NCBI GenBank assembly: GCA_964187785.1
Contig: OZ076409.1
Location: 7,566,001 to 7,630,000 of the forward strand
Length of the DNA stretch: 64,000 nt
Origin: Amphiscolops sp. MND2022
Lineage: Eukaryota
Direction of reading: 5' to 3'
Shown here: positions 1 to 64,000 of the stretch, in pieces
How the letters are laid out: each line of letters begins with the position of its first letter
Position numbering within the stretch: the first letter of the stretch is position 1
Notes under the pieces: model-generated
Database searches by the model: none
Seen by the model: the letters and a program-made list of their open reading frames with translations, nothing else
Told to the model about the DNA's origin: nothing
Translations under genes and position numbers: made by a program

Positions 1-1862
1 GCCGCCGGCACTTTGGTCGTTACGCTAAGGATACAATTCGGTCTGTCGTCTTCGGTTGAAGTCGGAGTTGTTTCCCATTGCACCTGTGGGTACCATGGTA
101 TGGAACTCAGGGACGGGTCTGATGTCAGATCTTCCTTTGGTGGCTTTTTCAAAATGTACAGCACTGGAAGTTGTGCTTTAGCTTCCAGTGGAAGCTCTGG
201 ATGGTTTGGGATAAATTTTCCATGTTTGTCGATATAGGGCACAGTGGGGAGTTCTTCGTAGTCTTTCTGGGGCATGAAGCGGAATCCCTTACTCACTTCT
301 GGTAGAGTTTCTACAATCTTCTCCCGATGTACGTAGTCATTGGTCCTTTTGCTAAGACCATCCACATTTCTATGTTGTGTGCGCGGTCTGTGGATCGTCT
401 TGAAATGATATTGGTCGAGGCGCGCAATCCAGCGTCCAATCATGGCTTGATCCATTGAATATGTCTTCAGCCACGAGAGAGCCTGGTTATCCACGCGCAG
501 CGTGAATTCTCTACCTGCAAGGTAGGAATGAAATTTCTCGATAAAATAGAATACTGCATACATTTCCAGCTTCGGGGCGCCATATTTCATTTGTGTTTTA
601 GTCAGTGACTTACTGCCATAAACAATAGGACGAAGAATAGTTTTCCCATTGTATTGTTGCTCTTGGTGCAGTATGCCGGCTATAGCAACTGCACTGGCAT
701 CCGTATCTAGAACGAAACGTCCTTCTTCGTTGGGCGCTGCCAAAGCTGTGGCATCGACCAATGCCTGCTTTACTGCATCGAACGCTTCTTGGTGTCTTTC
801 TTTCCAGTAGAAGTGTTGGTTCTTCTTTAACAATTCCTGCATAGGTTGCACCTTAGCAGCATGAAAAGGAATGAAATCTCGGTAGTAGTTCGCAAATCCA
901 AGGAAGCTCTGTAATTCTTCTCTGTTTCTGGGGGGCATCCATTCCTGGATTTTGCTGACAGCAGCCGGGTCAGGCTTTATGCCTTCGGCCGAAACTACTC
1001 TTCCAAGGTACTTGGTTTCAGTGCGCATGAAGTCGCATTTCTCTGCTCGCATCTTGAAACCTGCCTCTCTGAGACACTCGAACACTTCTCTAATTCTTTC
1101 CAAGTGGTCTTCAATGGTTTCTGTCGCAATCACTATGTCATCTATGTATGCCATGACAACGCTTCCATGTCGTTGTTGGATCTTCTGTAGAGCTCTCGTG
1201 ATCGATCGCTGAAAGGTGGCCGATGCATTGCATAGCCCGAACGGCATGCGCCACCATTCGAACAGGCCAAGTTCACACGCGAACGCCGTTTTTCTGCGAT
1301 CACGCTTCTTTAGTGGAATTTGCCAAAAGGCCCACGCCAAATCGATGCTCGTGAAGATCTTTGCATTCCCAATCCTCGAGAGGCTTTCATCGATTCTGGG
1401 TAGTGGAAATGCGTCCTTCACTGTTACATCATTTAGCGGGCGGAAGTCACAGCAAAAGCGAAGCTCGCCTGATTTCTTTTTCACCATGACTATGCCACTG
1501 GCCCACGGAGAGTAGGAGGGTTGTATCAGACCAAGGGCCAGCAAATTTTGCACTTCCTGATTGGCTTCCGCCGCCTTATCAGGGGACATTCGCCTAGCTC
1601 CTTCTCGGTGAGGTATAGCCTCCGGCTCTAGCTCTATCTTGTGCTTTTCAATCTTACACCTACCTATGTCGGACTTATTTTTCATGAATAGGTCTTCGTA
1701 CTCATTTAATATAGTTTTTAACTTGTTTCTCGCCTCTTCCCCCCATGAAGAAAGGACGGAAGAGAGGTCGGGGCCTGGGATTGCTTTTAACAGCTGTGGA
1801 TCTGTCCTTTTGCGCTTTTCATTATCTGATAAACCTGCCTCAGACGGTTCGGTCGACGATAA
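1..1862 (-). CDS. pol: Gypsy pol (RT-RNase H), open to the window edge, in the -1 frame relative to the gag-protease ORF
   Basis: Manual translation: PSYSPWASGIVMVKKKSGELRFCCDFRPLN, MPFGLCNASATFQR, YIDDIVI, LQSFLGFANYYRDFIP, FVLDTDAS, LEMYAV; absent from the ORF track because there is no stop before the edge. Confidence 0.93.
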
Positions 1863-4800
1863 AAATTTTGGGCAAAGGAACTGAATTCTGAACTGGTGTC
1901 CATATCAAAGTTTCTATGTATTTGATTTACATACTCGGCAGAAAGCTTCGAAGCTTCACCTTCAGTTTGCATAAGAACAGAGTTCAATACAAAAGTGGTA
2001 AGCGCCGCTTTGCCAATTACAGTTTGTGCTTTGATTTTCACCCGTTCTTTATCAGTTTGGTTTCGGATGGCTAAAAATACTATACCTCCTTCTCCCACAG
2101 AAGTTAGTGTATCTTCTGAAACAAAGACTGAACTGGACTTTATGCTACATGAATGGACCGTTACAATACGAAACAGGAAAGTGTCAGGTTGTTGCGTGAT
2201 GATTTTCGCGCGCACAATTCTCCTTTCAAATGGACCTAGTATTACATCTTCCGTAGAAACTACAAACGATGGTTCGTGGTCGCTTACCTCATAAGTGGCT
2301 TTAAAGATTCGAGGTGTTTTGGGGTCACGGATAGTCACTTTCATTGCTGTTAGGTCCACCAACACGTTGTATGTGCGCAAGAAATTGCGACCCAGGAGGA
2401 AATCCTCTGACCCAATATGATCGGCTATGACTACAAAGTTGGTCTTCAGAGTGTATCCGCCGAGCTGAAAGTTTACATCTTCGGCTATACCCACGGTGGT
2501 GATGTTTTTGCCATTGGCAGCGAAGAGTTCAACGTCATATGGTGATAGGCTCAGCATATGCTGGGAAGCAATCTTTTTGTACGCACTCAATGAAAGGATG
2601 GAAACTCCCGAACCGGTGTCAATCATGCCGAAAAGTGGTATCGGCTTTTGCAGAGGAGTTCCGAATGCTACTACTAGCGAGGCTCGCTCATCAATCTGAG
2701 CCTCTCCTTGTGCATCTTGCACTCCAATGCTATAGCAACGCAGTTCTTGCCTGCCCAGATATAGGCCTTGCGGAAAGTGTCCTTCCAGGACAACAATCGC
2801 ATCAAACCTCATGTCCACACCATCAACCGTGATCGCTACGGGGACTGGCGCGATTGTCTTCACCCTCTGTATCTGGGCCAGCTTGGTCTCATCATTCCTT
2901 GTGAAGTGGGGTAGTGGTCGCGAAGCTATCGTCAAACTGGTTTTGCGGCACAGTTCTTCTTTCAATTGTGCTAATGTGTGATTTGGACGCGCCTTTTGTT
3001 CCGCGGATAACAACAGATGGATGGATATTAGTGTTTCAGTACAGTCAGGCGGTGGTGCCTCAAGTGTCGTCAAGATTTGTTTCTCGCCACAAGTTACAAT
3101 CACAGGGCGTGATGGGCCTCCGTCTTCCGAAGTCGAGATTACCCTTATTTGATCCTCTGAATCGCAAAAGTCTGTTGAGTTTGCGACCGGGGCGTACCAC
3201 GCCGCTTTTACTTGTTCTTCCGTTGCAACATTGTGAGGCGTCATACAATCAGATGCCACGTGGCCTACATGACCACAATTTACACAAATTGCTGATGTTC
3301 CTTGTTCTGGTAGGGTTGCGGGCATTAAGTCATCATTCATGCCGCGTGGGTTCGATGGGCACACCCATTCTCCAGCTGTGTTCGTCCGACACGAATTAAC
3401 TATTTGCTGTACTGGTTTCCCTGCTCGGTCTTTCAAAGGACAATCGGCTGCAAAGTGTGAAGGATCTCCACAATTGAAACATGTTCGCTGCTGTTGTTGT
3501 CGGAAAGCTGGAGGCTGTTGTGGGAACTGCTGGGCGTTAGGCGCTTGAGGGGCTTGTGCCTGTGCTTGGTTTTGCGGGTTCGCTGCGACAGGCGGCTGTT
3601 GTTGTTGTTGTGGTGCAGGATAGTTTTCCGAACGTGTCGAACCACGCATACGCAGGTATTGTTGTACCGTGAATCGTAAGGCCTCCACAGTTGGGGGTGT
3701 GTCCACATACTGTTCCTGTGCATACATGAGTGCAAGGTTTCGTTTCAACTCATAGCTTCGTACCCCTTCGATGAACTTCTGCATAATTTCATAGCGCCTC
3801 ACCGCAACTTCCTCGTTGGGAAAACCTTGGCTGCGCAAACCTTCCAATGCGTCAAAATATTGCATGTAGTCTTCATCCGGGGACTGATTACGTGTACGGA
3901 ACTGTTGTTGTATTTGGATCTTATTAGATCCTGTTCCAAATCTTCGTGCTAGCAGCGTGAAGACTTTTTCATCAGTATCGCGTTCCGCTTCTGATTCATT
4001 CGTAATATAGTCTCGTGCTTCATTTTCTAGAAACTCCACAATTGTCCATGCTTTGTCTAAAGGGGTGTCTTTTGCATGGGCTTTTTCCAGGTAACGCCTC
4101 ATCAGCATTAGCCAGCCATCCACTATTCCATCGCGTGTGCCACGATACTTGGTAGGTTTGTTCTTGGATTCTTTGGCTGCCAATAATGGCTCCAGACCTT
4201 TCGACATCGCGGTGGTTATTGCTTCCGCCAACGCTTGGCTGTGTATAGCATTCGGAGCGTTGTCCTTGTCCTTGGCAGCTCCCTCCACCGTTCCAGTGTT
4301 CAGGTTCCTTCTCGAGATTGTCTTCTTTTGCGTGCTAGAGGCCAATGGCCGTAATTGATCGTTACTATGGGGTAACATTGAGCGTTTTGTGCCAAGCATT
4401 GACGAAACAGCAGTTTGATATTCGGTACTTCCTGATGCTGTTTTCATATTACTATGCATTTGGTCGCTGGCCGCCGAGTAATAATCTCCAGTCGTTGAGG
4501 CACCTCTAGCATATGGGTCGAATGAAGGGGGGCCTGATATGTCACAGCGCTGTACTTCAGTTTGAGTGGTTGTTGACAGTTGGGTTTTCATCGGCACCTG
4601 CTTGTACGCTGCGGGTGGTTGTAACTTTGGCTGTTTTGTCTGATCCGGTTTCGTCACACATTGGCGTTTGGCAACTTCTCGGTAGGAGGGGTGCTGACTA
4701 GGAGACGCACTCGTAGATGGTATGTCGGCAGAGTTTGGTGCCATTGGCACGGGTGTGGGACGGTTTGGTATCGTCGCCACTACGGTCTTCACCCTTAGGG

Positions 4801-5890
4801 TTAAATCTTGAACCTTAGTCATGAGGTCCACCATGCGTTTGTCGACATCTAAATCTCTGTGGTGCATCATTTCGGACATGTGTTTTATTCGCTCATCCGC
4901 TTGTCGATCTCTTTGCACCATTATTGCCGTCATCTCCGATATACTTTTTTCCGTCAGGTCCTTGACTGATGCTACGGATGTTTCTATCTTGCCCTGGTTG
5001 ACTCGTCCTTCCATCTTGATCTCACTCACCTCCTTTCGTAACTCTTCTACTTCCATCACCAAAACTTCTGCCCGACGGACATGGTCAGTGTTTTCCTGGG
5101 CTAACTTTACTTGGACTCGTTTCAATTGTTCCATACTACGTCCAAAATCTTCTCGTATGGCTTCAGTTTCTTTGATACCTCTGGCGATCGTCGAATTTGG
5201 GGATGCTGCAATGCCGGCATCGGAGTGTTGGAGCGTTGCCGTGCGTTCCAGTCGTAAAGTGCTGGGACCCAGCAATGGTGGTGTAGTCGAGGCATAGTTC
5301 TGGAGAGCCACTCCTTTTCTGGTCTTCCGCTTTCCCGGCTGACTTTCCGAAGGAGCAATCGCAGTGTCACCCAGTGTATTTCTATTGCTATCAAACACTG
5401 GTACTCCGGAACTCAGCGGGTCCGCATTCGTGCCCAGGTGAGGGGTGTTTTCTCCCAAAGTCATGCCTACATTCATAATCTCAACCCACTTACTGATATC
5501 CGAGCTAGTAGCTACTTCTCTGTTCGAGTTCGGCCAGTCCCCGGTAATAATCACGGAAGTGTTCAGAGGAGGCCATACGTTGGTATGGTTCATGGGAGTC
5601 TCATTAGCTAGTTCGGTGCTATCAAAGGACATCTTGGAGGAATTTGCTTGGCTCGTACGCGCAATTTGCGAATTTTGCTCAATGTTAGACACGTTATCTG
5701 ACATTACGTCGTCTAAAAACAGGTCGGCGATCATATCTAGCGGTGCTATTTCAGCTTGTGTACTCAGGGTATGCAACTCTTCTATGTTGTTCGCGAACGG
5801 GTTGGTAGCATGAAATTCGTTAGACTCCACTGATGTCTCACTCATGAATAATAAATATTCCCACTGCCTCAAACTCATTTTTACTTGCAC
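1787..5890 (-). CDS. gag: Gypsy gag-protease polyprotein (coiled coil, capsid, two CCHC knuckles, degenerate plus intact aspartic protease, possible dUTPase-like remnant)
   Basis: 1367-aa ORF; CFNCGDPSHFAADC and CVNCGHVGHVASDC; MIDTGSGVS...FLLGRNFL; true start codon uncertain. Confidence 0.92.
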   Translation of the reverse strand: MQVKMSLRQWEYLLFMSETSVESNEFHATNPFANNIEELHTLSTQAEIAPLDMIADLFLDDVMSDNVSNIEQNSQIARTSQANSSKMSFDSTELANETPMNHTNVWPPLNTSVIITGDWPNSNREVATSSDISKWVEIMNVGMTLGENTPHLGTNADPLSSGVPVFDSNRNTLGDTAIAPSESQPGKRKTRKGVALQNYASTTPPLLGPSTLRLERTATLQHSDAGIAASPNSTIARGIKETEAIREDFGRSMEQLKRVQVKLAQENTDHVRRAEVLVMEVEELRKEVSEIKMEGRVNQGKIETSVASVKDLTEKSISEMTAIMVQRDRQADERIKHMSEMMHHRDLDVDKRMVDLMTKVQDLTLRVKTVVATIPNRPTPVPMAPNSADIPSTSASPSQHPSYREVAKRQCVTKPDQTKQPKLQPPAAYKQVPMKTQLSTTTQTEVQRCDISGPPSFDPYARGASTTGDYYSAASDQMHSNMKTASGSTEYQTAVSSMLGTKRSMLPHSNDQLRPLASSTQKKTISRRNLNTGTVEGAAKDKDNAPNAIHSQALAEAITTAMSKGLEPLLAAKESKNKPTKYRGTRDGIVDGWLMLMRRYLEKAHAKDTPLDKAWTIVEFLENEARDYITNESEAERDTDEKVFTLLARRFGTGSNKIQIQQQFRTRNQSPDEDYMQYFDALEGLRSQGFPNEEVAVRRYEIMQKFIEGVRSYELKRNLALMYAQEQYVDTPPTVEALRFTVQQYLRMRGSTRSENYPAPQQQQQPPVAANPQNQAQAQAPQAPNAQQFPQQPPAFRQQQQRTCFNCGDPSHFAADCPLKDRAGKPVQQIVNSCRTNTAGEWVCPSNPRGMNDDLMPATLPEQGTSAICVNCGHVGHVASDCMTPHNVATEEQVKAAWYAPVANSTDFCDSEDQIRVISTSEDGGPSRPVIVTCGEKQILTTLEAPPPDCTETLISIHLLLSAEQKARPNHTLAQLKEELCRKTSLTIASRPLPHFTRNDETKLAQIQRVKTIAPVPVAITVDGVDMRFDAIVVLEGHFPQGLYLGRQELRCYSIGVQDAQGEAQIDERASLVVAFGTPLQKPIPLFGMIDTGSGVSILSLSAYKKIASQHMLSLSPYDVELFAANGKNITTVGIAEDVNFQLGGYTLKTNFVVIADHIGSEDFLLGRNFLRTYNVLVDLTAMKVTIRDPKTPRIFKATYEVSDHEPSFVVSTEDVILGPFERRIVRAKIITQQPDTFLFRIVTVHSCSIKSSSVFVSEDTLTSVGEGGIVFLAIRNQTDKERVKIKAQTVIGKAALTTFVLNSVLMQTEGEASKLSAEYVNQIHRNFDMDTSSEFSSFAQNFYRRPNRLRQVYQIMKSAKGQIHSC

Positions 5891-8800
5891 AGTTTTTGCA
5901 GCTCAACTAAATTAGATTTTCTTTCGTCTTTCACTCACTCCTTCTCTTCAACAAATTGAATTAAAGGCAACTCAAAATGGAGGTTTTGATCTCTTTCTCC
6001 GATATTCTAACTAAATTGTCGTACTATTAAGTTCTAGAGTTTGTAGCTCGTGATCGCCCTCTTGATTCTATTTCGAGATCAGCTAACTGTCATAAACTTC
6101 ACACTCCTAATTACATGCACTAACTCAAGATTACATGCACTGGTGTTAGTCACCACTAATCAAAACAGAAAGGTTTATATCCCCACTAACTGGAGATAGT
6201 TATTCTACACAAATTGAAAGTTAAGCTTTTTAAGTTTTTTTTTTATTTTTTTATATACAGTTACTCACACTATACTATGCTTTACCCAGCCACAGGCTAT
6301 GTGGTCGGGATAACTAAAGGTTTTGGCGCGCTAACAGAACTTTGCAGGGATTTTTTTAAGGAAATCACCGCGCTTTTCTTCTGGGAGCGTATACTATGCC
6401 ACTCGTACTGATTTTCAATAGGGGAGCACCTGGGGTATTGCTACAACAAGGGGTGTCAGGAACTAGACCTTGGGAATGAGTAGGTGTTAGGACACTTTCG
6501 AACAAGAGAGTTATCGTAATCTGATCGTAGCGCGGTCAATGGAAACACAGTTCTTCACTATTTCGAATGCTACTATACTCAATTTTTTGTCTCGAGACGC
6601 ACCGCGTCCACTATCTACGTCTTCCTGGAGAATTCCTAATTGCGTTCTAGCTCTCTCGCGTCACTTCTCAGTCGAGGCAAACGTGAATGCACCTATCAGT
6701 TTGCACTTAGGTGACCCTGATGGCCGTTGGGAGAGGAAATACAATTTTTGCGTTTTGCACTCCTATGTCTCGTAGATAGCTTTTTGACAAACCCAAGATT
6801 TTAGGGTTGAGCTAGCTCCATTCTGATTACTTCAACGGAACGTGCTAAGGATGCTTGGTGTAGAACTAGGGTCGTTTAAACCTTCACTCTCAACTACACC
6901 TACGAAAAGTGTACAATCTTTCGCAAAATTTTTCAAAATCGGCAATTCTTTCGCCAAAGTGCACGCCTGGGGAAGGTGAAGATCACTTCTAGAGCTACTA
7001 GCGACCTGAAAGTTTAACACGGTATACTACTGTGACCAAATCGTGGGAAAATTACCGCCGATTGCGCCAAAATTGATTATACGTGACTTGAGGTTGCTTC
7101 AGAATGTTGTTTGAAGAATCGACTATGTTGTGAAGTCTGTCAAACTCGCCTTCTAGGCTTCCTAGCTACCTGAAATTTTGTATGCGAGCGTGAATTATGC
7201 CCACATAACAGAAACATAAAATAACGGGGTGCCCAGGTGAATATTCCGCAATCCGAGTTGACAAAACTATGATGTACCCTATTAGTCACTTTCTGGGGCC
7301 AAAATTCACAAAAATGTCAATTTCTCCAAATTGGGCAGTAGCAAGCTGCTCAAAATGCACAAATCGTCGGGTTCTAGTGCAGTGTGTACGAAAATGGAAG
7401 AAATTTAGTGCTGGGATACTCCGAAGGTATTGCACTATGCTCAACTAAAATTCGATTTTTCTGACAGCTTCGTACAATTTTTGAGCAAAACTGCGGCTAA
7501 GATTTCTCGATCACCAGTAATGGTAGCGCTACGAAAATTACACCACTAACGTAACTTTTTGCGGTCTGCACGATGGTGCAATCCGTTTTAAGCTACTCCT
7601 AGTAGGAGAGATTTCGACCTATCTTGGGGACACTACTCCAGTGTTCCGAAAATGTCGCAAAAACAACGCGTTTTCGGCTATTTCTCAGCAACTACTGGTT
7701 GGAATTACTCGTGGTTTTCTGCGTTTGCAACGTTATACCCTATACTAACGGAAAATAGGCGAGCGAAACCTGGCAGGTTCCAAATAAGGTCTCTCAAAAT
7801 AACTTTCTAGTTGCACCTTTGACACTCTGGGAACAATGTGAAAAATACGTATTTTCCCTAGGAACTTTTTATTTCTCGGATCTCAGATGTTCGGAATGGT
7901 TCTAACAGTACGGTAGGAAGGTGTGACAACTTTATTTAGGAGAGTGGGGTTATTTCAATTATTACTTTTGATGTTATTACTCTCAGGTCTATGGGGTCCT
8001 CTGCTCAGGTCTATGTATATCAAAGAAAATCAGAAGTTAAAGTGTCAATTTATATTGGGGAATGCTAAAAATTGTCTTGGCAGTAGTGTTTCGTACTACC
8101 ACGTTTGGGAACAGCGTTTTTGGGCTGATCTTAAAGCTTGGGAACAAGTGCCCAAGGCTTCGCCCTCATCAATTTTGGTCTTTTAGGCCAAAATTGATGT
8201 TTTCTCTATAAAATCGCTAATTTTCTCAATGTTTCAACAATTTAGCCCAGCAAATTTTTCTGTTCCTGACCTAGCAGGTCTGATGGAACGTTTTTTTTTG
8301 TATTCCCACTGGCCGTATCCTTTTCCACTAGATTTCAACTTTCAACACCTCAAAAATCGGTATTTGAGCTATAAATGGTGTTATTTTCAAGGTTTTCGCG
8401 CTCAAATTTTTATTCAACTGGTCTAAACACCCACAGGGTATTTTCCCCAGTTAATTTTAGTGGGAACAGGCCTGGGAAAATGTTTTTTGGGCCGATTATT
8501 AGCAAGAATTAGCAATATAACCCGATTGACGTGGGTATACGGCAACTACAGGGGTGCTGGAGGTGTGATGTCAGAGGTGCTCACACACTGTCGTCAGCTG
8601 ATTGGGGCCTTCAGCACTCGTCCTCCCGGTCCCCATACATTGCTAATTTACTGAAACGGAGCTACAAAACCCTTTATAACCAGTTCCGGATAGGCCGGAT
8701 TAGCATTTTCAACAGGTATTATCAAAATACAAGGGGTACGCTGCCTGAAATCGTCGATTTTCGGTTTCAGACCTCGGAAATACGCAGGACACGCAAAACA

Positions 8801-8939
8801 AACACCAGTACAGGGCCCACAGGGCTAGAATAAGGCAATAAAAACAATCTAGGACTCTCCAACAAGTTTTCCTAGATCCAGACCTAGCAGGGCCGGAAAG
8901 CAGGAAAAACTCCAATTATGGCGAAAAGATGGAAAAAAT

Positions 8940-8957
8940 GTCCCTTGTGGGGCGCCA
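8940..8957 (-). promoter_or_regulatory. Primer-binding site, tRNA-Lys-like
   Basis: Minus strand TGGCGCCCCACAAGGGAC resembles the Lys3-type PBS TGGCGCCCGAACAGGGAC; 16 nt inside the LTR end. Confidence 0.75.
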
Positions 8958-8973
8958 TAAAAACTACTCTAGA

Positions 8974-9688
8974 TGTAACGTCAAGCAAGTAACGCACATA
9001 CCAGAACTGGGACAGTACTTAGGTTGCCTAGACAGGAGACCATAGTCCTATAACAAGCCTAAATACTAGTTTTTCATCCCTAAAGGTCTCCTAGGGACTT
9101 TTCCAAAACACCGTGGAGACTCCTCTTATTAGAGCTCCGTGGCGACGTGCCGGCACACTCAAAGTCCGGACACGTCCCACAAGCGTGTAAAAACGTTCCT
9201 AAAGGCTTCCCGCGGCTCTACATACTTCCGAGGTCCGAAAACAGGGTTCTAGCTGAAATGCATTTTATTTCAGAAAATAACGTCTAAATACTCCATTACA
9301 AGGATCTGACAGATCCAACATCATCAAAATCTGTAAATCAATACTAATGACATTAGAATCAATCAAGATTGGCATTTCTGGCATGTTTCTATCGAATTCG
9401 CGATTCTCTTCATCTTCTTTGCTGTGGGACATCGGAATCTCAGAACGTTTTTGTATTAAAAACGCACTTTTCTGGGGAGATGACACAAATCCGAGCATTT
9501 TTCTTGTTCTTCCACATCGTGTCAGTGTCTTTTCTTCTTTTTTGGGTTGGGGCTGGGTTTGTCTGTCTTCTTTTTTGCTTCCTTTTTGGTTTCAACGACC
9601 TGCCAGGTCGGCCATTTTGACTCGCACACTTTCTGCTTCTTGATCGAATTTTTCATCGAAAATTTGGTGCTGACTGGTGGACGTTACA
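8974..9688 (-). repeat. 5' LTR of the Gypsy element (715 bp)
   Basis: 9-bp terminal inverted repeats TGTAACGTC / GACGTTACA, with the PBS adjacent; the second LTR is outside the window. Confidence 0.85.
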
Positions 9689-9712
9689 TAAGTTATGATT
9701 TAATGATGAGCG

Positions 9713-10206
9713 CTATACGATTCCTTTTAACTTCGTTGAATGTGAGATGTAGTCGACAATGGTATTGCAATCTTCAGGGTCAAGGAGATTCAATGAGTCA
9801 ATGCCTTCAGGTCTGATGTCTTGGTATAGGCCACATGCCAGAAAGAAATGTTCTGTAGTCTCTTCACTTTTGCCACAATGACACATCGAAGATGCCGTCT
9901 GCCAATTTTTCCAATCGTAATCGACTAAAGCGAAAGAATTGCCGATCAGCATTTCACAAATTTTGATGGCTTAATTTCTTTGAAGGTTGAAAAGGGGCGA
10001 TATAGTGTTACAAGTTGGTGGGGTTCTGGTGTAACATTTCAGAAATGACTTGTTGTCATTATTTTTCCACCTGAGGTTCCACCTGAAGATAGTTAATGAA
10101 AAAGTTGACATCATGCTGTTTATATCTCGTACAATTATGAATTCTCAAAAACTTTCCGAATCTGGTAACGGGACTCTCGAGGAGGTTAGCAACACTGTCC
10201 GGAAAA
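9713..10206 (-). pseudogene. C-terminus of LINE ORF2
   Basis: WNLRWKNND...; MCHCGKSEETTEHFFLACGLY (CxC...ETxEH...C motif). Confidence 0.85.
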
Positions 10207-10243
10207 GGGTGGGCGCAAGTAGCTCTCACTTATTCTTGAAAAA

Positions 10244-11530
10244 TTGCTCTTCCGACACATATACCCGCAAATGCGATTATCAATATGTGATGAACAACAT
10301 GGTTTCACAAAGAAGCGCTCTCCTATTACCCAGCTCTTACCCTATCTAGACGATTTGTACAATCAAAAAGATTTAAACGCTTCTAGTTATGCTATCTACT
10401 TCGACTTTCGGAAGGCTTCCGATTTAGTTCCACATCATATTCTTCTAAAAAAACTGGCAAATTGTAGCTTTGATGAAGATTTTTTGATCTTATTCAAGTC
10501 TTACTTATACTCAAGGTCACAACGAGTATCAATAAATGGCTCCCTCTCCCAGATGGTGGATATTAATAGCGGTGTACCTCAAGGCAGTGTCCTCGGACCT
10601 CTTTTCTTCATTATTTTTATGAATGATCTTCCTGACAAAATTGTCAATTCCTCATGCTATTTGTTTGCAGATGATAGTAAATTACTGTCTCTCCTGACCA
10701 AACCTGATTTACAAAGGGATATTGATCACTTCACTGAATGGGCTTACAGGAACAAAATGGAATATAACATTGACAAGTGCAAGTCAATCACTTTCGAGGA
10801 AAAATTAGCGTCGTCGGATCCTCTGTTTCTGAACGGTAATATTGTCCCCACCGTTGACTCAATTAAAGACCTTGGAATCACCATTTCAAACAATATTACA
10901 TGGGACAACCATATTCAAAAGAAATTGGTGGCTGCTAGAAAAACTTATCATTTCTTGAAGCGCTCAGTTCCTCATAGTGTTAGTTCTTCCACGAAGCTTA
11001 TGTACTACAGGTTGTGTGTTCAGAGTATTATACTATACGGATCCCAAATATGGTACCCCTCCATTAATTACCGACGGAAGTTGGAACTATTCAATAAAGA
11101 ATGTCTTTTTTGGGTAACTGGTTCACAAAATTATTCACAGCAGCTGGCAGCGTCAAGTACCCTACCCCTATCATTCTATTTGGTCCTAAATGACATGGTC
11201 TTCCTCATTAAGGCCATAAATAACAAATACGACCTAAATCTCAGCACCTTCATTTGTTTCAGCAAACGATGCAAGGATCTCAGAAGTTCCAAATACCAAC
11301 AACTCCTGCCAGTCAAAAGATGTCGCAAATTCTCCACGAGAGACTCCTTCTTCCAAAGAGTCTGTGACTACTCCAACTTCCTGGCCACAAAAGAGATTGA
11401 CATTTTTGACCCAACTGAAAAATTTAAACATGAACTCATGGCATACCTACGCAATCAAGTCCCAATGTTCAATTTAGACCGTAGCTGCTCCTGGTTTATA
11501 AAATGTCTCTGTAGCATCTGCTGCTCTTAG
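10244..11530 (+). CDS. Non-LTR reverse transcriptase (truncated ORF2)
   Basis: QHGF, YFDFRKA, GVPQGSVLGP, LFADDSK, KDLGI motifs; no APE domain (5' truncation). Confidence 0.92.
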   Translation: MLFRHIYPQMRLSICDEQHGFTKKRSPITQLLPYLDDLYNQKDLNASSYAIYFDFRKASDLVPHHILLKKLANCSFDEDFLILFKSYLYSRSQRVSINGSLSQMVDINSGVPQGSVLGPLFFIIFMNDLPDKIVNSSCYLFADDSKLLSLLTKPDLQRDIDHFTEWAYRNKMEYNIDKCKSITFEEKLASSDPLFLNGNIVPTVDSIKDLGITISNNITWDNHIQKKLVAARKTYHFLKRSVPHSVSSSTKLMYYRLCVQSIILYGSQIWYPSINYRRKLELFNKECLFWVTGSQNYSQQLAASSTLPLSFYLVLNDMVFLIKAINNKYDLNLSTFICFSKRCKDLRSSKYQQLLPVKRCRKFSTRDSFFQRVCDYSNFLATKEIDIFDPTEKFKHELMAYLRNQVPMFNLDRSCSWFIKCLCSICCS

Positions 11531-11609
11531 ATTTGATCAACTCAGTTTGTGAAAGCCTACATTACAACTGCTTGAATGTTCCTTTATATAAAAAGGGAAT
11601 TAAGTCTTC

Positions 11610-11723
<114 letters not shown>

Positions 11724-12221
11724 GTCGAAGGGACGGGATCGAAAATCAGAGTTAGTCCTCAGGTCGACATATCAAATTTTTGAATGGGATCGAAATAACT
11801 CGGATCGAAATTTTTATAAATAACGTAGTCATATATGTTCACATACCCCTAGTGCCCTGAATGCAGGAGCGAAGCGACGCGGAGCGATGTGCCATATGGA
11901 AATGCCTCAATGATGCTACTTGGCGAAGGGAGCGAAGCGACCGAGCCATAGAACAAATACGATAAAATTCGACCGCATTCCATTCGATCCCTGCTATTCG
12001 ATCAAAACGTTCGACCAGAAAAATTCGACCTATTTACAGCCACCCTCCGGAAAAGATGAAGACGCATCATGGGTCCGATGTAGTAAATCGTCTTCTAGTT
12101 TGAGCTTCAAGAGAAATTTGACGTTGATGGCTGTACTCAGAAGATCAAGAGGCGGCGTTCCTAGCAGAACGTGACATGAGTCGATAATCGGCAAAAATTC
12201 GTGTCTAAAAACTGTCCTTAT

Positions 12222-12683
12222 GGGCTACGTGGAATCAGGTCTAATGAAATAGATCTAAGAGAGGGGGCAAAACTGACATCTCAATAAATTCATCTAAATA
12301 ATTAGGTCTAAAAATCTCTTCTAATTTGATCTACTTTGAGAAAAAAAAATAAGTCAATTGGGACCTAAAACTAAAAAGTGATATAAAGTATAAAACGTGC
12401 CTCGGATATGTCCCCATTTCCTCTAATGCCCCCGCGGCCCCTTGGGGCCGCTTATATTCCCATCATGCTAAGCCAGGTCGAACAGGAGCAAAGACCTAGC
12501 GGGAACGGAGATCGCGAAGCGATCGTAGTGGGAGCTGGTCTCTACGACGGTGAGGGCGAGTCATATTAGATCATAAAGGGGTTAGACGTAAGTGTTTTAA
12601 ATTAGATTAGATTTGAAAGTTAAATCTAACAGTCAGGTCTAATTCCATTAGACCCAAGCAATTAGATCAAAGGCGTACACTCC
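12222..12683. mobile_element. MITE-like element with AGGTCTAA/TTAGA subterminal repeats, inserted in the LINE RT C-terminal region
   Basis: LINE frame ...VQNNF|IRTVFRH... rejoins across it; imperfect TSD tccttat/ttcttat; GG...CC ends. Confidence 0.7.
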
Positions 12684-15197
12684 TTCTTATGAAATTGTTT
12701 TGTACAGCTGTGACGTATTTGAGGTTTTTCTCAAGCTAAAGTGGTGCTGCATAAAAAAGTGAGGGTAAGATAGTAGGTTTTGTACAACAGAACTAACGTT
12801 GGAACTGCAAGGCTCCCTTTTCTTTTGCATAACGACTTGAATATATTCCAATTTCGCTTTGCTCTCTAGATAGTTTTAATAGAATGATCCCGGTAGTTGA
12901 GCTTGCTATCGATAATTACTCCGAGAGGCTTTGTTGTTTTTTTTTACCTTGACATATATCACCATTGAGGCACGGGAGTTCGAAGTCATTCTCTTCGCAA
13001 TTGAAAAAAATTAATTCAGTTTTTCCTCCGTTCACTAACATCCTCCAATCTACACACCACTTCTCGATGTCAGAACAAGTTTTTCGAAGGATGGCAGATA
13101 ATTCTGACGGATCCTTGCCAGTGACAATGAGAGAACTATCCTCTGCAAACTTGAATTTTTGAGCTTGATTACTAAGGAAGTCGTTTAGGAAGATGATGGA
13201 GAGTAATGGTGACAACACACTTTCCCGTGGAACGCCAATGTCAATCTGGAACTTCGGCGATTGGTATCCATTCCGTTCAATTGAAGCGACTCTGGTTTTT
13301 AAGAACGATTTTATTATCAGATACATTTTGCCAGAAATATTGTGTTCCTACAGTTTAAAGAGAAGGCCGTCCACCCACACGCTATCGAAAGCTTTTTCGA
13401 GCTCAATGTTAAGCAGAGCCGTCGGTAAACGTGAACGTTTGGCGTTTTCCAGCATGAGATGTAGTCTGTAGAGCGATCGAGTGGTGTTTCTTTTCGATCT
13501 GAAACCATCGTGTTCGTCACCAAGCAGTCCATTCACATCGAGATGTGATTTGATTCTGGTTGCAGGTATTCTTTCCAACGTTTTGCCGATATGACTGGAG
13601 ATTGAAAGTGGTCGATATGAAGAGCATTCATCATATCTCTCTTTGTTTGGCTTGCGTATGAATACAACTCGTGACTCCGTCCATGGCCACACATGATACT
13701 CCCAGCAAGTATTGAAAATATTCAGCAGAAAATGGAGTGCTTTAGTTCCCAAATGCTTTATCATTGTCAAATGGAGACCATCAATATCAAAAGATTTAGT
13801 GTTGCTTGATTTCAAAATGGCATTCTTCAGTTCATCGAAAGTAATTTCATCATGAAACACTTCAATTTCATGTTCAGGACCATCATGTGGTTGATTTATT
13901 TTGGCTTCTACTTGTAGTTGTGTTGCATCGTTGAAAATTTGCTTTTTCAGATGTTCTCCTCCGAAGAACGTGGTTTCGAATTCTTTGCCAATTTCCTCTG
14001 GAGCATACAAGAGTCCCCTTCCTTACTGCGTATTAGACCAACTTCTGCAGGTTTAGTGTTGAGTAAGGCCTTGTAAGAAGTCCAAAATTCTCTTCCTCTT
14101 TTATGCCCAAGCTATAACAGATAGTTTTTCATCCTTTCAGTTACACTTTTGTTGAGTAGAATTTTGAAACGTTCCTTCGCTGCCTTTAGATTTGTCCATT
14201 TACAAAATTTGATTTGTACTTGAACTTTTTGCGTAAAAATTGGAGTTCATTGCTTGCGTCTGTCAAGTCTGAAATCCAAAACGGTCGGCTATGATTTGAA
14301 ACACATTTGAGGGGTATATGACCAAGGGAAGCTTCGTGCAGCAGATTCTTGAACTTGTTCCAAAGAAAAACAGGGTCGTCCCCAACAACCATGAGATCAT
14401 CTATTCGGCCCTCAATGAACGAAGTCCAACCCACCCGATCAATCCAGTTCAATCCATAATTTCTTGGTTTTCTCAGTGATGCTACTACGCTCCAATCTCA
14501 TAATAATAGGAACATGACCCCTCTGTGGAGCACCGGTGAACAGCTCAGCAATTTCATCCGTAGACGGAGAGTGTTTACATCTATCAAACAGAGGCCCATA
14601 ACAAATGCAGAGTTCGATAACACTGTAGCCATTTGCTGCCTAAAACGTAGGCTCACCATCATTGAGAATGCTGAAATGGTCAGCTATTTGAATTAATTTC
14701 TCACCTAGTAAGTTACACGATTTGTCGCCCCAATAGGTATGTCTTGTATTGAGATCACCAAAGAAAAGAGCTCCATTCAGGCAATTTTTGTCAACATACG
14801 TTTTGCAACTCTGTATAACTTTTATTGTACTTCTCAATCCTTCGAAGTCATCGGGTCTGACATATGCAGTAGACACAACTAACTTAATTCCGCTCAGCCT
14901 AACAGTCAAAACAACATTATCAACAGAGGTGTCTTCGAGTTGATTAAGTCTTGAGTAGGGGATGTGATTTTTCAATAAAACTGCGACGCCCCCAGAACTT
15001 CCACCCATAGAACTGATTATTGTGTAATTGTCGAATAGATTTGCGCTAATTTGTGTCTTGGTTTCATTAAGAAAAACGATATCAGCTTTGGTTTGTTGTA
15101 AGTATTGATTCAATGCTATTTTACTATGATCACTCAGGTCGCATATATTTATCTGCAAGAATGTGAAACTAGGGTTAGCCATCATTTTTCGACACAA
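12684..15197 (-). pseudogene. LINE ORF2 (APE endonuclease + RT), frameshifted
   Basis: FLQINI, DIVFLNET, FFGDLNTRH, LNDGEPTF (APE); YRPLSISS, GFR, ELEKAFDSV, GVPRESVLSP, KFAED (RT). Confidence 0.92.
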
Positions 15198-15203
15198 GGT
15201 TTC

Positions 15204-15425
15204 TCAAAGTCGGCGCTTGTAGACCTCGTGCCTCATGAACTCTTTGCACCTGTTTAATATAAGTTGGGCAGTCAAGAGAATCAGCTTCGTGGCTTCCGCT
15301 GCAATTGGTACACCTGGCAGGCTGATTACCGCTGCAGTTGTCAATAGAGTGCTCGCCGGAACAATGTTTGCATGACACTTTCGAATGGCAATTGGAACTG
15401 ACGTGTCCGAACTTCTGACATCGGT
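15204..15425 (-). pseudogene. LINE ORF1 C-terminal part with CCHC knuckles
   Basis: RCQKFGHVSSNC, CKHCSGEHSIDNC, CTNCSGSHEADSLDC. Confidence 0.9.
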
Positions 15426-16415
15426 CATTACAGTTCATCTGCAAGCCTTTTCTGAGCGTTTTGCGGAAATGAGGACACGAAATCTCGGAAACCGGGACAC
15501 GTGCACTGAATTCATTCCCCTTTGATGTCGACTGCCTTAGCTTCCTTTGAAGTTGAAATCTTACTTTCCGCATTTTTGTGTCTTGGCAAGTTAATGGGGC
15601 CAATTAATTGCCACTTATGCCAGGCTTCAATAGGGCCAATTATGTAGAAAGCAAATAGTGCAACGTGTCTCAGATTCCAGAGTTTTATTCAGTAGAGTAA
15701 TTCGTACACCTACATTCCGGAACAATTATAAAGTGTTTCCGCATTTTATCTCTTGAAATCAGATGAAAATTGCTAGAAAAGATAATGTTCGGAAACAAAC
15801 TTCTGTTAAATGAAGCTTCATGTTTTGACCCACAATTGGAACCAAAAAATCTCCAAGTTTCACACCAGTTATTTCATTAAAATTTTCTTTTTTTTTTCAA
15901 TTACAATTGGTAGAAAAGTAAGCTTTTTTATTAGGATGGTTTTTTCCATTAAATCCCCCGCAAACCCTTCCCCCCACAGTATGCGCAGAAATTTTTTATC
16001 CCCACCAATATCAGCGATGAAGTCGAGCTATAAAATACTGTTATTTGATTGATTGTTACTATTAATTCAATGATAATTTTTCTCGACCGCCTAACTGAAG
16101 TGGAATAGGAAGGTGGGGGGAATTAACAGAAAAGATGCGTAAGCATTTTTTCTAACTCTTTTCTAATATAATAAGACTGTAGATTTCGGTATCAAGTTCG
16201 GTTGGAAACAAAGGTGTCAATTCTTTATTCAATAGAGGCTATAATGCTCAGGAAGATCTCAAAAGTAAGCGTTGGTTGGAAAAGAACAATAATTAATTAT
16301 TCAAACTACCAAACAGTATCAAACAACGGCTAGATTTTTTGCATTTTTTCAAGGCTATTTGGAATACATTCAATGGTAAAAATATAGAAAAAACAGTCTC
16401 TCATTTCTAAATAAT

Positions 16416-16488
16416 TGCCGTTAGCGGGATCTGAACCCACGATCTCACGATCGGAAAGCTAGCGCGCATCCTATTTGGCCAACGGGTC
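16416..16488 (-). pseudogene. tRNA-like sequence (tRNA pseudogene or SINE head)
   Basis: A-box-like TGGCCAAATAGG and B-box-like GGTTCAGATCCC at tRNA spacing; imperfect stems. Confidence 0.55.
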
Positions 16489-16898
16489 TTCTTTTTGAAC
16501 GATATCTATTTGCTAATAAACTAAATGTTTTCGCTGCGTCAAATAGAGCAATTTATTCGCTCGATTATGCGCTTTAATGCGGATTCTCAACAATACGGGC
16601 TCGTTATGTGATTTTAAGCAGTCACTCATGCTGCCTTGAATAATTATCACGTTGATAGAATACTATTTTTGATAGGTCACGACAAACAATTACGTAACTA
16701 CGAGATTTACGTTATTCTGAAAGTACTCTATTCCGAAGTTCAACTCTACTAAGTAATTGAATTATGACGATTCAACCCACAATTGGAAGCAAAATATCTT
16801 CACTTGCATTCTATGTGTCATTTTGATGACGGCCCAGTGGTTAATGATCAGGTTCATCAAACAAAAGTTTATATATGTGTTCTATGCAACGGCATAAC

Positions 16899-17150
16899 GG
16901 GGATGGTGGCGCAGTTGATAAGGCGAGTAGTGAAGCTTGAGGCGTAGTCTGTCACCGGATCGAACCCCATCAAAACACTCTGCAGGGTGATTCTATACAG
17001 ACAACACTGTCTTCCACCAGATCTATCCGGTAAAAGACTTTAGAGGGCCTAATTGAAGATCCACTGCGCTACTGAATCACTTTTTTCTGTGTGGCAGTTC
17101 ATCCTGTCTGAGAATGTCTGAGAAGACTCGCTATATTAAATCAAATTCAA
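16899..17150 (+). mobile_element. Putative tRNA-derived SINE
   Basis: GGGGATGGTGGCGCAGTTGATAAGGCG (A box) ... GGATCGAACCCC (B box), ~170-nt body, A-rich TCAAA tail. Confidence 0.6.
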
Positions 17151-17633
17151 AAACGCGAATGTTTCAATTGATTTTGTTATTTATGAATTGAAGCATCAGA
17201 ACTCGACCCACGATTGGAACCAAAAATTTTAATTTTTTTTACCAAAACCTCAATAACAGTTGCGTTTTAATTTTTCATTTTTAAAACTTGTACATTTTGT
17301 AATTTTTTGAAGTACGTTTTCTTCTAACTCTAATTATCAACGGGCTTCCGATGTAACGTTTGGTGTGAAGTTTATTGAAACATTTGTGGCACTCAAATGT
17401 GATTTAGGATTACAAAGTAATTGACTTCTTCAAATCAAACATAATTTTTTGAATAGCGTTGCAAGTGTTCCTAAAACGGATTTGAAATGGTTTAAAATCA
17501 AATTCAAGCTTTCGTCAGCATTCTAATCTCAAAACGGTTCCAGTTGAAACTGAGTAACACCATTTTAAACAATCACGTACAATAAAACCAATGCCACTAA
17601 AATCTAGAAGTTTGTGAATGAAAGTTCGTTTCT

Positions 17634-20480
17634 TCAATTTTCCTCTTCCGATTCATCTGCAAGATTGTCACTGTTTTCTTTTCGTGGTTCTTGACTACCG
17701 CTGAAGCGACCGCTGGTGTTTCCAGAGCTGCTTCCTGACTGTGATTCACTAAACTCAGAGCGAGCTATCGGATCCTCGTAGTCGAACATTAACTGTTGGA
17801 AGGGATGGATTGTTTTACTTGCTCGGAGGACAACATAACGTTGATTGTTGTCGGCAAACACAATGACATCAGTGGACTTCATATTGGCTTCCAAAACTGA
17901 GTGATGGGCAAGGCGACCCATACATCTACTATCAGGGTGGACAGGACACGTTTCCGCGGAGGCATTGATTATCCTTCGGCCAGGTCCTTTGACTTCCAGA
18001 CAAAACTCCCGTTTAACACCTTCAATGGCGGAAACTTCGTCCATTGATGTCTTGAGGAAAACCTGCCCATGGTAATCAACGACGACTTCATTTTTCTGGA
18101 AAACTCGGGTGGCAACGATTCCCCTTCCAAACTTGCTAAAAAAACCTGCGTGACTCCGGGCCATTTTTGAGATCGACATCTCTCCATAAGCAAAGTTTGA
18201 TCTTCAAACTCCATATTGCTTGCCAATCCTTTGTAATAAATCTTCTGAATTGCTATGTTCGTTTCTACTTTTGGGGTAATAAACATTGGGAGCACAAGTA
18301 TATAAACTTTTCTCAGGTCTTGGTTGCCGTCATTCTGCGTCGTCCATTTCTGTCGCTGGAAATAGTTCTTCAGTCTCATTTCCAACGAAGCAAGGTCAGT
18401 TTTCCCATTCATATGCTTGAAAAGACATGGGCACAAGCTGATTGGCGGGCATATCTCTGTCGATCCTGGTGCCTTCTCACCGCCGACTGCACGATCTGGT
18501 AGTCCAAGGCAATGTCCAGAGTCGCCCAAATTGCTCTAGTCTGGACCTTCAACTTAGGGAGTATTGCTTCAGTGTCGTTTGCGATGGGCAACACAACATG
18601 AAGGTGCCGTTCCAATTCCCTAAGCGGGCTATCACAGTGTTTCAGTAATTGTTTGAAATGATACAAACATTGAATAGTGTCTATATGCATTCTGAATTAA
18701 TGATACCAACAATGTACGTGTCACTTAGATCGACCCCCAATTGGTACCAAAAACTAGCTCTACATTATAAATTGTCCCAGTTTCCACAATTTTTCAGTAT
18801 AATTTGACTTGCTCAAAGAATGCAAAGCGGAAAACAAGACCATATTTTTAAACACATGGCGTGGAAACCAGATACAAATCTTAATACCTTGCCAACATTC
18901 ACTCAAAGGGGTATACACATTATTGCGCGTTACCATGAATGTCCTAGTTTCCACGGTTTTAAGTTTGAATTGACTTACTCAAAGAATGCAATGCGGAAAA
19001 CAAGACCATATCCTTAAACACATGGCGTGGAAACCAAATACAAATCTTAATACATTGCGAACTTTCACTCTAAAGGGTATACACATTATTGCGCGTTACC
19101 ATGAATGTCCTAGTTTCCACGGTTTTAAGTTTGAATTGACCTACTCAAAGAATGCAATGCGGAAAACAAGACCATATCTTTAAACACATGGCGTGGAAAC
19201 CAAATACAAATCTTAATACATTGCGAACTTTCACTCTAAAGTGTATACACATGATTGTGCGTTACCATAAATGTCCTAGTTTGCACGGTTTTTGAGTATA
19301 AAATGGCTCGCTTTTAAAAGTCTTCGAGGAAAAAAAGACCATATCTTTGAACACATGGCGTAAAAACCGAATACAAATCCTAACTAATTGTTTTATTCAA
19401 GGGCGTGTGATGATGATTTGTTTTTACATACCGACTCCACATATTGGTCAACAACGTGGCTAGGTCGGAAGTTGGATTTCCCAGCTGAGTTCACAAAAAA
19501 CAATTCGGTGTAGAGGATCCGATTGTCTGTGTCACTCAGCAGTCTTTCGAAAGGAGTTCCCTCACCGTGGTCCAGAAACTCGTTTCGAACACTCACGAAG
19601 TAGTCCACAAAGCCTTCCAATAACCATGGTGGATAATGTAGCACGTTTTTCTGGCGCACCTCTCAGCTACATCTATCTCAAGCCCGAAAGAGGCATTTTT
19701 GTTGTCGCATTCTTTCATCTGAACTGCTGCCTGCGCCACGGCGTGGACAGTCACATTGCTGACCTCCCGATCCAGAAAACCCAAGAAAATTAGAACGTAG
19801 GCCAGTAGACTTCGAAAGAACTCTATTTGGACCTTTTTCGTAGCCAGAATGCTCTTTCTGCAACGCGATACATTCTCTGTTTTTGTCCATTTAATGAAGG
19901 ACTCCACTGTATCCGTTTTGTAATCAGGCTTCTTCTTCTTGGCGGGAACAGTCTAAAAAAGAGAGAGTTTTCAAAAAGTGTCCTAATTATCTTTGAAACT
20001 GATAACGGAATTAAAAAGTACATTGGCTTCTAGGAAACGTAACCCATGTTTCGAACGCAAAATTTGAACAATATCTATTCAGAAGTTTTACTACACTTAC
20101 CATATCAACTGGTGGGGGCATTGGACGTTTGCTTACTACATTATCGGAGCTTGCATGTCCATTCGACTGTTTTGGAGGAATTATAATCTCAGCTAGTAAT
20201 TCGCTCTGAATGTATAAAAACTCGTTTATGACCTCTTCAGCTTCAGTCGGGAGATGTTCCGTTATTATTCCATCCTCATTGAAGCTGAATTCATGTGGCT
20301 CTTGGAGGCGGAACGGAGTGCTGTTGAGTGGCCCGCCGGATGTTTGGCTAAACATCACGGGCGATAAAGGGCGTGAACAAACCAGAAGGAGTTTGCATTT
20401 GGGTTAACGTCAGAGGCGTGGACATGTCCGCGGAAGCCGGTGTTGGAAGTGGGGGCATCGGCAAATGCAGCGAGGTTTTG
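17634..20480 (-). pseudogene. Multi-exon gene: tyrosine-recombinase-like domain followed by a PR-Set7/SETD8-like SET domain (frameshifted)
   Basis: SET: FGRGIVAT...VVDYHG...MGRLAHHS...ANMK...LRASKTIHPFQQLMFDY (17634-18179). YR-like: LLAYVLIFLGFLDREVSNVTV...LFFVNSAGK...FMLCCPSQTTLKQY. GT-AG intron ~19954-20100; second intron filled with 166-bp repeats. Confidence 0.8.
18780..19390 (+). repeat. 166-bp tandem repeat array (~3.6 units) in an intron of the SET gene
   Basis: TTTCCACGGTTTTAAGTTTGAATTGAC...AATGCGGAAAACAAGACC...; period 166 (repeated ORFs at 18820 and 18986). Confidence 0.95.
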
Positions 20481-20871
20481 TTTTGCTCCATTTAAGAAAG
20501 TTCGATTTTCTATTTTGACGGTCTGATTTTCAGAGACGATTTCAAGATATTGATTGTAGATTTCGAGTATTTGTTGATATGAATTACGATAATATCTGAT
20601 ATTTGGTAACTTGTAGTGCCATATCCGGCTGTGCAACCAAAAACCTCAGTCTTAAATGAGGCATGTAAAAAGCGTTATTACGGAAGGAGGCTAGTGTCTT
20701 CATTTTGCAATTATTCTTATTAGTGCAACTGCTCGGTAATTAGGTGACGATTAGCTGTAATTAATTTGGATTGCAACCAGTCTCGTTATCGTCTTCTTCA
20801 ACGCTCATCCCATCAACATTCACCACATAAGTTGTCTACACAATCTATTAGTTTCGAGCTTTAAGTTAAAA

Positions 20872-22260
20872 ATGCTTCTCCAAACATTCTATGAAAATGA
20901 AGTTGTGCAAATTTTGGATCCTGCGACATCAATTTGGGAATCAGCGAAAATACTTTCCTTTGTGAGCGATTGGTGTGTAAGAATTAAATGGGTCGATTGG
21001 TCTTACAATAAAAACGAAGATATCACTGTTCCCGAAGTATACAGACCTGAAAAAAAACTGGAACATTAGAAAATCACACAATCTTGTACACCAAGAAACT
21101 GTGAGCAACAAAAGACGATCAACACCACTTAGCTACAACGCTCGTCGACTGGTCAGAAACGATCAAATTTACTTTTGGCAACCAGAATATAATTGTGAAG
21201 ATAGCGAAAGATGCCAAGAGGACCGTTGCTGCGGGTCAGTTGTGATGGGTTGGGTAAAAATTAATGATCCTTTCTGTCAACAATGTTTGACAACCGACGT
21301 GGAGGACAATGATGAGTATGTTTCGTATCGCCAACTAAGAAATAAACCTTGTGTAAGAGACACTGAACCAGAAACTGATGAAACTGAACAAGATGAAGAA
21401 TCAGGATCTGACGTACATCGCCCATTCGTCAAAAAGCAAGCCCGTGTGACAAGCGCCGCACAACCGATGCCACAAGTCGACATTCTTTCCTTGCTTCCCA
21501 ATGTTGACGATGACGTTGAATTAACATATGCACCCTGTGAAAATGATATCATAAAGGTAATGTTTTCTTGCTTTTTTGCTTACAAACTTTGCCTTTGAAC
21601 TTTGATAACCCTGGATTGGCACCAATTTTTTCAAAGTATTTTTCCCACCTAATATTTGTTTAATCATTTTGTTTTCAGGTGGGATCTATTGCATCTTACG
21701 CAAATGATGATTTTAAAATCAAGAAGGTTTACTATGATGTTCAGAAGAGAAAAGCATGTGCATTCATGCAGAGCAAAAGTGCCCTGACAATGAAGTGCGC
21801 AGACCAACAATTCGTGTTGTGACAACAACATCTTCTAAAGGCAATGTAATGGATTTTAATTCGCTTCTGGAGCCCATGGACCAAGCCTATGCTTTGTTTT
21901 CTGCAAAAAAACGACTGGGCGGGATTCTCAAGAAAGAAGCATTCCTTAACCGCAACATTAGGTCCCTGTACCCCACTGACAAAAAAACTCTGTGGCTTCG
22001 AAACTGGCAATTTCAAAGAGGCCGTTAAGTATAGTGTTGCAAACCAAGAGGGACATAATTGGTGCAACGGTACATGGGATACTGTACTTGAAAGAAACTA
22101 GGATATGATCCCATGTCACGCAAGCGATGGAAAAGATGTTCTTATAAAGACAATGAGGTTCACTGAACATCGAGAATTTGGCGTGTTCACGATTCGTGTC
22201 CAGTTTTTGACGAGCCAAGGCCACTACAAAAACAGCCAATATAGAGATCTGAGTCGGAAT
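20872..22260 (+). pseudogene. Intron-containing gene with an N-terminal Tudor/Royal-family-like domain, decayed
   Basis: EVVQILDPATSIWESAKILSFVSDWCVRIKWVDWSYNKNEDITV fits a Tudor/Agenet/MBT beta-barrel pattern; acidic linker; GT-AG intron ~21557-21678. Confidence 0.55.
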
Positions 22261-22554
22261 GTACCTGTCTCAGATCCATGAAATACTCTAAAAAACTCCT
22301 AAATTTTAAAAAACTTTTTCAATTCGTGTTTGATCATATTTTGTTTGTTCAACAATTCATCTTTCATCATTATTAGTAATTATTACAATATGAGCTCCAT
22401 GACCTTGTATTCTTGAAAATTCTTGAGCAAAGTCTTAGACTATCGAATTACTTTTTTCTGAAAGCATATGATTAACAAGGCACTTGTCACGTATAGATCA
22501 ACCCCTGATTGGTACCAAAAATGATACAATCTCAGCTATTTCCGGGATTTTACT

Positions 22555-23000
22555 TGTCGTGTTTTCCATTTTTTTTCAGCATCTTTGATTTGCGCCAGAA
22601 AGCAATGCGGAAAACAAGTACACATCTTAAAAAACGTGGCATGAAATCCAAACACAAATCGTAATGCATTGCTCATATCTATTCGTCCCGGTTTCCACGG
22701 ATTTTCAGTACAATTTGACTTGCTCAAAGAATCCACTGCGGAAAACAAGACCAAATCTTTAAACATATGGCGTGGAAACCAAATACAAATCTTAAAACAT
22801 TGCGATTTTTCACTCAAAGGGGTATGTATGTATGCAGACTCCGGATCGCGCGTTACCATAAATGTCCTGGTTTCCACGGTATTTAAGTGAAAATTGATTT
22901 GCTCAAAGAAAGCAATGCGGAAAACAAGGACACATCTTTAAACACAAGGTGTGGAAACCAAGCACAAGTACTAATACGTTGCTCAATTTTATTCGAAGGG
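22555..23000 (+). repeat. Degenerate array of the 166-bp repeat (~3 units), intergenic
   Basis: Same TTTCCACGG / AATGCGGAAAACAAG / GGCGTGGAAACCAAATACAAATC blocks. Confidence 0.9.
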
Positions 23001-23096
23001 GTGTAGTCATTGTTTTCAGGAAATATTCAAACAATTTTTGTTTTTCTTTTTTCAATACTTTTTGAGTATTTTCAATCAGATAACACTTTACAAAGA

Positions 23097-26000
23097 TGAA
23101 ACAAACAGTCCTAAGAAGTGAAAACTTCTAATTACGAGTGAGAAGACTTAATGGAGGACTCTTGTGCATCTGATTGTGATTATTGACAAAATGGCTTTGG
23201 GTGATATGGACTCAAATTATCGAATTATTTGAACCGTTCTTCATCAGTTTAATGAAGAGACTCAAAACCGGACTCATTTTACTTGTGGGTTTGTGTATCT
23301 AATTGCATTTCATTTTTTTCTATGGAAAGGTTGTCAGTCTGAAAAATGTTCTACAATCAATACAATTTCACTTTGCAATAAACCTAAAAACCAGCTTTAG
23401 AAATGACTCCACTGTCAATTTGGGAAAGGAATTCTATCGAAGTGGAAAATGGGAAACTCTTCGCTAACTGTCGACTTTTTGACAGTTTTATATCCGGAAA
23501 AAAAATACCGAATAAGTTTCGGAAGTTCGAGACACTTGTTGGGGAAATGTTGACGGGGACAAATTTAAATCCAAAAGAATTCTTTCGGAGAATTGCTGTT
23601 AAAGGCCAGAAAACCCCCCCTGTATTTGTAGCAGCAAAATTGGCAAAACTACTTGTACTGCGTGGATTTAAAGACTTCCCTTGGAGCTCAGCCAGAAGAG
23701 AGTTTGTCAGTTTGTTTTTCAATATTGATGTCATACCAAATCACAATCCTTAAATGAAAGACACCCTTGCGACACCTGCAGATGTGACTCCTGGAGATGC
23801 GGCTTCTGAAGGTCAAGTCAGTGACAATTCTCTCTCAAAAGAAAGAAAGCTAGAAAAATCAGACGCCAAAAAAGTCAAACATGAACAAATTGATCCAATT
23901 AGAACAGATCCGATGTCAGAAGTTGGGTTCAACAGTTTCATGAAAAAAATCAAAAGCTCTGCAAATAAGAATAAAGATCAACGATTCACAAAAAAGAGGA
24001 CCCAAACTTAGTCAAAAAAATTGTAGAAGATCTCTTCGACAAAAGAAGATCGACTGATTAGTTCAGTCACCATTTATCTCTTGTCACGAAAACGGGTAAC
24101 ACGGAAGATGTTATAAAAGTTATTCGAACAAGACTTTAAAATGTTGGACTCGGATACAATTTAGTCCCATGCATTCGATTGGTCAAGAGGTCATCATCCG
24201 AAATTCAGTCCTACTTTACAGCAATGTGTGAGCCAGGAAGAACTTTCTCTGGTTTTCGCTGCAACCTCATAAAATGCGTGGAGACGGTGTCATACTTCTT
24301 ATTTGGAACGAAAGAACTCAATGGCCAACGAGTTGATATTTGGGGAGATGGTTGTGAAATTGGAGGTGTCGAAACAACACGAATTGCATTCCGGATACTT
24401 TCTGACAAAATAAAGTGTCAATCATCAGATGCAGTATTCTGTTTTGCTGCATACAGGGGTAAAGATGGAAGGTTCGCAATGGAACAAAACCATGAACCAA
24501 CTATAGCTGGAGTTCAAGAGTCTGGTTGGCTTTTTATGAAGACCCTGGAACTGTCAAAACGCGGAGTTGTTTTGACATACAGTGGCGATTCGCCGTTTTT
24601 AAAGAGATTGGTGCTCCGTATCACAAATGAATCAGCTAGCCCATCGAAAATGCCACTCTATGTAATGTAACAGAACTTGACTACACAACAACAAAATGTC
24701 ATCATGAAACTGGTTTACGATCTGATGTTATTATACCCTTCAGAAAGGATGTTCCAAAATCTTCCTTGGTCTTCTACGAAAATATACAATCAGTTTGTCC
24801 TGATGCCACGCATATGACAACCCGTTGTGTTGAAAATGACCTCCAAAGAATTGCACAGAAAATTATCAGAGAAAAGTATCCTAATCATGGTGTAGCAAAT
24901 CGCCAGCTTGAAGAAAACTTGACAAGAAGAGATGCGAAGAGACCATACTTTCAGTTCAACATATCTCATAGAAGTGGTTCGTGTATCGGTACTGTAGGTG
25001 CAGTATCCCTCGCAGGTGGTAGTGCTCTAGCGGTCATTGCTGATAAAGAGGAACTTGCAGGTGCGAAAGACGGTAAAATTAGTGATCTTTACCATGGTGT
25101 TTGGGTCCCGAAGATATCATTGTTGGCAGTGAAAAAAACGCAAATGTCCCTTGCGTTAATATCATAAGAAACTGGCTTCCTAAACTTTTCAATAAAGATA
25201 ACCTCAAGCAAAAAGGGTCCAATGACAAATTCATATCTGCTTTTGATGCTTGCGAACTCCTGCGATCGAGTTTAAATCAATGTGTTTTATGTCTGCGAGC
25301 AGAAGAATTCAACAGTGAAACGTTCAAAAAATGGGCTGAAGTTTATTACCAAGTCAATATCTTGATAATCGGGCATGCCGGTTTGACACCCTATAAATTG
25401 AAAATGCTGATGTTTCCTCAACTTGTTGAAAGTGGATACATAAAAAGACCATTTGATCACTTGTGTGAAGGTCTTGAAAAATCGAACCACCAAGCTAATC
25501 GTGGCTTCCAGACGAAAACAATGCGCGGAGGGGGTAAGATTTATCGCAAGGGACCACTATTCCTCGAGTCGTCTTTTTCTTTCTTGAAATTTTTAAGATT
25601 CGCAGTTGAAGTTGAAGACAAAGGGTCGGACGCTGAACCAACTTCTAAGATTATCATGGAACCTGAACAAAACGCAACAACAGAGGTCTACTTTGATGAC
25701 CATAATGTGACTGGAAACAAAGAACTATCAGACAGTTTCGAAAAGTACTTGAAACAGCGTAATGAGTATACTTCATAGTGCAACAAAAGTGATGGGCATT
25801 GACGTTCCGGGACCTGAGTACCTTGATATTTGCCGCAAAGAACCACCGGTAACAACTATCGCCATTGAATGTCAAGAAAATCCTTTGAGTGGATTAAGAT
25901 TTTGTCTGCTTTGTCGCTTGGGTACTTGGAAAAAACATACTCTAACATATGACATGGTGAAACAATTGATTATCAATATGGGAGGAACTGTTCTAGAAAA

Positions 26001-26445
26001 TGAACAAGCTGACGTGTTGATGAGCACCCATTCACAGCTCCCCAATTGTTTTGTTCTTGTCAAGGACGAAAAAGACCTAATCTTAGGTACCGGTTCCACA
26101 GAGGAAATTAACGATATGAAGAAACCAAGGAAAAGAGGGTCATCAGCAACACAGGAGGGTGGAAATGAACCATCACAATATTCCAAAATAGCGAAAGAGT
26201 TCGCAGCTGGGGGCTTCAAATTCTTGAACATCGATTTTGTAGCTGAAGTTGACGAGAAAAAAATGCTGATTGACCCGGAGCCATACTTTCTTCAGCCCGG
26301 ATCCAAACTTGTTGAAAATCGTGTCAACGACAAAAGACCTTTGTTTTTGGATCAATGCAGTGGAAAAACACTGGGTGAAAGTGTATCTGCGATTGTCGCT
26401 CTCAAGAGATACCGTGAGGGCACTTTTAAACAACTTTCGTTTTGA
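23097..26445 (+). pseudogene. DDE transposase (CMC superfamily; Chapaev/Transib/RAG1-like motifs) with a C-terminal BRCT-like domain, frameshifted
   Basis: VDIWGDG (D1 ~24347), LTYSGDSPFL (D2 ~24587), CPDATHMTTRCVE, LTPYKLKML...CEGLEKSNH (E ~25476). BRCT-like: PLSGLRFCLL...VKQLIINMGGTV...FLNIDFVAE...IDPEPYFL. 5' boundary approximate. Confidence 0.8.
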
Positions 26446-26649
26446 TTTACTGTTCTCTTCTAATTCATATGTTACCCGAACTTGAAACTATTCAATAAAT
26501 TCTTCAAAAAATAAGTATTTTCATTAGGTTTAATGTGATGCTCCTACGAAACTAAGGAAATGTTTTACATGTCATAGATTGGTATCAAAGAGCACACAAT
26601 ATTGGGCTCCGTTTCGGCGAACTTTCGTTTGTCTTCGTTTCCACAAATT

Positions 26650-26850
26650 GATTGCGCGTTACCACAAATGAACTAGTTTCCACGGTTTTGAGTTTGAATT
26701 GACTTACTCAAAGAATGCAATGCGGAAAACAAGATCATATCATTAAACACGTGGCGTGGAAACCAAATACAAATCCTAATACGTTGCGAACTTTCACTCA
26801 AAAGGGTATACACATGATTGTGCGTTACCATAAATGTCCTGGTTTCAATT
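26650..26850 (+). repeat. ~1.2 units of the 166-bp repeat between the convergent transposase and JmjC genes
   Basis: Sequence identity to the 18780-19390 units. Confidence 0.9.
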
Positions 26851-27101
26851 GCGTTTTTACCTGGCGGAAATTCAATGATGAAGTATACTCCTGATTTTTC
26901 TTCTATTCTTCTTTTTTGGAAATTATTGCATTAGACGTCCAAATGTTTCAAAGCATGTTTTGAACAATTAAGGTTTTTTTTCAATTCGTTTTCAAATTAA
27001 ACTTCTTGCGCTCGTCACTGAATAAAACAGGTTGTCAGGTATTTTGCAGTTTTTTGTCACTTATTTGTATGACACTGAAAATCTAAATCTGAATCTACAG
27101 T

Positions 27102-30100
27102 TTAATCTATATCTAAAATACCTAGTTCAAGGGGGATTGAGCGTATTCCCGTAATGACAGCAACAAGAGGACAGCGTTTCGGGTGCAAAGATGGATCTAC
27201 CATCTTTGCCGGCAAGACAGTTCTTCCCCTGCCTTTAACATGGGTAATCATCATTGCGGGTCTTGACTCGAGTTCTAGTAAATCCGTTGTCGTCATTACT
27301 TCCTCGTACGCTTTCGTGTAGGGGTCAACAGCGATGGGCACAGTCTCTGGAACAGTAAGAGCCTTACTGAGGTCAGTATTCTTTCGGGATGCTCGCTCAA
27401 ATAATTGCGGCTGCTGCTTGGTGGCTCACGCAGTGTCACTGAAGCTCTTTTTTTTTGCCCAATACGATGTGAAGTCTTTCAGGACTGAAATCGGGTAGCA
27501 CCTGTAAAACGTAAAATTCAACGTAAACTTAAATCGGGTAGCACCTGTGAAACGTAAAAATCAACGTAAACTTTCAACCTGGAGAGCAAACTTTCAATTG
27601 AAAAATACGAAATTTTTATGGTAAAGTTCTTGATTATTATAAACTTATCGACGTAGAAGCACAAAATTCCACTCAGTTGTGTTTTACTTGCGTGTATATC
27701 AGTCAAACTTGAATGTAGAGAATGACCAATATGTGTTTTGAAGTCTTGAAAAAAGCAAGATTTATTCATAAACATAAGTTTTCGAACTAGAAAATGACCT
27801 TCGATTGGAAACAAATAGGAAATGATTGAAAATGGAAAATGGAAAAATGGAAAATTGAAAATTTGTTACCAAACAAAGACTGAAGGCTTAACAATCTTAC
27901 TTCACGGGCGGTGTGTTCATTGTATATTGATTGCACTGTGCTGTACATCGACACCAGGCGTCGACAGAGTCGAGGGAACAGCTTTTTGGCAATACGGTAC
28001 ATCAGAAGTACCAGCATCTCTGGAACATCAGGAAATTTGTCATCGGATCTTCTCGGGAACTCGACGATGATTGAGTGTCTTATCATGGGCAGGTGCCCAA
28101 ACGCCAGGAAGTTTGTTCCCAACGAAATGGCATTGCCTTTCTTAAGAACGAAGTGGAGGAAATTTGCGAGCATGACTAGAACATCTCCAGCTGTGACATG
28201 CAACCGCAAACATCCCTCTTCCAGCTGGTCGATGTTCCCGAAGAATGTTGGCCTGAAAAAACATCGAAGTTGCTTTTCTAATTTTTTGACATTAATAGAA
28301 GAAAACTAAAAGAAAAGTTTAATTATTTGAAAAGAGACGTTAAATGCTTGCTTGTTGTTTTCCATGACCAAAAAATAATAGTCAAAAAGTATAGTTGTTT
28401 GTTTTTGAAAATAGAACAGTATTCTTGAAGAAAATAAAGTTGGTGTGCTAGTTAAGTTTTGTTACTTACGTAGTGTCGTTCTCAGCATTCGACCATCTTT
28501 CAAAAATGCTGAGATTTTTTTTCGACGGTTTCACTAAAAAGAAAATCTTCTCTCCAGTTAGAACTGTGTAAAACACAGACGTCGAAGAATAACCCTGATG
28601 CCACGTCGTGTGCGCAGAATCTTGAGTGACCAGGACATAATAGGAAGTAGAACAAGAATAAGGCTCGGTTCTCGACTTCCGATTTCCCTGTCGGCCAAGT
28701 GGTTGATGGAGTTGTCAGCCACCATCTCGGGTACTGTTTATATGGCCTTGGGGAGTGTCCTGACATCGATGACGTTTAAAGAGTAATATTGACTGCCTGG
28801 ATGACAGTTGGCCAGCTCCACGAAAAACTCTTCATACGTCATTTCTCGTGTCTGTAAAAACATCTATTAAATGATGATGCTAGGCAATGTTCTAATTCAT
28901 GTTATCAACAGTGTACTTGTCACAGGTAGATCGGCCCTGGATTGGTACCAAAACGAACTCGACATAACTGTCCCAGTTTCCACGGATTTTCAGTATAATT
29001 TGACTTGCTCAAAGAACACAATGCGGAAAACAAGACCATATCTTTAAACACATGGCGTGGAAACCAAATACAAATCTTAATACATTACGAACTTTCACTC
29101 TAAAGGGTATACACATTATTGCGCGTTACCATGAATGTCCTAGTTTCCACGGTTTTAAGTTTGAATTGACTTACTCAAAGAATGCAATGCGGGAAACAAG
29201 ACCAATTCTTTAACACATGGCGTGGAAATAAATACAAATCCTAATACATTGCAGAACCTCACTTGAAGGGGTATACCCATGGTTTGTGTTTTGGAAAAAC
29301 TAAATTTGTTTTTTCACTAAATGCTAAACATGGTTCAAACGAGTAGGAAGTGTTTTTTACCTCTCCGATTCTGGCTGACTTGACTTCAATTGGAGCATCA
29401 GGTTCAGCAAAGTTGACCGGTCGCAGAAGCCGTTTGATCTCCGCGACGAAGCCTTTTTTCGCGTAGAATTTTTGGACTTTCAGTCCTCTGCAGTGCTTGG
29501 CTCCGTTTCTCCAAATCAAGGGGACACCATGTCGAAGAAGATGACCAAGGTGTTCGGTTTGATTGTCATGGGGACCCTGCCACTCAGCGTAGGAAAATCG
29601 ACAATCCAGAGGCACGTTTTCGCAAAACGCGAAGTGCTCTTGGGTGCCAAATGGGGCCGCTGGAGTCCCAGAATTGAATGTCAAATCAAGTGGCATCGGT
29701 GGTTGGGCAATTTGACATTTGACTGATCTCGCGATGTGGTTCCTCAGGCTGTACCCGTACCCGAATGAGGTCCCACACGAAACGCACAAGTGACGGCTTC
29801 TTCTTTTTCCTTTCGCAGCTTCTGTAATTTCAAAGACATTTTTTCAAATGAAATTCGGAAATCTTTTCTTTCATGAATTTCATTTTTAGTATGACCCATG
29901 ATTGGAACCAAAAATCTTCCAAAGATTTCATGAATGCTTTCATGGTATGACCCATGATTGGAACTGAAATCCTTTCCAAAAAATTGTGTTTTTTAGACCT
30001 TCCCTTTCACATCAGAAAAACATTTTCCTTCTTTTTTCTATTGCATACGATAATCGGTTCAAGACCGTAAAATATTTCAAAACATGAACAAACAAAATCC

Positions 30101-31345
30101 TGGAAACAATCTGAACACTAACGGTATTGGTTTATTCTAACTTTTTCTCCAGCAGCAATCTTTTCTTGTTGTTTCGTGCAGTATTTGGTTCTTCTTTGAT
30201 AGCGCTCTTTACTTTTTTTTTGTGAAAATCTGACCACATTTCTCGCACGTCAAATTCTGGGCAACTTGTTCCTGCTTGCTGACACTTTTGCATCCCGGAA
30301 GATGACGGGTTAAGTGCCATTTCTTCCAGCATCGTAGTCGCAATTCGGACACGGGAAACCTAAAGCCTTTTGAATTATACGAGATGAAGAACTCAAATAA
30401 AAAACCATACCTATACATACAAAATACATACCAAAATCAGATTGTTTTCCACGAGTTACAAATTTGATAGGTTTCATTTAGATTGCTCAAAACTTTGAAA
30501 AATGGTATACATGATATACTGATCCACGTGATGTTTGATTTGTCAAACTTTTTATCAATCCAGTTTCAATTACAAAAAAGGGAGATTGTCGCTTGTCAAT
30601 TGTCAAAACGAGAACAAGAACGAGTGAATGGAAGTCTTACGTTTTTTAGGTGGCGGAGTTGTATCTCGAAATTCGTCACAGAGTTGTCTTTTTCGGTTTT
30701 CTGGCAAACCAGGGCAAGTGCGGGCATGAACAGAAAGGGCTTCTCGAGTGGGGGCATAATGGTCGCAAGCACCGATTGTGCAGAGATGACGTGAATAATA
30801 AAACAAAGATGAAAATATATACAATAAATGAAGACTCATACACAGGGGTGTTCGAGCCATATTTGCGTGAAAATTATTGGCAATTAAGGGATTCAAATAG
30901 ACGATTGGAAGTACCGAATTAATGGAAAAAGTTGAAAGACGCCCTCAAATTTTACCATAATTACCATGGCATATTTCAATTCTGCAAACGAAGATAAATG
31001 AATCTGTTCTAAAGTATAAAAAACTCCTTTTTTGAACACCCCTGTTCATACAGCCTCAAAATTTCAATACAAATAAAACCAGAACAAAGTAAAGAAACGT
31101 TCATCAAAACTTCAAACATGTTTCACATTCGCAGTTGAATTTACCCGTTTCAGCAGTTTGATAGTTTTTGACCTATTTCACTGATAGTCAAGAAAAAGTA
31201 ACTCAGAAATTAACAACTTACCAAGGGACAGTTCTGATGATGAGTCAGATGAGTCCATGCGGGATCTAAAGATCTGAGAAGTGCTGGGTCCGCTGGGTCC
31301 GCCAGCTTGCTCATAAGTACTTGCAGGTGTTTTCTTCGATTTCGG
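27102..31345 (-). pseudogene. Multi-exon zinc-finger + JmjC (KDM2/KDM7-like) gene, the only complete copy
   Basis: Exons ~31345-31222, ~30800-30641 (C2HC finger, PPPKKRK NLS), ~30359-30135 (fingers), ~29840-29361 (CVSC...H finger, GVPLIWRN), 28851-28470 (YVLVTQDSAHTTWHQGYSSTSVFYTVLTGEKIFFLVKP), ~28252-27901 (VTAGDVLVMLANFLHFV...GTNFL), ~27502-27102. Confidence 0.85.
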
Positions 31346-34300
31346 CTGTAACAATTTGAAAATGTGAATTGCAAAAGAGTAAATATCAAGAAATTTAAAT
31401 TATTTCAAATAACAAAGTCAAAATTGTTTACGAGAAAGTTTGGATCTTTCCGGTTCATCCCCCCATCGATTTAAGTCCCCCAGTAGTGATTAATCGAAAG
31501 TTTTATGAATTAACTTTTAAAAAAGTATTCCGGTTCATCCCCCCATCGATTTAATTCCCCAGTATTTATTAAATAAAAGTTCTATAAATTAACTTTTTAA
31601 AAAGTATAAAAGTATATCATTAAACATATATTTTTTGGAAGAGAATCTGCGTAAAACAATTTGAAAGTTATCAGGACACTGTTCGAAAAAACTGCCTTGC
31701 ACTTTGAACCAGAATCTGCTTCTAAATTGTAAAATCAATTACAGTACGGGGGCTTTTGTAACGACCCGAAGGGGCAGTTGATTTTAAACTGATAGTTTTT
31801 TGATAAACTCCAAAAACAGTTTCTGGGAATTTGGGATTAAAATTGAAACAAGTAGAAGTCAAGAGAATTGTTGGATTGTGAAAGATTTTGGGCATAAAAG
31901 TGTCTAATTTTTTTCTGTGAACTCAAAATCTTTCTAGTTTGTTTTTTGAAGTTTTCATTCTCATATTATTTGATCTGATCTTATTGGGGATTCCATTTGG
32001 CCCAAGCTTGGAACCAATCTTTAAGAAATCCATAACCAAAATCAATTTAAAAACAATTTTTCAACCAATAATTTATTTCCGAAAACGAATATATCAACTT
32101 TCCATTATGATTGGCTCCGGGTTATATCCGGTGATTAGCTGAGTTTATTTTCGGCTGCTGGCTGTTGGGTGTCTGCTAAACTTTGAGTTGTTAATGAGAG
32201 ATTTTAAGATTTGGCTTGTTAATGAGATTGAGAGAGTCAGTTAACAGTACAGTCTGAACGGTAGGAAAACAAGTTCGACAATGAAAACAGCCGGTCGGTC
32301 AGTTGATGTGCGTGATACGCGCGAATGATACGAGCCGCTGATTAGCCAATAGGAATCACCCAAATGGAACAGTCATGTTTGATACGAGTTTCTGTTACGC
32401 GCCGCTGATTATCAAGGAAAATACTCACGATTGTAACAGTTATGATTTTGATACGAGCCGCTGATACCCGACGCTGGTAAGCCACGGTTGAAACTGTGAA
32501 CTTTCAAGCGATGACCGATAAGGCAATTATAATCATCAGGGGTGCGCATTATTGTATTTATATTTATTGATACGACTTCACCAAAAAATAATAGTCAAAA
32601 AGTATAGTTGTTTGTTTTTGAAAATAGAACAGTATTCTTGAAGAAAATAAAGTTGGTGTGCTAGTTAAGTTTTGTTACTTACGTAGTGTCGTTCTCAGCA
32701 TTTGACCATCTTTCAAAAATGCTGAGATTTTTTTTCGACGGTTTCACTAAAAAGAAAATCTTCTCTCCAGTTAGAACTGTGTAAAACACAGACGTCGAAG
32801 AATAATCCTGATGCCACGTCGTGTGCGCAGAATCTTGAGTGACCAGGACATAATAGGAAGTAGAACAAGAATAAGGCTCGGTTCTCGACTTACGATTTCC
32901 CTGTCGGCCAAGTGGTTGATGGAGTTGTCAGCCACCATCTCGGGTACTGTGTATATGGCCTTGGGGAGTGTCCTGACATCGATGACGTTTAAAGGGTAAT
33001 ATTGACTGCCTGGATGACAGTTGGCCAGCTCCACGAAAAACTCTTCATACGTCATTTCTCGTGTCTGTAAAAACATCTATTAAATGATGATGCTAGGCAA
33101 TGTTCTAATTCATGTTATCAACAGTGTACTTGTCACAGGTAGATCGGCCCTGGATTGGTACCAAAACGAACTCGACATAACTGTCCCAGTTTCCACGGAT
33201 TTTCAGTATAATTTGACTTGCTCAAAGAACACAATGCGGAAAACAAGACCATATCTTTAAACACATGGCGTGGAAACCAAATACAAATCTTAATACATTA
33301 CGAACTTTCACTCTAAAGGGTATACACATTATTGCGCGTTACCATGAATGTCCTAGTTTCCACGGTTTTAAGTTTGAATTGACTTACTCAAAGAATGCAA
33401 TGCGGGAAACAAGACCATATCTTTAAACACATGGCCTGGAAACCAAATACAAATCTTAATACATTACGAACTTTCACTCTAAAGGGTATACACATTATTG
33501 CGCGTTACCATGAATGTCCTAGTTTCCACGGTTTTAAGTTTGAATTGACTTACTCAAAGAATGCAATGCGGGAAACAAGACCAATTCTTTAAACACATGG
33601 CGTGGAAATAAATACAAATCCTAATACATTGCAGAACCTCACTTGAAGGGGTATACCCATGGTTTGTGTTTTGGAAAAACTAAATTTGTTTTTTCACTAA
33701 ATGCTAAACATGGTTCAAACGAGTAGGAAGTGTTTTTTACCTCTCCGATTCTGGCTGACTTGACTTCAATTGGAGCATCAGGTTCAGCAAAGTTGACCGG
33801 TCGCAGAAGCCGTTTGATCTCCGCGACGAAGCCTTTTTTCGCGTAGAATTTTTGGACTTTCAGTCCTCTGCAGTGCTTGGCTCCGTTTCTCCAAATCAAG
33901 GGGACACCATGTCGAAGAAGATGACCAAGGTGTTCGGTTTGATTGTCATGGGGACCCTGCCACTCAGCGTAGGAAAATCGACAATCCAGAGGCACGTTTC
34001 CGCAAAACGCGAAGTGCTCTTGGGTGCCAAATGGGGCCGCTGGAGTCCCAGAATTGAATGTCAAATCAAGTGGCATCGGTGGTTGGGCAATTTGACATTT
34101 GACTCATCTCGCGATGTGGTTCCTCAGGCTGTACCCGTACCCGAATGAGGTCCCACACGAAACGCACAAGTGACGGCTTCTTCTTTTTCCTCTCGCAGCT
34201 TCTGTAATTTCAAAGACATTTTTTTCAAATGAATTTCGGAAATCTTTTCTTTCATGAATTTCTTTTTTAGTATGACCCATGATTGGAACCAAAAATCTTC

Positions 34301-37300
34301 CAAAGATTTCATGAATGCTTTCATGGTATGACCCATGATTGGAACTGAAATCCTTTCCAAAAAATTGTGTTTTTTAGACCTTCCCTTTCACATCAGAAAA
34401 ACATTTTCCTTCTTTTTTCTATTGCATACGATAATCGGTTCAAGACCGTGAAATATTTCAAAACATGAACAAACAAAGTCCTGGAAACAATCTGAACACT
34501 AACGGTATTGGTACATTCTAACTTTTTCTCCAGCAGCAATCTTTTCTTGTTGTTTCGTGCAGTATTTGGTTCTTCTTTGATAGCGCTCTTTACTTTTTTT
34601 TGTGAAAATCTGACCACATTTCTCGCACGTCAAATTCTGGGCAACTTGTTCCTGCTTGCTGACACTTTTGCATCCCGGAAGATGACGGGTTAAGTGCCAT
34701 TTCTTCCAGCAACGTAGTCGCAATTCGGACACGGGAAACCTAAAGCCTTTTGAATTATACGAGATGAAGAACTCAAATAAAAAACCATACCTATACATAC
34801 AAAATACATACCAAAATCAGATTGTTTTCCACGAGTTACAAATTTGATAGGTTTCATTTAGATTGCTCAAAACTTTGAAAAATGGTATACATGATATACT
34901 GATCCACGTGATGTTTGATTTGTCAAACTTTTTATCAATCCAGTTTCAATTACAAAAAAAGGGAGATTGTCGCTTGTTTAATTGTCAAAACGAGAACAAG
35001 AACGAGTGAATGGAAGTCTTACGTTTTTTAGGTGGCGGAGTTGTATCTCGAAATTCGTCACAGAGTTGTCTTTTTCGGTTTTCTGGCAAACCAGGGCAAG
35101 TGCGGGCATGAACAGAAAGGGCTTCTCGAGTGGGGGCATAATGGTCGCAAGCACCGATTGTGCAGAGATGACGTGAATGACAAAACAAAGATGAAAATAT
35201 ATACAATAAATGAAGACTCATACACAGGGGTGTTCGAGCCATATTTGCGTGAAAATTATTGGCAATTAAGGGATTCAAATAGAGGATTGGAAGTACCGAA
35301 TTAATGGAAAAAGTTGAAAGACGCCCTCAAATTTTACCATAATTACCATGGCATATTTCAATTCTGCAAACGAAGATAAATGAATCTGTTCTAAAGTATA
35401 AAAAACTCCTTTTTTGAACACCCCTGTTCATACAGCCTCAAAATTTCAATACAAATAAAACCAGAACAAAGTAAAGAAACGTTCATCAAAACTTCAAACA
35501 TGTTTCACATTCGCAGTTGAATTTACCCGTTTCAGCAGTTTGATAGTTTTTGACCTATTTCACTGATAGTCAAGAAAAAGTAACTCAGAAATTAACAACT
35601 TACCAAGGGACAGTTCTGATGATGAGTCAGATGAGTCCATGCGGGATCTAAAGATCTGAGAAGTGCTGGGTCCGCTGGGTCCGGCAGCTTGCTCATAAGT
35701 ACTTGCAGGTGTTTTCTTCGATTTCGGCTGTAACAATTTGAAAATGTGAATTGCAAAAGAGTAAATATCAAGAAATTTAAATTAGTTCAAATAACAAAGT
35801 CAAAATTGTTTACGAGAAAGTTTGGATCTTTCCGGTTCATCCCCCCATCGATTTAAGTCCCCTAGTAGTGATTAATCAAAAGTTTTATGAATTAACTTTT
35901 AAAAAAGTATTCCGGTTCATCCCCCCATCGATTTAATTCCCCAGTATTTATTAAATAAAAGTTCTATAAATTAACTTTTTAAAAAGTATAAAAGTATATC
36001 ATTAAACATATATTTTTTGGAAGAGAATCTGCGTAAAACAATTTGAAAGTTATCAGGACACTGTTCGAAAAAACTGCCTTGCACTTTGAACCAGAATCTG
36101 CTTCTAAATTGTAAAATCAATTACAGTACGGGGGCTTTTGTAACGACCCGAAGGGGCAGTTGATTTTAAACTGATAGTTTTTTGATAAACTCCAAAAACA
36201 GTTTCTGGGAATTTGGGATTAAAATTGAAACAAGTAGAAGTCAAGAGAATTGTTGGATTGTGAAAGATTTTGGGCATAAAAGTGTCTAATTTTTTTCTGT
36301 GAACTCAAAATCTTTCTAGTTTGTTTTTTGAAGTTTTCATTCTCATATTATTTGATCTGATCTTATTGGGGATTCCATTTGGCCCAAGCTTGGAACCAAT
36401 CTTTAAGAAATCCATAACCAAAATCAATTTAAAAACAATTTTTCAACCAATAATTTATTTCCGAAAACGAATATATCAACTTTCCATTATGATTGGCTCC
36501 GGGTTATATCCGTTGATTAGCTGAGTTTATTATCGGCTGCTGGCTGTTGGGTGTCTGCTAAACTTTGAGTTGTTAATGAGAGATTTTAAGATTTGGCTTG
36601 TTAATGAGATTGAGAGAGTCAGTTAACAGTACAGTCTGAACGGTAGGAAAACAAGTTCGACAATGAAAACAGCCGGTCGGTCAGTTGATGTGCGTGATAC
36701 GCGCGAATGATACGAGCCGCTGATTAGCCAATAGGAATCACCCAAATGGAACAGTCATGTTTGATACGAGTTTCTGTTACGCGCCGCTGATTATCAAGGA
36801 AAATACTCACGATTGTAACAGTTATGATTTTGATACGAGCCGCTGATACCCGACGCTGGTAAGCCACGGTTGAAACTGTGAACTTTCAAGCGATGACCGA
36901 TAAGGCAATTATAATCATCAGGGGTGCGCATTATTGTATTTATGTTTATTGATACGACTTCACCAAAAAATAATAGTCAAAAAGTATAGTTGTTTGTTTT
37001 TGAAAATAGAACAGTATTCTTGAAGAAAATAAAGTTGGTGTGCTAGTTAAGTTTTGTTACTTACGTAGTGTCGTTCTCAGCATTCGACCATCTTTCAAAA
37101 ATGCTGAGATTTTTTTTCGACGGTTTCACTAAAAAGAAAATCTTCTCTCCAGTTAGAACTGTGTAAAACACAGACGTCGAAGAATAATCCTGATGCCACG
37201 TCGTGTGCGCAGAATCGTGAGTGACCAGGACATAATAGGAAGTAGAACAAGAATAAGGCTCGGTTCTCGACTTACGATTTCCCTGTCGGCCAAGTGGTTG

Positions 37301-40300
37301 ATGGAGTTGTCAGCCACCATCTCGGGTACTGTGTATATGGCCTTGGGGAGTGTCCTGACATCGATGACGTTTAAAGGGTAATATTGACTGCCTGGATGAC
37401 AGTTGGCCAGCTCCACGAAAACTCTTCATACGTCATTTCTCGTGTCTGTAAAAACATCTATTAAATGATGATGCTAGGCAATGTTCTAATTCATGTTATC
37501 AACAGTGTACTTGTCACAGGTAGATCGGCCCTGGATTGGTACCAAAACGAACTCGACATAACTGTCCCAGTTTCCACGGATTTTCAGTATAATTTGACTT
37601 GCTCAAAGAACACAATGCGGAAAACAAGACCATATCTTTAAACACATGTCCTGGAAACCAAATACAAATCTTAATACATTACGAACTTTCACTCTAAAGG
37701 GTATACACATTATTGCGCGTTACCATGAATGTCCTAGTTTCCACGGTTTTAAGTTTGAATTGACTTACTCAAAGAATGCAATGCGGGAAACAAGACCAAT
37801 TCTTTAAACACATGGCGTGGAAATAAATACAAATCCTAATACATTGCAGAACCTCACTTGAAGGGGTATACCCATGGTTTGTGTTTTGGAAAAACTAAAT
37901 TTGTTTTTTCACTAAATGCTAAACATGGTTCAAACGAGTAGGAAGTGTTTTTTACCTCTCCGATTCTGGCTGACTTGACTTCAATTGGAGCATCAGGTTC
38001 AGCAAAGTTGACCGGTCGCAGAAGCCGTTTGATCTCCGCGACGAAGCCTTTTTTCGCGTAGAATTTTTGGACTTTCAGTCCTCTGCAGTGCTTGGCTCCG
38101 TTTCTCCAAATCAAGGGGACACCATGTCGAAGAAGATGACCAAGGTGTTCGGTTTGATTGTCATGGGGACCCTGCCACTCAGCGTAGGAAAATCGACAAT
38201 CCAGAGGCACGTTTCCGCAAAACGCGAAGTGCTCTTGGGTGCCAAATGGGGCCGCTGGAGTCCCAGAATTGAATGTCAAATCAAGTGGCATCGGTGGTTG
38301 GGCAATTTGACATTTGACTCATCTCGCGATGTGGTTCCTCAGGCTGTACCCGTACCCGAATGAGGTCCCACACGAAACGCACAAGTGACGGCTTCTTCTT
38401 TTTCCTCTCGCAGCTTCTGTAATTTCAAAGACATTTTTTTCAAATGAATTTCGGAAATCTTTTCTTTCATGAATTTCTTTTTTAGTATGACCCATGATTG
38501 GAACCAAAAATCTTCCAAAGATTTCATGAATGCTTTCATGGTATGACCCATGATTGGAACTGAAATCCTTTCCAAAAAATTGTGTTTTTTAGACCTTCCC
38601 TTTCACATCAGAAAAACATTTTCCTTCTTTTTTCTATTGCATACGATAATCGGTTCAAGACCGTAAAATATTTCAAAACATGAACAAACAAAGTCCTGGA
38701 AACAATCTGAACACTAACGGTATTGGTACATTCTAACTTTTTCTCCAGCAGCAATCTTTTCTTGTTGTTTCGTGCAGTATTTGGTTCTTCTTTGATAGCG
38801 CTCTTTACTTTTTTTTGTGAAAATCTGACCACATTTCTCGCACGTCAAATTCTGGGCAACTTGTTCCTGCTTGCTGACACTTTTGCATCCCGGAAGATGA
38901 CGGGTTAAATGCCATTTCTTCCAGCAACGTAGTCGCAATTCGGACACGGGAAACATAAAGCCTTTTGAATTATACGAGATGAAGAACTCAAATAAAAAAC
39001 CATACCTATACATACAAAATACATACCAAAATCAGATTGTTTTCCACGAGTTACAAATTTGATAGGTTTCATTTAGATTGCTCAAAACTTTGAAAAATGG
39101 TATACATGATATACTGATCCACGTGATGTTTGATTTGTCAAACTTTTTATCAATCCAGTTTCAATTACAAAAAAAGGGAGATTGTCGCTTGTCAATTGTC
39201 AAAACGAGAACAAGAACGAGTGAATGGAAGTCTTACGTTTTTTAGGTGGCGGAGTTGTATCTCGAAATTCGTCACAGAGTTGTCTTTTTCGGTTTTCTGG
39301 CAAACCGGGGCAAGTGCGGGCATGAACAGAAAGGGCTTCTCGAGTGGGGGCATAATGGTCGCAAGCACCGATTGTGCAGAGATGACGTGAATAACAAAAC
39401 AAAGATGAAAATATATACAATAAATGAAGACTCATACACCGGGGTGTTCGAGCCATATTTGCGTGAAAATTATTGGCAATTAAGGGATTCAAATAGAGGA
39501 TTGGAAGTACCGAATTAATGGAAAAAGTTGAAAGACGCCCTCAAATTTTACCATAATTACCATGGCATATTTCAATTCTGCAAACGAAGATAAATGAATC
39601 TGTTCTAAAGTATAAAAAACTCCTTTTTTGAACACCCCTGTTCATACAGCCTCAAAATTTCAATACAAATAAAACCAGAACAAAGTAAAGAAACGTTCAT
39701 CAAAACTTCAAACATGTTTCACATTCGCAGTTGAATTTACCCGTTTCAGCAGTTTGATAGTTTTTGACCTATTTCACTGATAGTCAAGAAAAAGTAACTC
39801 AGAAATTAACAACTTACCTAGGAACAGTTCTGATGATGAGTCAGATGAGTCCATGCGGGATCTAAAGATCTGAGAAGTGCTGGGTCCGCTGGGTCCGGCA
39901 GCTTGCTCATAAGTACTTGCAGGTGTTTTCTTCGATTTCGGCTGTAACAATTTGAAAATGTGAATTGCAAAAGAGTAAATATCAAGAAATTTAAATTAGT
40001 TCAAATAACAAAGTCAAAATTGTTTACGAGAAAGTTTGGATCTTTCCGGTTCATCCCCCCATCGATTTAAGTCCCCTAGTAGTGATTAATCAAAAGTTTT
40101 ATGAATTAACTTTTAAAAAAGTATTCCGGTTCATCCCCCCATCGATTTAATTCCCCAGTATTTATTAAATAAAAGTTCTATAAATTAACTTTTTAAAAAG
40201 TATAAAAGTATATCATTAAACATATATTTTTTGGAAGAGAATCTGCGTAAAACAATTTGAAAGTTATCAGGACACTGTTCGAAAAAACTGCCTTGCACTT

Positions 40301-41167
40301 TGAACCAGAATCTGCTTCTAAATTGTAAAATCAATTACAGTACGGGGGCTTTTATAACGACCCGAAGGGGCAGTTGATTTTAAACTGATAGGTTTTTGAT
40401 AAACTCCAAAAACAGTTTCTGGGAATTTGGGATTAAAATTGAAACAAGTAGAAGTCAAGAGAATTGTTGGATTGTGAAAGATTTTGGGCATAAAAGTGTC
40501 TAATTTTTTTCTGTGAACTCAAAATCTTTCTAGTTTGTTTTTTGAAGTTTTCATTCTCATATTATTTGATCTGATCTTATTGGGGATTCCATTTGGCCCA
40601 AGCTTGGAACCAATCTTTAAGAAATCCATAACCAAAATCAATTTAAAAACAATTTTTCAACCAATAATTTATTTCCGAAAACGAATATATCAACTTTCCA
40701 TTATGATTGGCTCCGGGTTATATCCGTTGATTAGCTGAGGGTATTATCGGCTGCTGGCTGTTGGGTGTCTGCTAAACTTTGAGTTGTTAATGAGAGATTT
40801 TAAGATTTGGCTTGTTAATGAGATTGAGAGAGTCAGTTAACAGTACAGTCTGAACGGTAGGAAAACAAGTTCGACAATGAGAACAGCCGGTCGGTCAGTT
40901 GATGTTCGTGATACGCGCGAATGATACGAGCCGCTGATTAGCCAATAGGAATCACCCAAATGGAACAGTCATGTTTGATACGAGTTTCTGTTACGCGCCG
41001 CTGATTATCAAGGAAAATAGTCACCATTGTAACAGTTATGATTTTGATACGAGCCGCTGATACCCGACGCTGGTAAGCCACGGTTGAAACTGTGAACTTT
41101 CAAGCGATGACCGATAAGGCAATAATAATCATCAGGGGTGCGCATTATTGTATTTATATTTATTGAT
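28367..41167. repeat. Tandem triplication of a ~4.2-4.4 kb unit holding the promoter and 5' exons of the ZF-JmjC gene
   Basis: Units start at 28367, 32580 and 36962; ORF offsets 4213 and 4382; near-identical; unit 2 has one extra 166-bp repeat. Confidence 0.97.
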
Positions 41168-44127
41168 GCGATACAATAAGTAATTTTATTGCTAAAACTA
41201 ACCAATAAACAAGTGTAAGACTTGTTTAAAAAAATTATGGTATATATTACATAACGAATAATTTAGTTTATTTATTATTTTCATAAATTCTTCATAAATA
41301 AGTTATTCATAGTGAAAAGCTTTCTAAAAATTATTTTTTGTAATAATTTATTGATCGTCCAATAGATTTTGATTAATTTTGCTCAGATTCGACCCACGAT
41401 TGGAACCAAAATCTCTCCATTGCTCCACTCTAATCATTCAAATAAATTTTTCATTTTCCAGTATAAATTAAAATTTATTCCAGTATAAATGTAGTATTTC
41501 ACTCTTGTGTATCACTGTAGTATAAAAATATTCCAATATGATATAGTATAGTGAACATTATAGTTAAGTATAGTACACGTAACCTGAATCTTTTCAATTG
41601 CATTCTAATTGACTATTTCAATCAAATTTTGTTTTTATTTATCTAAACAGCTTTACAATTCGACCCACCATTGGAACCAAAATCTCCCGATTTCCACTAT
41701 TTTTTTTAAATTAAAATTTTATTTTTAAATTAATTTCTTCTAGCTGGTATAAATGTATTTCACTATTGTATATAACTATATACAATCAGTATAAATATTT
41801 TCCACTATAGAAAAAGAAATTTTTCTTTTTGATTTTTTCAATTTCATTTTCAAATTTCATTTTTTCAAATTTGGAACGAAAATCTCCCGACATCCACTAA
41901 TTTTTTAAATAAAATTTTCATTTTAAAAATAATTTACCCGTTTCAGCAGTTTGATAGTTTTTGACCTATTTCACTGATAGTCAAGAAAAAGTAACTCAGA
42001 AATTAACAACTTACCAAGGAACAGTTCTGATGATGAGTCAGATGAGTCCATGCGGGATCTAAAGATCTGAGAAGTGCTGGGTCCGCTGGGTCCGGCAGCT
42101 TGCTCATAAGTACTTGCAGGTGTTTTCTTCGATTTCGGCTGTAACAATTTGAAAATGTGAATTGCAAAAGAGTAAAAATCAAGAAATTTAAATTAGTTCA
42201 AATAACAAAGTCAAAATTGTTTACGAGAAAGTTTGGATCTTTCCGGTTCATCCCCCCATCGATTTAAGTCCCCCAGTAGTGATTAATCAAAAGTTTTATG
42301 AATTAACTTTTAAAAAAGTATTCCGGTTCATCCCCCCATCGATTTAATTCCCCAGTATTTATTAAATAAAAGTTCTATAAATTAACTTTTTAAAAAGTAT
42401 AAAAGTATATCATTAAACATATATTTTTTGGAAGAGAATCTGCGTAAAACAATTTGAAAGTTATCAGGACACTGTTCGAAAAAACTTCCTTGCACTTTGA
42501 ACCAGAATCTGCTTCTAAATTGTAAAATCAATTACAGTACGGGGGCTTTTATAACGACCCGAAGGGGCAGTTGATTTTAAACTGATAGTTTTTTGATAAA
42601 CTCCAAAAACAGTTTCTGGGAATTTGGGATTAAAATTGAAACAAATAGAAGTCAAGAGAATTGTTGGATTGTGAAAGATTTTGGGCATAAAAGTGTCTAA
42701 TTTTTTTCTGTGAACTCAAAATCTTTCTAGTTTGTTTTTTGAAGTTTTCATTCTCATATTATTTGATCTGATCTTATTGGGGATTCCATTTGGCCCAAGC
42801 TTGGAACCAATCTTTAAGAAATCCATAACCAAAATCAATTTAAAAACAATTTTTCAACCAATAATTTATTTCCGAAAACGAATATATCAACTTTCCATTA
42901 TGATTGGCTCCGGGTTATATCCGTTGATTAGCTGAGGGTATTATCGGCTGCTGGCTGTTGGGTGTCTGCTAAACTTTGAGTTGTTAATGAGAGATTTTAA
43001 GATTTGGCTTGTTAATGAGATTGAGAGAGTCAGTTAACAGTACAGTCTGAACGGTAGGAAAACAAGTTCGACAATGAGAACAGCCGGTCGGTCAGTTGAT
43101 GTTCGTGATACGCGCGAATGATACGAGCCGCTGATTAGCCAATAGGAATCACCCAAATGGAACAGTCATGTTTGATACGAGTTTCTGTTACGCGCCGCTG
43201 ATTATCAAGGAAAATAGTCACGATTGTAACAGTTATGATTTTGATACGAGCCGCTGATACCCGACGCTGGTAAGCCACGGTTGAAACTGTGAACTTTCAA
43301 GCGATGACCGATAAGGCAATAATAATCATCAGGGGTGCGCATTATTGTATTTATATTTATTGATGCGATACAATAAGTAATTTTATTGCTAAAACTAACC
43401 AATAAACAAGTGTAAGACTTGTTTAAAAAAATTATGGTATATATTACATAACGAATAATTTAGTTTATTTATTATTTTCATAAATTCTTCATAAATAAGT
43501 TATTCATAGTGAAAAGCTTTCTAAAAATTATTTTTTGTAATAATTTATTGATCGTCCAATAGATTTTGATTAATTTTGCTCAGATTCGACCCACGATTGG
43601 AAACAAAATCTCTCCATTGCTCCACTCTAATCATTCAAATAAATTTTTCATTTTCCAGTATAAATTAAAATTTATTCCAGTATAAATGTAGTATTTCACT
43701 CTTGTGTATCACTGTAGTATAAAAATATTCCAGTATGATATAGTATAGTGAACATTATAGTTAAGTATAGTACACGTAACCTGAATCTTTTCAATTGCAT
43801 TCTAATTGACTATTTCAATCAAATTTTTGTTTTTATTTATCTAAACAGCTTTACAATTCGACCCACGATTGGAACCAAAATCTCCCGATTTCCACTATTT
43901 TTTTAAATTAAAATTTTATTTTAAATTAATTTCTTCTAGCTGGTATAAATGTATTTCACTATTGTATATAACTATATACAATCAGTATAAATATTTTCCA
44001 CTATAGAAAAAGAAATTTTTCTTTTTGATTTTTTCAATTTCATTTTCAAATTTCATTTTTTCAAATTTGGAACGGAAATCTCCCGACATCCACTAATTTT
44101 TTAAATAAAATTTTCATTTTAAAAATA
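39735..44127. repeat. Second tandem duplication, 2197-bp unit
   Basis: ORF pairs 40535/42732 and 41008/43205 are both offset by 2197; junction at ~41931. Confidence 0.95.
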
Positions 44128-44770
44128 ATTTATTCCAGCTGGTATAAATGTATTTCACTATTGTATATCACTATATACAATCAGTATAAATTTTTTCCCC
44201 TATAGTAAAGTGTTGAAAGAAACGTTCCTTTTTCGTTTTTTCAAATTCATTTTCAAATTTCATTTTTTCAAATTCAAATGCAGTTGGTATAATTGTGGTA
44301 CCATAATATAGTAGTATAGTATAGTATAGATGAAAGGAAGAGAAGTCGACAGTTTTACGGAAAGGGAGACATTGATTGTAACTTGTTTGTGGTAATTGAC
44401 TTTGTATTTACTCTCTGGTTTATTAAATTTGATTTCAGCAAATTAAAATGTAAGTGGAAACAAATACGCTAAAATTTGCAGGCATCTGATTGGTTGTAAT
44501 GCACTTTGTGGAATACGAGACACGAACTTGTCGGCATCGTGTCGGCATTAGTCGGCATCTTTTTGGTCCCAGTTTCCGCATTTTGAAACCGGCTAACGTA
44601 TTAACCCATGCCCTCGGATTCCGAAAAACGCCGCTTTTCGTGGCGTGGATTAAGCAAAATCAGTGCTAAATTGCCAATTTTACACGTTTTAAGTCATGTC
44701 TGCGGAATCGGAGGACATACACGCACAGAAAAGTGTCTGTGGCGATTTAGCTTGCAGATGCACTGTAATG

Positions 44771-45290
44771 GTAGCAGCGGATTTTTCGTATTCCTTGCTG
44801 TATGAATCGACTGGTTGATAGTACAAATAGTCAATGAAAATCCCGTTGGTTGTTGCCTTGTCAAACTGGGCTTTTGAGGGAAACGTCAGTTTGACAGTTT
44901 GCAGTGATTTTCCATCGCTTTTGACAAAGCGTCTGATTCTGACACCTGGAAAATTATCCGTGAGAGCGAAAACAAGTCCGAGTCGGACACTTCAAATGGA
45001 ACTACCCGTAATACAGCGCTGTGCTGTTCATTCCTGTCACTAGCTCTCCAAGCTGACGAGTCGCCGCCAAAAACTTCAGCCCTCCATCCTTGCAAAACAC
45101 AGTCATCCTCCTCTGGTGTTGTAAATTCAAGATGTATACTACCACGTGCTGTAATAAAAACGTATAGTAATTTTTTTGGATAAATGGAAGCAAACGTTTT
45201 TTTGATTTCGATATTGTCTCGGAATTTTTGATTTGTCTTGATGAGCAATATGTTGCGAAGAAGACACAGAAGGAAGGCAAAAGAGGATTG
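44771..45290 (-). pseudogene. LINE ORF1 N-terminal part
   Basis: GSIHLEF...SAVLRVVPFEVSD...LTFPSKAQFDKATTNGIFIDYLYYQPV...RKIRCY, which joins RCQKFGH at 15423. Confidence 0.85.
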
Positions 45291-45719
45291 CAGGGTTATA
45301 AGAATTATTCGATACTTATAATAAAGCCAGTTAACGCGCTTTTAACATGCTTGTTTCGCAATTTAGCAAATTAACTAGCGTTTCGTCAATTTTTTGATTT
45401 TTAGGCTCCTTAAGGAAACTCCTTCGGTGTTCTTGGTATGAGACACAGGAAAATAAGAAATGTGCAGTATCATGGACAACTCTTCAATAGAGACAAATAT
45501 CGGTTTTGCTTTTTACTTCTGAATAATACTTCGCGTACTTCAAAAGCATTCATTAGAACACGTAGCGTTTTGACAGAAATTTTGCTAGGATATGGTGCTA
45601 GCATTTTCATGATGCTGTTTCTTACTTCAAGCCCTGAGTAATTTGAGTACTTAAGACCTTGCTTCATTTCTCGTTGCCATAAGTGCCTGCAATACTCATC
45701 CACCTCCTTTTTAAAAGTA

Positions 45720-46339
45720 CTGACTGTCCGGGATAACAATACCTCGAAACTTTGGTATTGAGCAAACTCGGAATTGGTATTGATCAATACCTGGCCTCAG
45801 GTATTGGTATTGATCAAAACCTGATCGTATATTTTGGTATTGATCAAAATACTAATAACTCTCTAAAAATAAAAGGTATAGGGTATCATAATTTGAAATG
45901 AAAAAATGAATTGATTTCAAATCAAACTCAGTTACACAGAATTGTTCACCGCTGATTGCGAAGTTTTGTTTACGCGATATTCAATTACCACGTCAGCTGC
46001 ACTTTCAGGATCATTTTCGTTCGACATTTTCAGTTCTAAAAATCAAGATGATTAAAAAAAACAAGCCATGCACAAAAACAAAAAATGTCAAAAGCTCAAC
46101 GCGATACGAACAAAAAAGTGGAAAAACTTTAAGGATGCGTAATGGGAATATAAAATTGTAAAAATTGTGCAAATGTAAGGTATTCAAAAATGGTATAGAA
46201 GTATTGAAAAAGTTTGGTATTGGTATTGGTATTGGTATTCAGGAGGATTTGCACGGTATTGGTATTGGTATTGGTTTTGAAGACCTAGTAGTGGTATTGT
46301 GGTTTTGGTATTGGTATCGATATCCCTGGGGTTGTCTAG
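45720..46339. mobile_element. MITE-like element with GGTATT subterminal repeats
   Basis: Clusters of GGTATTGGTATTG; imperfect terminal inverted similarity (GGGATAACAATACC / GGTATCGATATCCC); TSD unclear. Confidence 0.55.
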
Positions 46340-46634
46340 CATATTGTATGTATATTGCCTTAATTTCATCAGGATCACGAGTTACAATCGAAATGGTAAT
46401 ATGTTAGGGTATGATTGCTAAAGTAACTGGGTTTAGAATATCTGCAATTCTTGCAGTTGAATGTAAAAACATTAATACTTGATTAGTGTAGAGTACAGAA
46501 GGAGGCCAAATATTACTTAAAACACTGACTACGTGTTTCGATACATGATAGTTTCTTATCACAAAGAAAGATTTATGAACACTCCACCACATCTTGTCCA
46601 GAGATGTCATATTTTGATGAAACCAAGTAGTCAT

Positions 46635-47132
46635 TGCACGGTAATATGTTCGAACGCATAAGTTCGAATTTTCATTTCAAATGGACTAAGTTCGAATTTT
46701 CCAAAAACCGGAACAAGTTCGAATCACGGTGTTCGAACTTTGAACTAAGTATTAAACGTGCCTCTGATGTTCACCTATTTCATCTAGTGTCCCGCAGCCC
46801 CTTGGGGCCGCTTATGTTCCCATCAGGCTAAGCGAGGTCGAATAGGAGCAAAGACCTAGCGAGAACGGAGAACTCGAAGCGATTGTAGTGGGAGCTGGTG
46901 TTTGCGACGGTGAGGGCGAGCGTGCATACACCAGATATGCCCCACATTTCAGTTTTTAGATTCCTTTAGATCTTAGGCGTTGGAGTTCTCAGGATCTTGT
47001 GTGAAGGATGTCCAGTTTACACCGGATATGCCCGATATGAAAACTTGAACTTGGTTTCTCGAAACTATTCCATTCGAAGTTATTGCACAAAATAAATTCG
47101 AACTGTGTAAATCGAACTTATTGCCCGAAGGT
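46635..47132. mobile_element. MULE-type MITE with GTTCGAA subterminal repeats
   Basis: TSD-like agtagtcat/aatagtcat; TIR cores CGGTAATATGTTCGA vs reverse complement CGGGCAATAAGTTCGA. Confidence 0.7.
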
Positions 47133-48191
47133 AATAGTCATACAGCACGTGTCACGTTGTTTCACATATGAATCGAAGAGACGTACAGAGTAAAATGGAT
47201 TTGAGCCTTGCATTATAAGTATACCAGTTTCTTTCCAGAAACTAACCATTGAGGCAGAGATAATGCCAGCATATGTTTTGAAACTCAATTCTCGTTCAAA
47301 CCATAGACCAAGTATTTTACTTCTCTCAACAAGTTTATAGTCGGACTGAAATACTTTTTTTGAGGAATTCATATGTTCAGTTTTATTTTATGTATATTTT
47401 CAATTCATATGTTCAATTTTATGTATATTTTTCCGCCTTTTCTAAAGATGTACTCAGGTTTTCTTCGCTTGAAAGACAAGTACTGCCATCTGCATACTTA
47501 TTTGTTAAGTCCGCATCTTGGAGGAAGCCCTTCATACAGAATATACACAAAAGTGGTGACAGTACAGCTCCCTGAGGTAAACCCTTAAGAGGGACAAATG
47601 ACATGTCGATATAATCCTTGACTTGAGTACTGACTTTCCGATTCCATGAAAAATATTTTATAGTGGCTAACATTGGACCATTTGAACCACTGTTTATTAG
47701 CTTGCTTAAAAATTAGCTTGCGTTCTGAAAAAGATTAACAATTCGACCTGAAATGAAATTTCTTACCATTTTAATCAGTGAAAAGACACGTTTTCGCCTG
47801 CAGTCGAGATCTTTAACACATCAGCAGCTCTTATCCATATTTTCCTCTCTGAGATGACAATGATCGTAGAGGTGAGGTAGTGCAATGCAGGTCATCATGT
47901 AGGGGGAAAATGACACACATCCGTGGTCTGCAAACAAAGGAAACAAAAATTACAAAGCACTACTACTCATGCCAGCCACTACCCCATTAGAACGACAGCA
48001 TCAAATCAATGATAAAATTTCAACCCTTACTGGACGTCGAGTTGCGATGAAATCAATCCCAACAAACAGTACTATATGTAACAAAAATGTTCAAACGCAT
48101 CACTGTCGGAACACACACGCATTGCCGATTTGTAGAGTCATGTTGTACTTGCAACTCACAATACACATATCCTTCCCCTCCTGTCCGAACT

Positions 48192-48391
48192 NNNNNNNNN
48201 NNNNNNNNNNNNNNNNNNNNNNNNNNNNNNNNNNNNNNNNNNNNNNNNNNNNNNNNNNNNNNNNNNNNNNNNNNNNNNNNNNNNNNNNNNNNNNNNNNNN
48301 NNNNNNNNNNNNNNNNNNNNNNNNNNNNNNNNNNNNNNNNNNNNNNNNNNNNNNNNNNNNNNNNNNNNNNNNNNNNNNNNNNNNNNNNNNN
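48192..48391. other. Assembly gap (200 N)
   Basis: Run of N. Confidence 1.
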
Positions 48392-48762
48392 AACAGTCGA
48401 ACTGTTGCCATGAATATCTCTGACGTTGCCGTAGCAGCATCTGAAGTTGCACTCAGAGTCTTCGTTATCGCGTTTCCTCCTCGACTAGACCTTCCTGAGC
48501 AGGCATCATTCAAGCAGTGAATCGACTCCTAGAAGGCAACAACGGTCGCCGGTGGCTTTACAGAGGCATATCTCGAAGCATCTACAGCGTCAAAAAGCAC
48601 ACTACCCGAGACGACATCCACCTAGAGCCTGGGGCCATCAGTGGACTTCGCTCCATTTTGAAGAATCAGGTGCTTCGGAAATCCTTCTGCTCCCACATCG
48701 GCAAACAAAGTCATCCCCCAACATACGAGTGCCGTCGGGGTCGTTGCACCTGCCCGCGCTAA
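48392..48762 (+). pseudogene. SGNH-hydrolase-like fragment, probably TE-derived
   Basis: VFVIAFPPRLD...VNRLL...TRDDIHLEPGAISGLRSIL matches the PPR / N / DxxH C-terminal SGNH pattern. Confidence 0.5.
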
Positions 48763-48802
48763 GTCACGAAAGCTGTCTTCAGGTAATTGACTTCCCTGTT
48801 TA

Positions 48803-48988
48803 AGCTACTACGGTACTTTCTTAAGTTCCTCGTAGCTATTGTGTGTTCTGCTACTACGGCACTTCCTTAAATTCCTCGTAGCTATCGACCATTTCGCTAC
48901 TACAGTAGTTTCTTAAGTTCCTCGTAGCTATCGTCTATTCAGCTACAACGGTACTTTCTTGAGTTCCTCGTAGCAATTGTCTATGCGC
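48803..48988 (+). repeat. ~46-bp minisatellite x4 upstream of the Gypsy gag
   Basis: GCTACTACGGTACTTTCTTAAGTTCCTCGTAGCTAT repeated four times. Confidence 0.9.
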
Positions 48989-50203
48989 TGTATTTCCTCT
49001 TCTGTCTCCCATGAAGTTCAAACTACCCGACTTGCCATCAAATCCGTCTCCCGAAAAATCGAAATAGGAGCAGAAATGTTTTGAGGACGGTTTACGTATC
49101 AATGGCACAACCGAAGATGCTGACAAATCAGTTTTTCTTGGTATATTTGTCGGCTCCGACAATTTCACTCTTCTTGAAAGTTCTACAACGTTTGCAGACC
49201 CTCTGAGAACATTGGACAGGCAGTTTCTGAAGCCCACGAGAGTGCTCTTTACCCATCATCAATTGCTCAGTGCCACTCAAAAGGACAACGGATCCATCGT
49301 AAAAATTTCTGGAAGACTGAAACGTCTTTTTGAAGACTGCGAATCCACCAGCTTGACCGTCCAAGCACATAAAGACTATCTAGTACGAAACGCTCTAAAA
49401 TCGGGGCTCAAGTTTGACGACATTCGGGCAAGACTATTGGAACTGGAAGACTCCAAGGCCGACATCGATAGCTGCATATCACTTGCATGTGCTATCGAAC
49501 TATCCAGTGACTTTTCCAAATCTTTCAGAAGTGCCGAATCTTCAACTGTGGCCGCAACCAATCTGTTCTCCCAGAAAACTCGGCGGCAACCTGATCGACC
49601 CGGCACCTCCGCTGCCGAACGGGTTTAGAACAAGCCTCGTCCGCGCTGTCAGTTCTGCGGTCTAAAACAGCACTCACGCTCAAAGTGCCCAACCAAAAGG
49701 GACACGTGTCACAAGTGCTCCAAAGCAGGACACAGGGCGTTGGTATGTAGATCGACCGCTGACGTCTTACAACAGTCATCTGACGATGAACCCGAGACTC
49801 CCATCGTTTAGTGCAGTACTGGCCTGCCGCCTGACACTCTGAATGTCAGCCTCAAATATGCAGGAAGCAATGAACAAGTTCAAGCAATGATTGATACCGG
49901 GTGAACGGGCTCTTTTATCAGCGTCTCAACAGCTGCCAAATATAGTCTGAAGGTCCGTTCGAAGCGGAAGGGAACCGCTTTGGCAAATGGCGACTACCTG
50001 GTTACGTCAGGCACCGCTGTAGCTAAAATTGAGGTAAACAAAAACACCTTATAAGTTGTATTCACTGTCGCAAAACACCTCGTTGCGGATGTTATTCTCG
50101 GGCTTGACGTTCTCCGACAACATTTCTCTGTCAGACTGGAGATAGGCGGTGACCGACCAGAGACCGTTATATGTGCCGGGCTCGATGAATTGGCGTTCCC
50201 TCG

Positions 50204-51407
50204 ATGAAAATTGCCCCTCCGACCATACTTTCTACATCAGTTTATAGTGCGAAACAGATTGCCACAAAATTGCGTCGTCACAAACCGCAAGACGTTGCCT
50301 ACATGGAGACCAATGTTAACCGCATGCTCGCTGAGGGCATAATTAAACTTTCCACGTATCCCTGGCGGGCTCAAGCCTTTGTTGTTAGGGACGGAACGAA
50401 GCCACGGATGCTGATCGACTATTCGCAGACAATTAATCGTCATACGTCCAAAGATGCGTTCCCTTCCAGAAATCAGAAATATGCATGACCTGCTTGATCA
50501 AGCAGCCGAGAACACTGTTTTTTCGAAAATCGATTTGAAGTCTGCGTATCATCGAATCCCACTCCATCGCAAGGACATGTCATTCACCACGTTCGAAGTA
50601 AACGGACGACTTTTTGAGTTCACAAGACTTCTCTATGGGATCACAAACACTGTAGCCGCATTTCAACGGGAAATGACAGCCGTTGTGCGCCGGCACTTCC
50701 TGAGGCGAACGCACACATATCTTGATGATGTGATCATCGGAGGCAGATCTGAGGAGGAAACCCAAGAAAATCTGAAGAATTTCGTGAAGGCGGCCGAGAC
50801 TGAGGGTCTGACGCTGAGCAAAGCCAAGTGCGTTATTGGCTGTGAGACAGTACCAATGCTCGGTCACATCGTAGGAACTGGGTCCAAACGCCCCAATCCG
50901 AGCCAAATAGAAGACTCTGATGCAATTCCCTATCCCCGGAAACTCGTCCCAGTTGAAACGCCTATTGGGTTTTTTGCGTACAACGCAAAGTGGATTGCAG
51001 ACTACTCAAATAAGGTTGCTCCTCTGCTCACAGCAGAGAAACGACTGACTTTTCCGCTCAATGAAGTGTCTCGGCTGGCTATCGCAACTCTCAAGAAAGA
51101 AGTTGCCACTGCCGTACCCTGGCTGCCCCGGGCAAACGAGCTTCTCGTTCTCCAAACCGACGCATCCGGAACCGGTATCGGAGCGACACTCTCTCAGGGC
51201 GATAAACTTGTCGGTTTCTTCTCGAGAACTCTGAAACATAGCGAAATAGCGAACTCGGTTGTTGAACGGGAAGCTATGGCTATCTTGGAAGGCTTCCGCC
51301 GTTTCTCAGTCCTGTTACGTGCGTCACGGGTTTTAGTTCGCATCGACCAAAGGACCCTCTTGTTCATTTTTGGACCCAACTCTTCCAGAGTAAAAATGAC
51401 AAGTTGA
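50204..51407 (+). pseudogene. pol: Gypsy RT-RNase H (frameshifted)
   Basis: PWRAQAFVV, KIDLKSAYH, TYLDD, LQTDASG, VEREAMAI. Confidence 0.92.
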
Positions 51408-51485
51408 TTCGCTGGCGCTTAGAACAACTCAAAAACTAACTTCTCCTTACTCACTTCGGAATAAGCTATCAGAGGTTGTCAGAAC

Positions 51486-52658
51486 GTGCCAGCTGCCACC
51501 CTGTCTCGATTAGCGTCCATACAGCCCAGCTGCAAAACCTTACACGAGACACTTGCTCATCCGGTAGTGACCCAACTGTACGAGTACATTCAAAGAGACA
51601 AAGTTCCAATGTCTTTAGATGATGCGAAAAGGGTCACAGCGAAATGCAAAATGTGCGCAGTATGGATACCTCGCTTTTTGCGCCCACGCGTCAATGGTCT
51701 TATTCGATCCTCCAAACCTTGGGAGCGTCTATCAATCGACATTGTTGACCCTAAACCAATGACTTTAAGCAAAAACCAATACCTTCTCACAGTGGTGGAT
51801 AAGTTTAGTAGGTTTCCCTTCGCCTTCCCTCTCCGGAACATCACGTCTAGTAGCGTCATCAAGTGTCTTTTGACAGTTTTCGCTATCTTCGGAACCCCTG
51901 GATTCATTTACTCCGACCGGGGCACAGAGTTCGTCTCATCGGAATTCCAAAACTTCTGCCGCCAAAATGGAGTTGCGACATCCAAAACTACGCCCTACCA
52001 CACTCAGGGCAATGGCCAAAACGAGCGCAACAACGGAATTGTGTGGAAGGCCGTTCAGTGCCTGCTACACTCCACAAACCGCCCACTCTCTGACTGGGAA
52101 AGCGTAATACCATCAGCGCTCTCATCGATTCGGACACTTATAAATACGGTCACCATGGAGAATCCCCATGATCGCTTCTTTTGTTTCAAACGCGGCGAGC
52201 CGCTGATCCGTCCCTCTAGTAGCGCACCTTGGCTCAGAATAGACACTCCCGCGTACCTCCGCAAATTTGTAAGGGCGAAAGACCAAGCTCCAGTTGCGCC
52301 TATACAGATATCCGAAGTCATCTCCCCTCACCTTGCAGGAGTCTCTTTTGGCGTTGGGCGAATTGACACGGTTTCTACCAGTGACCTCTCCCGACGACCG
52401 CTGAATATTGACAATGAAGAAACGATCTCGCAACCTGGTGGTCAATACAAAGACAAGGAGACCAATGTAGACATCGGAATATCGATTCCTGACATCGGAA
52501 CCGAGTGCGAGCCACCTAAATCTGTGGAACTAGTAAAGGAATCTCAAACCAGTCCTGCTCCCTGGGTTTCTCCTACTTCCACCTTGCGACGCTCGGCAAA
52601 GAACAGAAAACCAAAACCACCTACATACCTGGACCATTTTGTGTTGGCTATGAACTAG
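51486..52658 (+). pseudogene. Gypsy integrase
   Basis: LHETLAHP...KCKMC, PWERLSIDIV, SDRGTEF, QGNGQNER. Confidence 0.92.
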
Positions 52659-52785
52659 AGACTTACGAAGCGGGAAGGAGTGTTATGAATATTATACATA
52701 AAGAAAACATGTGGGGCATGGTACCCCTGTCCAGCAAATGCTCCTGTTCATCTCTAGGGACTCATTTGGAGAGCATTTGTAGTTC

Positions 52786-53527
52786 GGTTCGGGACAACTG
52801 GTCGACAACCACTTCTTCTACAAAACCAATTGGACGATTGATCGACAAAATTAACAACCAATCGTTCAAAATTGAAAAACATTTTGAAAAAGGCAGATAG
52901 ATTATAGGCATCCAAAAACATATTTTACTCAGTACGCGTTTGTCGACGGTATTTCCAAATTATTCTTTACACCACCCTATCGGGGGTACTAGAGAAAATG
53001 GGGAAGTTTCCTAGACACGTTTTATAGTCTAAATCACGTTATAGTTTTAGATCTCCAGTGGCCTGAAATTTCCCGATTTCAGACGTTACTCCCAAAACGC
53101 TCTATACACATATTTCACACATTTAGCAAAATACCTCATTCTGACAATTGATCGACAAAACGCTTCAAACACATATTTCGACGACTGGTCGTCAACCAAT
53201 ACATTGACGGAAGGTAGATAGTAAGTATGTGGAAAACAAGTTTGTAGGAGTAAGTTTGTAAAAAAGTGATAGTAGGTTTGTAGAAAAAAATCTACAAACT
53301 TACCCACCAATAGCAAGTTTGTAGAATTCTACAGTTTTTCTTCCTACAAATATATTATAATCCTAACTGAATAGATTGCAAAACTGGTCGACAAACAACA
53401 AAACTATTTCCAATTTGTGATCGCGATGTTTTTTGGGCGAATGGGCGACACATTTGTCGACGAAATGATAAGAGTGTCGATGAATCGTACAAGTCGCTAA
53501 AAAGTTGTCGACCAATCGTCTGGTTCC
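52786..53527. mobile_element. MULE-type MITE with GTCGAC/TTTGTAG subterminal repeats
   Basis: TIRs GGTTCGGGACAACTGGTCGACAAC vs reverse complement GGAACCAGACGATTGGTCGACAAC; TSD-like tttgtagttc/tttgtactac. Confidence 0.75.
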
Positions 53528-54051
53528 TTTGTACTACCAGCGGGGATTTAACTGTAACCGCCGGTGTCACTGGAGGCGTTGTGAATACTGTGCAGTCCGA
53601 GCTGAACGTTTGGTTCTGGTTGCGATGTTTGCGGCTTTGCTATACGTGGACCTTGTGCCGTTCTCCCGGCCACTTTTGGATTCCCTGGCCCAGTTCGTTG
53701 ATTGGCCGGGGATGAATTCCGTCGTTGTTGGTAGTTTGTAAGATGCGTCATTTGGCCTAATGTCACTTGGCTTGATTTTTTTCTCGAGACATTTTGCCTA
53801 ATGTTTTCAAGCCAAATGACCACAAATTTAAGCCAAGTCCATTCTTACTCAAGTTAGGTGGTGACAATTTATACAGCTAAAATTGCAACTAAGGAGTCAA
53901 ACATCATACGAGGTTTTAATTGGTTTGAAAAGGTAAGCACATCCGCTGCATGTCTCGGTCGCTTCGCTCCCTTCGCAAAATAGCAACATTGAGGCTTGGT
54001 CATGTGGGACGTCACTCCGTTTCGTTTCGATCCTGCATCTAAGGCACTAGG

Positions 54052-54512
54052 CTATGTGAACATGAGATTTCTATCCGAATGGATTTCAACGAAGTGGTCG
54101 ACACTTTTGCGGTGGACAGAGAAATCTGCAGAATCCCAAACAGTTCGTATTTGGCTTCGACACGGTAAAATTTGCTGGCTTCCTCATCACTCCGTTCGAC
54201 AGCCAGTCCAGTGACAACCATATCCGCCCAATCCGTGACTTTCCAACGCCAAAAGACTTCACTGACATCCGAACTCGGTTTTTCCTCATCATCCAAGTGT
54301 CGTTACGCCCGCAATGACAAATTTCTCCAAGCATCTGAAGCCGTCGTCAACCTTATCTTGGCATGATGAGCTACAATGATTTTTTGAGTACTCCAAGGCT
54401 GCTATACCAAACAAAGTCAGCGAAAGTGTCCTGACCTTCAACTCCAAACGTGTTAAATGTCTGGCCACCAATAAGTCCAAGAGAGGCGTCCGTTTCTGGC
54501 TCCTGCAGAAGT
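54052..54512 (+). pseudogene. Gypsy RT/RNase H fragment
   Basis: FVFGFDTVKFAGFLIT, IRDFPTPKDFTDIR, KRGVRFWLLQK. Confidence 0.7.
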
Positions 54513-57500
54513 ATTGAACTTATGAGGTCACCTGTTTTACCTGTGTGTTTTACCTAACGCGGCATGGTAAGCTACCTCTGATCGTCACACATTGAGTACC
54601 CGTGGGCCAATCTGCCGCCGACCCTGATGATGCCATTGTCCATGAACGGGTAGACGGGTGCTGTTAAGCTCTTCGGGTTGATGGACTCGCCATATTAGCG
54701 GGCTCGGTATTCCGCTGAAAAGTGCACCATTTGATCTGACTTGACAACCGCGTGTAAGGCGAGAGCCATTTCCTCCCAACCAAAGATCGCCTTGAGATCT
54801 TTCCTGAACGCTCTTTCGCAAATGCACAGTTTTCTTACAAACTTCACTGGTGAATTGAAATTGTCCAAGTCAACTGAATAGTTACCGGGGGACGTTAACA
54901 CTGTCAGGATTTGATTTCTTGGCGGGCTTCCTCCTTTGTGATTAGAGTGTGAGGTTGGACAGGAAATTATAATCCCAGCCACGCGGGTCCTTCAAACAAG
55001 AACTTTTGCCGAGCCACCAACTGCGTTGTTAGCTTTCCGCGTGAACGCAGACCTGCTGGGTCCTCTTCTGACGGCACGTGAATGAATTCATTTGTTGGGA
55101 GACTTGACTGGAGTTGAGAGACACAACTAGAAACGAATTCGGAGAATCCCCATCGAGCGGGGTCCGCATTGAGCCATGAGAGTGCGATCGATGAGTCTGA
55201 TTACAACACTGAGATGCTCACTGCGTGCTTCCATTTTGATAGTGCCCACTTGATCGCTTTGCACGTTTGGCAATAGCGTGTATTGTCAGGAGCTCGAGAC
55301 GAGGGAGAGTTGGGGGTTTGATTGAAGCCACCTTGAACTTGGAGGAAATGAGGGTTGAGTAAACGATGTCATATTTGACTGATATGCTTTGACTGATAGA
55401 CCACATAAACACAAGCACCATATGCTTTTTCGGATCACAGAAGACTTGCAGGGAGGCTTACCCGTACAAGGGGGTTGGTACCACCTTCCGGGTTTATCTT
55501 GAGTTTTGACATCGAACCCATGTCATCTTTCCAGTTTGTAAAGCATGTGACACATCATCTGGAACTGCATCAATCCACTCGCTATCCAGCTTCCAGCAGG
55601 ACTGAATGATGACCTTGGCTACTACTACGGGGCTATGGGGCCAATCGAAACGAAATGCTTTGAAACATCAATGAGTATCGTTCGTGTTGTAATGTTTGAA
55701 ACATACTCACTACTACTCGTATAAACAGAGTGATCCTCCAAAGGATGCCACGTCAGTCCCAAGGTTTTGATTCTGTGGGGTTTTTTCGTTGATTTTGTAG
55801 GCCTTGCCAGGTTCTTGAAGATCTTTGGGAAGACGAGTGACCAGTTGGGGTTCGTTGCTGCTCCATTTGCGTAGTGGGAGACAGTTCTTGTTGAACGTTT
55901 CGATCAGATCGTCTTGAAGCTCTCAAGCTTCCTCCACTAATTGTATCAGAGCCACTAAGTAGAACATCAACCTAGAAGCATCGAGAATCACACTCACTGT
56001 GTTGGGATTGGGTCGGTGACTATTACTACGCTCTTGAAGTGCTCGCGTTGAATGGTAGAATGAGCTGGCAACATCGAACCTCACACGGGGCATACGCAAT
56101 ACTCGGATCTCGTCCGTCACGTAATCACGCCACGGAAATTGATGGAAGTCACAATTTGACTTGTCTATAGCCTTTTGCCGGTACATCTTTGCCACATCTT
56201 CCAACAAGGTCTGTTGGTGTAGGCGGAAGCGAATGAGGATGTCGAACACATCGTCTTGTAAGCGGGGTCCAAGCATTCCATCGTTCAGAGAATAGCCATT
56301 CGGAGACTTGCTGCTGGTATAAAACACGACACGAAGCTTGGTCGTCGTTCTATCCTTGAACACACAGTGTGATGGGGTAAGTAGTAGCACAAGTCTGAAG
56401 TCTGAAGATCTTGTTCAGGACGGCCCATATCCATAACTTCTTTGATGAAGTCACGATTTTGCTGCTTCACATCATCGTGATCCTTGCGCTTCCGTTCCAA
56501 AAACTTCTGCTTGGCTGTTTGAAAACTGTTCGAAGGACGTGCTTCAGGCTTGAACGGGAGATGAACTGTGCGGGGGCCGTAATTTGCAATATAGTTCGTT
56601 GTGTTGTAGTGTTCCACACACTGATCATTTTCTTTGGACATCGGCTTCACTCCTTGAAGGAATCTTCTCTACTTGTCAGATGCGAGCAAGGTCCAGTTCC
56701 ACTGCATTTTGAATGGATTGAGGTTGGTAGGCACGAACATGGGTTAACACTCCAGTAACCATCTAGCTAAAGATTGATTTGCGATAGTGCAGTCCATGAT
56801 TCTTCTTCCTTTCGTCCAGATAGACATCCTCGTACACATCCGCACCAAAGGCCAATTGAACGGGACTAGGTGTTGAAACGTTTTGTCTCCTAGTGCTACA
56901 CTTTTCACTGATTTTCGTTGTTTCAAATTATTGGATTCAGAAGGTATATTACCTGCGATTGAGTTCAGCACTAGTGCTGTAACAGGCAACTTTTGAGATT
57001 CAACTAAGACTGACTCCTTTGCTGCTTGTTGCCGTCCACCAATCCCAGAGATCATCACGTTGCCTGTTGAACTGGCAAGGTTGAGTTTTGAAGCAGTATC
57101 CGCTGTTAAGAAGGAGGTTTATGACCCAGAGTCCAGCAATGCTCGAAACATCAATGTCTTTCCAGCTGTATCATCTATGTCAGCCATCGCTATTGACAGA
57201 CGCACTCAGGGACCACTGAATGTTGCACCGTTCGTAACACCACCTTGCTGCTGGACCGGCTATCAAAGTGTAGTAGTGATGTGTGTGATGTCTCACGTTG
57301 CGAGTGCGGCAGCTGAACTTCGATGGACAATCAGACACGAAATGCCGCCCCAGACAGTTCATGCACAGTTTGAGCCTCCTCACCGCAGCTTTTCTCTCAC
57401 GCGTGCTCAATTGTTTGTAGCGATCACACTGAGAGATTGAATGGGACCCATTGCATTGTTTCATCTGATAACTTGCAGAGTGCTCAGCAGTTGAAGAGTA

Positions 57501-58466
57501 GGCTTCTTGATGCACCTTCTTAGGGGTCGTCTTAGGAACGGAAGCCTCAGGTTGGTCACCACTGGATTCCATTGCGCAGCTTGTCTGTTCATAAAGGTAG
57601 TCAAATCTTTGAATGTTAACACATCTGTGCCGGTATGAGCCAATTAAAATTGCTTGCTTGATTCAACATCAAGTTTGTCCAACAGCCAGTACACTAGTAT
57701 TGCATCCTTTTGATCGTCAGGCAACATCAAGGCGTCTAGTGTTTGCACGTGTTCTTTTGTTGACTACAACAACTCGCGCAGTTTGGCACTTGATTCTTTC
57801 TTAAAGGCTGGTAGGGCATGAATTGCCGCAAAGTGCGCCTTCACGAATGAACGTTTGTATGAAACGCTTGAGAGACACCTGTGAAACGCTCTTATAACTT
57901 TCGCTTTGCAATGTCGTAGTTTGCAAATGAAACTATCTTAGCTGCATCACCCTTCAATGGCAATTTGAGTTACGATAGCTTGTCAACGTTGGCCATGACA
58001 GCTTTGTCGTCAACCAATGTTGTAAATTGGTCCCAGGAGGAGACCCAGTGCGTGTCGTCACCACTGAACGAAGATAGGGTTAGCTCGGGGAGCTTTGTGG
58101 TCAGACTGCCACTTGATGGTGCCGCTGTGTCGCTTGGCCTTGGAGGCTGCAACTCCTTGATTTTGCCCTGACACCACTTCACTACTTTTTCTGCTGCCAT
58201 GAACAGATCAGCAGTATCCTCCTCATCTGCTTCTAGGTCATCGTCGTCTTTAATGAGTTGTTGTATCAGTGATTTCAACTCAGACAGCATCTTGCGACAA
58301 TCAATTAGGAACTCCAATGTTGCTTGGACGTCCTCGAGTGGTCCACCGTCTTGCTGGATTGCTGTTGCCCGTCTAGTGAAAGCTCATGAGAATCACTTGA
58401 TCGCTTCAACTGAGATCGCTTCACACCACCAAGCCGTCTGAACCTCTTGAACCATCTGCTGTTGAG

Positions 58467-58484
58467 ATCACGTCTAGGTCACCA
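58467..58484 (-). promoter_or_regulatory. Primer-binding site, tRNA-Trp
   Basis: TGGTGACCTAGACGTGAT matches the Trp PBS TGGTGACCCCGACGTGAT at 16/18; 1 nt from the LTR. Confidence 0.85.
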
Positions 58485-58485
58485 A

Positions 58486-59013
58486 TGTTTCGTGGTAGCT
58501 CTCAAGCTACAACGGGGGAACTCAAGAAAGATTTCGATTAAGAAAGAGTGGAGGAATTCAAAGATAAAGTTCAAGCAAAGATGATTCGGATCTTGTTTCA
58601 ATGCAAGAAGTCCGTAGTTGTATAACGTTTATCGACGGCATGAATAAACTAGAAATGATACAAGAATTGAGAATGGGTGGACTGGTTGTCAGCTGGTTGT
58701 TAACGGACGTTTTAGGAATTTAAAGCCAAATGGACAACAAAAGGTCTATGCAGAAAGTTTACATATAAGTTTATGTACGTATACATAAATGAGCAACGAT
58801 AGGTAAACATTGTATATGAGAGAAGAACATTTCGATTGGGTGTCAGATGGTATGATTGATCAATAATACCGTTGAGTAATACGGTATCAAAGAAATCAAA
58901 AAGAAGAACTGATCCACATTGCTAACTGGACTAATAATTACTGCGCGATCACTGTGATGTCATGCTTGTTGACATGGTCCAGTGGCATGCGAATACACGT
59001 TCGCCGTGAAACA
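58486..59013 (-). repeat. 5' LTR of the BEL/Pao element (528 bp)
   Basis: TGTTTC...GAAACA ends, adjacent to the PBS. Confidence 0.8.
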
Positions 59014-59915
59014 TGCGAAAACTTGAGCCGCCTAAATATCTCCCTTGACGTAGGTACATCCTTCATTGGGGGAATTGGGTACCAACATGTTTAGTGGATA
59101 CGTTTACCAAACGATTCTAAGATTGAGGCACACGATAATAAGATAGGTATAAGAAAAGGCGTCAAAAGCACTATACGTTACACTTGCAGGATAGATAAAA
59201 CGAATACGGTTGAAGCACACGATACGTGAAACTATAAAGTGATATTTTTCAACAGGAAAATGGTAGTCCCGGAGCAGTGCAAGCTTCGTTTTGGGGGAAA
59301 TTGGATCATCTAAAAAGACCCTTTATGTTCAGATAAAGCTGTGACGGAACGAATCAAGAGAATAGTAGTAGACGGTTCATGTTGTTTGCAGGTTCTTTGA
59401 GGTTGCAGATGCTGTTCTTCAACTTATTGAGAATAGAGGATTAAATAGAAACCTTTATTCGACACTTATTCTATACAATGACCCTGAAATCAAACGATAC
59501 TGTTTCTACAAGTAGAGGTTCCTACACATTTCTCGGTCTGTTATGATAAACTTTACGACATTGTACCTTGCTGGGTTCCTCCAGAAGGTTCAGTTCGATC
59601 GCTGAAAGCAAGGACGCTGGGCTGATTATGTCTTGAGTGTGAACACTTGTAAATTCCGAAGGAGTTTTCAAAAACGAACTGAATATTGACATAGTTGAAT
59701 TGTTTTGAGAATGTATTTGAGAGTTTTTTCGGGTTCGGGATTTTCAACTAGAGTACGAGTCGCAAACCAAAAATTGAATAAACAGCACATTTCGTGAACA
59801 GACGGCAAGGAGCGTTCCCAATAGTGATAGACTGATGTCCTCCGTCACACGTCTCTAGCGCATTCAATTCAGCGCAAAAGGTTTATTCGAAAGTCATCAG
59901 AAACTTTTCGTTCCA

Positions 59916-60695
59916 CCCAGTTACACGAATCTTGGCACGCTTGCCAAGATGCATGGGTATGCTTGCCAAGATCTTGGCAAGATCTTGCCAAGATCTTACC
60001 AAGGCTACCATGATCATGCAAGATCATGGCAAGGCTGACCATGCGTCTTACCAAGCGTACCAAGATTTTCCATGTATCTTACCAAGCTTTTCCATGTGTC
60101 TTGCCAAGCACCCGCCAAGTAATTAGAACCCGTTATCTCAATAGATCAGGTAATAGCTAATTCTAAACAAATAATAGCTAGAAAAGTTGGTTTTCACACC
60201 GATATCGCAAACCCGCAAGTTGCAATAACTTGATTCGGAGTTTGCTTGGTATGATAAGTCATGTTACTAGTAACAATGCCGTGCTCTCAAGTAACAAAAC
60301 TCGGTCAATACGTGCAGCAAATTATTGAGCAAATTTTGGATAATTTTCAATTAAAAACTATTTTCAATCAATAAATATTATGTCCAAAGTTATTACAATG
60401 GCTAATTCAAAAATTGCAGACGACAAAGAATTTTTGCGAAAAGAATAAATTATGCACAATTAATACCAGCTTACATGTCGTACCATGGTTATCTTGTCAA
60501 GATCTTGCCATGATCTTGCCATGATCTTGGCAAGCATTTCCACATGGAACGCTTGTCAAGATCTTGCCAAGATCTTGCCAAGATCTTACCAAGCGTAGCA
60601 TGCATCATGTTTTTCCATGCGTCTTGGTAAGCCTACCATGCGTTTCCATGTTTTTCCAAGATCTTGGCAAGGCTACCAAGATCCGTGTCACTGGG
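59916..60695. mobile_element. Non-autonomous CMC/EnSpm-like element (CCC...GGG ends, 2-bp TSD)
   Basis: TIRs CCCAGTTACACGAATCTTGG / CCAAGATCCGTGTCACTGGG (18/20); CA TSD; subterminal CTTGCCAAGAT arrays at both ends. Confidence 0.9.
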
Positions 60696-61209
60696 CAGTA
60701 TTAAATTGATGTGCCTGGAACGGTCTTGATGTTTATTTGCGGATGATTCAGAAAGAGCACCGCGTAGTCGTAGACAGTGACGTCTGCAATCTTGTCGTCG
60801 TCTGCCACCACTCTAACTCCCATACGATTGTTTACTCCGTCTACTTTGGTGCAAAATGATCCCAATGGTCGATCAAACTCACGATATCTGCAAAATTTTC
60901 ACTGGTTTAATTTTTCGCGCTGATTGATAACTTTTGGCGTTTGCCTCCTTGCAATGGTTTAACTGAAAAAAACTTAGCGAAGACAACAGGCAGTAGCACC
61001 ATAAAGCAGTATTCGGTTGCTTTTGACAGACATCTTAAAGTTTGGCTATCAAATTTTCAGCAATGGGGATTCACCAGTTTTTGAACCCCCTTTCAAGTGA
61101 ACCATGTCTGAATTGAACAACTTCCCAGATATGGAAAGTCCAATGTTGCTGTTGAGGCAGTGTGGAGTGATAAGCTCCCAGCCATTCACACTCAGCGAGA
61201 ATGCGCTTG

Positions 61210-61520
61210 TCTAACCCTACTATGTGGGCCGGCTTTGAAGAACTTTGCGATGACGAAGGTAAGTTATTTTCGTCACTTTTACTAATAACTGCCATTAACA
61301 AGTTCTTCAGTTGACTCAACTCGCTTTGTAACTCGTTTATCTTCTTCTCATAGTTTTCCCTTATTTCAGACAACTGGGACGAGATATCTGAAGCTTCGTT
61401 GTTGTCAGAGTCATTGGCGGACGACTGAGCCATGTCTGGATCTATTGGAGAGGATGTTTCTTACGAGGAATTTATAACTCTATCGCTTCTAAGTTCGGTG
61501 CCTTGATCTGGATTCATGAA
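61210..61520 (-). pseudogene. Short coiled-coil ORF fragment, probably a retroelement gag/ORF1 N-terminus
   Basis: ISSQLSEIRENYEKKINELQSELSQLKNLLMAVI heptads; no diagnostic motif. Confidence 0.35.
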
Positions 61521-62159
61521 ATCGAGAGAAAAGAATTATGAGTGAAGACTGGATTATCTGAGATGCTGTTTCGATGTATTTTACTGATTTAAGTGGTTAT
61601 TCGATCTCAAAATTCACTAATCTGAACTGAGATGTTTTAGGAAAATGAAGTCGTAACAAGCAAGTAAGCAGTTAGGTAAGAAGAAGGAAATTAGCAAGGT
61701 AGTTAGGGAAAGTTCATCCGATTTTCATCGCAGTCGTAGATGTACCAAGAAATTACTCAAATTCAGTTCTGTACCTTTTGAAGATGAAATAGAGATGTGT
61801 TTTTAATGACTTTCACGTGTTAAAATATCCAACCGGTCTCAATTCGGGCTCTTAGTAATCGCTAATGGCGGTCCAAATTACAGCAGTTCACGTGTCTTCT
61901 CGGTTGGTAAGACGCTAAATCTCTTACCAACCTTCTCTCATTGGCTGTTTCCAGCTGGTGTTAAAATGGTAAGTCACGTGACCGGTTTTGTGAACTGCCG
62001 CAAAGTGGCCACGCATCATGGTACATCTACATATGTTAATGGTGTTTAGTCATCGATTTACAATGTCGCAATTGCCTGCACGTAGCATCATGGTTTCTAT
62101 AACAACTAAAATGAACTCAAATCATTCGATAATGTACTAATTTTAAGTCAATTCAAAGT

Positions 62160-63015
62160 AAAACACAATTCGGGATGGGAAAACAATGTTTTCCGCTGAT
62201 TCTAGCGCCAAAATCAATGATTTAAAACTTGAAGATGGAAATGCGATGAACTTGTAAGAATATTTGCTGATTTCCAAGTCTAGTTTAGCTCTGGATGAAA
62301 ATGCGATGAATGGTAGTCTTTCTCGCTCGGAAATCAACACAATTCAAATTGACGATGATAAAAGGATGAACTCCACGTATAATTTGCCAATTTCCAGCAC
62401 AGATTAAACTGACGATGAATTCGGGATGAATTCAGTCGATAAATGCCAATTCTAGTACAGGTGAATTTTGGCGATGGGTTTAAGATGAACTTGTCAGTTA
62501 AAACAGCAAATACCAAAGCAATGTAAACTGGCGATGAGTTTAGGATGAACTCATTCACCAAAATGGTTAATTTTTCAGCACGGACGAAATCAAGATGAAT
62601 TAAGGATGGGTTTACTAAACAAATCAGATAACCAGCACTTTCACTCTTTTTTCAGGATGGATTAAGGATGTATTTTCTCATTTCACTTCTGTACTAGTGA
62701 ACACGATGAGTAAAGGATGGGTTACTGTTCTTTAGAAATGAGAAGCACACTTCAGGAGTTTCTAAGTGAGATAATCGCGATGAATTAAAGATGAGTTTTG
62801 CTAAAATAAGTCCCATAAAATCCGCTGATGGATAATTGATGAAAATTAGTTTAAAGTCCCATGTAAAGTTCACTCGCAATTTTTGAGGATGGGGTTGCGA
62901 TGAACTTTAGTTAAAAGCACCGTTGAATCCGCTGATGGATTCCAAGTGAAATTTCTAATCAGGTCAAAGTCATCACCAAATTCGACAATGAATTTGTGAT
63001 GAATTTAGTGGAATT
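62160..63015. repeat. GATGAA-rich degenerate repeat block, probably the subterminal region of a DNA transposon interrupted by an LTR
   Basis: Many GCGATGAA/GGATGAA copies; termini not identified. Confidence 0.5.
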
Positions 63016-64000
63016 TGTCACAACTACATACTCTGAGGCGGGGAGTTAGTAGAAGTTATACTTTCCATTACTTTCAATATCTCTCGGTCCAGTCTGACCG
63101 GAAAACTTCTCTCCCTTGTCTTGACAAACCAATATTTATGAAATATAGGACTTTTTGAAGGCCATTTTCTGGCAAGATCATTTATGCGGACACCGGAACT
63201 AGAGCGCTCAGTATTAAGTAAATATATAAAACTCACACTCAAGGGGGGAAGGGATTAAAGTACAAGTAACGTAGGGTTGCTCACAACCATGGCCCTTATT
63301 ATATGACATCATATTGCCCATATCTAAATACATAGGACATAATATTTACATTACAGATATTTAGTAGATTATATTTCCATCATGCTGGCATGACACTCCC
63401 CGGGTGGGATTTGGATTGAGAGTGCAGGGGCCAAATGTGCAGAGGATGGTTGTCTCGGCGTTGGCTTCGACTGCTTCCTTCGTTTAGTTGGGGAGAAAAT
63501 GACCTTCGTTAGTTCTGAATTGGCATGTCCTTCGTTTGTTCTGTCCTATGCAAACCTTCTCTGAGAAGAGGACTTTCGGCAATCGTCATGTCTGGTTTCA
63601 ATCTGGGTGATTTCGGTTAAATTTTCTCGACGCGGCAACTCTAGTTCTTGGTCCATCGAACGTCCGCTGATCTGCATTTTATTGGTTGTCATGCTTTTCA
63701 TGGGAGTTTCGGCTGGTTATTTTCGGTAGGAGCTGATTTCTTCGGAGAAAAGTTTCCCTCCAAAACGCCTACACTGAATAAACAATTCGACTAGCTTCAT
63801 TGACAAATTGGCAGCAAGTCGGAGATGAATGAACGATGAATTGTTTACACAGCGAGACATCGATGTTGATTTAGCAGACGAATGGCGCCGTTGCTCTACT
63901 ATCAGCTTCCGCGATAAGAAAGAGATGAGTCGTTGTCATAGTAACCGTTGAAGCTACTTCCGCTGTTTGAAATCTCAGCGATGAGAAAGAGATGGCCTGT
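63016..64000 (-). mobile_element. 3' end of an LTR retrotransposon (LTR 63016-63395, PPT, internal region running off the right edge)
   Basis: TGTCA...TGACA ends; minus-strand GGGGAG immediately precedes TG at 63395. Confidence 0.7.

Follow-up and report, generated by a model that had tools for sequence, protein, structure and literature searches.

SET-domain genes, TET/JBP dioxygenase genes and VANC are already known from transposons. In particular, a SET histone methyltransferase gene occurs in the HarbingerS and MuDR elements of Phytophthora (Kojima & Jurka 2014, Repbase Reports, as cited in PMC12730594), fungal DNA transposons, elements of the CACTA-Mirage-Chapaev-Transib (CMCT) clade included, encode TET/JBP dioxygenases (PMC12730594), and VANC, from the VANDAL (MuDR) elements of Arabidopsis, is an anti-silencing protein (cited in PMC12730594). 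Members of the CMCT clade have CA..TG termini, target duplications of 2-5 bp, and C(2)C and H(3-4)H motifs (PMC12730594).

Here we describe a transposon family, family A, from a copy found at positions 15426-44770 of a 64,000-nucleotide stretch of DNA from Amphiscolops sp. MND2022 (GCA_964187785.1 OZ076409.1:7566001-7630000), which we refer to as the window. Like the Phytophthora elements, family A consists of DNA transposons with a SET-domain gene of their own; those elements, however, belong to other transposase superfamilies and to oomycetes, and the excerpted text of PMC12730594 mentions neither a JmjC nor a Tudor-like partner for them. The likeness to the TET/JBP transposons is a 2-oxoglutarate/Fe(II) dioxygenase, capable of removing an epigenetic methyl mark, that is kept as a stable accessory gene. 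Whereas their enzyme targets methylated DNA bases, the JmjC of family A appears to belong with the histone-lysine demethylases, and a putative methyltransferase and a reader-like protein accompany it. VANC may serve, by analogy, as a working model for family A in that an element-encoded factor acts on the epigenetic state of the element, but VANC is a sequence-specific DNA-binding protein and not an enzyme.

The ends of the window copy are a left terminal inverted repeat, CATTACAGTTCATCTGCAAGC, at 15426-15446 (plus strand) and a right one at 44750-44770 (minus strand), and the left repeat agrees with the reverse complement of the right one at 20 of 21 bases. They are flanked by the dinucleotide GT on both sides (15424-15425 and 44771-44772), so that the 21-bp inverted ends and GT duplication reported in the preliminary description were both recovered. 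The host sequence around the insertion is a LINE-like repeat, and in at least 28 paralogous copies of it (among the 39 non-self matches listed per flank) the left and right flanks are joined with an overlap of exactly 2 bp. Thus, the element was inserted precisely into a LINE-like repeat, with duplication of 2 bp. Searching the 1.07-Gb genome with the 21-bp end sequence at up to three mismatches gave 1530 forward and 1526 reverse matches, a count that takes in the ends of a sister family (family B) too, as against 4 forward matches and 1 reverse match for the reversed 21-mer used as a control. Both ends were present in 6 of 10 family A copies for which 20 kb each was fetched; the ends are identical across these six full copies, and each is flanked by a different 2-bp duplication (ta, tc, aa, tt, gg and tg), which brings the 2-bp duplications to 7/7 full copies when the window copy is counted. 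Terminal inverted repeats, a target duplication of fixed length, precise empty sites and a DDE-type predicted fold are the features of a cut-and-paste transposon with inverted ends, and the evidence supports the view that 15426-44770 is one transposon rather than a set of nested elements.

The canonical family A element is 17.5-18.0 kb long, with inverted ends of 21-22 bp (CATTACAG...) and a 2-bp target duplication. The window copy, at 29,345 bp, is longer than these intact relatives and is colinear with a 17.8-kb intact copy except at tandem repeats. Specifically, the stretch that corresponds to 12536-16531 of the 17.8-kb copy forms a threefold tandem array in the window, at about 28356-41132, with units of about 4.2-4.4 kb that are 98-100% alike and contain a JmjC exon (that with the HxD motif), 166-bp repeats and zinc-finger exons; the right subterminal region has another partial duplication, of about 2.2 kb (41931-44065). 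The element had been called giant, but the excess of this copy over the canonical size reflects a segment duplicated inside it. Tandem repeats of 166 bp also occupy the intron or spacer of gene 1 that separates its SET exon from the exons upstream (18773-19383). Units related to the 166-bp repeat were seen at about 22.6-23.0, 26.7, 29.0, 33.2-33.7 and 37.5-37.9 kb. The SET, transposase and JmjC genes of the window copy contain stops and frameshifts (at least five stops in the transposase), as expected of the decayed copy first described. The sequence at 15426-44770 is a dead, internally rearranged copy of family A.

Four genes are found in the window in the order first described, which the other family copies share: a SET gene with its upstream region (leftward), a Tudor-like gene and a transposase gene (both rightward), and a gene with zinc-finger and JmjC exons (leftward). 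(Gene models were built on open frames and on the predicted proteins of relatives.) Each gene block is present in roughly 100 or more copies in the genome, with 104 candidates for the SET probe, 109 for gene 2, 145 for the transposase and 106 for JmjC; the 40 matches scored for each probe are 93-100% identical to it. The matches listed for the four probes group into 64 loci, and every one of these at which several probes share a strand has them in the order SET, gene 2, transposase, JmjC (a single locus, C279, mixes strands). All four probes were found at no fewer than 11 loci among the matches listed, and the six full copies fetched have the same four blocks, similarly ordered, between the same ends. 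Moreover, the full 1017-aa transposase frame is free of stops in 8 of 45 scored matches, six of which are about 100% identical. Some family A copies are thus very young, being identical in sequence with an intact transposase frame.

The transposase gene (gene 3) lies at 23391-26442 on the plus strand, where it is disrupted by the stops mentioned above and by frameshifts; its intact form, P0001, has 1017 aa. A structure model of P0001 (pLDDT 78) matched the RAG1 core (Foldseek E-value 5e-7), HzTransib (2.7e-4) and BbRAGL (4.5e-4) ahead of the P element (0.026) and Hermes (0.024-0.044), and the nearest named clusters in the Atlas were RAG1_RNase_H (0.91-0.94). Residues D316, D320, D400, E692 and E695 show little or no variation; in the model they are placed on strands and helices as expected for an RNase H-fold DDE enzyme, and we infer that the catalytic residues are among them. 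The resemblance is one of predicted fold: no Pfam family matched P0001 at E ≤ 0.05, no Pfam transposase family matched 15 homologues (E ≤ 1) or 15 more (E ≤ 0.01), and the Pfam RAG1 models matched neither P0001 nor 15 homologues. CACTA transposases are represented in Pfam by Transposase_21/24, and CACTA elements make target duplications of 3 bp, Mirage elements of 2 bp. Family A is like the CMCT clade in its CA..TG termini, in a 2-bp duplication that falls within the range of the clade, and in a transposase whose predicted fold, at the level of fold only, is nearest RAG1/Transib; it is unlike the clade in that its terminus is CATTA and not the canonical CACTA, in that sequence matches to the CACTA and RAG1 Pfam models are absent, and in that the C(2)C and H(3-4)H motifs are not evident in its transposases when these are considered on their own rather than aligned with clade members. 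(P0001 has a CxxC at 630-633, the second C of which is retained in 5 of 32 sequences; conserved instead are C468/H473/C478 and H689/H699, with spacings unlike those of the clade motifs.) Fold, ends and duplication together fit the wider CMCT clade, within or beside which the family may lie. The earlier designation of the element as CACTA-like is only loosely right, because there is no sequence match to known families and the predicted fold is nearest RAG1/Transib. A BRCT domain had also been proposed for the C-terminus. BRCT_2 matches were found in 5 of 15 homologues (best E-value 2.8e-4) and then in 3 of another 15, all of them below the cut-off of 27.3 bits, and Pfam gave no BRCT match in P0001 itself; in the model the C-terminal domain has strands alternating with helices, and we refer to it as BRCT-like.

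Gene 1 is on the minus strand. Its last exon, mapped to 17655-18696, encodes a SET domain with frameshifts and one stop in the window copy, where the Pfam SET model nevertheless matched 17637-18203 on the minus strand with an E-value of 5.3e-9. The protein of an intact copy, P0002, matched SET (PF00856) with an E-value of 1.5e-10 (41.8 bits, where the cut-off is 22.4) and, in a search of PDB sequences, SETD8/KMT5A with an E-value of 2e-5. The motifs GRG, NHS and FDY align to SETD8, and homologues down to 43% identity keep GRG, DYHG, RLANHS and FDY. These matches support a domain of the lysine methyltransferase family that appears closest to SETD8, in keeping with the SET domain originally proposed. 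The upstream exons of gene 1 (19396-20491, minus strand) had been labelled YR-like, a label that finds no support: this region gave no Pfam match, a best PDB match of only E 1.6, and no lead in the Atlas. In family B the upstream region and the N-terminal region of the SET protein lie in one open frame.

Gene 4 is likewise on the minus strand, with JmjC exons (27105-28863) that comprise the last exon (27105-27518), one with the second His (27877-28305) and one with the HxD motif (28469-28863). The HxD exon in the intact copy matched the PDB sequence of PHF8 with an E-value of 6.6e-12 and matched KDM7, PHF2 and KDM2A too; its HQD, at the iron ligands, aligns to HID of PHF8, and the 2-oxoglutarate Lys, that of GEKIF, is retained. 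The next exon is colinear, the second His in it is aligned, and it matched a C. elegans KDM7 homologue with an E-value of 1.1e-3. In Pfam the JmjC exons gave Cupin_8 alone, below threshold (E-values 0.0015-0.008). The alignments support the earlier assignment to the KDM2/7 type, the closest relatives probably being PHF8, KDM7 and KDM2, with the metal-binding residues kept. Host KDM2/7 demethylases carry accessory PHD, CXXC or F-box domains. None of these was matched by Pfam on the open frames scanned, which contain C2H2 zinc fingers instead: zf-C2H2 (PF00096) matched the zinc-finger exon of the intact copy with an E-value of 4.4e-7, and the first copy of the equivalent exons in the window lies upstream of the JmjC exons at 29349-31399 (minus strand). 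A single gene spanning both the zinc-finger and the JmjC exons is putative.

Gene 2 is on the plus strand at 20791-22275, with exon 1 at 20791-21595 and exon 2, which contains stops, at 21667-22275. No Pfam or PDB match was found for it at the level of sequence. A model of a full-length homologue, P0152, has two predicted barrels (pLDDT 70-88; 51 for the whole model, the remainder being of low confidence), the best structural matches of which are Tudor-family proteins, MTF2 (Z 7.8) followed by PHF19, TDRD3, SMN, 53BP1 and UHRF1. Tudor, Agenet and PWWP domains head the matches at Z 6-7.8, the middling range of the tool, and the small SH3-like barrels of NusG KOW and of myosin are among the matches too. 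Foldseek gave E-values of 5e-4 to 1e-2, with the triple Tudor of SETDB1 at 5e-4 and the N-terminal tandem Tudor of FMRP at 7e-4. Several Trp and Tyr residues are conserved in the first barrel. The Tudor-like assignment made earlier is thus partly supported: the predicted tandem barrels match the Tudor family, but with middling scores and with predicted fold as the sole basis, and gene 2 may encode a tandem Tudor/Agenet-like reader protein.

Cargo of this kind, in whole or in part, occurs in two diverged sister families in this genome, the transposases of which are about 54% (family B) and about 75% identical to that of family A. In the family B elements fetched, identity to family A is 46-50% for SET, 43-64% for gene 2, 48-56% for the upstream region and 54% for the transposase, and the SET, upstream region and Tudor-like gene are all retained in a different order. 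A JmjC exon (69-73% identity) accompanies 31 of the 41 transposase loci of family B, on the same strand and no more than 25 kb upstream, at about 13-19 kb from the transposase in 29 of the 31; in the other sister family, family C, one lies downstream on the opposite strand at 11 of 12 transposase loci. The preliminary description had also called for dN/dS among copies. In comparisons of a young subfamily with other family A copies, all of which share one reference copy and have small counts, values were low for SET (0.20-0.34) and the transposase (0.25-0.41), but gene 2 and the zinc-finger exon gave weak values or values around 1 (0.5-1.2 each), and one JmjC comparison gave 1.44. Most of the scored copies have open exon frames. 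The presence of the cargo in sister families, together with dN/dS of 0.2-0.4 for SET and the transposase, argues that these genes have long been held by the element and are not recent captures. The SET, JmjC and Tudor-like genes, being multi-copy, fixed in order within the family and conserved, are supported as element-specific cargo, as had been supposed, and not as single-copy host genes or recently acquired host exons.

We propose that the transposase would excise and insert the element, and that the accessory proteins it encodes would act on methylated lysines in the nucleosomes of its copies or their surroundings, targeted there perhaps through the zinc fingers or through barrels of the Tudor-like protein. 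The JmjC protein would take off a methyl mark linked to repression or repair, and the SET protein would put one on, with the outcome that copies stay transcribed, or that chromatin becomes permissive for excision, repair or insertion.

The same proteins could instead serve the transposition reaction itself, by steering the choice of cut or insertion site or the repair of the break left by excision, rather than counter silencing. SETD8 is an H4K20 monomethylase, and the PHD finger of RAG2 couples RAG1 to H3K4me3. The predicted transposase is nearest RAG1/Transib in fold, the SET domain is nearest SETD8 and the JmjC nearest PHF8/KDM7, 53BP1 and the H4K20me1 reader BAHCC1 are among the tandem Tudor matches, and BRCT-like matches occur in homologues (5/15 and 3/15). 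The predicted catalytic fold of the family A transposase resembles that of RAG1 and of ProtoRAG/Transib, and where RAG1/RAG2 joins a chromatin reader to a recombinase through RAG2, family A has a separate Tudor-like protein; unlike these systems, family A has no RAG2-like gene that we could see, and its target duplication is 2 bp as against the 5 bp of RAG/Transib. However, the BRCT matches are below threshold, and the names of the nearest structures do not fix substrates at such divergence; substrate specificity cannot be read from sequences at 10-30% identity. We therefore regard this explanation as unlikely.

DNA transposons commonly capture host genes, and Pack-MULEs and plant CACTA elements carry gene fragments as passengers. 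On that precedent the accessory genes may have been captured once from the host by an ancestral element and passed on in its copies since then with no use to it, and the within-family dN/dS of gene 2 and of the zinc-finger exon, which is near 1, would fit. Family A, however, carries whole domains instead of fragments, with catalytic motifs kept and frames mostly open; the genes persist across families with transposases only 54-75% identical, despite re-ordering, and dN/dS for SET is as low as for the transposase, so that useless passengers are distinctly improbable. There is next to no probability that two solo ends happen to enclose, over these 29 kb, nested elements or host genes that have nothing to do with them, for although the end sequence is abundant (about 3000 matches) and other transposons crowd the region, this reading is refuted by six full copies with the same blocks, order and ends and matching 2-bp duplications, by colinearity with the 17.8-kb copy, and by the precise empty sites of the window insertion itself.

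We return, then, to the proposal that the element acts on its own chromatin. All members of the family carry methyltransferase, demethylase and reader-like genes beside the transposase, which suggests an element that turns chromatin to its own advantage. Family A is probably an autonomous cut-and-paste transposon with an old set of four genes, the accessory proteins of which would act on lysine methylation near its copies.

The interval at window positions 15426 to 44770 is bounded by the ends of a transposon. Its left end, CATTACAGTTCATCTGCAAGC, starts at 15426, and its right end, which finishes at 44770, is the reverse complement of CATTACAGTGCATCTGCAAGC; the two agree at 20 of 21 bases and GT lies directly outside both, which bears out the 21-bp terminal inverted repeats and GT duplication of the preliminary description. 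In the genome-wide search that this description had called for, the end 21-mer (with up to 3 mismatches) had 1530 forward and 1526 reverse matches in the 1.07-Gb genome, whereas its reversed control had 4 and 1. Many of these matches are closely paired in inverted orientation, 0.2–2 kb apart, and such pairs resemble short non-autonomous derivatives; the spacing of others is 6–18 kb. The DNA on either side of the interval is a LINE-like repeat, and among the 39 non-self matches listed per flank we found 28 places at which the left and right flanks are directly joined with an overlap of exactly 2 bp. These places are empty sites, and the whole interval is therefore one precise insertion that duplicated 2 bp. 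(Note that end bases 4–10, TACAGTG, within window 15426–15435, resemble CACAGTG, the heptamer of V(D)J signal sequences and of Transib ends, with an offset of 3 bases from the tip; the resemblance may be due to chance.)

The flanks that we scanned in the window consist entirely of retroelements, and no host gene was recognised in them. They hold an LTR-type gag (CCHC) with RT/RNase H at 3–5902 (minus strand), two LINE-like RT stretches at 10223–11527 (plus strand) and 12919–15203 (minus strand), one of which has an endonuclease and is the insertion target of the element, and another RT-RNase H-integrase at 50415–52655 (plus strand). Also present are a perfect (TAG)38 microsatellite at 11610–11723, a 46-bp tandem array at 48803–48984 and, at 59916–60700, clustered palindromic repeats of the 11-bp ATCTTGCCAAG, which have inverted arms of 31–59 nt. 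The whole region is bracketed by inverted repeats at 11848–12434 and 52981–54051 (102 and 80 nt, about 80% identity), which lie 40–42 kb apart, and a direct repeat at 12431–12560 and 46791–46920 has 91% identity. Both sets probably represent copies of other repeats.

Ten related copies, which together with the window element we refer to as family A, were fetched as 20-kb stretches. Both ends were present in six of them (17,980, 17,832, 17,512, 17,856, 17,664 and 18,872 bp, the last holding a nested 1-kb element), and the other four had one end within the stretch. All six two-ended copies are flanked by a 2-bp duplication, the sequence of which differs each time. Colinearity between the window element and the 17.8-kb contig 2 copy holds except at a tandem-repeated segment: the equivalent of positions 12536–16531 of the contig 2 copy occurs three times in tandem in the window, at about 28356–41132, followed by another partial 2.2-kb repeat. 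Thus the 29.3-kb length is a private rearrangement, and the term giant, applied to the element initially, overstates the size of the family. The window copy was rightly called decayed, since every one of its genes has stops or frameshifts, with at least five stops in the transposase alone.

Two kinds of repeat run through the element. Units of a 166-bp repeat (at 18773–19383 and 33182–33660, with related units at 22.6–23.0, 26.7, 29.0 and 37.5–37.9 kb) lie between or within every pair of its genes, and occupy the same places in the 17.8-kb copy. The 14-bp motif GAYTGGWACCAAAA, with up to 1 mismatch, occurs 14 times between window positions 15834 and 43880, against 0.2 expected; all 14 copies are on the plus strand and inside the element, and several adjoin 166-bp repeats or lie in the two subterminal regions. 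The motif is a candidate protein-binding or regulatory site.

We used DNA probes for the SET exon (gene 1), gene 2, the transposase (gene 3) and the JmjC exon (gene 4), for which 40 matches were scored of 104, 109, 145 and 106 candidates, respectively. Scored matches of all four probes have 93–100% identity. The matches listed fall into 64 loci, with all four probes at at least 11 of them, and wherever at least two probes share one strand they follow each other as SET, gene 2, transposase, JmjC. (Local duplications are seen at a few loci, and one locus, C279, has matches on both strands and is probably two adjacent copies.) The possibility, raised in the preliminary description, that the cargo derives from single-copy host genes or from separate nested elements is thus ruled out. 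In other assemblies, homologues of the transposase, SET and gene 2 lie on contigs of equal length, a hint of linkage there to which we attach no weight.

In the contig 2 copy, gene 1 includes a 354-aa open frame (P0002) with a match to Pfam SET (E 1.5e-10; 41.8 bits, cut-off 22.4). The best solved relatives of this domain are SETD8/KMT5A (E 2e-5), with which the GRG, NHS and FDY motifs align; the same motifs are kept in homologues down to 43% identity, and the SET assignment made at the outset holds. The exons upstream of SET had no match in Pfam, PDB (best E 1.6) or Atlas, and the YR-like identity proposed for them was dropped for this reason. We assign these exons and SET to the same gene because a single open frame spans both regions in family B, a diverged sister family in the same genome, and because both occur together in proteins predicted for relatives. 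(In the family B copy that was fetched, a stop interrupts the matched frame of the second SET exon, and this exon was excluded from the alignment.)

One exon of gene 4 matches PHF8 (E 6.6e-12), KDM7, PHF2 and KDM2A, and both its H-x-D iron ligands and its 2-oxoglutarate lysine fall in register with theirs. The next exon is colinear, has the second histidine aligned and matches a C. elegans KDM7 homologue (E 1.1e-3). Pfam gave only a sub-threshold Cupin_8 match for this region, and the aligned ligands together with the PHF8 match uphold the claim of a KDM2/7-type JmjC domain. C2H2 zinc fingers are found above threshold (E 4.4e-7) in exons upstream of JmjC; 166-bp repeats lie between the two sets of exons, which argues that these likely belong to one transcript. 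Genome-wide, the JmjC exon has 1395 candidate matches, which fall into at least three classes of identity (84–100%; about 70%, over the full exon; and 69–73%, over a shorter stretch); the genome seems to contain a great many element-borne JmjC genes.

Searches of PDB sequences and Pfam with gene 2 identified no relatives of established function. We folded a full-length database homologue (P0152; 67–69% identical to gene 2) with 19 aligned sequences. The overall pLDDT of the model is low (51), and residues 1–70 and 85–160 form two barrels with pLDDT 70–88. An all-against-representatives structural search ranked MTF2 first (Z 7.8), then PHF19, TDRD3, SMN, TDRD1/4, 53BP1 and UHRF1, with unrelated small barrels mixed among these Tudor-family matches. 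Foldseek gave as best matches the SETDB1 triple Tudor (5e-4) and the FMRP N-terminal tandem Tudor domains (7e-4), and also UHRF1 and plant Agenet pairs. We read this as a tandem Tudor/Agenet-like module with moderate support, because the tool rates structural scores of this size as middling; the Tudor-like label stands as a predicted two-barrel fold nearest the Tudor family, but not as a sequence-level match.

Gene 3 of the contig 2 copy is an uninterrupted 1017-aa frame (P0001), for which a protein collection held 44 unnamed homologues at 28–97% identity. A profile search of 1.84 billion proteins returned 630 representative clusters, the best 150 of which were all close relatives and gave no bridge to a named superfamily. 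Pfam contained no matching transposase family, and PDB, searched by sequence with both the single sequence and a profile, gave chance-level matches only. The AlphaFold model of the transposase (33 sequences) has a pLDDT of 78, with a core above 90. Foldseek placed the RAG1 core first (5e-7, with about 700 columns aligned), followed by HzTransib at 2.7e-4 and amphioxus RAG1-like at 4.5e-4, with far weaker matches to the P element (0.026) and Hermes (0.024–0.044); in a protein-language-model atlas the nearest entries were cnidarian hypothetical clusters (0.95), then RAG1_RNase_H clusters (0.91–0.94). Invariant acidic residues lie in the first core strand (D316 and D320), just past the fourth strand (D400) and at the start of a helix (E692 and E695), an arrangement that, in the model, would suit a DDE triad interrupted by a large insertion domain. 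D470-x2-H473 shows no variation either.

Members of the CACTA-Mirage-Chapaev-Transib clade are described in PMC12730594 as having mostly CA..TG termini, 2–5-bp duplications, a resemblance to RAG1, and C(2)C and H(3–4)H motifs. The element shares the CA..TG termini, a duplication within 2–5 bp and the RAG1 resemblance, whereas the two motifs are not evident at those spacings in its transposase. We therefore place it, from these sequence and model features, in or beside the clade. The earlier term CACTA-like fits insofar as it points to the wider clade, but we do not call the element CACTA. As to the BRCT domain attributed to the transposase, BRCT_2 matched 5 of 15 homologues in one set and 3 of 15 in another, always below the Pfam threshold, and gave no match in P0001 itself. 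A BRCT domain at the C-terminus is plausible.

Many copies of the transposase homologue P0009 (98% identity) are encoded in the same genome, their frames intact at about 1175–1200 aa; this is the family B transposase, which is 54% identical to that of family A (in a 27-kb fetched stretch). Two fetched family B copies share 98.8% identity across 19 kb and terminate in CATTACAGTGCACAGGCAAGC; the element is longer than 19 kb and probably longer than 33 kb. These two copies carry homologues of gene 2 (43–64%), of the region upstream of SET together with SET (46–56%) and of the transposase (54%), and in them the gene 2/gene 1 pair is inverted compared with family A. Searching the 27 kb of family B fetched with the JmjC and zinc-finger exons of family A gave no match. 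As scored from match coordinates, a JmjC exon (69–73% identity) lies up to 25 kb upstream, on the same strand, at 31 of 41 family B transposase loci, in 29 cases about 13–19 kb from the transposase; some of the 10 loci without one are on short contigs. In a further sister family, C, the transposase is about 75% identical to that of family A, and a JmjC exon (about 70% identity) lies downstream on the opposite strand at 11 of 12 loci. (The family B stretch G000:C3:52531001–52558000 has an intact 1201-aa transposase frame, at positions 651–4253 of its fetched piece L032, in which 39-bp units repeated in tandem near the N-terminal third preserve the reading frame. A family A copy on contig 13 has a 1-kb element with the family B-type ends CATTACAGTGCACAGGCAAGC nested in its transposase region, from position 9617 of fetched stretch L025 to position 648 of L026.)

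The dN/dS comparison among copies that had been proposed at the outset set the young contig 2-type subfamily against nine further family A copies, with one shared reference copy. Values were 0.20–0.34 for SET, 0.25–0.41 for the transposase, 0.3–0.85 with one value of 1.44 for the JmjC exons, and 0.5–1.2 for gene 2 and the zinc-finger exon, the counts for short exons being small. The full 1017-aa frame is present in 8 of 45 scored transposase matches, six of the eight being about 100% identical and at different loci, and the flanks of the copies on contigs 2 and 3 differ. These observations indicate that part of family A has moved very recently.

The conserved genes of this mobile element encode SET and JmjC enzymes with their catalytic residues, plus a predicted tandem Tudor-like protein. 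We infer that the accessory proteins act on lysine methylation of nucleosomes at copies of the element, and the simplest model would be counter-silencing, in which a repressive mark would be taken off by the demethylase, brought by its zinc fingers to sites repeated within the element. Sites of this kind abound there: 166-bp repeats lie between the genes, and the 14-bp motif has 14 copies. A second reading, which we rate below counter-silencing, links the kit to break repair or target choice. SETD8 writes H4K20me1, PHF8/KDM7 erases this mark, among others, and tandem Tudors such as 53BP1 read it; these are the nearest relatives of the accessory proteins, and they, together with the BRCT-like tail on the RAG1-fold transposase, suggest such a link. 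In its fullest form, which we consider improbable, a RAG1-fold transposon clade would long have carried a self-contained methyl-lysine circuit (SETD8-like writer, PHF8/KDM7-like eraser and tandem-Tudor reader) with a BRCT-bearing transposase, coupling cutting, break repair or insertion to a chromatin mark that it sets and clears itself. Were this true, the circuit would be an independent transposon-borne counterpart of the RAG1-RAG2 PHD finger link to histone marks.

Transposons that fight or exploit host chromatin with proteins of their own are so far represented by scattered cases. DNMT in retrotransposons is one. Others that appear in PMC12730594 are VANC, TET/JBP in fungal DNA transposons and, as cited there, SET genes in the oomycete elements HarbingerS and MuDR of Phytophthora. 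Our search of full-text literature found no described transposon that combines SET with JmjC or that has a Tudor-like partner; Repbase and Repbase Reports lay outside this search, and an earlier entry there is possible. Here, at least three related families in one animal-type genome keep histone methyltransferase or demethylase genes beside a RAG1-fold transposase, at least two keep a reader-like protein, and some copies are intact and near-identical and thus recently mobile. With its intact natural copies, the element offers a natural system in which to ask how an element would benefit from writing and erasing histone marks. It also represents a new accessory-gene architecture for the transposon clade that gave rise to the V(D)J recombinase, and is of high interest for the fields of transposon-host conflict and RAG origin.

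What the first reader, a model, noticed from the sequence alone, without database searches (positions are those of the whole stretch)
18780..37870. Element-specific 166-bp repeat arrays in introns and intergenic spacers
The same unit, always in + orientation, occurs at ~18780-19390 (SET intron), 22555-23000, 26650-26850, 28975-29280 (JmjC intron), 33190-33660 and 37570-37870. I saw none outside the TIRs in this window. The period of 166 bp matches chromatosome length. Each unit carries AATGCGGAAA, which also occurs near both ends of the element (~15467, 15564, 15736, 44574). Inference: landing pads for element-encoded proteins or nucleosome-phasing arrays, analogous to VANC target repeats in VANDAL non-coding DNA.
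Basis: partly seen in the sequence, partly recalled or inferred. Interest (0 to 1): 0.75.

Follow-up and report, generated by a model that had tools for sequence, protein, structure and literature searches.

The report
Repeat arrays inside a giant transposon
A 29-kilobase jumping gene that carries its own histone-modifying enzymes also carries short arrays of a 166-base repeat and a second short DNA word, all pointing the same way and kept at the same non-coding places in other copies, which look like docking sites for its own proteins, although no binding has been shown.

Summary
The arrays are real: 15 units, all on +, none outside the element in this window. Three of the six arrays are copies from a recent 4.2-kb triplication, so there are four independent sites. 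The host is a 29,345-bp DNA transposon (21-bp TIR, 2-bp TSD, RAG1/Transib-fold transposase) inserted in a LINE. It carries SETD8-like and finger+PHF8-like genes, and this copy is frameshifted. Spurious ORFs from other genomic copies show the arrays at the same sites (12 of 19 JmjC-exon ORFs read into the array), and array ORFs share contig lengths with family genes (11 versus 1 for sister families). AATGCGGAAA is in only 8 of 15 units but is the only unit 10-mer repeated at the element's ends. Chromatosome phasing is unsupported; the unit looks like a ~33-bp multimer. Best reading (0.5): family-specific docking sites for element-encoded proteins, working like VANC/TnpA targets. Main rival (0.3): a neutral passenger homogenised by conversion. 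Genome-wide confinement and binding are untested because no genome was held.

The parts
15426..44770 (.). Host DNA transposon, 29,345 bp, CA...TG ends, 2-bp target duplication GT, inserted in the zinc knuckle of a LINE ORF1
   Evidence: TIR alignment; the flanks read IQQGIRKIRCY and RCQKFGHVSSNC on the minus strand; LINE EN/RT downstream
15426..15446 (+). Left TIR, 21 bp
44750..44770 (-). Right TIR, 21 bp, 1 mismatch to the left
15565..15745 (-). Two subterminal AATGCGGAAA copies (15565, 15736)
44573..44582 (-). Right subterminal AATGCGGAAA copy
18732..19425 (+). Array A1: head motif at 18732 plus 3.7 units (18773-19383), in the predicted SET-gene intron (about 18693-19431, gene on minus)
   Evidence: orthologous ORFs P0131 (10 members) and P0153
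22500..23022 (+). Array A2: head motif at 22500 plus 3 diverged units (one shortened, one with a 12-13-bp insert), intergenic upstream of the transposase
   Evidence: orthologous ORF cluster P0154 (15 members) keeps the insert
26572..26846 (+). Array A3: decayed head plus about 1.2 units, between the transposase stop and the 3' end of the JmjC gene
   Evidence: P0132 has the same 3' flank
28933..29296 (+). Array A4: head motif plus 2 units, in the predicted JmjC-gene intron (about 28852-29360, gene on minus)
   Evidence: 12 of 19 exon-containing relatives read into it
33146..33676 (+). Array A5: duplicate of A4 with one extra unit (exact 166-bp indel)
37527..37891 (+). Array A6: duplicate of A4, 2 units
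15827..43880 (+). Second motif GACCC-N3-ATTGG(A/T)ACCAAAA: 19 hits (11 independent: 15827, 16774, 17205, 18732, 22500, 27796, 28933, 29893, 29949, 41391, 41662), all +, all non-coding, none outside the element
   Evidence: shuffle mean 0.11; 27 of 27 profile hits at E<=5 on + and inside the element
28367..41171 (+). Recent tandem triplication of a 4.2-4.4-kb segment (98-99% identical), followed by a 2.2-kb duplication (39734-44132)
17637..20403 (-). SET-domain gene (SETD8/PR-Set7-like C-terminal domain), frameshifted; upstream part unassigned
   Evidence: Pfam SET E 5e-9; SETD8 chains best in PDB, E 2e-4
23403..26445 (+). DDE transposase with RAG1/Transib fold and a weak C-terminal BRCT-like region; frameshifted in this copy
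27790..29843 (-). Gene with a C2H2-like finger exon followed by a PHF8/KDM7-like JmjC domain; frameshifted
   Evidence: PHF8 E 5e-12 (duplicate exon 32682-32927); zf-C2H2_6 E 0.02 here and 0.0025 in P0145, both below the Pfam cut-off

Best explanation
The arrays are an old, integral part of a family of giant cut-and-paste transposons. They are one layer of a strand-polarised set of cis sites in the element's non-coding DNA. Each module is a 21-bp head motif followed by a TTTCCAC site, and at four places it has grown into tandem 166-bp units, each with three related G(C/T)GGAAA cores. Shown: the anatomy, retention at the same sites in other copies, gain or loss of whole units, near-identity of units in different arrays, and one core word shared with both ends. 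Inferred: slippage or unequal exchange and gene conversion keep the arrays uniform, and the clustered sites bind an element-encoded protein. The likeliest binders are the transposase's N-terminal helical region (for the word shared with the ends) and the finger fused to the JmjC domain. That binding would aim the element's PHF8-like demethylase and SETD8-like methylase at its own chromatin, or help load transposase on a 29-kb element. It would work like VANC or TnpA target clusters, but through histones rather than DNA methylation.
For: 15 of 15 units and 19 of 19 head motifs are on + and inside the TIRs. The 11 independent heads are all non-coding although about 43% of the non-redundant element is coding (p about 0.002, using my own approximate exon list). 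AATGCGGAAA is the only one of the unit's 166 10-mers with two or more hits in the terminal 800 bp (3 hits), with 0 in the rest of the element and 0 outside. 12 of 19 exon-containing relatives read from the JmjC exon into the last unit. A1-, A2- and A3-specific features recur on other contigs. 11 of 34 array-ORF contigs match a listed family-gene contig by length, against 1 of 34 for two sister transposase clusters (p 0.014; transposase only, 7 versus 1, p 0.008). A diverged unit type is joined to a 65%-identical JmjC exon in P0171. There is an exact 166-bp indel between 99%-identical duplicates. Units A1u2 and A5u2, in introns of different genes, are 98% identical, while array ends are 72-86%. 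Four distant relatives each hold a different tandem repeat in one shared transposase intron, and in L005 the repeat recurs at three non-coding places, all on one strand. The cargo enzymes are present.
Against: There are no binding, expression or chromatin data. No element protein was shown to be a sequence-specific binder: the finger is below the Pfam cut-off, and YR and BEN were not confirmed. The shared word is exact in only 8 of 15 units, and the terminal copies are not arranged as an inverted pair. A2, A3 and the last units are decayed, and this copy's genes are frameshifted. 15 of 25 unit-like hits have flanks I could not place, so some units may lie outside the family. The window's unit and head are absent from the 14 distant loci. 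L002 has a short intron at the same site with no array, and the repeats in L004 and L008 were not seen elsewhere in their loci, so those may be ordinary intronic minisatellites. Everything shown is also compatible with a passenger that is copied with the element.
Confidence: 0.5

Rival explanations
1. Neutral passenger. A small module (head plus first unit) was copied to several non-coding places in the ancestral element, grew by slippage, is homogenised by conversion and rides along with the family without a function.
For: First units of A1, A2 and A4 share diagnostic bases and a common head, as expected if a module was copied. Tandem duplication is common in this family. Non-coding location follows from selection on the genes. 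Array ends are decayed.
Against: It does not explain the unit word at both ends, the seven independent lone heads with the same polarity, or similar layouts with unrelated sequence in relatives.
Confidence: 0.3
2. An independent genome-wide repeat (HINE/Helentron, MITE or satellite, like the oyster Cg170-bearing HINEs) that inserted into the element.
For: Short arrays with conserved left and right flanks in fixed orientation are the HINE layout (PMC7492417, passages). A1, A2 and A4 share head and tail. 15 of 25 unit-like hits have unplaced flanks.
Against: There is no subTIR/IR pair (best inverted score 6-7), no TSD, no conserved 3' hairpin and no microsatellite. All four sites and all 11 heads have one polarity. 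There is no unit in 34 kb of repeat-rich flank. Array ORFs are about as abundant as the element's gene ORFs (up to 9-10 contigs per sequence) and share their contigs.
Confidence: 0.1
3. Nucleosome-phasing arrays: the 166-bp period matches a chromatosome (length recalled, not from a call) and positions nucleosomes in introns and spacers.
For: The period itself; whole-unit gain or loss keeps the register.
Against: There is no 10-11-bp WW periodicity (74% of 500 shuffles as high). GCG anchors at 54, 86, 118 and 152 and subunit alignments (2% of shuffles as good) suggest a 32-34-bp subunit, although plain autocorrelation shows nothing (52%). The arrays are only 1-4 units long, A2 has 131- and 179-bp spacings, and relatives use 56-99-bp units.
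Confidence: 0.06

Closest known systems
VANC target repeats of Arabidopsis VANDAL (Mutator-like) transposons (PMC5735166; passages read)
   Same: Motifs arrayed in one orientation in introns, intergenic and terminal non-coding DNA; tandem repeats with gain and loss of units; repeats differ between related elements.
   Different: Different superfamily (RAG1/Transib-fold transposase, 2-bp TSD). No VANC-like protein was found. The cargo is SETD8-like and finger+PHF8-like. There is no sign of CpG methylation, and binding is not shown.
Spm/CACTA TnpA and its clustered motifs (bioRxiv 10.64898/2026.08.24.746577; abstract and sections 4 and 6 read)
   Same: Same broad CMCT clade; a family-specific ~10-bp word near both ends. 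The paper places the DNA-binding domain in the transposase in animals and fungi.
   Different: TnpA binding and hypomethylation are confined to the termini, whereas here most sites are internal arrays. No tandem-HTH domain was tested.
CMCT-clade transposons with epigenetic cargo, e.g. fungal TET/JBP-bearing EnSpm, ESTA and Plavaka (PMC12730594; passages read)
   Same: CA..TG ends, short TSD, RAG1-like transposase, carriage of a chromatin-modifying dioxygenase.
   Different: The cargo here is a histone demethylase-like and a histone methylase-like gene, not TET/JBP. No internal arrays are mentioned in the passages seen.
HINE (non-autonomous Helentron) elements with central 166-bp Cg170 repeats in oyster (PMC7492417; passages read)
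   Same: Short arrays of a ~166-bp unit between conserved flanks in fixed orientation.
   Different: No subTIR, IR, microsatellite or conserved 3' hairpin. The Cg170 sequence itself was not compared, so the shared length may be coincidence.

Membership tests
CMCT clade (EnSpm/Mirage/Chapaev/Transib and kin) | 5'-CA..TG-3' termini | tested here: met
CMCT clade | 2-5-bp target site duplication | tested here: met
   GT on both sides; the LINE frame is continuous across the site; one insertion only
CMCT clade | DDE transposase of RAG1/Transib fold | tested here: met
   Top Foldseek hits are RAG1 (E 1.4e-5, prob 1.00) and HzTransib for the model of close relative P0001, pLDDT 64; GDG, SGD and EGLEK in the consensus
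CMCT clade | C(2)C and H(3-4)H motifs between second D and E | tested here: inconclusive
   Alignment has C347, H352 and H568 conserved but no clear C-x2-C or H-x3/4-H
EnSpm versus Mirage versus other named lineage | Placement in a transposase tree with reference families | not testable with these tools
   No Repbase; no transposase Pfam family hit
VANC-type anti-silencing system | Same-orientation motif clusters in non-coding DNA, as tandem repeats with gain/loss | tested here: met
VANC-type anti-silencing system | Repeats differ between related families | tested here: met
   Diverged unit type with a 65%-identical exon; unrelated repeats in distant relatives
VANC-type anti-silencing system | High motif density confined to the family genome-wide | tested here: inconclusive
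   No genome; contig-length proxy supports it; 15 of 25 flanks unplaced
VANC-type anti-silencing system | Element-encoded protein binds the motif and removes silencing | not testable with these tools
   Needs binding and chromatin assays
VANDAL/VANC family itself | Mutator-like transposase and a VANC gene | tested here: not met
   Transposase model matches RAG1/Transib; no VANC-like Pfam hit among the element ORFs scanned
HINE/Helentron | subTIR plus complementary IR, microsatellite, 3' palindrome | tested here: not met
   only A4 has a 10-bp tail palindrome, A1 and A3 none. Old decayed copies could have lost these
HINE/Helentron | Dispersed genome-wide at TT sites | not testable with these tools
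   No genome held
BEN-solo (Insv) site and binder | Match to TCYAATHRGAA and an element-encoded BEN domain | tested here: inconclusive
   Heads differ from the consensus at 2-3 of 11 positions (consensus in PMC4281564); candidate exon 30135-30359 gave no BEN hit with a low-confidence model

The most novel reading that the evidence does not exclude
A multi-copy giant CMCT transposon, probably of an invertebrate animal (inferred, host not determined), runs its own sequence-addressed histone-editing system. A finger-JmjC (PHF8-like) protein and a SETD8-like methylase are brought to family-specific arrays and head motifs in its introns, spacers and ends, and related families use different addresses. 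This would be a histone-level counterpart of VANC outside plants.
Probability: 0.3. Interest if true: 0.85.

Novelty: new variant of a known kind. Interest (0 to 1): 0.6.

Why it matters
Sequence-specific self-activation of transposons through clustered internal motifs is shown in the papers I read only for plant elements, and there it acts on DNA methylation. Here a different superfamily pairs such a layout with histone methylase-like and demethylase-like cargo in a host without evident CpG depletion. If the sites are bound, this gives a defined protein-motif pair with which to test how very large transposons keep their genes active without disturbing the host. If they are not bound, the finding still documents a 29-kb transposon family with SET and JmjC cargo that five literature searches did not find described (Repbase and subscription journals not searched).

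Tried and rejected
No genome was held. No sequencing run was listed, so no read-depth test could be made; that blank is not evidence. Exact unit patterns found nothing in viral, metagenome or prokaryote contigs, and transposase relatives were absent from viral and prokaryote contigs. A structured RNA is rejected: no Rfam hit at E<=1 in 15000-45000, unit folding z -0.87, no tRNA genes. Coding is rejected: the period is not a multiple of 3 and all frames have stops. The inverted pair GTTTCCACG/CGTGGAAAC in the unit is real, but the overall inverted score is not above shuffles (23%). The YR domain was not confirmed by Pfam or the Atlas. The BEN idea found no support from a low-confidence model (pTM 0.26, best Z 4.2), which does not exclude it. 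The Atlas gave only hits under 0.85 for the transposase N-terminus, and a sequence search of PDB with the transposase profile found nothing. P0177 (1738 aa, no matched stretch) was dropped from the 26 hits before counting. The p-values depend on an assumed genome size, so I rely. Control clusters P0009 and P0011 were left out because nothing showed that they share the assembly. Earlier scan notes held nothing on this genome or sequence. The Cg170 sequence was not compared. No supplementary files were read, and motif tables there could bear on the comparisons.
Full report
1. Observation. Repeat finders place a 166-bp unit at all six stated sites. A profile search gives 15 units, all on the + strand, and nothing else in the 64 kb. 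Self-comparison shows that 28367-41171 is a tandem triplication at 98-99% identity. The last three arrays are therefore copies of one intronic site, holding 2, 3 and 2 units; the alignment shows an exact 166-bp indel among 45 substitutions. There are four independent sites. Exact AATGCGGAAA occurs 11 times (shuffle mean 0.23): in 8 of 15 units on +, and at 15565, 15736 and 44573 on minus. It is the only unit 10-mer with two or more hits in the terminal 800 bp, and it has none in the rest of the element or outside.

2. The host element. A 21-bp TIR with one mismatch bounds 15426-44770, flanked by GT on both sides. The flanks are the two halves of a LINE ORF1 zinc knuckle, which fixes the ends. 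The transposase (23403-26445) is frameshifted here. Its closest cluster is 92% identical and has 128 members, the 15 listed all on long contigs, and several sister clusters of 72-93 members exist. A model of the close relative P0001 matches RAG1 and Transib. With CA..TG ends and a 2-bp TSD this fits the CMCT clade as defined in PMC12730594 (passages). The C(2)C/H(3-4)H motifs are unclear, and no named lineage could be assigned. The cargo is a SETD8-like SET gene and a gene with a weak C2H2-like finger exon followed by a PHF8/KDM7-like JmjC domain. The host is a eukaryote, probably an invertebrate animal (inference from the introns, LINEs and these enzymes). CpG o/e is 0.8-1.1 in the element, and 3 of 20 transitions among the duplicates fall at CpG, so heavy CpG methylation is not indicated.

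3. Anatomy. A1 and A4-A6 lie in predicted introns of two minus-strand genes; A2 and A3 are intergenic on either side of the plus-strand transposase. Polarity therefore follows the element, not the host gene. It has 19 hits at up to 3 mismatches against 0.11 expected, all on + and all inside the element. A profile built from seven heads without arrays finds 27 of 27 hits on + and inside the element, including the array heads, A4's only weakly. Eleven copies are independent and none is in my approximate coding set, which covers about 43%. Some lone heads are followed by the TTTCCAC site that starts the unit, so the arrays look like local expansions of a wider module. Each unit holds three related cores: GTTTCCAC, GCGGAAAAC and GTGGAAAC. 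GCG anchors 32, 32 and 34 bp apart and subunit alignments that about 2% of shuffles reach suggest a 32-34-bp subunit, while ungapped autocorrelation shows nothing and there is no 10-11-bp WW signal. Middle units of different arrays are up to 98% identical, while end units are 66-86%, which is the pattern of ongoing conversion (inference).

4. Other copies. No genome or reads were available, so I used ORFs that gene callers had predicted across these non-coding stretches on public contigs. Of 19 listed proteins containing the JmjC-gene finger exon, 12 read through the donor into the last unit. The other 7 end or change frame earlier and say nothing, and only 15 of 83 members of the main cluster were listed. 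A1-, A2- and A3-specific ORFs recur: P0131 (10 members), P0154 (15 members, with A2's insert) and P0132 (A3's 3' flank). The lists are partial, so this fits full linkage but does not prove it, and haplotype duplicates or the window's own locus (P0159 is 100% identical) may be included. Of 25 unit-like hits in the 50% library, 6 have flanks from this element or its JmjC gene, 4 have no flank and 15 have flanks I could not place. One diverged unit type is joined to a 65%-identical JmjC exon (P0171), so at least some diverged units belong to sister elements.

5. Distant relatives. Fourteen metagenome loci with 32-48% identical transposases lack the unit and the head. L004, L005, L006 and L008 each carry a different tandem repeat (99, 56-60, 61-69 and 78 bp) in one shared transposase intron, and L005's repeat recurs at both ends of its contig, always on one strand, and in no other locus. 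L002 has a short intron there without an array. No SET or JmjC cargo was detected in these short loci. This suggests a recurring design but could reflect ordinary intronic minisatellites.

6. Mechanism. The best reading (0.5) is clustered docking sites for element-encoded proteins, kept uniform by conversion. The word shared with the ends points to the transposase; the finger fused to a demethylase points to self-directed chromatin editing, as plant REF6 does with its fingers (recalled, not from a call). Anatomy, linkage and dynamics are shown; binding and any chromatin effect are inferred. The rivals are a neutral passenger (0.3), an independent HINE or satellite (0.1; hallmarks from PMC7492417 not met) and nucleosome phasing (0.06). 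The head resembles the Insv BEN site (PMC4281564, passages) at 8-9 of 11 positions, but no BEN domain could be shown.

7. Comparison. It works like the VANC targets described in PMC5735166 (passages) in layout and dynamics, and like the TnpA motifs of bioRxiv 10.64898/2026.08.24.746577 (abstract, sections 4 and 6) in clade and terminal word. It is not a VANDAL, and membership in either system is untested at the binding step. Five searches for a DNA transposon with SET and JmjC cargo found no description (listings only; Repbase and subscription journals are not covered). Earlier scan notes on fungal elements with motif arrays are unchecked leads and were not used as support.

8. Verdict. The feature is real and family-integral, with fewer independent arrays than reported, one extra motif system, and no support for phasing. 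It is a new variant of a known kind; interest 0.6.

Noticed in passing
window 15426-44770: The element itself, a 29-kb RAG1-fold DNA transposon with SETD8-like and finger+PHF8-like genes and a 128-member transposase cluster, was not found described and may matter more than the arrays.
   Followed up: partly
window 20870-22280 (+) and 30130-31400 (-): Two further spliced, frameshifted genes of the element with no family assignment; the last exon of the second is helical and was tested for BEN without result.
   Followed up: partly
P0001, P0195, P0171: Other copies show internal rearrangements with junctions at or near array ends: P0001 ends in sequence just 3' of A2, P0195 jumps from the last unit to the final JmjC exon, and P0171 joins an exon to a unit. 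The arrays may promote recombination.
   Followed up: no
window 31448-31607, 32311-32476, 27484-27573, 41671-41936: Other short internal repeats of the element (79-80 bp x2, GATACG-rich 67-69-bp spaced copies, 43 bp x2, ~200 bp x2).
   Followed up: no
window 16420-16490 and 16897-16970: Two tRNA-like stretches by eye (possible SINE heads) inside the element; ARAGORN and Rfam found nothing.
   Followed up: partly
L003 2352-5463 and L010: A 3.1-kb transposase segment of a distant relative lies between 48-bp inverted arms, while the N-terminal exon lies outside the left arm (1759-2103); arrangement unexplained.
   Followed up: no
window 59916-60695: MITE-like element with long arms built of 11-bp CTTGCCAAGAT repeats.
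   Followed up: no
window 11835-11949/53950-54063 and 12362-12560/46747-46920/52981-53053: Two small dispersed repeats outside the element, each in both orientations.
   Followed up: no
window 1787-5902, 10223-11723, 12900-15425, 49000-52900, 48192-48391: Gag-like ORF, LINE RT with a (TAG)38 tail, the interrupted LINE, a Gypsy-type pol, and a 200-N assembly gap.
   Followed up: no

What the first reader, a model, noticed from the sequence alone, without database searches (positions are those of the whole stretch)
24179..26445. Transposase with Chapaev/Transib/RAG1-like motifs, EnSpm-like ends and a BRCT-like tail
Catalytic motifs (WGDG; SGD.PFL; D..H...R; TPY...EG.EKSN) resemble the Chapaev/Transib/RAG1 side of CMC. 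The CATTA ends and 2-bp TSD are EnSpm/Mirage-like (Transib and ProtoRAG make 5-bp TSDs, Chapaev 3-4 bp). A BRCT-like domain at 25870-26305 could recruit DNA-repair factors. This may be an unclassified lineage.
Basis: partly seen in the sequence, partly recalled or inferred. Interest (0 to 1): 0.7.

Follow-up and report, generated by a model that had tools for sequence, protein, structure and literature searches.

The report
Zinc-less RAG1-like transposase fused to BRCT
A recently copied family of 17-40 kb jumping genes that duplicate two target bases encodes an enzyme predicted to fold like the antibody-gene recombinase RAG1, but lacking RAG1's zinc-binding residues and fused to a BRCT domain that likely docks it on DNA or repair proteins, so it is likely an undescribed branch of the RAG1/Transib transposon group.

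Summary
The ORF pieces are a broken copy of the transposase of a 29.3-kb element (15426-44770; CATTACAG ends; GT/GT duplication). Near-identical 17.8-kb siblings carry one intact 1017-codon frame: KilA-N-like domain, DDE core, BRCT.

The 2-bp duplication holds in 18 of 20 paired ends, with nine different dinucleotides. All 19 empty sites examined carry a single GT. The predicted core matches RAG1 (Z 17.9), RAG1L and Transib; the tail matches BRCT folds (Z 11.7).

[quoted passage not shown] The family is broad (596 clusters at 50% identity, many fragments) and no member carried an informative name. All four subfamilies here also carry a partner gene, a SET gene and a likely JmjC gene.

Verdict: new variant of a known kind, likely an unclassified lineage. 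Repbase could not be checked, no tree with named families was possible, and the BRCT function is untested.

The parts
15426..44770 (.). Whole element, 29,345 bp (intact siblings 17,832 bp; enlarged here by internal tandem duplications)
   Evidence: both ends match the ends of four complete siblings; a fifth sibling ends in an assembly gap
15424..15425 (+). Left copy of the 2-bp target duplication (GT)
   Evidence: empty sites
15426..15447 (+). Left terminal inverted repeat, 22 bp, begins CATTACAG (2 mismatches to the right end here; perfect in intact siblings)
17655..20491 (-). Spliced gene ending in a SET domain (likely histone lysine methyltransferase); broken here
   Evidence: Pfam SET E 1.5e-10 in the intact sibling; mapped
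18770..19413 (+). Tandem copies of a ~166-bp internal repeat (also near 22597-23004, 26643-26846, 28966-29280 and in the duplications)
   Evidence: 9 copies in subfamily A, 7 in B, none in four flank sets
20872..22275 (+). Partner gene of unknown family (about 430 aa in subfamily B); broken here
   Evidence: present in all four subfamilies and head-to-head with the transposase in 4 of 17 metagenome loci; no convincing Pfam or PDB match
23403..26445 (+). Transposase gene (1017-codon frame in siblings); 4 frameshifts and 4 in-frame stops in this copy
23412..23744 (+). N-terminal domain, weakly KilA-N/APSES/Bro-N-like (predicted DNA-binding fold)
   Evidence: model pLDDT 91.6; best Z 4.7 Dachshund, 4.2 Mbp1; viral Foldseek list dominated by Bro-N/KilA-N, best E 8e-4
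24047..25628 (+). RAG1-fold core (about residues 220-745): dimerisation-like helices, RNase H D320/D400/E695, H473; no CxxC or H(3-4)H
   Evidence: Z 17.9, rmsd 4.0, 414 aligned to RAG1 6xny; motif counts; start coordinate approximate
25873..26316 (+). Single BRCT domain, in frame with the core in intact copies
   Evidence: Z 11.7, rmsd 2.2, 93 aligned to MDC1 BRCT; Pfam BRCT_2 in 10 of 40 relatives, best E 7.6e-7; dN/dS 0.15-0.21
27105..29837 (-). Spliced C2H2 + likely JmjC (histone demethylase-like) gene; partial extra copies at about 32682-34217 and 37064-38432
   Evidence: weak Pfam Cupin_8 E 0.0015 and JmjC_2 E 0.25 on single exons; HxD and distal H motifs present; mapped
28367..41171 (+). 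Internal 4.2-4.4 kb triplication (about 99% identical), followed by a 2.2-kb duplication to 44132
44749..44770 (-). Right terminal inverted repeat, 22 bp
44771..44772 (+). Right copy of the 2-bp target duplication (GT)

Best explanation
This is the broken transposase gene of a large DNA transposon with 22-bp CATTACAG ends and a 2-bp target duplication, whose intact protein joins a predicted RAG1/Transib-type DDE core lacking the canonical zinc ligands to a single BRCT domain and likely moves by cut-and-paste. Shown: ends, duplication length, the fusion, conservation of D320/D400/H473/E692/E695, absence of CxxC and H(3-4)H, recent copying. Inferred from the fold: a dimer binds both ends through the helical region, the RNase H site excises the element (likely via flank hairpins, as recalled for RAG and Transib) and joins it across a 2-base stagger. 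Inferred from sequence: hydrophobic residues (M/L-P-L-Y and Y-K-L-K-x-x-x-hydrophobic) replace the zinc site; the N-terminal KilA-N-like domain adds DNA binding; the BRCT works without phosphopeptide recognition, most likely as a DNA/nucleosome or protein dock that holds the cut site or gapped target for host repair. The SET, JmjC-like and partner genes are likely accessory factors that keep the element's chromatin open. It is likely a lineage of its own beside Transib/RAG1L.
For: TSD 18 of 20 pairs, nine dinucleotides; 19 of 19 empty sites. Three siblings differ by 10-11 bases in 17,832. One 1017-codon frame in siblings; 1037-, 1175- and 1030-codon frames in subfamilies B-D. Model pLDDT 80: RAG1 Z 16.4, BbRAG1L 15.1, HzTransib 10.7, P element 9.5 among 48,161 representatives; RAG1 up to 17.9 and HzTransib 15.6 on a second look; Hermes only Foldseek E 0.028. 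Atlas neighbours include RAG1 clusters at 0.93. D400, H473, E692, E695 invariant in all rows with residues there. Register agrees with PMC7204232 file 7: DATH as in RAG1L, TPxxHK versus TPYKLK, ExxExxN. H(3-4)H in 0 of 39 (A1) and 0 of 28 (A2) rows covering the site; CxxC between D400 and D470 in 0 of 40 and 1 of 30 rows; EnSpm-type controls have CxxC in 10 of 10 loci and H(3)H in the 8 that reach it. BRCT region in 35 of 39 rows found by a core-only search. dN/dS core 0.07-0.22, BRCT 0.15-0.21, linkers 0.33-0.44 in A-B.
Against: No tree with named Transib, Chapaev, Mirage, ESTA or Lanisha transposases was possible, so placement rests on fold and motifs. Identity to RAG1 is only 10-12% and no sequence profile reaches RAG1. 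Near-invariant H689 and H699 could form another metal site. 2 of 20 paired ends lack a duplication (CT/GA, TA/CA). The atlas's shared-feature counts (161-165) are below its 170 guide for same-family hits. The KilA-N match is weak (Z under 5). A-B dS is near saturation. Function of BRCT and of the accessory genes is untested.
Confidence: 0.72

Rival explanations
1. It is an already catalogued family (for example filed in Repbase as EnSpm, Transib, Chapaev, Lanisha or unclassified DNA), so only the domain description is new.
For: CA..TG ends and a 2-bp TSD fall within the CMCT range given in PMC12730594; PlavakaB ends (CATCA) and 2-3 bp TSDs are similar; the family is widespread (596 clusters), so it may have been seen; Repbase and the Lanisha report could not be read.
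Against: PMC12730594 says all those lineages share CxxC and H(3-4)H, which this family lacks; no Transposase_21, DUF1258, Plavaka or RAG1 Pfam match was listed for 40 or 30 members; no informative source name among 42 and 65 hits; searches listed no paper whose title or abstract describes it.
Confidence: 0.25
2. It is a derived animal-type EnSpm/Mirage/ESTA element that lost its zinc site; the RAG1 match only reflects which structures are solved.
For: 2-bp TSD is EnSpm/Mirage/ESTA-like; ESTA was itself recognised by HHpred similarity to RAG1 (PMC12730594); D1-D2 spacing of 80 residues is close to that of the EnSpm-type proteins; EnSpm-type proteins in this genome also carry SET domains.
Against: Profile-profile comparison with six EnSpm-type proteins from this genome gives probability 0.2% (shallow template); the ExxExxN, DATH and TPxxxK motifs follow RAG1L/Transib, not the EnSpm FES motif; only 3 of 18 TSDs are TA, and ESTA ends seen in the supplement begin CAC.
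Confidence: 0.15
3. The BRCT is a phospho-dependent recruiter of damage-response proteins, as in MDC1, 53BP1 or BRCA1.
For: Top fold matches are MDC1, 53BP1 and BRCA1 BRCTs (Z about 11-11.7); excision creates breaks needing repair.
Against: Those Z values are close to many other BRCTs; the domain is single, not tandem; Ser/Thr precedes the beta-1 glycine in 1 of 35 and 1 of 28 rows (pocket position recalled from BRCA1/MDC1); the best profile match is the PARP1 BRCT (E 0.004), whose entry 7scy is titled as nucleosome-bound.
Confidence: 0.15

Closest known systems
Transib, RAG1L (ProtoRAG) and RAG1 (PMC7204232, PMC9435367)
   Same: Predicted fold over about 410 residues from the dimerisation domain to the C-terminal domain; WGxDG, DATH, TPxxxK and ExxExxN motifs in the same order; ends begin CA and contain ACAGTG at positions 5-10.
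   Different: 2-bp instead of 5-bp TSD; third base T, not C; no ZnC2/ZnH2 ligands; no RAG2-like gene recognised; N-terminal KilA-N-like and C-terminal BRCT domains; 17-40 kb with SET, JmjC-like and partner genes.
ESTA (Kojima 2025, PMC12730594)
   Same: RAG1-like transposase with a 2-bp TSD; some families carry an epigenetic enzyme (TET/JBP).
   Different: ESTA duplicates TA, begins CAC, was described in rust fungi and is reported to keep both zinc motifs; here 9 dinucleotides, CATTA ends, no zinc motifs. No direct sequence comparison was possible.
EnSpm/CACTA, Mirage, PlavakaB, Lanisha, Chapaev (CMCT clade)
   Same: CA..TG ends and a TSD within 2-5 bp; PlavakaB begins CATCA with 2-3 bp TSDs.
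   Different: Reported to share CxxC and H(3-4)H; no Pfam or profile similarity found here. Lanisha's own description (Repbase Reports 2020) was not seen.
Transposons carrying chromatin enzymes: HarbingerS and oomycete MuDR (SET), fungal TET-bearing elements, VANDAL (as cited in PMC12730594)
   Same: DNA transposons carrying their own epigenetic modifiers.
   Different: Different transposases; here a SET gene, a likely JmjC gene and a partner are kept together in four subfamilies at about 50-70% protein identity despite rearrangement.

Membership tests
CMCT clade (Kojima 2025) | D, D, E catalytic residues | tested here: met
   D320 in 20 of 21 and 21 of 21 rows; D400 in 34 of 34 and 26 of 26; E695 in 39 of 39 and 28 of 28
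CMCT clade (Kojima 2025) | C(2)C motif after the second D | tested here: not met
   CxxC between D400 and D470 in 0 of 40 and 1 of 30 rows (some rows lack the region); two close rows have an unconserved CVLC further on; control present in 10 of 10 EnSpm-type loci
CMCT clade (Kojima 2025) | H(3-4)H motif before the last E | tested here: not met
   0 of 39 and 0 of 28 rows covering TPYKLK; register by eye from PMC7204232 file 7
CMCT clade (Kojima 2025) | Third conserved His (DxxH, mouse H795) | tested here: met
   H473 in 39 of 39 and 29 of 29 rows
CMCT clade (Kojima 2025) | CA..TG termini and 2-5 bp TSD | tested here: met
CMCT clade (Kojima 2025) | Placement in the transposase phylogeny | not testable with these tools
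   no sequences of the named lineages could be obtained; the tree has family members only
Transib / RAG1L | RAG1-type core fold | tested here: met
   Z 17.9, rmsd 4.0, 414 aligned; predicted model
Transib / RAG1L | 5-bp TSD | tested here: not met
   2 bp in 18 of 20 pairs, none longer; empty sites
Transib / RAG1L | CAC terminus | tested here: not met
   CAT in subfamilies A, B, D at both ends and C at the right end
RAGL transposon | RAG2-like kelch gene | tested here: inconclusive
   partner gene has no kelch or PDB match by sequence; its fold was not searched
ESTA | TA target duplication | tested here: not met
   TA in 3 of 18 duplications; nine dinucleotides seen
EnSpm / Mirage | Transposase_21 or DUF1258 similarity | tested here: not met
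   not listed for 40 members at E 0.05 or 30 at E 1, while same-genome EnSpm-type proteins match; hhalign probability 0.2%
   2 bp throughout; Chapaev protein similarity not tested
Lanisha | Features in Maumus et al. 2020 | not testable with these tools
   Repbase Reports not held; one paper mentions it
BRCT domain | BRCT fold and Gly-Gly motif | tested here: met
   Z 11.7, rmsd 2.2, 93 aligned; G864/G865 in 35 and 34 of 35 rows
Phosphopeptide-binding BRCT | Tandem pair and Ser/Thr-Gly pocket (recalled) | tested here: not met
   single domain; Ser/Thr at 840 in 1 of 35 and 1 of 28 rows

The most novel reading that the evidence does not exclude
A superfamily-level branch of RAG1-fold transposases that dispensed with the zinc site shared by the whole CMCT/RAG group, switched to a 2-bp stagger, gained KilA-N-like and BRCT domains, needs a dedicated partner protein (a functional analogue of RAG2) and carries its own histone writer and eraser to keep its chromatin open.
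Probability: 0.35. Interest if true: 0.82.

Novelty: new variant of a known kind. Interest (0 to 1): 0.68.

Why it matters
RAG1's relatives with solved structures bind zinc and make 5-bp duplications. A recently active family with the same predicted fold, no canonical zinc ligands and a 2-bp stagger makes two questions testable: what the ZnC2/ZnH2 site is needed for, and what sets target-site spacing in this fold. A BRCT fused to a transposase and conserved down to about 25% identity would be a direct link between a cut-and-paste enzyme and DNA-end handling. It also breaks the motif definition of the CMCT clade and explains hundreds of unnamed protein clusters. Intact, near-identical copies exist for experiments.

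Tried and rejected
No RNA holder was listed for the intact locus. Complex prediction of core plus partner gave no verdict. Sequence searches of solved structures with the protein or its alignments did not reach RAG1; the glucosidase, tubulin and phycobilisome-linker hits were rejected as chance. PF12940 and PF06918 found nothing in the own genome, with controls silent too, so no RAG1-like outgroup was obtained. No relatives in viral contigs and no viral fold match at E 0.001 for the whole model. The atlas gave no usable hit for the N-terminal domain. No SET or JmjC match in the 17 short metagenome loci, which are too short to judge. Left ends of three subfamily C copies and one B copy were not found. 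The tree is a quick, unrooted, family-only tree of 50 rows with 8 short rows dropped; it shows deep internal diversity and does not place the family. A 5-bp duplication with the ends shifted inward was considered and rejected: the empty sites show only GT duplicated. BRCT as a separate gene was rejected. dN/dS rows for the N-terminus of subfamilies C and D were ignored because an intron lies in that stretch. A sequence look-up and a word look-up of earlier findings returned nothing.

Full report
Observation. A scan for CATTA...TAATG pairs found one best pair, 15426 and 44770, flanked by GT on both sides. The element is 29,345 bp because of an internal 4.2-4.4 kb triplication and a 2.2-kb duplication. 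A search of the 1.07-Gb own genome with one fragment scored 150 of 783 candidates, all matching, in several identity bands. Five siblings on different contigs align to the window from base 15426; four are complete at about 17.8 kb and one runs into an assembly gap. Three differ from each other by 10-11 bases in 17,832, so the family moved recently. They carry one 1017-codon frame that begins about 780 bp before the finding and joins core and tail. The window copy is 95% identical to it, with 4 frameshifts and 4 in-frame stops.

Ends and target duplication. The 21-nt end pattern has 329 exact matches, the reversed control none. Of 20 paired ends examined, 18 have a 2-bp duplication and none a longer one: window GT; siblings TC, TG, TA, TC; subfamily B TA, with one failure CT/GA; a 1.1-kb derivative AG; 9 of 10 further pairs and two 40-kb subfamily D elements, AA and CT. 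Nine dinucleotides occur and TA is 3 of 18. The element interrupts a LINE-like repeat; 19 of 19 other copies fetched (of 40 matches listed) have a single GT at the site. This fixes both the ends and the duplication length.

The core. No Pfam family matches the intact protein at E 1. A search with residues 200-760 gave 42 relatives down to 36% identity, none informatively named; a profile search gave 596 clusters at 50% identity, 203 at E 1e-30, many of them fragments. The model from 40 rows has mean pLDDT 80. Against 48,161 representative chains the best matches are RAG1 (Z 16.4, rmsd 7.0, 453 aligned), lancelet RAG1L (15.1), HzTransib (10.7) and P element (9.5); a second look gives RAG1 17.9 (rmsd 4.0, 414 aligned) and HzTransib 15.6 (rmsd 4.9, 405) over residues 220-745. 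Identity is 10-12%. The language-model atlas lists two unnamed, mostly cnidarian clusters (0.94) and RAG1 clusters (0.93), with shared-feature counts slightly under its guide value. As I recall no EnSpm, Mirage or Chapaev structure is solved, so the fold shows kinship with the group, not the side. The side comes from motifs read against the published alignment (PMC7204232, supplementary file 7): KWGFDG versus IWGDG, DATH shared with RAG1L, TPTLHK versus TPYKLK, and ExxExxN. In that numbering E962 is the second glutamate, so E695 is the likely catalytic residue. Six EnSpm-type proteins from this genome do not align to the family profile (probability 0.2%).

The missing zinc site. [quoted passage not shown] In this family H(3-4)H is present in 0 of 39 and 0 of 28 rows that cover the site, and CxxC between D400 and D470 in 0 of 40 and 1 of 30 rows (the two alignments share 14 rows and some rows are partial). 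The positions hold M/L/I-P-L-Y and Y-K-L-K. As a control, all 10 EnSpm-type loci have CxxC and the 8 that extend far enough have HxxxH. The register is by eye, and near-invariant H689 and H699 might supply another site. So the element works like a CMCT/Transib element but fails two of the clade's stated defining motifs.

BRCT and N-terminal domain. The tail matches BRCT folds (MDC1 Z 11.7, rmsd 2.2, 93 aligned; some 35 further BRCT entries). Pfam BRCT_2 hits 10 of 40 members at E 0.05, best 7.6e-7, and 15 of 30 at E 1. It is present in 35 of 39 rows found by a core-only search, the other four ending within 100 residues of E695, and in 28 of 28 rows of the wider set, which was selected with a full-length profile. 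Pairwise dN/dS is 0.21 (A-B) and 0.15 (C-D), against 0.07 and 0.22 for the core and 0.33-0.44 for A-B linkers (rough, near saturation for A-B). The domain is single, lacks Ser/Thr before the beta-1 glycine (pocket position recalled), and its profile is closest to PARP1's BRCT (E 0.004). I therefore favour phospho-independent DNA or protein docking over phosphopeptide recruitment; neither is tested. Residues 5-120 fold confidently (pLDDT 91.6) and give weak but coherent matches to Dachshund/Ski, Mbp1, Bqt4 and viral Bro-N/KilA-N proteins: a lead only.

Other genes. The element carries a SET gene (E 1.5e-10), a C2H2 plus likely JmjC gene (weak Pfam support, HxD and distal H present) and a partner of no known family. 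All occur in subfamilies A, B, C and D, with order and orientation changed in C and D. The partner also lies head-to-head with the transposase in 4 of 17 metagenome loci; 9 of the 17 have 200 bp or more upstream of the match. Two earlier AI notes on this genome describe the SET/JmjC cargo; one pointed me to the CMCT paper. They are leads, not independent support.

What is known. RAG1-like transposases with 2-bp duplications exist (ESTA, TA-specific, CAC ends, rust fungi), and SET- or TET-bearing transposons are known (PMC12730594). RAGL and Transib elements make 5-bp duplications, begin CAC and keep four zinc ligands (PMC7204232 passages; PMC9435367 part 1 of 2). bioRxiv 2021.09.26.461848 (passages) recovered only 35 Transib transposases. 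Ten searches of the open library (listings only except the four papers above) showed no description of a BRCT-fused or zinc-less RAG1-like transposon. The library omits most subscription journals and Repbase Reports, bioRxiv supplements were closed, and ESTA sequences in the supplement were truncated, so a catalogued entry cannot be excluded.

Verdict. Real, recently active, and likely an unclassified lineage beside Transib/RAG1L: new variant of a known kind, interest 0.68. Shown: ends, 2-bp duplication, fusion, conservation, motif loss, gene set. Predicted: folds. Inferred: reaction chemistry, BRCT role, accessory-gene roles, phylogenetic position.

Noticed in passing
L134:79-2319, L141:355-3402, L140:2067-3314: EnSpm-type (Transposase_21/DUF1258) transposases in the same genome have a SET domain in the same reading frame, N-terminal to the core; a second transposon lineage with a histone methyltransferase domain.
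   Followed up: partly
window 18770-19413, 22597-23004, 26643-26846, 28966-29280: A ~166-bp repeat sits between and within the element's genes (9 copies in A, 7 in B, none in flanks; related diverged repeats are numerous in C and D). Possible binding sites for the element's own proteins.
   Followed up: partly
P0144, P0146, P0149, P0151, P0153, P0157, P0159, P0162 (alignment A2): The most distant relatives have an extra basic helical tail after the BRCT that looks HMG-box-like by eye; no Pfam match in the seven scanned.
   Followed up: partly
window 11835-12434 and 52981-54063: Two inverted-repeat pairs (about 81% identical, 73-115 bp) bracket the LINE and the element; possibly an older outer element.
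   Followed up: no
window 13348-15425 and 44771-45341: The element interrupts a LINE-like repeat (endonuclease and RT frames on the minus strand) with at least 40 close copies.
   Followed up: partly
L146, L152, L145, L070: Very short non-autonomous derivatives (178, 225, 398 and about 1,100 bp) keep both ends and 2-bp duplications.
   Followed up: partly
window 59929-60609: A local inverted repeat of about 90 bp, 78% identical.
   Followed up: no
window 1787-5902 and 49068-52658: Two LTR-retrotransposon-like gag/pol regions, judged by eye from the ORF list.
   Followed up: no

Follow-up and report, generated by a model that had tools for sequence, protein, structure and literature searches.

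Why does the genome of Amphiscolops sp. MND2022 encode a KDM2/7-type JmjC gene headed by zinc fingers, and what would its product do for the mobile DNA around it? In the window (the whole 64,000-nucleotide stretch of contig OZ076409.1 analysed here), a first-pass annotation had placed such a gene at 27102-31345, taken it for transposon cargo and proposed a DNA-targeted demethylase that strips repressive marks from the element. The gene is present, on the minus strand, and the interval corresponds exactly to predicted exons 8 to 2. Self-directed anti-silencing by its product is the best reading, with a probability of roughly 55%.

The element and its boundaries

Positions 15426-44770 of the window are a DNA transposon whose family has an element length of about 18 kb, bounded by 21-bp inverted ends beginning CATTACA. 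Besides the transposase, its gene content comprises the finger-JmjC gene, a SETD8-like SET gene and a tandem Tudor-like gene.

15424..15425: left 2-bp target-site duplication (GT)
15426..15446, plus strand: left terminal inverted repeat, 21 bp, begins CATTACAG, differing from the family form at one position
17673..20491, minus strand: accessory gene 1, putative tyrosine-recombinase-like region joined to a SETD8/KMT5A-like SET domain, frameshifted in the window
18690..19383, plus strand: 166-bp repeat array in an intron of accessory gene 1
20791..22275, plus strand: accessory gene 2, two SH3-like barrels (tandem Tudor/Agenet-like) followed by an unknown domain, frameshifted in the window
23391..26445, plus strand: transposase with RAG1/Transib fold and C-terminal BRCT, fragmented in the window copy
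32580..41171, minus strand: 28367-32575 repeated twice more in tandem at about 99% identity, with exons 1-6 only
41931..44132: duplicate of 39734-41936 (exon 2, exon 1, subterminal DNA)
44750..44770, minus strand: right terminal inverted repeat
44771..44772: right 2-bp target-site duplication (GT)

In-silico excision of the window element together with exactly two bases restores the CCHC knuckle of the interrupted LINE ORF1. A 2-bp target duplication was found in 15 of 17 copies of this family (F1); CA..TG termini with a duplication of 2-5 bp occur in 15/17 copies of F1, in 2/2 each of F2, F3 and F6, and in 0/1 of F4. Four element copies are 99.91-99.94% identical across 17.8 kb, and the transposon has multiplied recently in this genome. 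Elements of the clade are RAG1-fold DNA transposons of about 18-20 kb.

The 166-bp unit recurs at 22474-23015, 26643-26846 and 28890-29284 and, among the 1.13 Mb fetched, is confined to loci with family-1 copies. F1, F2 and F3 each have non-coding repeats of their own, none of which occurs in another of these three families; the unit in F3 is 38 bp long.

The attribution to transposon cargo was borne out by at least 39 other loci with matches of 92-96% to the JmjC stretch, 40 of the 111 candidates having been scored. All eight exons of the gene map in each of the 25 copies fetched by transposase match, and this co-occurrence, together with the shared ends and target duplications, excludes a host gene with a transposon merely nearby.

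The finger-JmjC gene in the window

The predicted exons, all on the minus strand, are listed here in order of position.

27102..27501, minus strand: exon 8, C-terminal region, +1 frameshift in the window copy
27901..28252, minus strand: exon 7, distal Fe-binding His (FLHFV), GTNFL, helical tail
28470..28851, minus strand: exon 6, JmjC core with 2-oxoglutarate (2OG) Asn, Thr, H-x-D (H-x-G in the window), Tyr and Lys
29361..29821, minus strand: exon 5, finger 4 (C2HC) and start of the JmjC fold
30123..30359, minus strand: exon 4, fingers 2 and 3 (C2HC), frameshift and stop in the window
30641..30790, minus strand: exon 3, finger 1 and basic stretch, window acceptor AG>AC
31222..31345, minus strand: exon 2, Ser/Pro-rich, basic N-terminus
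32103..32105, minus strand: exon 1, ATG only, window donor GT>GA

The predicted protein model has 709 aa, and exon 1 is the least certain part of the gene model. The window copy is dead: its motif inside 27102-31345 reads TTWHQGY and not TTWHQDY, exon 6 bears a stop and a frameshifting 1-nt deletion, and further stops, frameshifts and damaged splice sites are present. The HQD string that the first-pass annotation quoted for this interval comes from the tandem duplicate at 32679-32927, which has no exons 7-8 and hence no distal His. Since the window copy makes no such product, any activity would depend on intact copies in trans. Both the dead state of this copy and the SET gene of the element had been overlooked.

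The HxD exon, with the duplicate at 32682-32927 as the query, matches PHF8 at E 5e-12, and JmjC core matches to KDM7/KDM2 enzymes range from E 5e-12 to 4e-18 (closest PHF8, KDM7A and KDM2A). The HxD...H ligand set claimed for the locus fails in the window unit and holds at the level of the family, with the Asp in 25/26 and the distal His in 22/26 F1 copies; together with the 2OG Lys it is intact in 9/9 family representatives. Residues corresponding to PHF8 N189, T244, Y257 and K264, whose cofactor roles follow the available part of PMC9516565, occur in 26/26 F1 copies, which upholds the 2OG Thr and Lys named earlier. Among the representatives the Tyr is present in 9/9 and the Thr in 8/9, and the Asn is found in F1-F3. 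The residues of the PHF8 methyl-lysine pocket (Y234, I191, F250, N333) are kept or conservatively changed.

Retention across copies and families

As neutral Pack-type cargo, a host fragment that hitch-hikes without serving the element, the gene could well be broken in the window copy and in 17 of 25 other copies, as it is; the remaining eight are open through all eight predicted exons. Yet individual copies have decayed to an equal degree in the transposase, whose 1017-aa open frame is present in 7/25 other copies. Moreover, a JmjC gene lies at most 15 kb away at 7/7 further loci chosen by transposase alone, which represent five more families. At least eight families carry the gene, with transposases 40-85% identical between families, and the ligands stay intact in these eight even where transposase identity falls to 40%.

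The JmjC and transposase trees share the groups (F2,F3), (F1,F9) and (F6,(F4,F5)) and agree save for one branch; the two distances co-diverge (Mantel rho 0.83, p about 0.004). For the finger-JmjC gene, dN/dS is 0.28 for substitutions found in at least three copies versus 0.85 for private ones (p 1.6e-5), and by part it is 0.19 in the finger region and 0.33 in the JmjC domain; the value for the transposase core is 0.22. The gene is thus under purifying selection on inherited changes. Selection, family-wide retention and co-divergence largely refute hitch-hiking, which is highly improbable. The finger-JmjC gene is a fixed, long-standing accessory gene of this transposon clade.

Ancestry of the JmjC domain

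Single-exon cores exceed the Pfam JmjC cut-off of 24 bits in F2 (39.5 bits) and F3 (29.1 bits). Pfam JHD (PF17811) has no match on the tail exons of F1-F3, and a genome search for this domain returned a single host gene only. On visual inspection, the region behind the element JmjC shows a diverged helical tail that contains an FP motif. The replacement of PHD and CXXC by fingers, as described at first, was confirmed: Pfam scans of the element exons contain no PHD, in whose place stand four C2HC fingers, and CXXC, PHD, F-box and LRR are absent from the 709-aa model and the Pfam scans.

Two intron positions coincide with those of the host KDM7-like gene, which points to a single ancient capture of a KDM7-like host gene together with its introns, the histone-reading PHD having probably given way to C2HC fingers. 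A recent capture from that gene is excluded by the 26-35% identity between element JmjC and host enzyme over the core and by the co-divergence. The first candidate host relative turned out to be KDM4-like, and protein searches with the element JmjC exons for longer relatives, which were weak, returned one broken near-relative and otherwise none.

A KDM7 rather than a KDM2 affiliation is tentatively favoured. In the LG+G4 tree, the elements are sister to the host KDM7-like clade (SH-aLRT 82; 95 for KDM7 plus elements), and in the mixture-model quick tree, which left out four short references, the element JmjC falls outside all reference KDM2/7 enzymes on long branches. KDM7-like enzymes act on H3K9me1/2, H3K27me2 or H4K20me1; a KDM2-like enzyme removes H3K36me2, which is not a classic silencing mark. 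The earlier inference about repressive marks, drawn from the KDM7 clade, agrees with the favoured placement and is tempered by a grouping with KDM2 that the AU test did not reject (p-AU 0.119; the LG+G4/AU analysis kept 28 of 56 rows).

The transposase

The kinship of the transposase with RAG1/Transib was recognised by fold search and not by sequence: Pfam gave BRCT only, a sequence search of solved structures gave no match, and identity to RAG1, ProtoRAG and Transib is 10-14%. The fold matches RAG1 with Z 19.4 (rmsd 3.6 Å, 380 residues) and HzTransib with Z 17.1, the next family (P element) following at Z 12.1. In the acidic triad, which was assigned by motif, the GD Asp and the ExxE Glu are invariant among 23 transposase sequences, and the first Asp (WGD) is present in F1-F3.

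The zinc ligands are different. No conserved Cys of a C(2)C motif was found between the second Asp and the Glu among the invariant or near-invariant columns of the 23 sequences; CxxC is absent from the transposases of seven of eight families and misplaced in the eighth. PYKLK replaces the H(3-4)H His pair, and the DxxH His is retained. None of ten transposase relatives looked up has an informative name, and 15 metagenome loci with a related transposase showed no JmjC and no SET on their contigs of 1.1-7.4 kb.

Zinc fingers and the target of the predicted demethylase

Of the several C2H2/C2HC-like fingers described initially, four are present, and all are C2HC with Cys as the final ligand. The finger exon of an intact copy scores 30.9 bits for Pfam zf-C2H2 (cut-off 25.2). 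In the predicted model the finger exon joins the JmjC exon in frame in F1, and in F2 it reaches it in frame via phase-1 symmetric exons. The SV40-like PKKRK stretch proposed as a nuclear localisation signal is partly intron read-through (predicted spliced text: PPPKKR joined to FPC), and other basic clusters exist in the predicted protein.

In the self-directed reading, the predicted spliced product would work as an Fe(II)/2-oxoglutarate lysine demethylase, and its fingers would guide it to the DNA of the element itself. Demethylation, presumably of a histone substrate, would keep the element out of silent chromatin; the family-specific internal repeats may serve as landing sites, and the SET and Tudor-like products may cooperate. 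DNA binding is suggested by Arg at positions -1 and +6 of the finger helices (RKWHLTRH in F1; RTNFERH and RSDSLQRH in F7), with three-base signatures of Arg -1, Asn/His +3 and Arg +6.

These signatures are similar among families whose internal repeats differ, which fits a shared, possibly host, target. The product would then be a histone demethylase with a broad action on chromatin or silencing genes of the host instead of on its own element. However, the helix of the third finger varies between families, family-specific repeats exist, and such breadth would come at a cost to the host, an argument found in the available text of PMC5735166. Such a host-directed role appears quite unlikely.

Fingers of the C2HC type that are widely spaced and free of TGEKP linkers can also bind proteins, and those of the element lie 15-30 residues apart without such linkers. 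With protein-binding fingers, the enzyme could have non-histone targets, for example as a switch that changes the methylation state of the transposase or of a host factor in silencing, or be a JmjC hydroxylase. That the JmjC has diverged strongly from host KDM2/7 except at the cofactor site and lacks a recognisable JHD domain would suit this account, but the preserved methyl-lysine pocket and the base-reading Arg residues speak against it, and it is considered unlikely.

The SET and Tudor-like genes

The SET domain of gene 1 is recognised by Pfam (E 5e-9), and its best solved match is SETD8 at a weak E 2e-5. With a dN/dS of 0.06 it is the most conserved part of the element, and it has Phe at the site of a Tyr-to-Phe change in the best solved match. 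Its closeness to SETD8, together with this Phe, points to the writing of H4K20-type marks and not to erasure alone. Because the element also carries this putative writer, the stripping of marks proposed by the first-pass annotation may be half of the system. A stop ahead of the SET domain in one young copy proved private to that copy.

The barrels of gene 2 were seen in the predicted structure of the F2 orthologue (pLDDT 73), for which the best Foldseek match is the UHRF1 tandem Tudor (E 4.6e-3; best Z only 5.7). The selection test on this gene was not significant (p 0.14).

PHF8 acts on H4K20me1, and H4K20 methylation governs repair choice. SET and JmjC could hence form an H4K20 writer-eraser pair that steers excision-gap repair or transposition timing and not transcriptional silencing, with the transposase BRCT and the Tudor-like barrels reading damage and methyl marks. 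The conserved SETD8-like domain, the closeness of the F1 JmjC to PHF8, and the presence of both BRCT and barrels are consistent with this scenario. Nevertheless, the SETD8 match is weak and the Tudor match is at fold level only (Z at most 5.7), and we regard a repair role, including the proposed reading of damage, as rather unlikely.

A wider form of the self-directed reading is tentative, its odds falling short of even. It envisages a zinc-less RAG1-fold lineage with a chromatin kit of its own (finger-retargeted active demethylase, SETD8-like writer and Tudor-like reader), carried since before the families diverged to 40%; such an animal transposon would find its own copies by sequence and reset their histone methylation.

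Relation to known systems

The element gene shares the JmjC core, Fe ligands and 2OG residues with KDM7 (PHF8, KDM7A, PHF2) and KDM2. Unlike these enzymes, it has N-terminal C2HC fingers, lacks PHD, CXXC, F-box, LRR and Pfam JHD, and is multicopy and transposon-borne.

With RAG1, ProtoRAG and Transib the element has in common the fold, the 5'-CA..TG-3' ends and a target duplication within 2-5 bp. It differs in lacking the C(2)C and H(3-4)H zinc ligands and in its 2-bp duplication, CATTAC ends and BRCT tail; no RAG2-like gene was seen in the element. Transib makes 5-bp duplications and has CAC ends, unlike the 2-bp duplication and CAT ends found here. These relatives belong to the CMCT clade as defined in the available part of PMC12730594. 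In the group of transposases that gave rise to RAG1, this one represents an additional and unusual zinc-less branch.

Giant Plavaka (EnSpm/CMCT) transposons of the red alga Bostrychia, as far as the accessible text describes them (bioRxiv 10.1101/2025.02.11.637652), are similar in size (17.4-19.1 kb) and in having three accessory genes, a SET domain, a 2OG-oxygenase with a putative DNA-binding domain, and repeat arrays proposed as self-targets. Their oxygenase, however, weakly matches a non-JmjC fold and goes with a ParB-like domain, and their SET is fused to an adenine methylase. The element described here has an animal host, a KDM2/7 JmjC with zinc fingers, a Tudor-like gene, a BRCT domain and a SET domain behind a recombinase-like region.

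TET/JBP genes in fungal DNA transposons and SET genes in oomycete HarbingerS/MuDR elements likewise encode chromatin-mark enzymes, and several of the hosting elements are in the CMCT clade; TET, in contrast, acts on DNA bases (PMC12730594). The portion of that source available describes no histone demethylase, nor writer and eraser types on one element.

VANC of the Arabidopsis VANDAL elements (Mutator) has experimentally shown anti-silencing activity, with loss of DNA methylation. According to the accessible part of PMC5735166, VANDAL carries tandem repeats particular to each family in its introns and between its genes, comparable to the family-specific non-coding repeats of F1-F3, and both systems have an accessory protein that here is predicted to be sequence-targeted. 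VANC is not a JmjC enzyme, and its counterpart in the element is a predicted product. Few transposons have been shown to counter silencing, and in the parts of the literature covered only VANC is cited for binding and modifying its own element.

Transposon-borne SET and dioxygenase genes are known; the combination seen in this element was not found in the literature search. A selected, family-wide finger-JmjC gene, located with a SET writer on an animal element that was active recently, allows a direct test of histone-level counter-silencing, and natural intact copies exist for assay of the protein. If the self-directed reading is true, the protein would be a sequence-targeted histone eraser of natural evolutionary origin.

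A viral origin of the element was rejected, with no relative in viral contigs and no capsid or polymerase among its long frames. Two leads concern the recombinase-like part of gene 1: the Atlas gives DUF3504/integrase at 0.89-0.91 for family F2, and a single Atlas row of viral proteins matches the same part.

A Transposon-Borne Finger-JmjC Gene

An unusual giant transposon carries the finger-JmjC gene as genuine cargo, under selection and found across the clade; the copy in the window is dead. The features concerned are as follows.

27102-31345, minus strand: KDM2/7-type JmjC gene, so typed in the first-pass annotation, containing introns
28367-32575: tandemly repeated in three units, exons 7-8 in the first only
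32679-32927: tandem duplicate carrying the HQD string
15426-44770: element, swollen to 29.3 kb through internal duplications
12919-15425 and 44771-45341, minus strand: LINE (ORF1 knuckle, endonuclease, reverse transcriptase) split by the element

Exons 8 to 2 of the intact-copy gene model coincide with 27102-31345, and the HxD exon matches PHF8, KDM7A, PHF2 and KDM2A (best E 5e-12, the query being the duplicate exon from the tandem repeat). The HQD string quoted in the first-pass annotation belongs to the duplicate at 32679-32927; inside the interval the iron motif is HQG. Frameshifts in exons 4 and 6 are common to all three units, and the gene was therefore dead prior to duplication; unit 1 additionally has a stop and an Asp-to-Gly change.

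The assignment as transposon cargo is borne out: 40 of 111 candidates were scored for the JmjC stretch and 40 of 299 for the neighbouring plus-strand frames, and each query matches at least about 40 dispersed loci with 92-96%. As compared across 25 fetched copies, the element is about 17.5-20 kb long and has 21-bp terminal inverted repeats starting CATTACAG; a genome search finds this exact repeat 326 times and its reversed control 0 times. A 2-bp target duplication is found in 15 of the 17 copies of this family (F1) that have both ends, and the interrupted LINE ORF1 regains its CCHC knuckle when the window element is removed in silico together with exactly two bases. Four copies are 99.91-99.94% identical across 17.8 kb, and F1 has therefore moved recently.

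On a young copy, the model comprises eight predicted exons with GT-AG introns and 709 residues, encoding in order four C2HC fingers, the JmjC domain and a C-terminal tail. All eight exons were mapped in 25 of 25 other copies, the frame being open throughout in 8. The proposed splicing of finger to JmjC exons stands as a prediction from genomic sequence, with which phase compatibility, conserved GT-AG sites, in-frame exon 2 indels and selection on both halves are consistent. At family level HxD...H is upheld, with H247 in 26/26, D249 in 25/26 and H319 in 22/26 copies (PHF8 numbering), and the equivalents of N189, Y234, T244, H247, Y257, K264 and N333, whose roles follow the available text of PMC9516565, are present in 26/26. 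When substitutions common to three or more copies are taken as reflecting active lineages, dN/dS is 0.28 for shared vs 0.85 for private changes (p 1.6e-5), with 0.19 vs 1.05 in the finger region and 0.33 vs 0.79 in the JmjC region.

Eight Families with Linked Genes

A Pfam JmjC genome search found two more multicopy families, whose 19-kb elements have CATTACA ends and 2-bp duplications and carry the same four genes in different order. Being ascertained by JmjC, these are uninformative on transposase-JmjC linkage, which was tested on seven further loci chosen by transposase alone from 102 matches. A JmjC gene lies within 15 kb in all seven; SET is seen in six (the seventh stretch is only 20 kb), and both element ends were identified in three. 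The total is thus eight families, with 40-85% identity among their transposases. All eight keep HxD...H intact, as does a ninth JmjC gene for which no transposase was seen, and fingers precede JmjC wherever the fetched stretch reached far enough. Transposase and JmjC trees are concordant except for family F7 (support 76/84; Mantel rho 0.83, one row completed from a sister locus). That the cofactor ligands are all kept across such distances argues for catalysis by the predicted enzyme.

Related transposases occur in 15 metagenome loci, four with an adjoining Tudor-like gene; neither JmjC nor SET was found in these contigs of 1.1-7.4 kb, which mostly end too soon. The F2 gene (locus L070, 6250-9450) has at least 10 acidic exons between its fingers and JmjC, duplicated and phase-1 symmetric, their number varying among copies, and a further finger-JmjC gene, F11, lies at 3789-5685 of locus L135, its transposase falling outside the fetched stretch.

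Transposase and Origin of the JmjC Gene

The transposase is a 1017-residue frame, open in 7 of 25 copies, of which sequence searches named solely a BRCT tail. The predicted core structure (pLDDT 88.8) matches RAG1, ProtoRAG and HzTransib (Foldseek E 1.4e-5), the best of which gives Z 19.4 and rmsd 3.6 Å over 380 residues; the P element gives 12.1. The C(2)C and H(3-4)H motifs, listed for all CMCT lineages in the available text of Kojima 2025 (PMC12730594), were absent from transposase alignments of the clade. The enzyme therefore works like a CMCT transposase yet fails one defining CMCT feature: unlike RAG1, Transib and CMC proteins, it lacks their shared zinc ligands while keeping the fold, and it is worth its own study (locus L018, 4302-7352). 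Among cluster representatives, 422 relatives have an E of 0.001 or less, and none of ten looked up bore an informative name. The plant En/Spm end is CACTACAAGAAAA; the F3 end (loci L078/L079), CATTACAAGACACAA, resembles it with one change at base 3.

One gene in the genome, KDM7-like, matches the KDM2/7 helical-domain profile. Ahead of the JmjC core it shares a phase-0 intron with F1 (within one codon), F2 and F3, and after the HxD exon it has a phase-2 intron in the same codon as F1; in F4-F7 and F9 the frame breaks at that site. The three element proteins tested cluster as a single group on long branches, which is sister in an LG+G4 tree to the KDM7-like clade of the host (support 82) and falls outside all references in a mixture-model tree; grouping with KDM2 was not rejected. 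We infer that a KDM7-like gene was probably captured once, long ago and as DNA, the introns having been compared with the host KDM7-like gene only.

Accessory Genes and Proposed Function

The minus-strand accessory gene has a SET domain at its end (E 5e-9 in Pfam; SETD8 the best solved match, E 2e-5); as a lead, its upstream part resembles tyrosine-recombinase-derived domains (Atlas). The plus-strand accessory gene opens with two SH3-like barrels, best matching tandem Tudor and Agenet at fold level only. dN/dS is 0.06 for the SET domain, 0.22 for the transposase core and 0.41-0.42, not significant, for the Tudor-like gene. The genome holds 1399 SET candidates, many in sets with identical score; several have a transposase of this clade a few kb away, and others may mark further SET-carrying mobile families.

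A PHD finger ties KDM7 to H3K4me3; in the element gene it is gone and the fingers occupy its place. Several of them, one reading RSDSLQRH, have Arg at positions -1 and +6 of the helix, in keeping with the recognition code of DNA-reading fingers. Each of F1-F3 has its own non-coding repeats, a parallel to VANC and its targets in the available text of PMC5735166; the 166-bp unit of F1 occurs within or next to every gene of the element and, among 1.13 Mb fetched, at F1 loci only. The function we infer for the cargo is that the fingers would steer the predicted JmjC eraser to the element's own DNA and so would keep it expressed or accessible, the best reading at slightly better than even odds (about 0.55). 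Counting against such a self-targeted eraser are C2HC fingers without canonical linkers and the absent Pfam JHD domain. The SET writer on the same element also counts against it and suggests an H4K20 switch of SET and JmjC tied to repair, which is unlikely. The substrate assignment, likewise a point against, is putative; action of the enzymes on non-histone targets is a still more doubtful proposal.

Transposon-borne TET/JBP dioxygenases and SET genes (PMC12730594, available text) and, in red algae, Plavaka elements that carry SET together with a 2OG-oxygenase (bioRxiv 10.1101/2025.02.11.637652, available text) have been described; chromatin-enzyme cargo is therefore of a known kind. In full-text literature, excluding Repbase Reports and most subscription papers, no description was found of a DNA transposon carrying a JmjC histone demethylase or of this transposase lineage, a family that those sources could hold; the available text of PMC9406493 mentions JmjC solely as host erasers.

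Other Mobile Elements

The window contains further mobile sequences.

1-5902, minus strand: gag-pol frames of Gypsy type, 1371 and 634 residues long, cut off by the window start
10223-11723: reverse-transcriptase frame of a LINE, with its end at a (TAG)38 tract
49068-52655 and 55926-58383: by eye, LTR-type frames in a decayed state, with Gypsy-like pol/integrase (plus strand) and BEL/Pao-like pieces (minus strand)
59929-60677: short MITE- or foldback-like element, its internal repeats of 11 bp being arranged in inverted orientation

Elsewhere in the genome, an unrelated JmjC frame sits in antisense orientation within a Gypsy-type element, flanked by pol and an env-like frame (loci L096, 2430-3194, and L099, 4008-4904). 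It scores above the Pfam cut-off and has H-x-D and the distal His, the two element copies being about 95% identical; it represents an independent capture of JmjC, the second in this genome.
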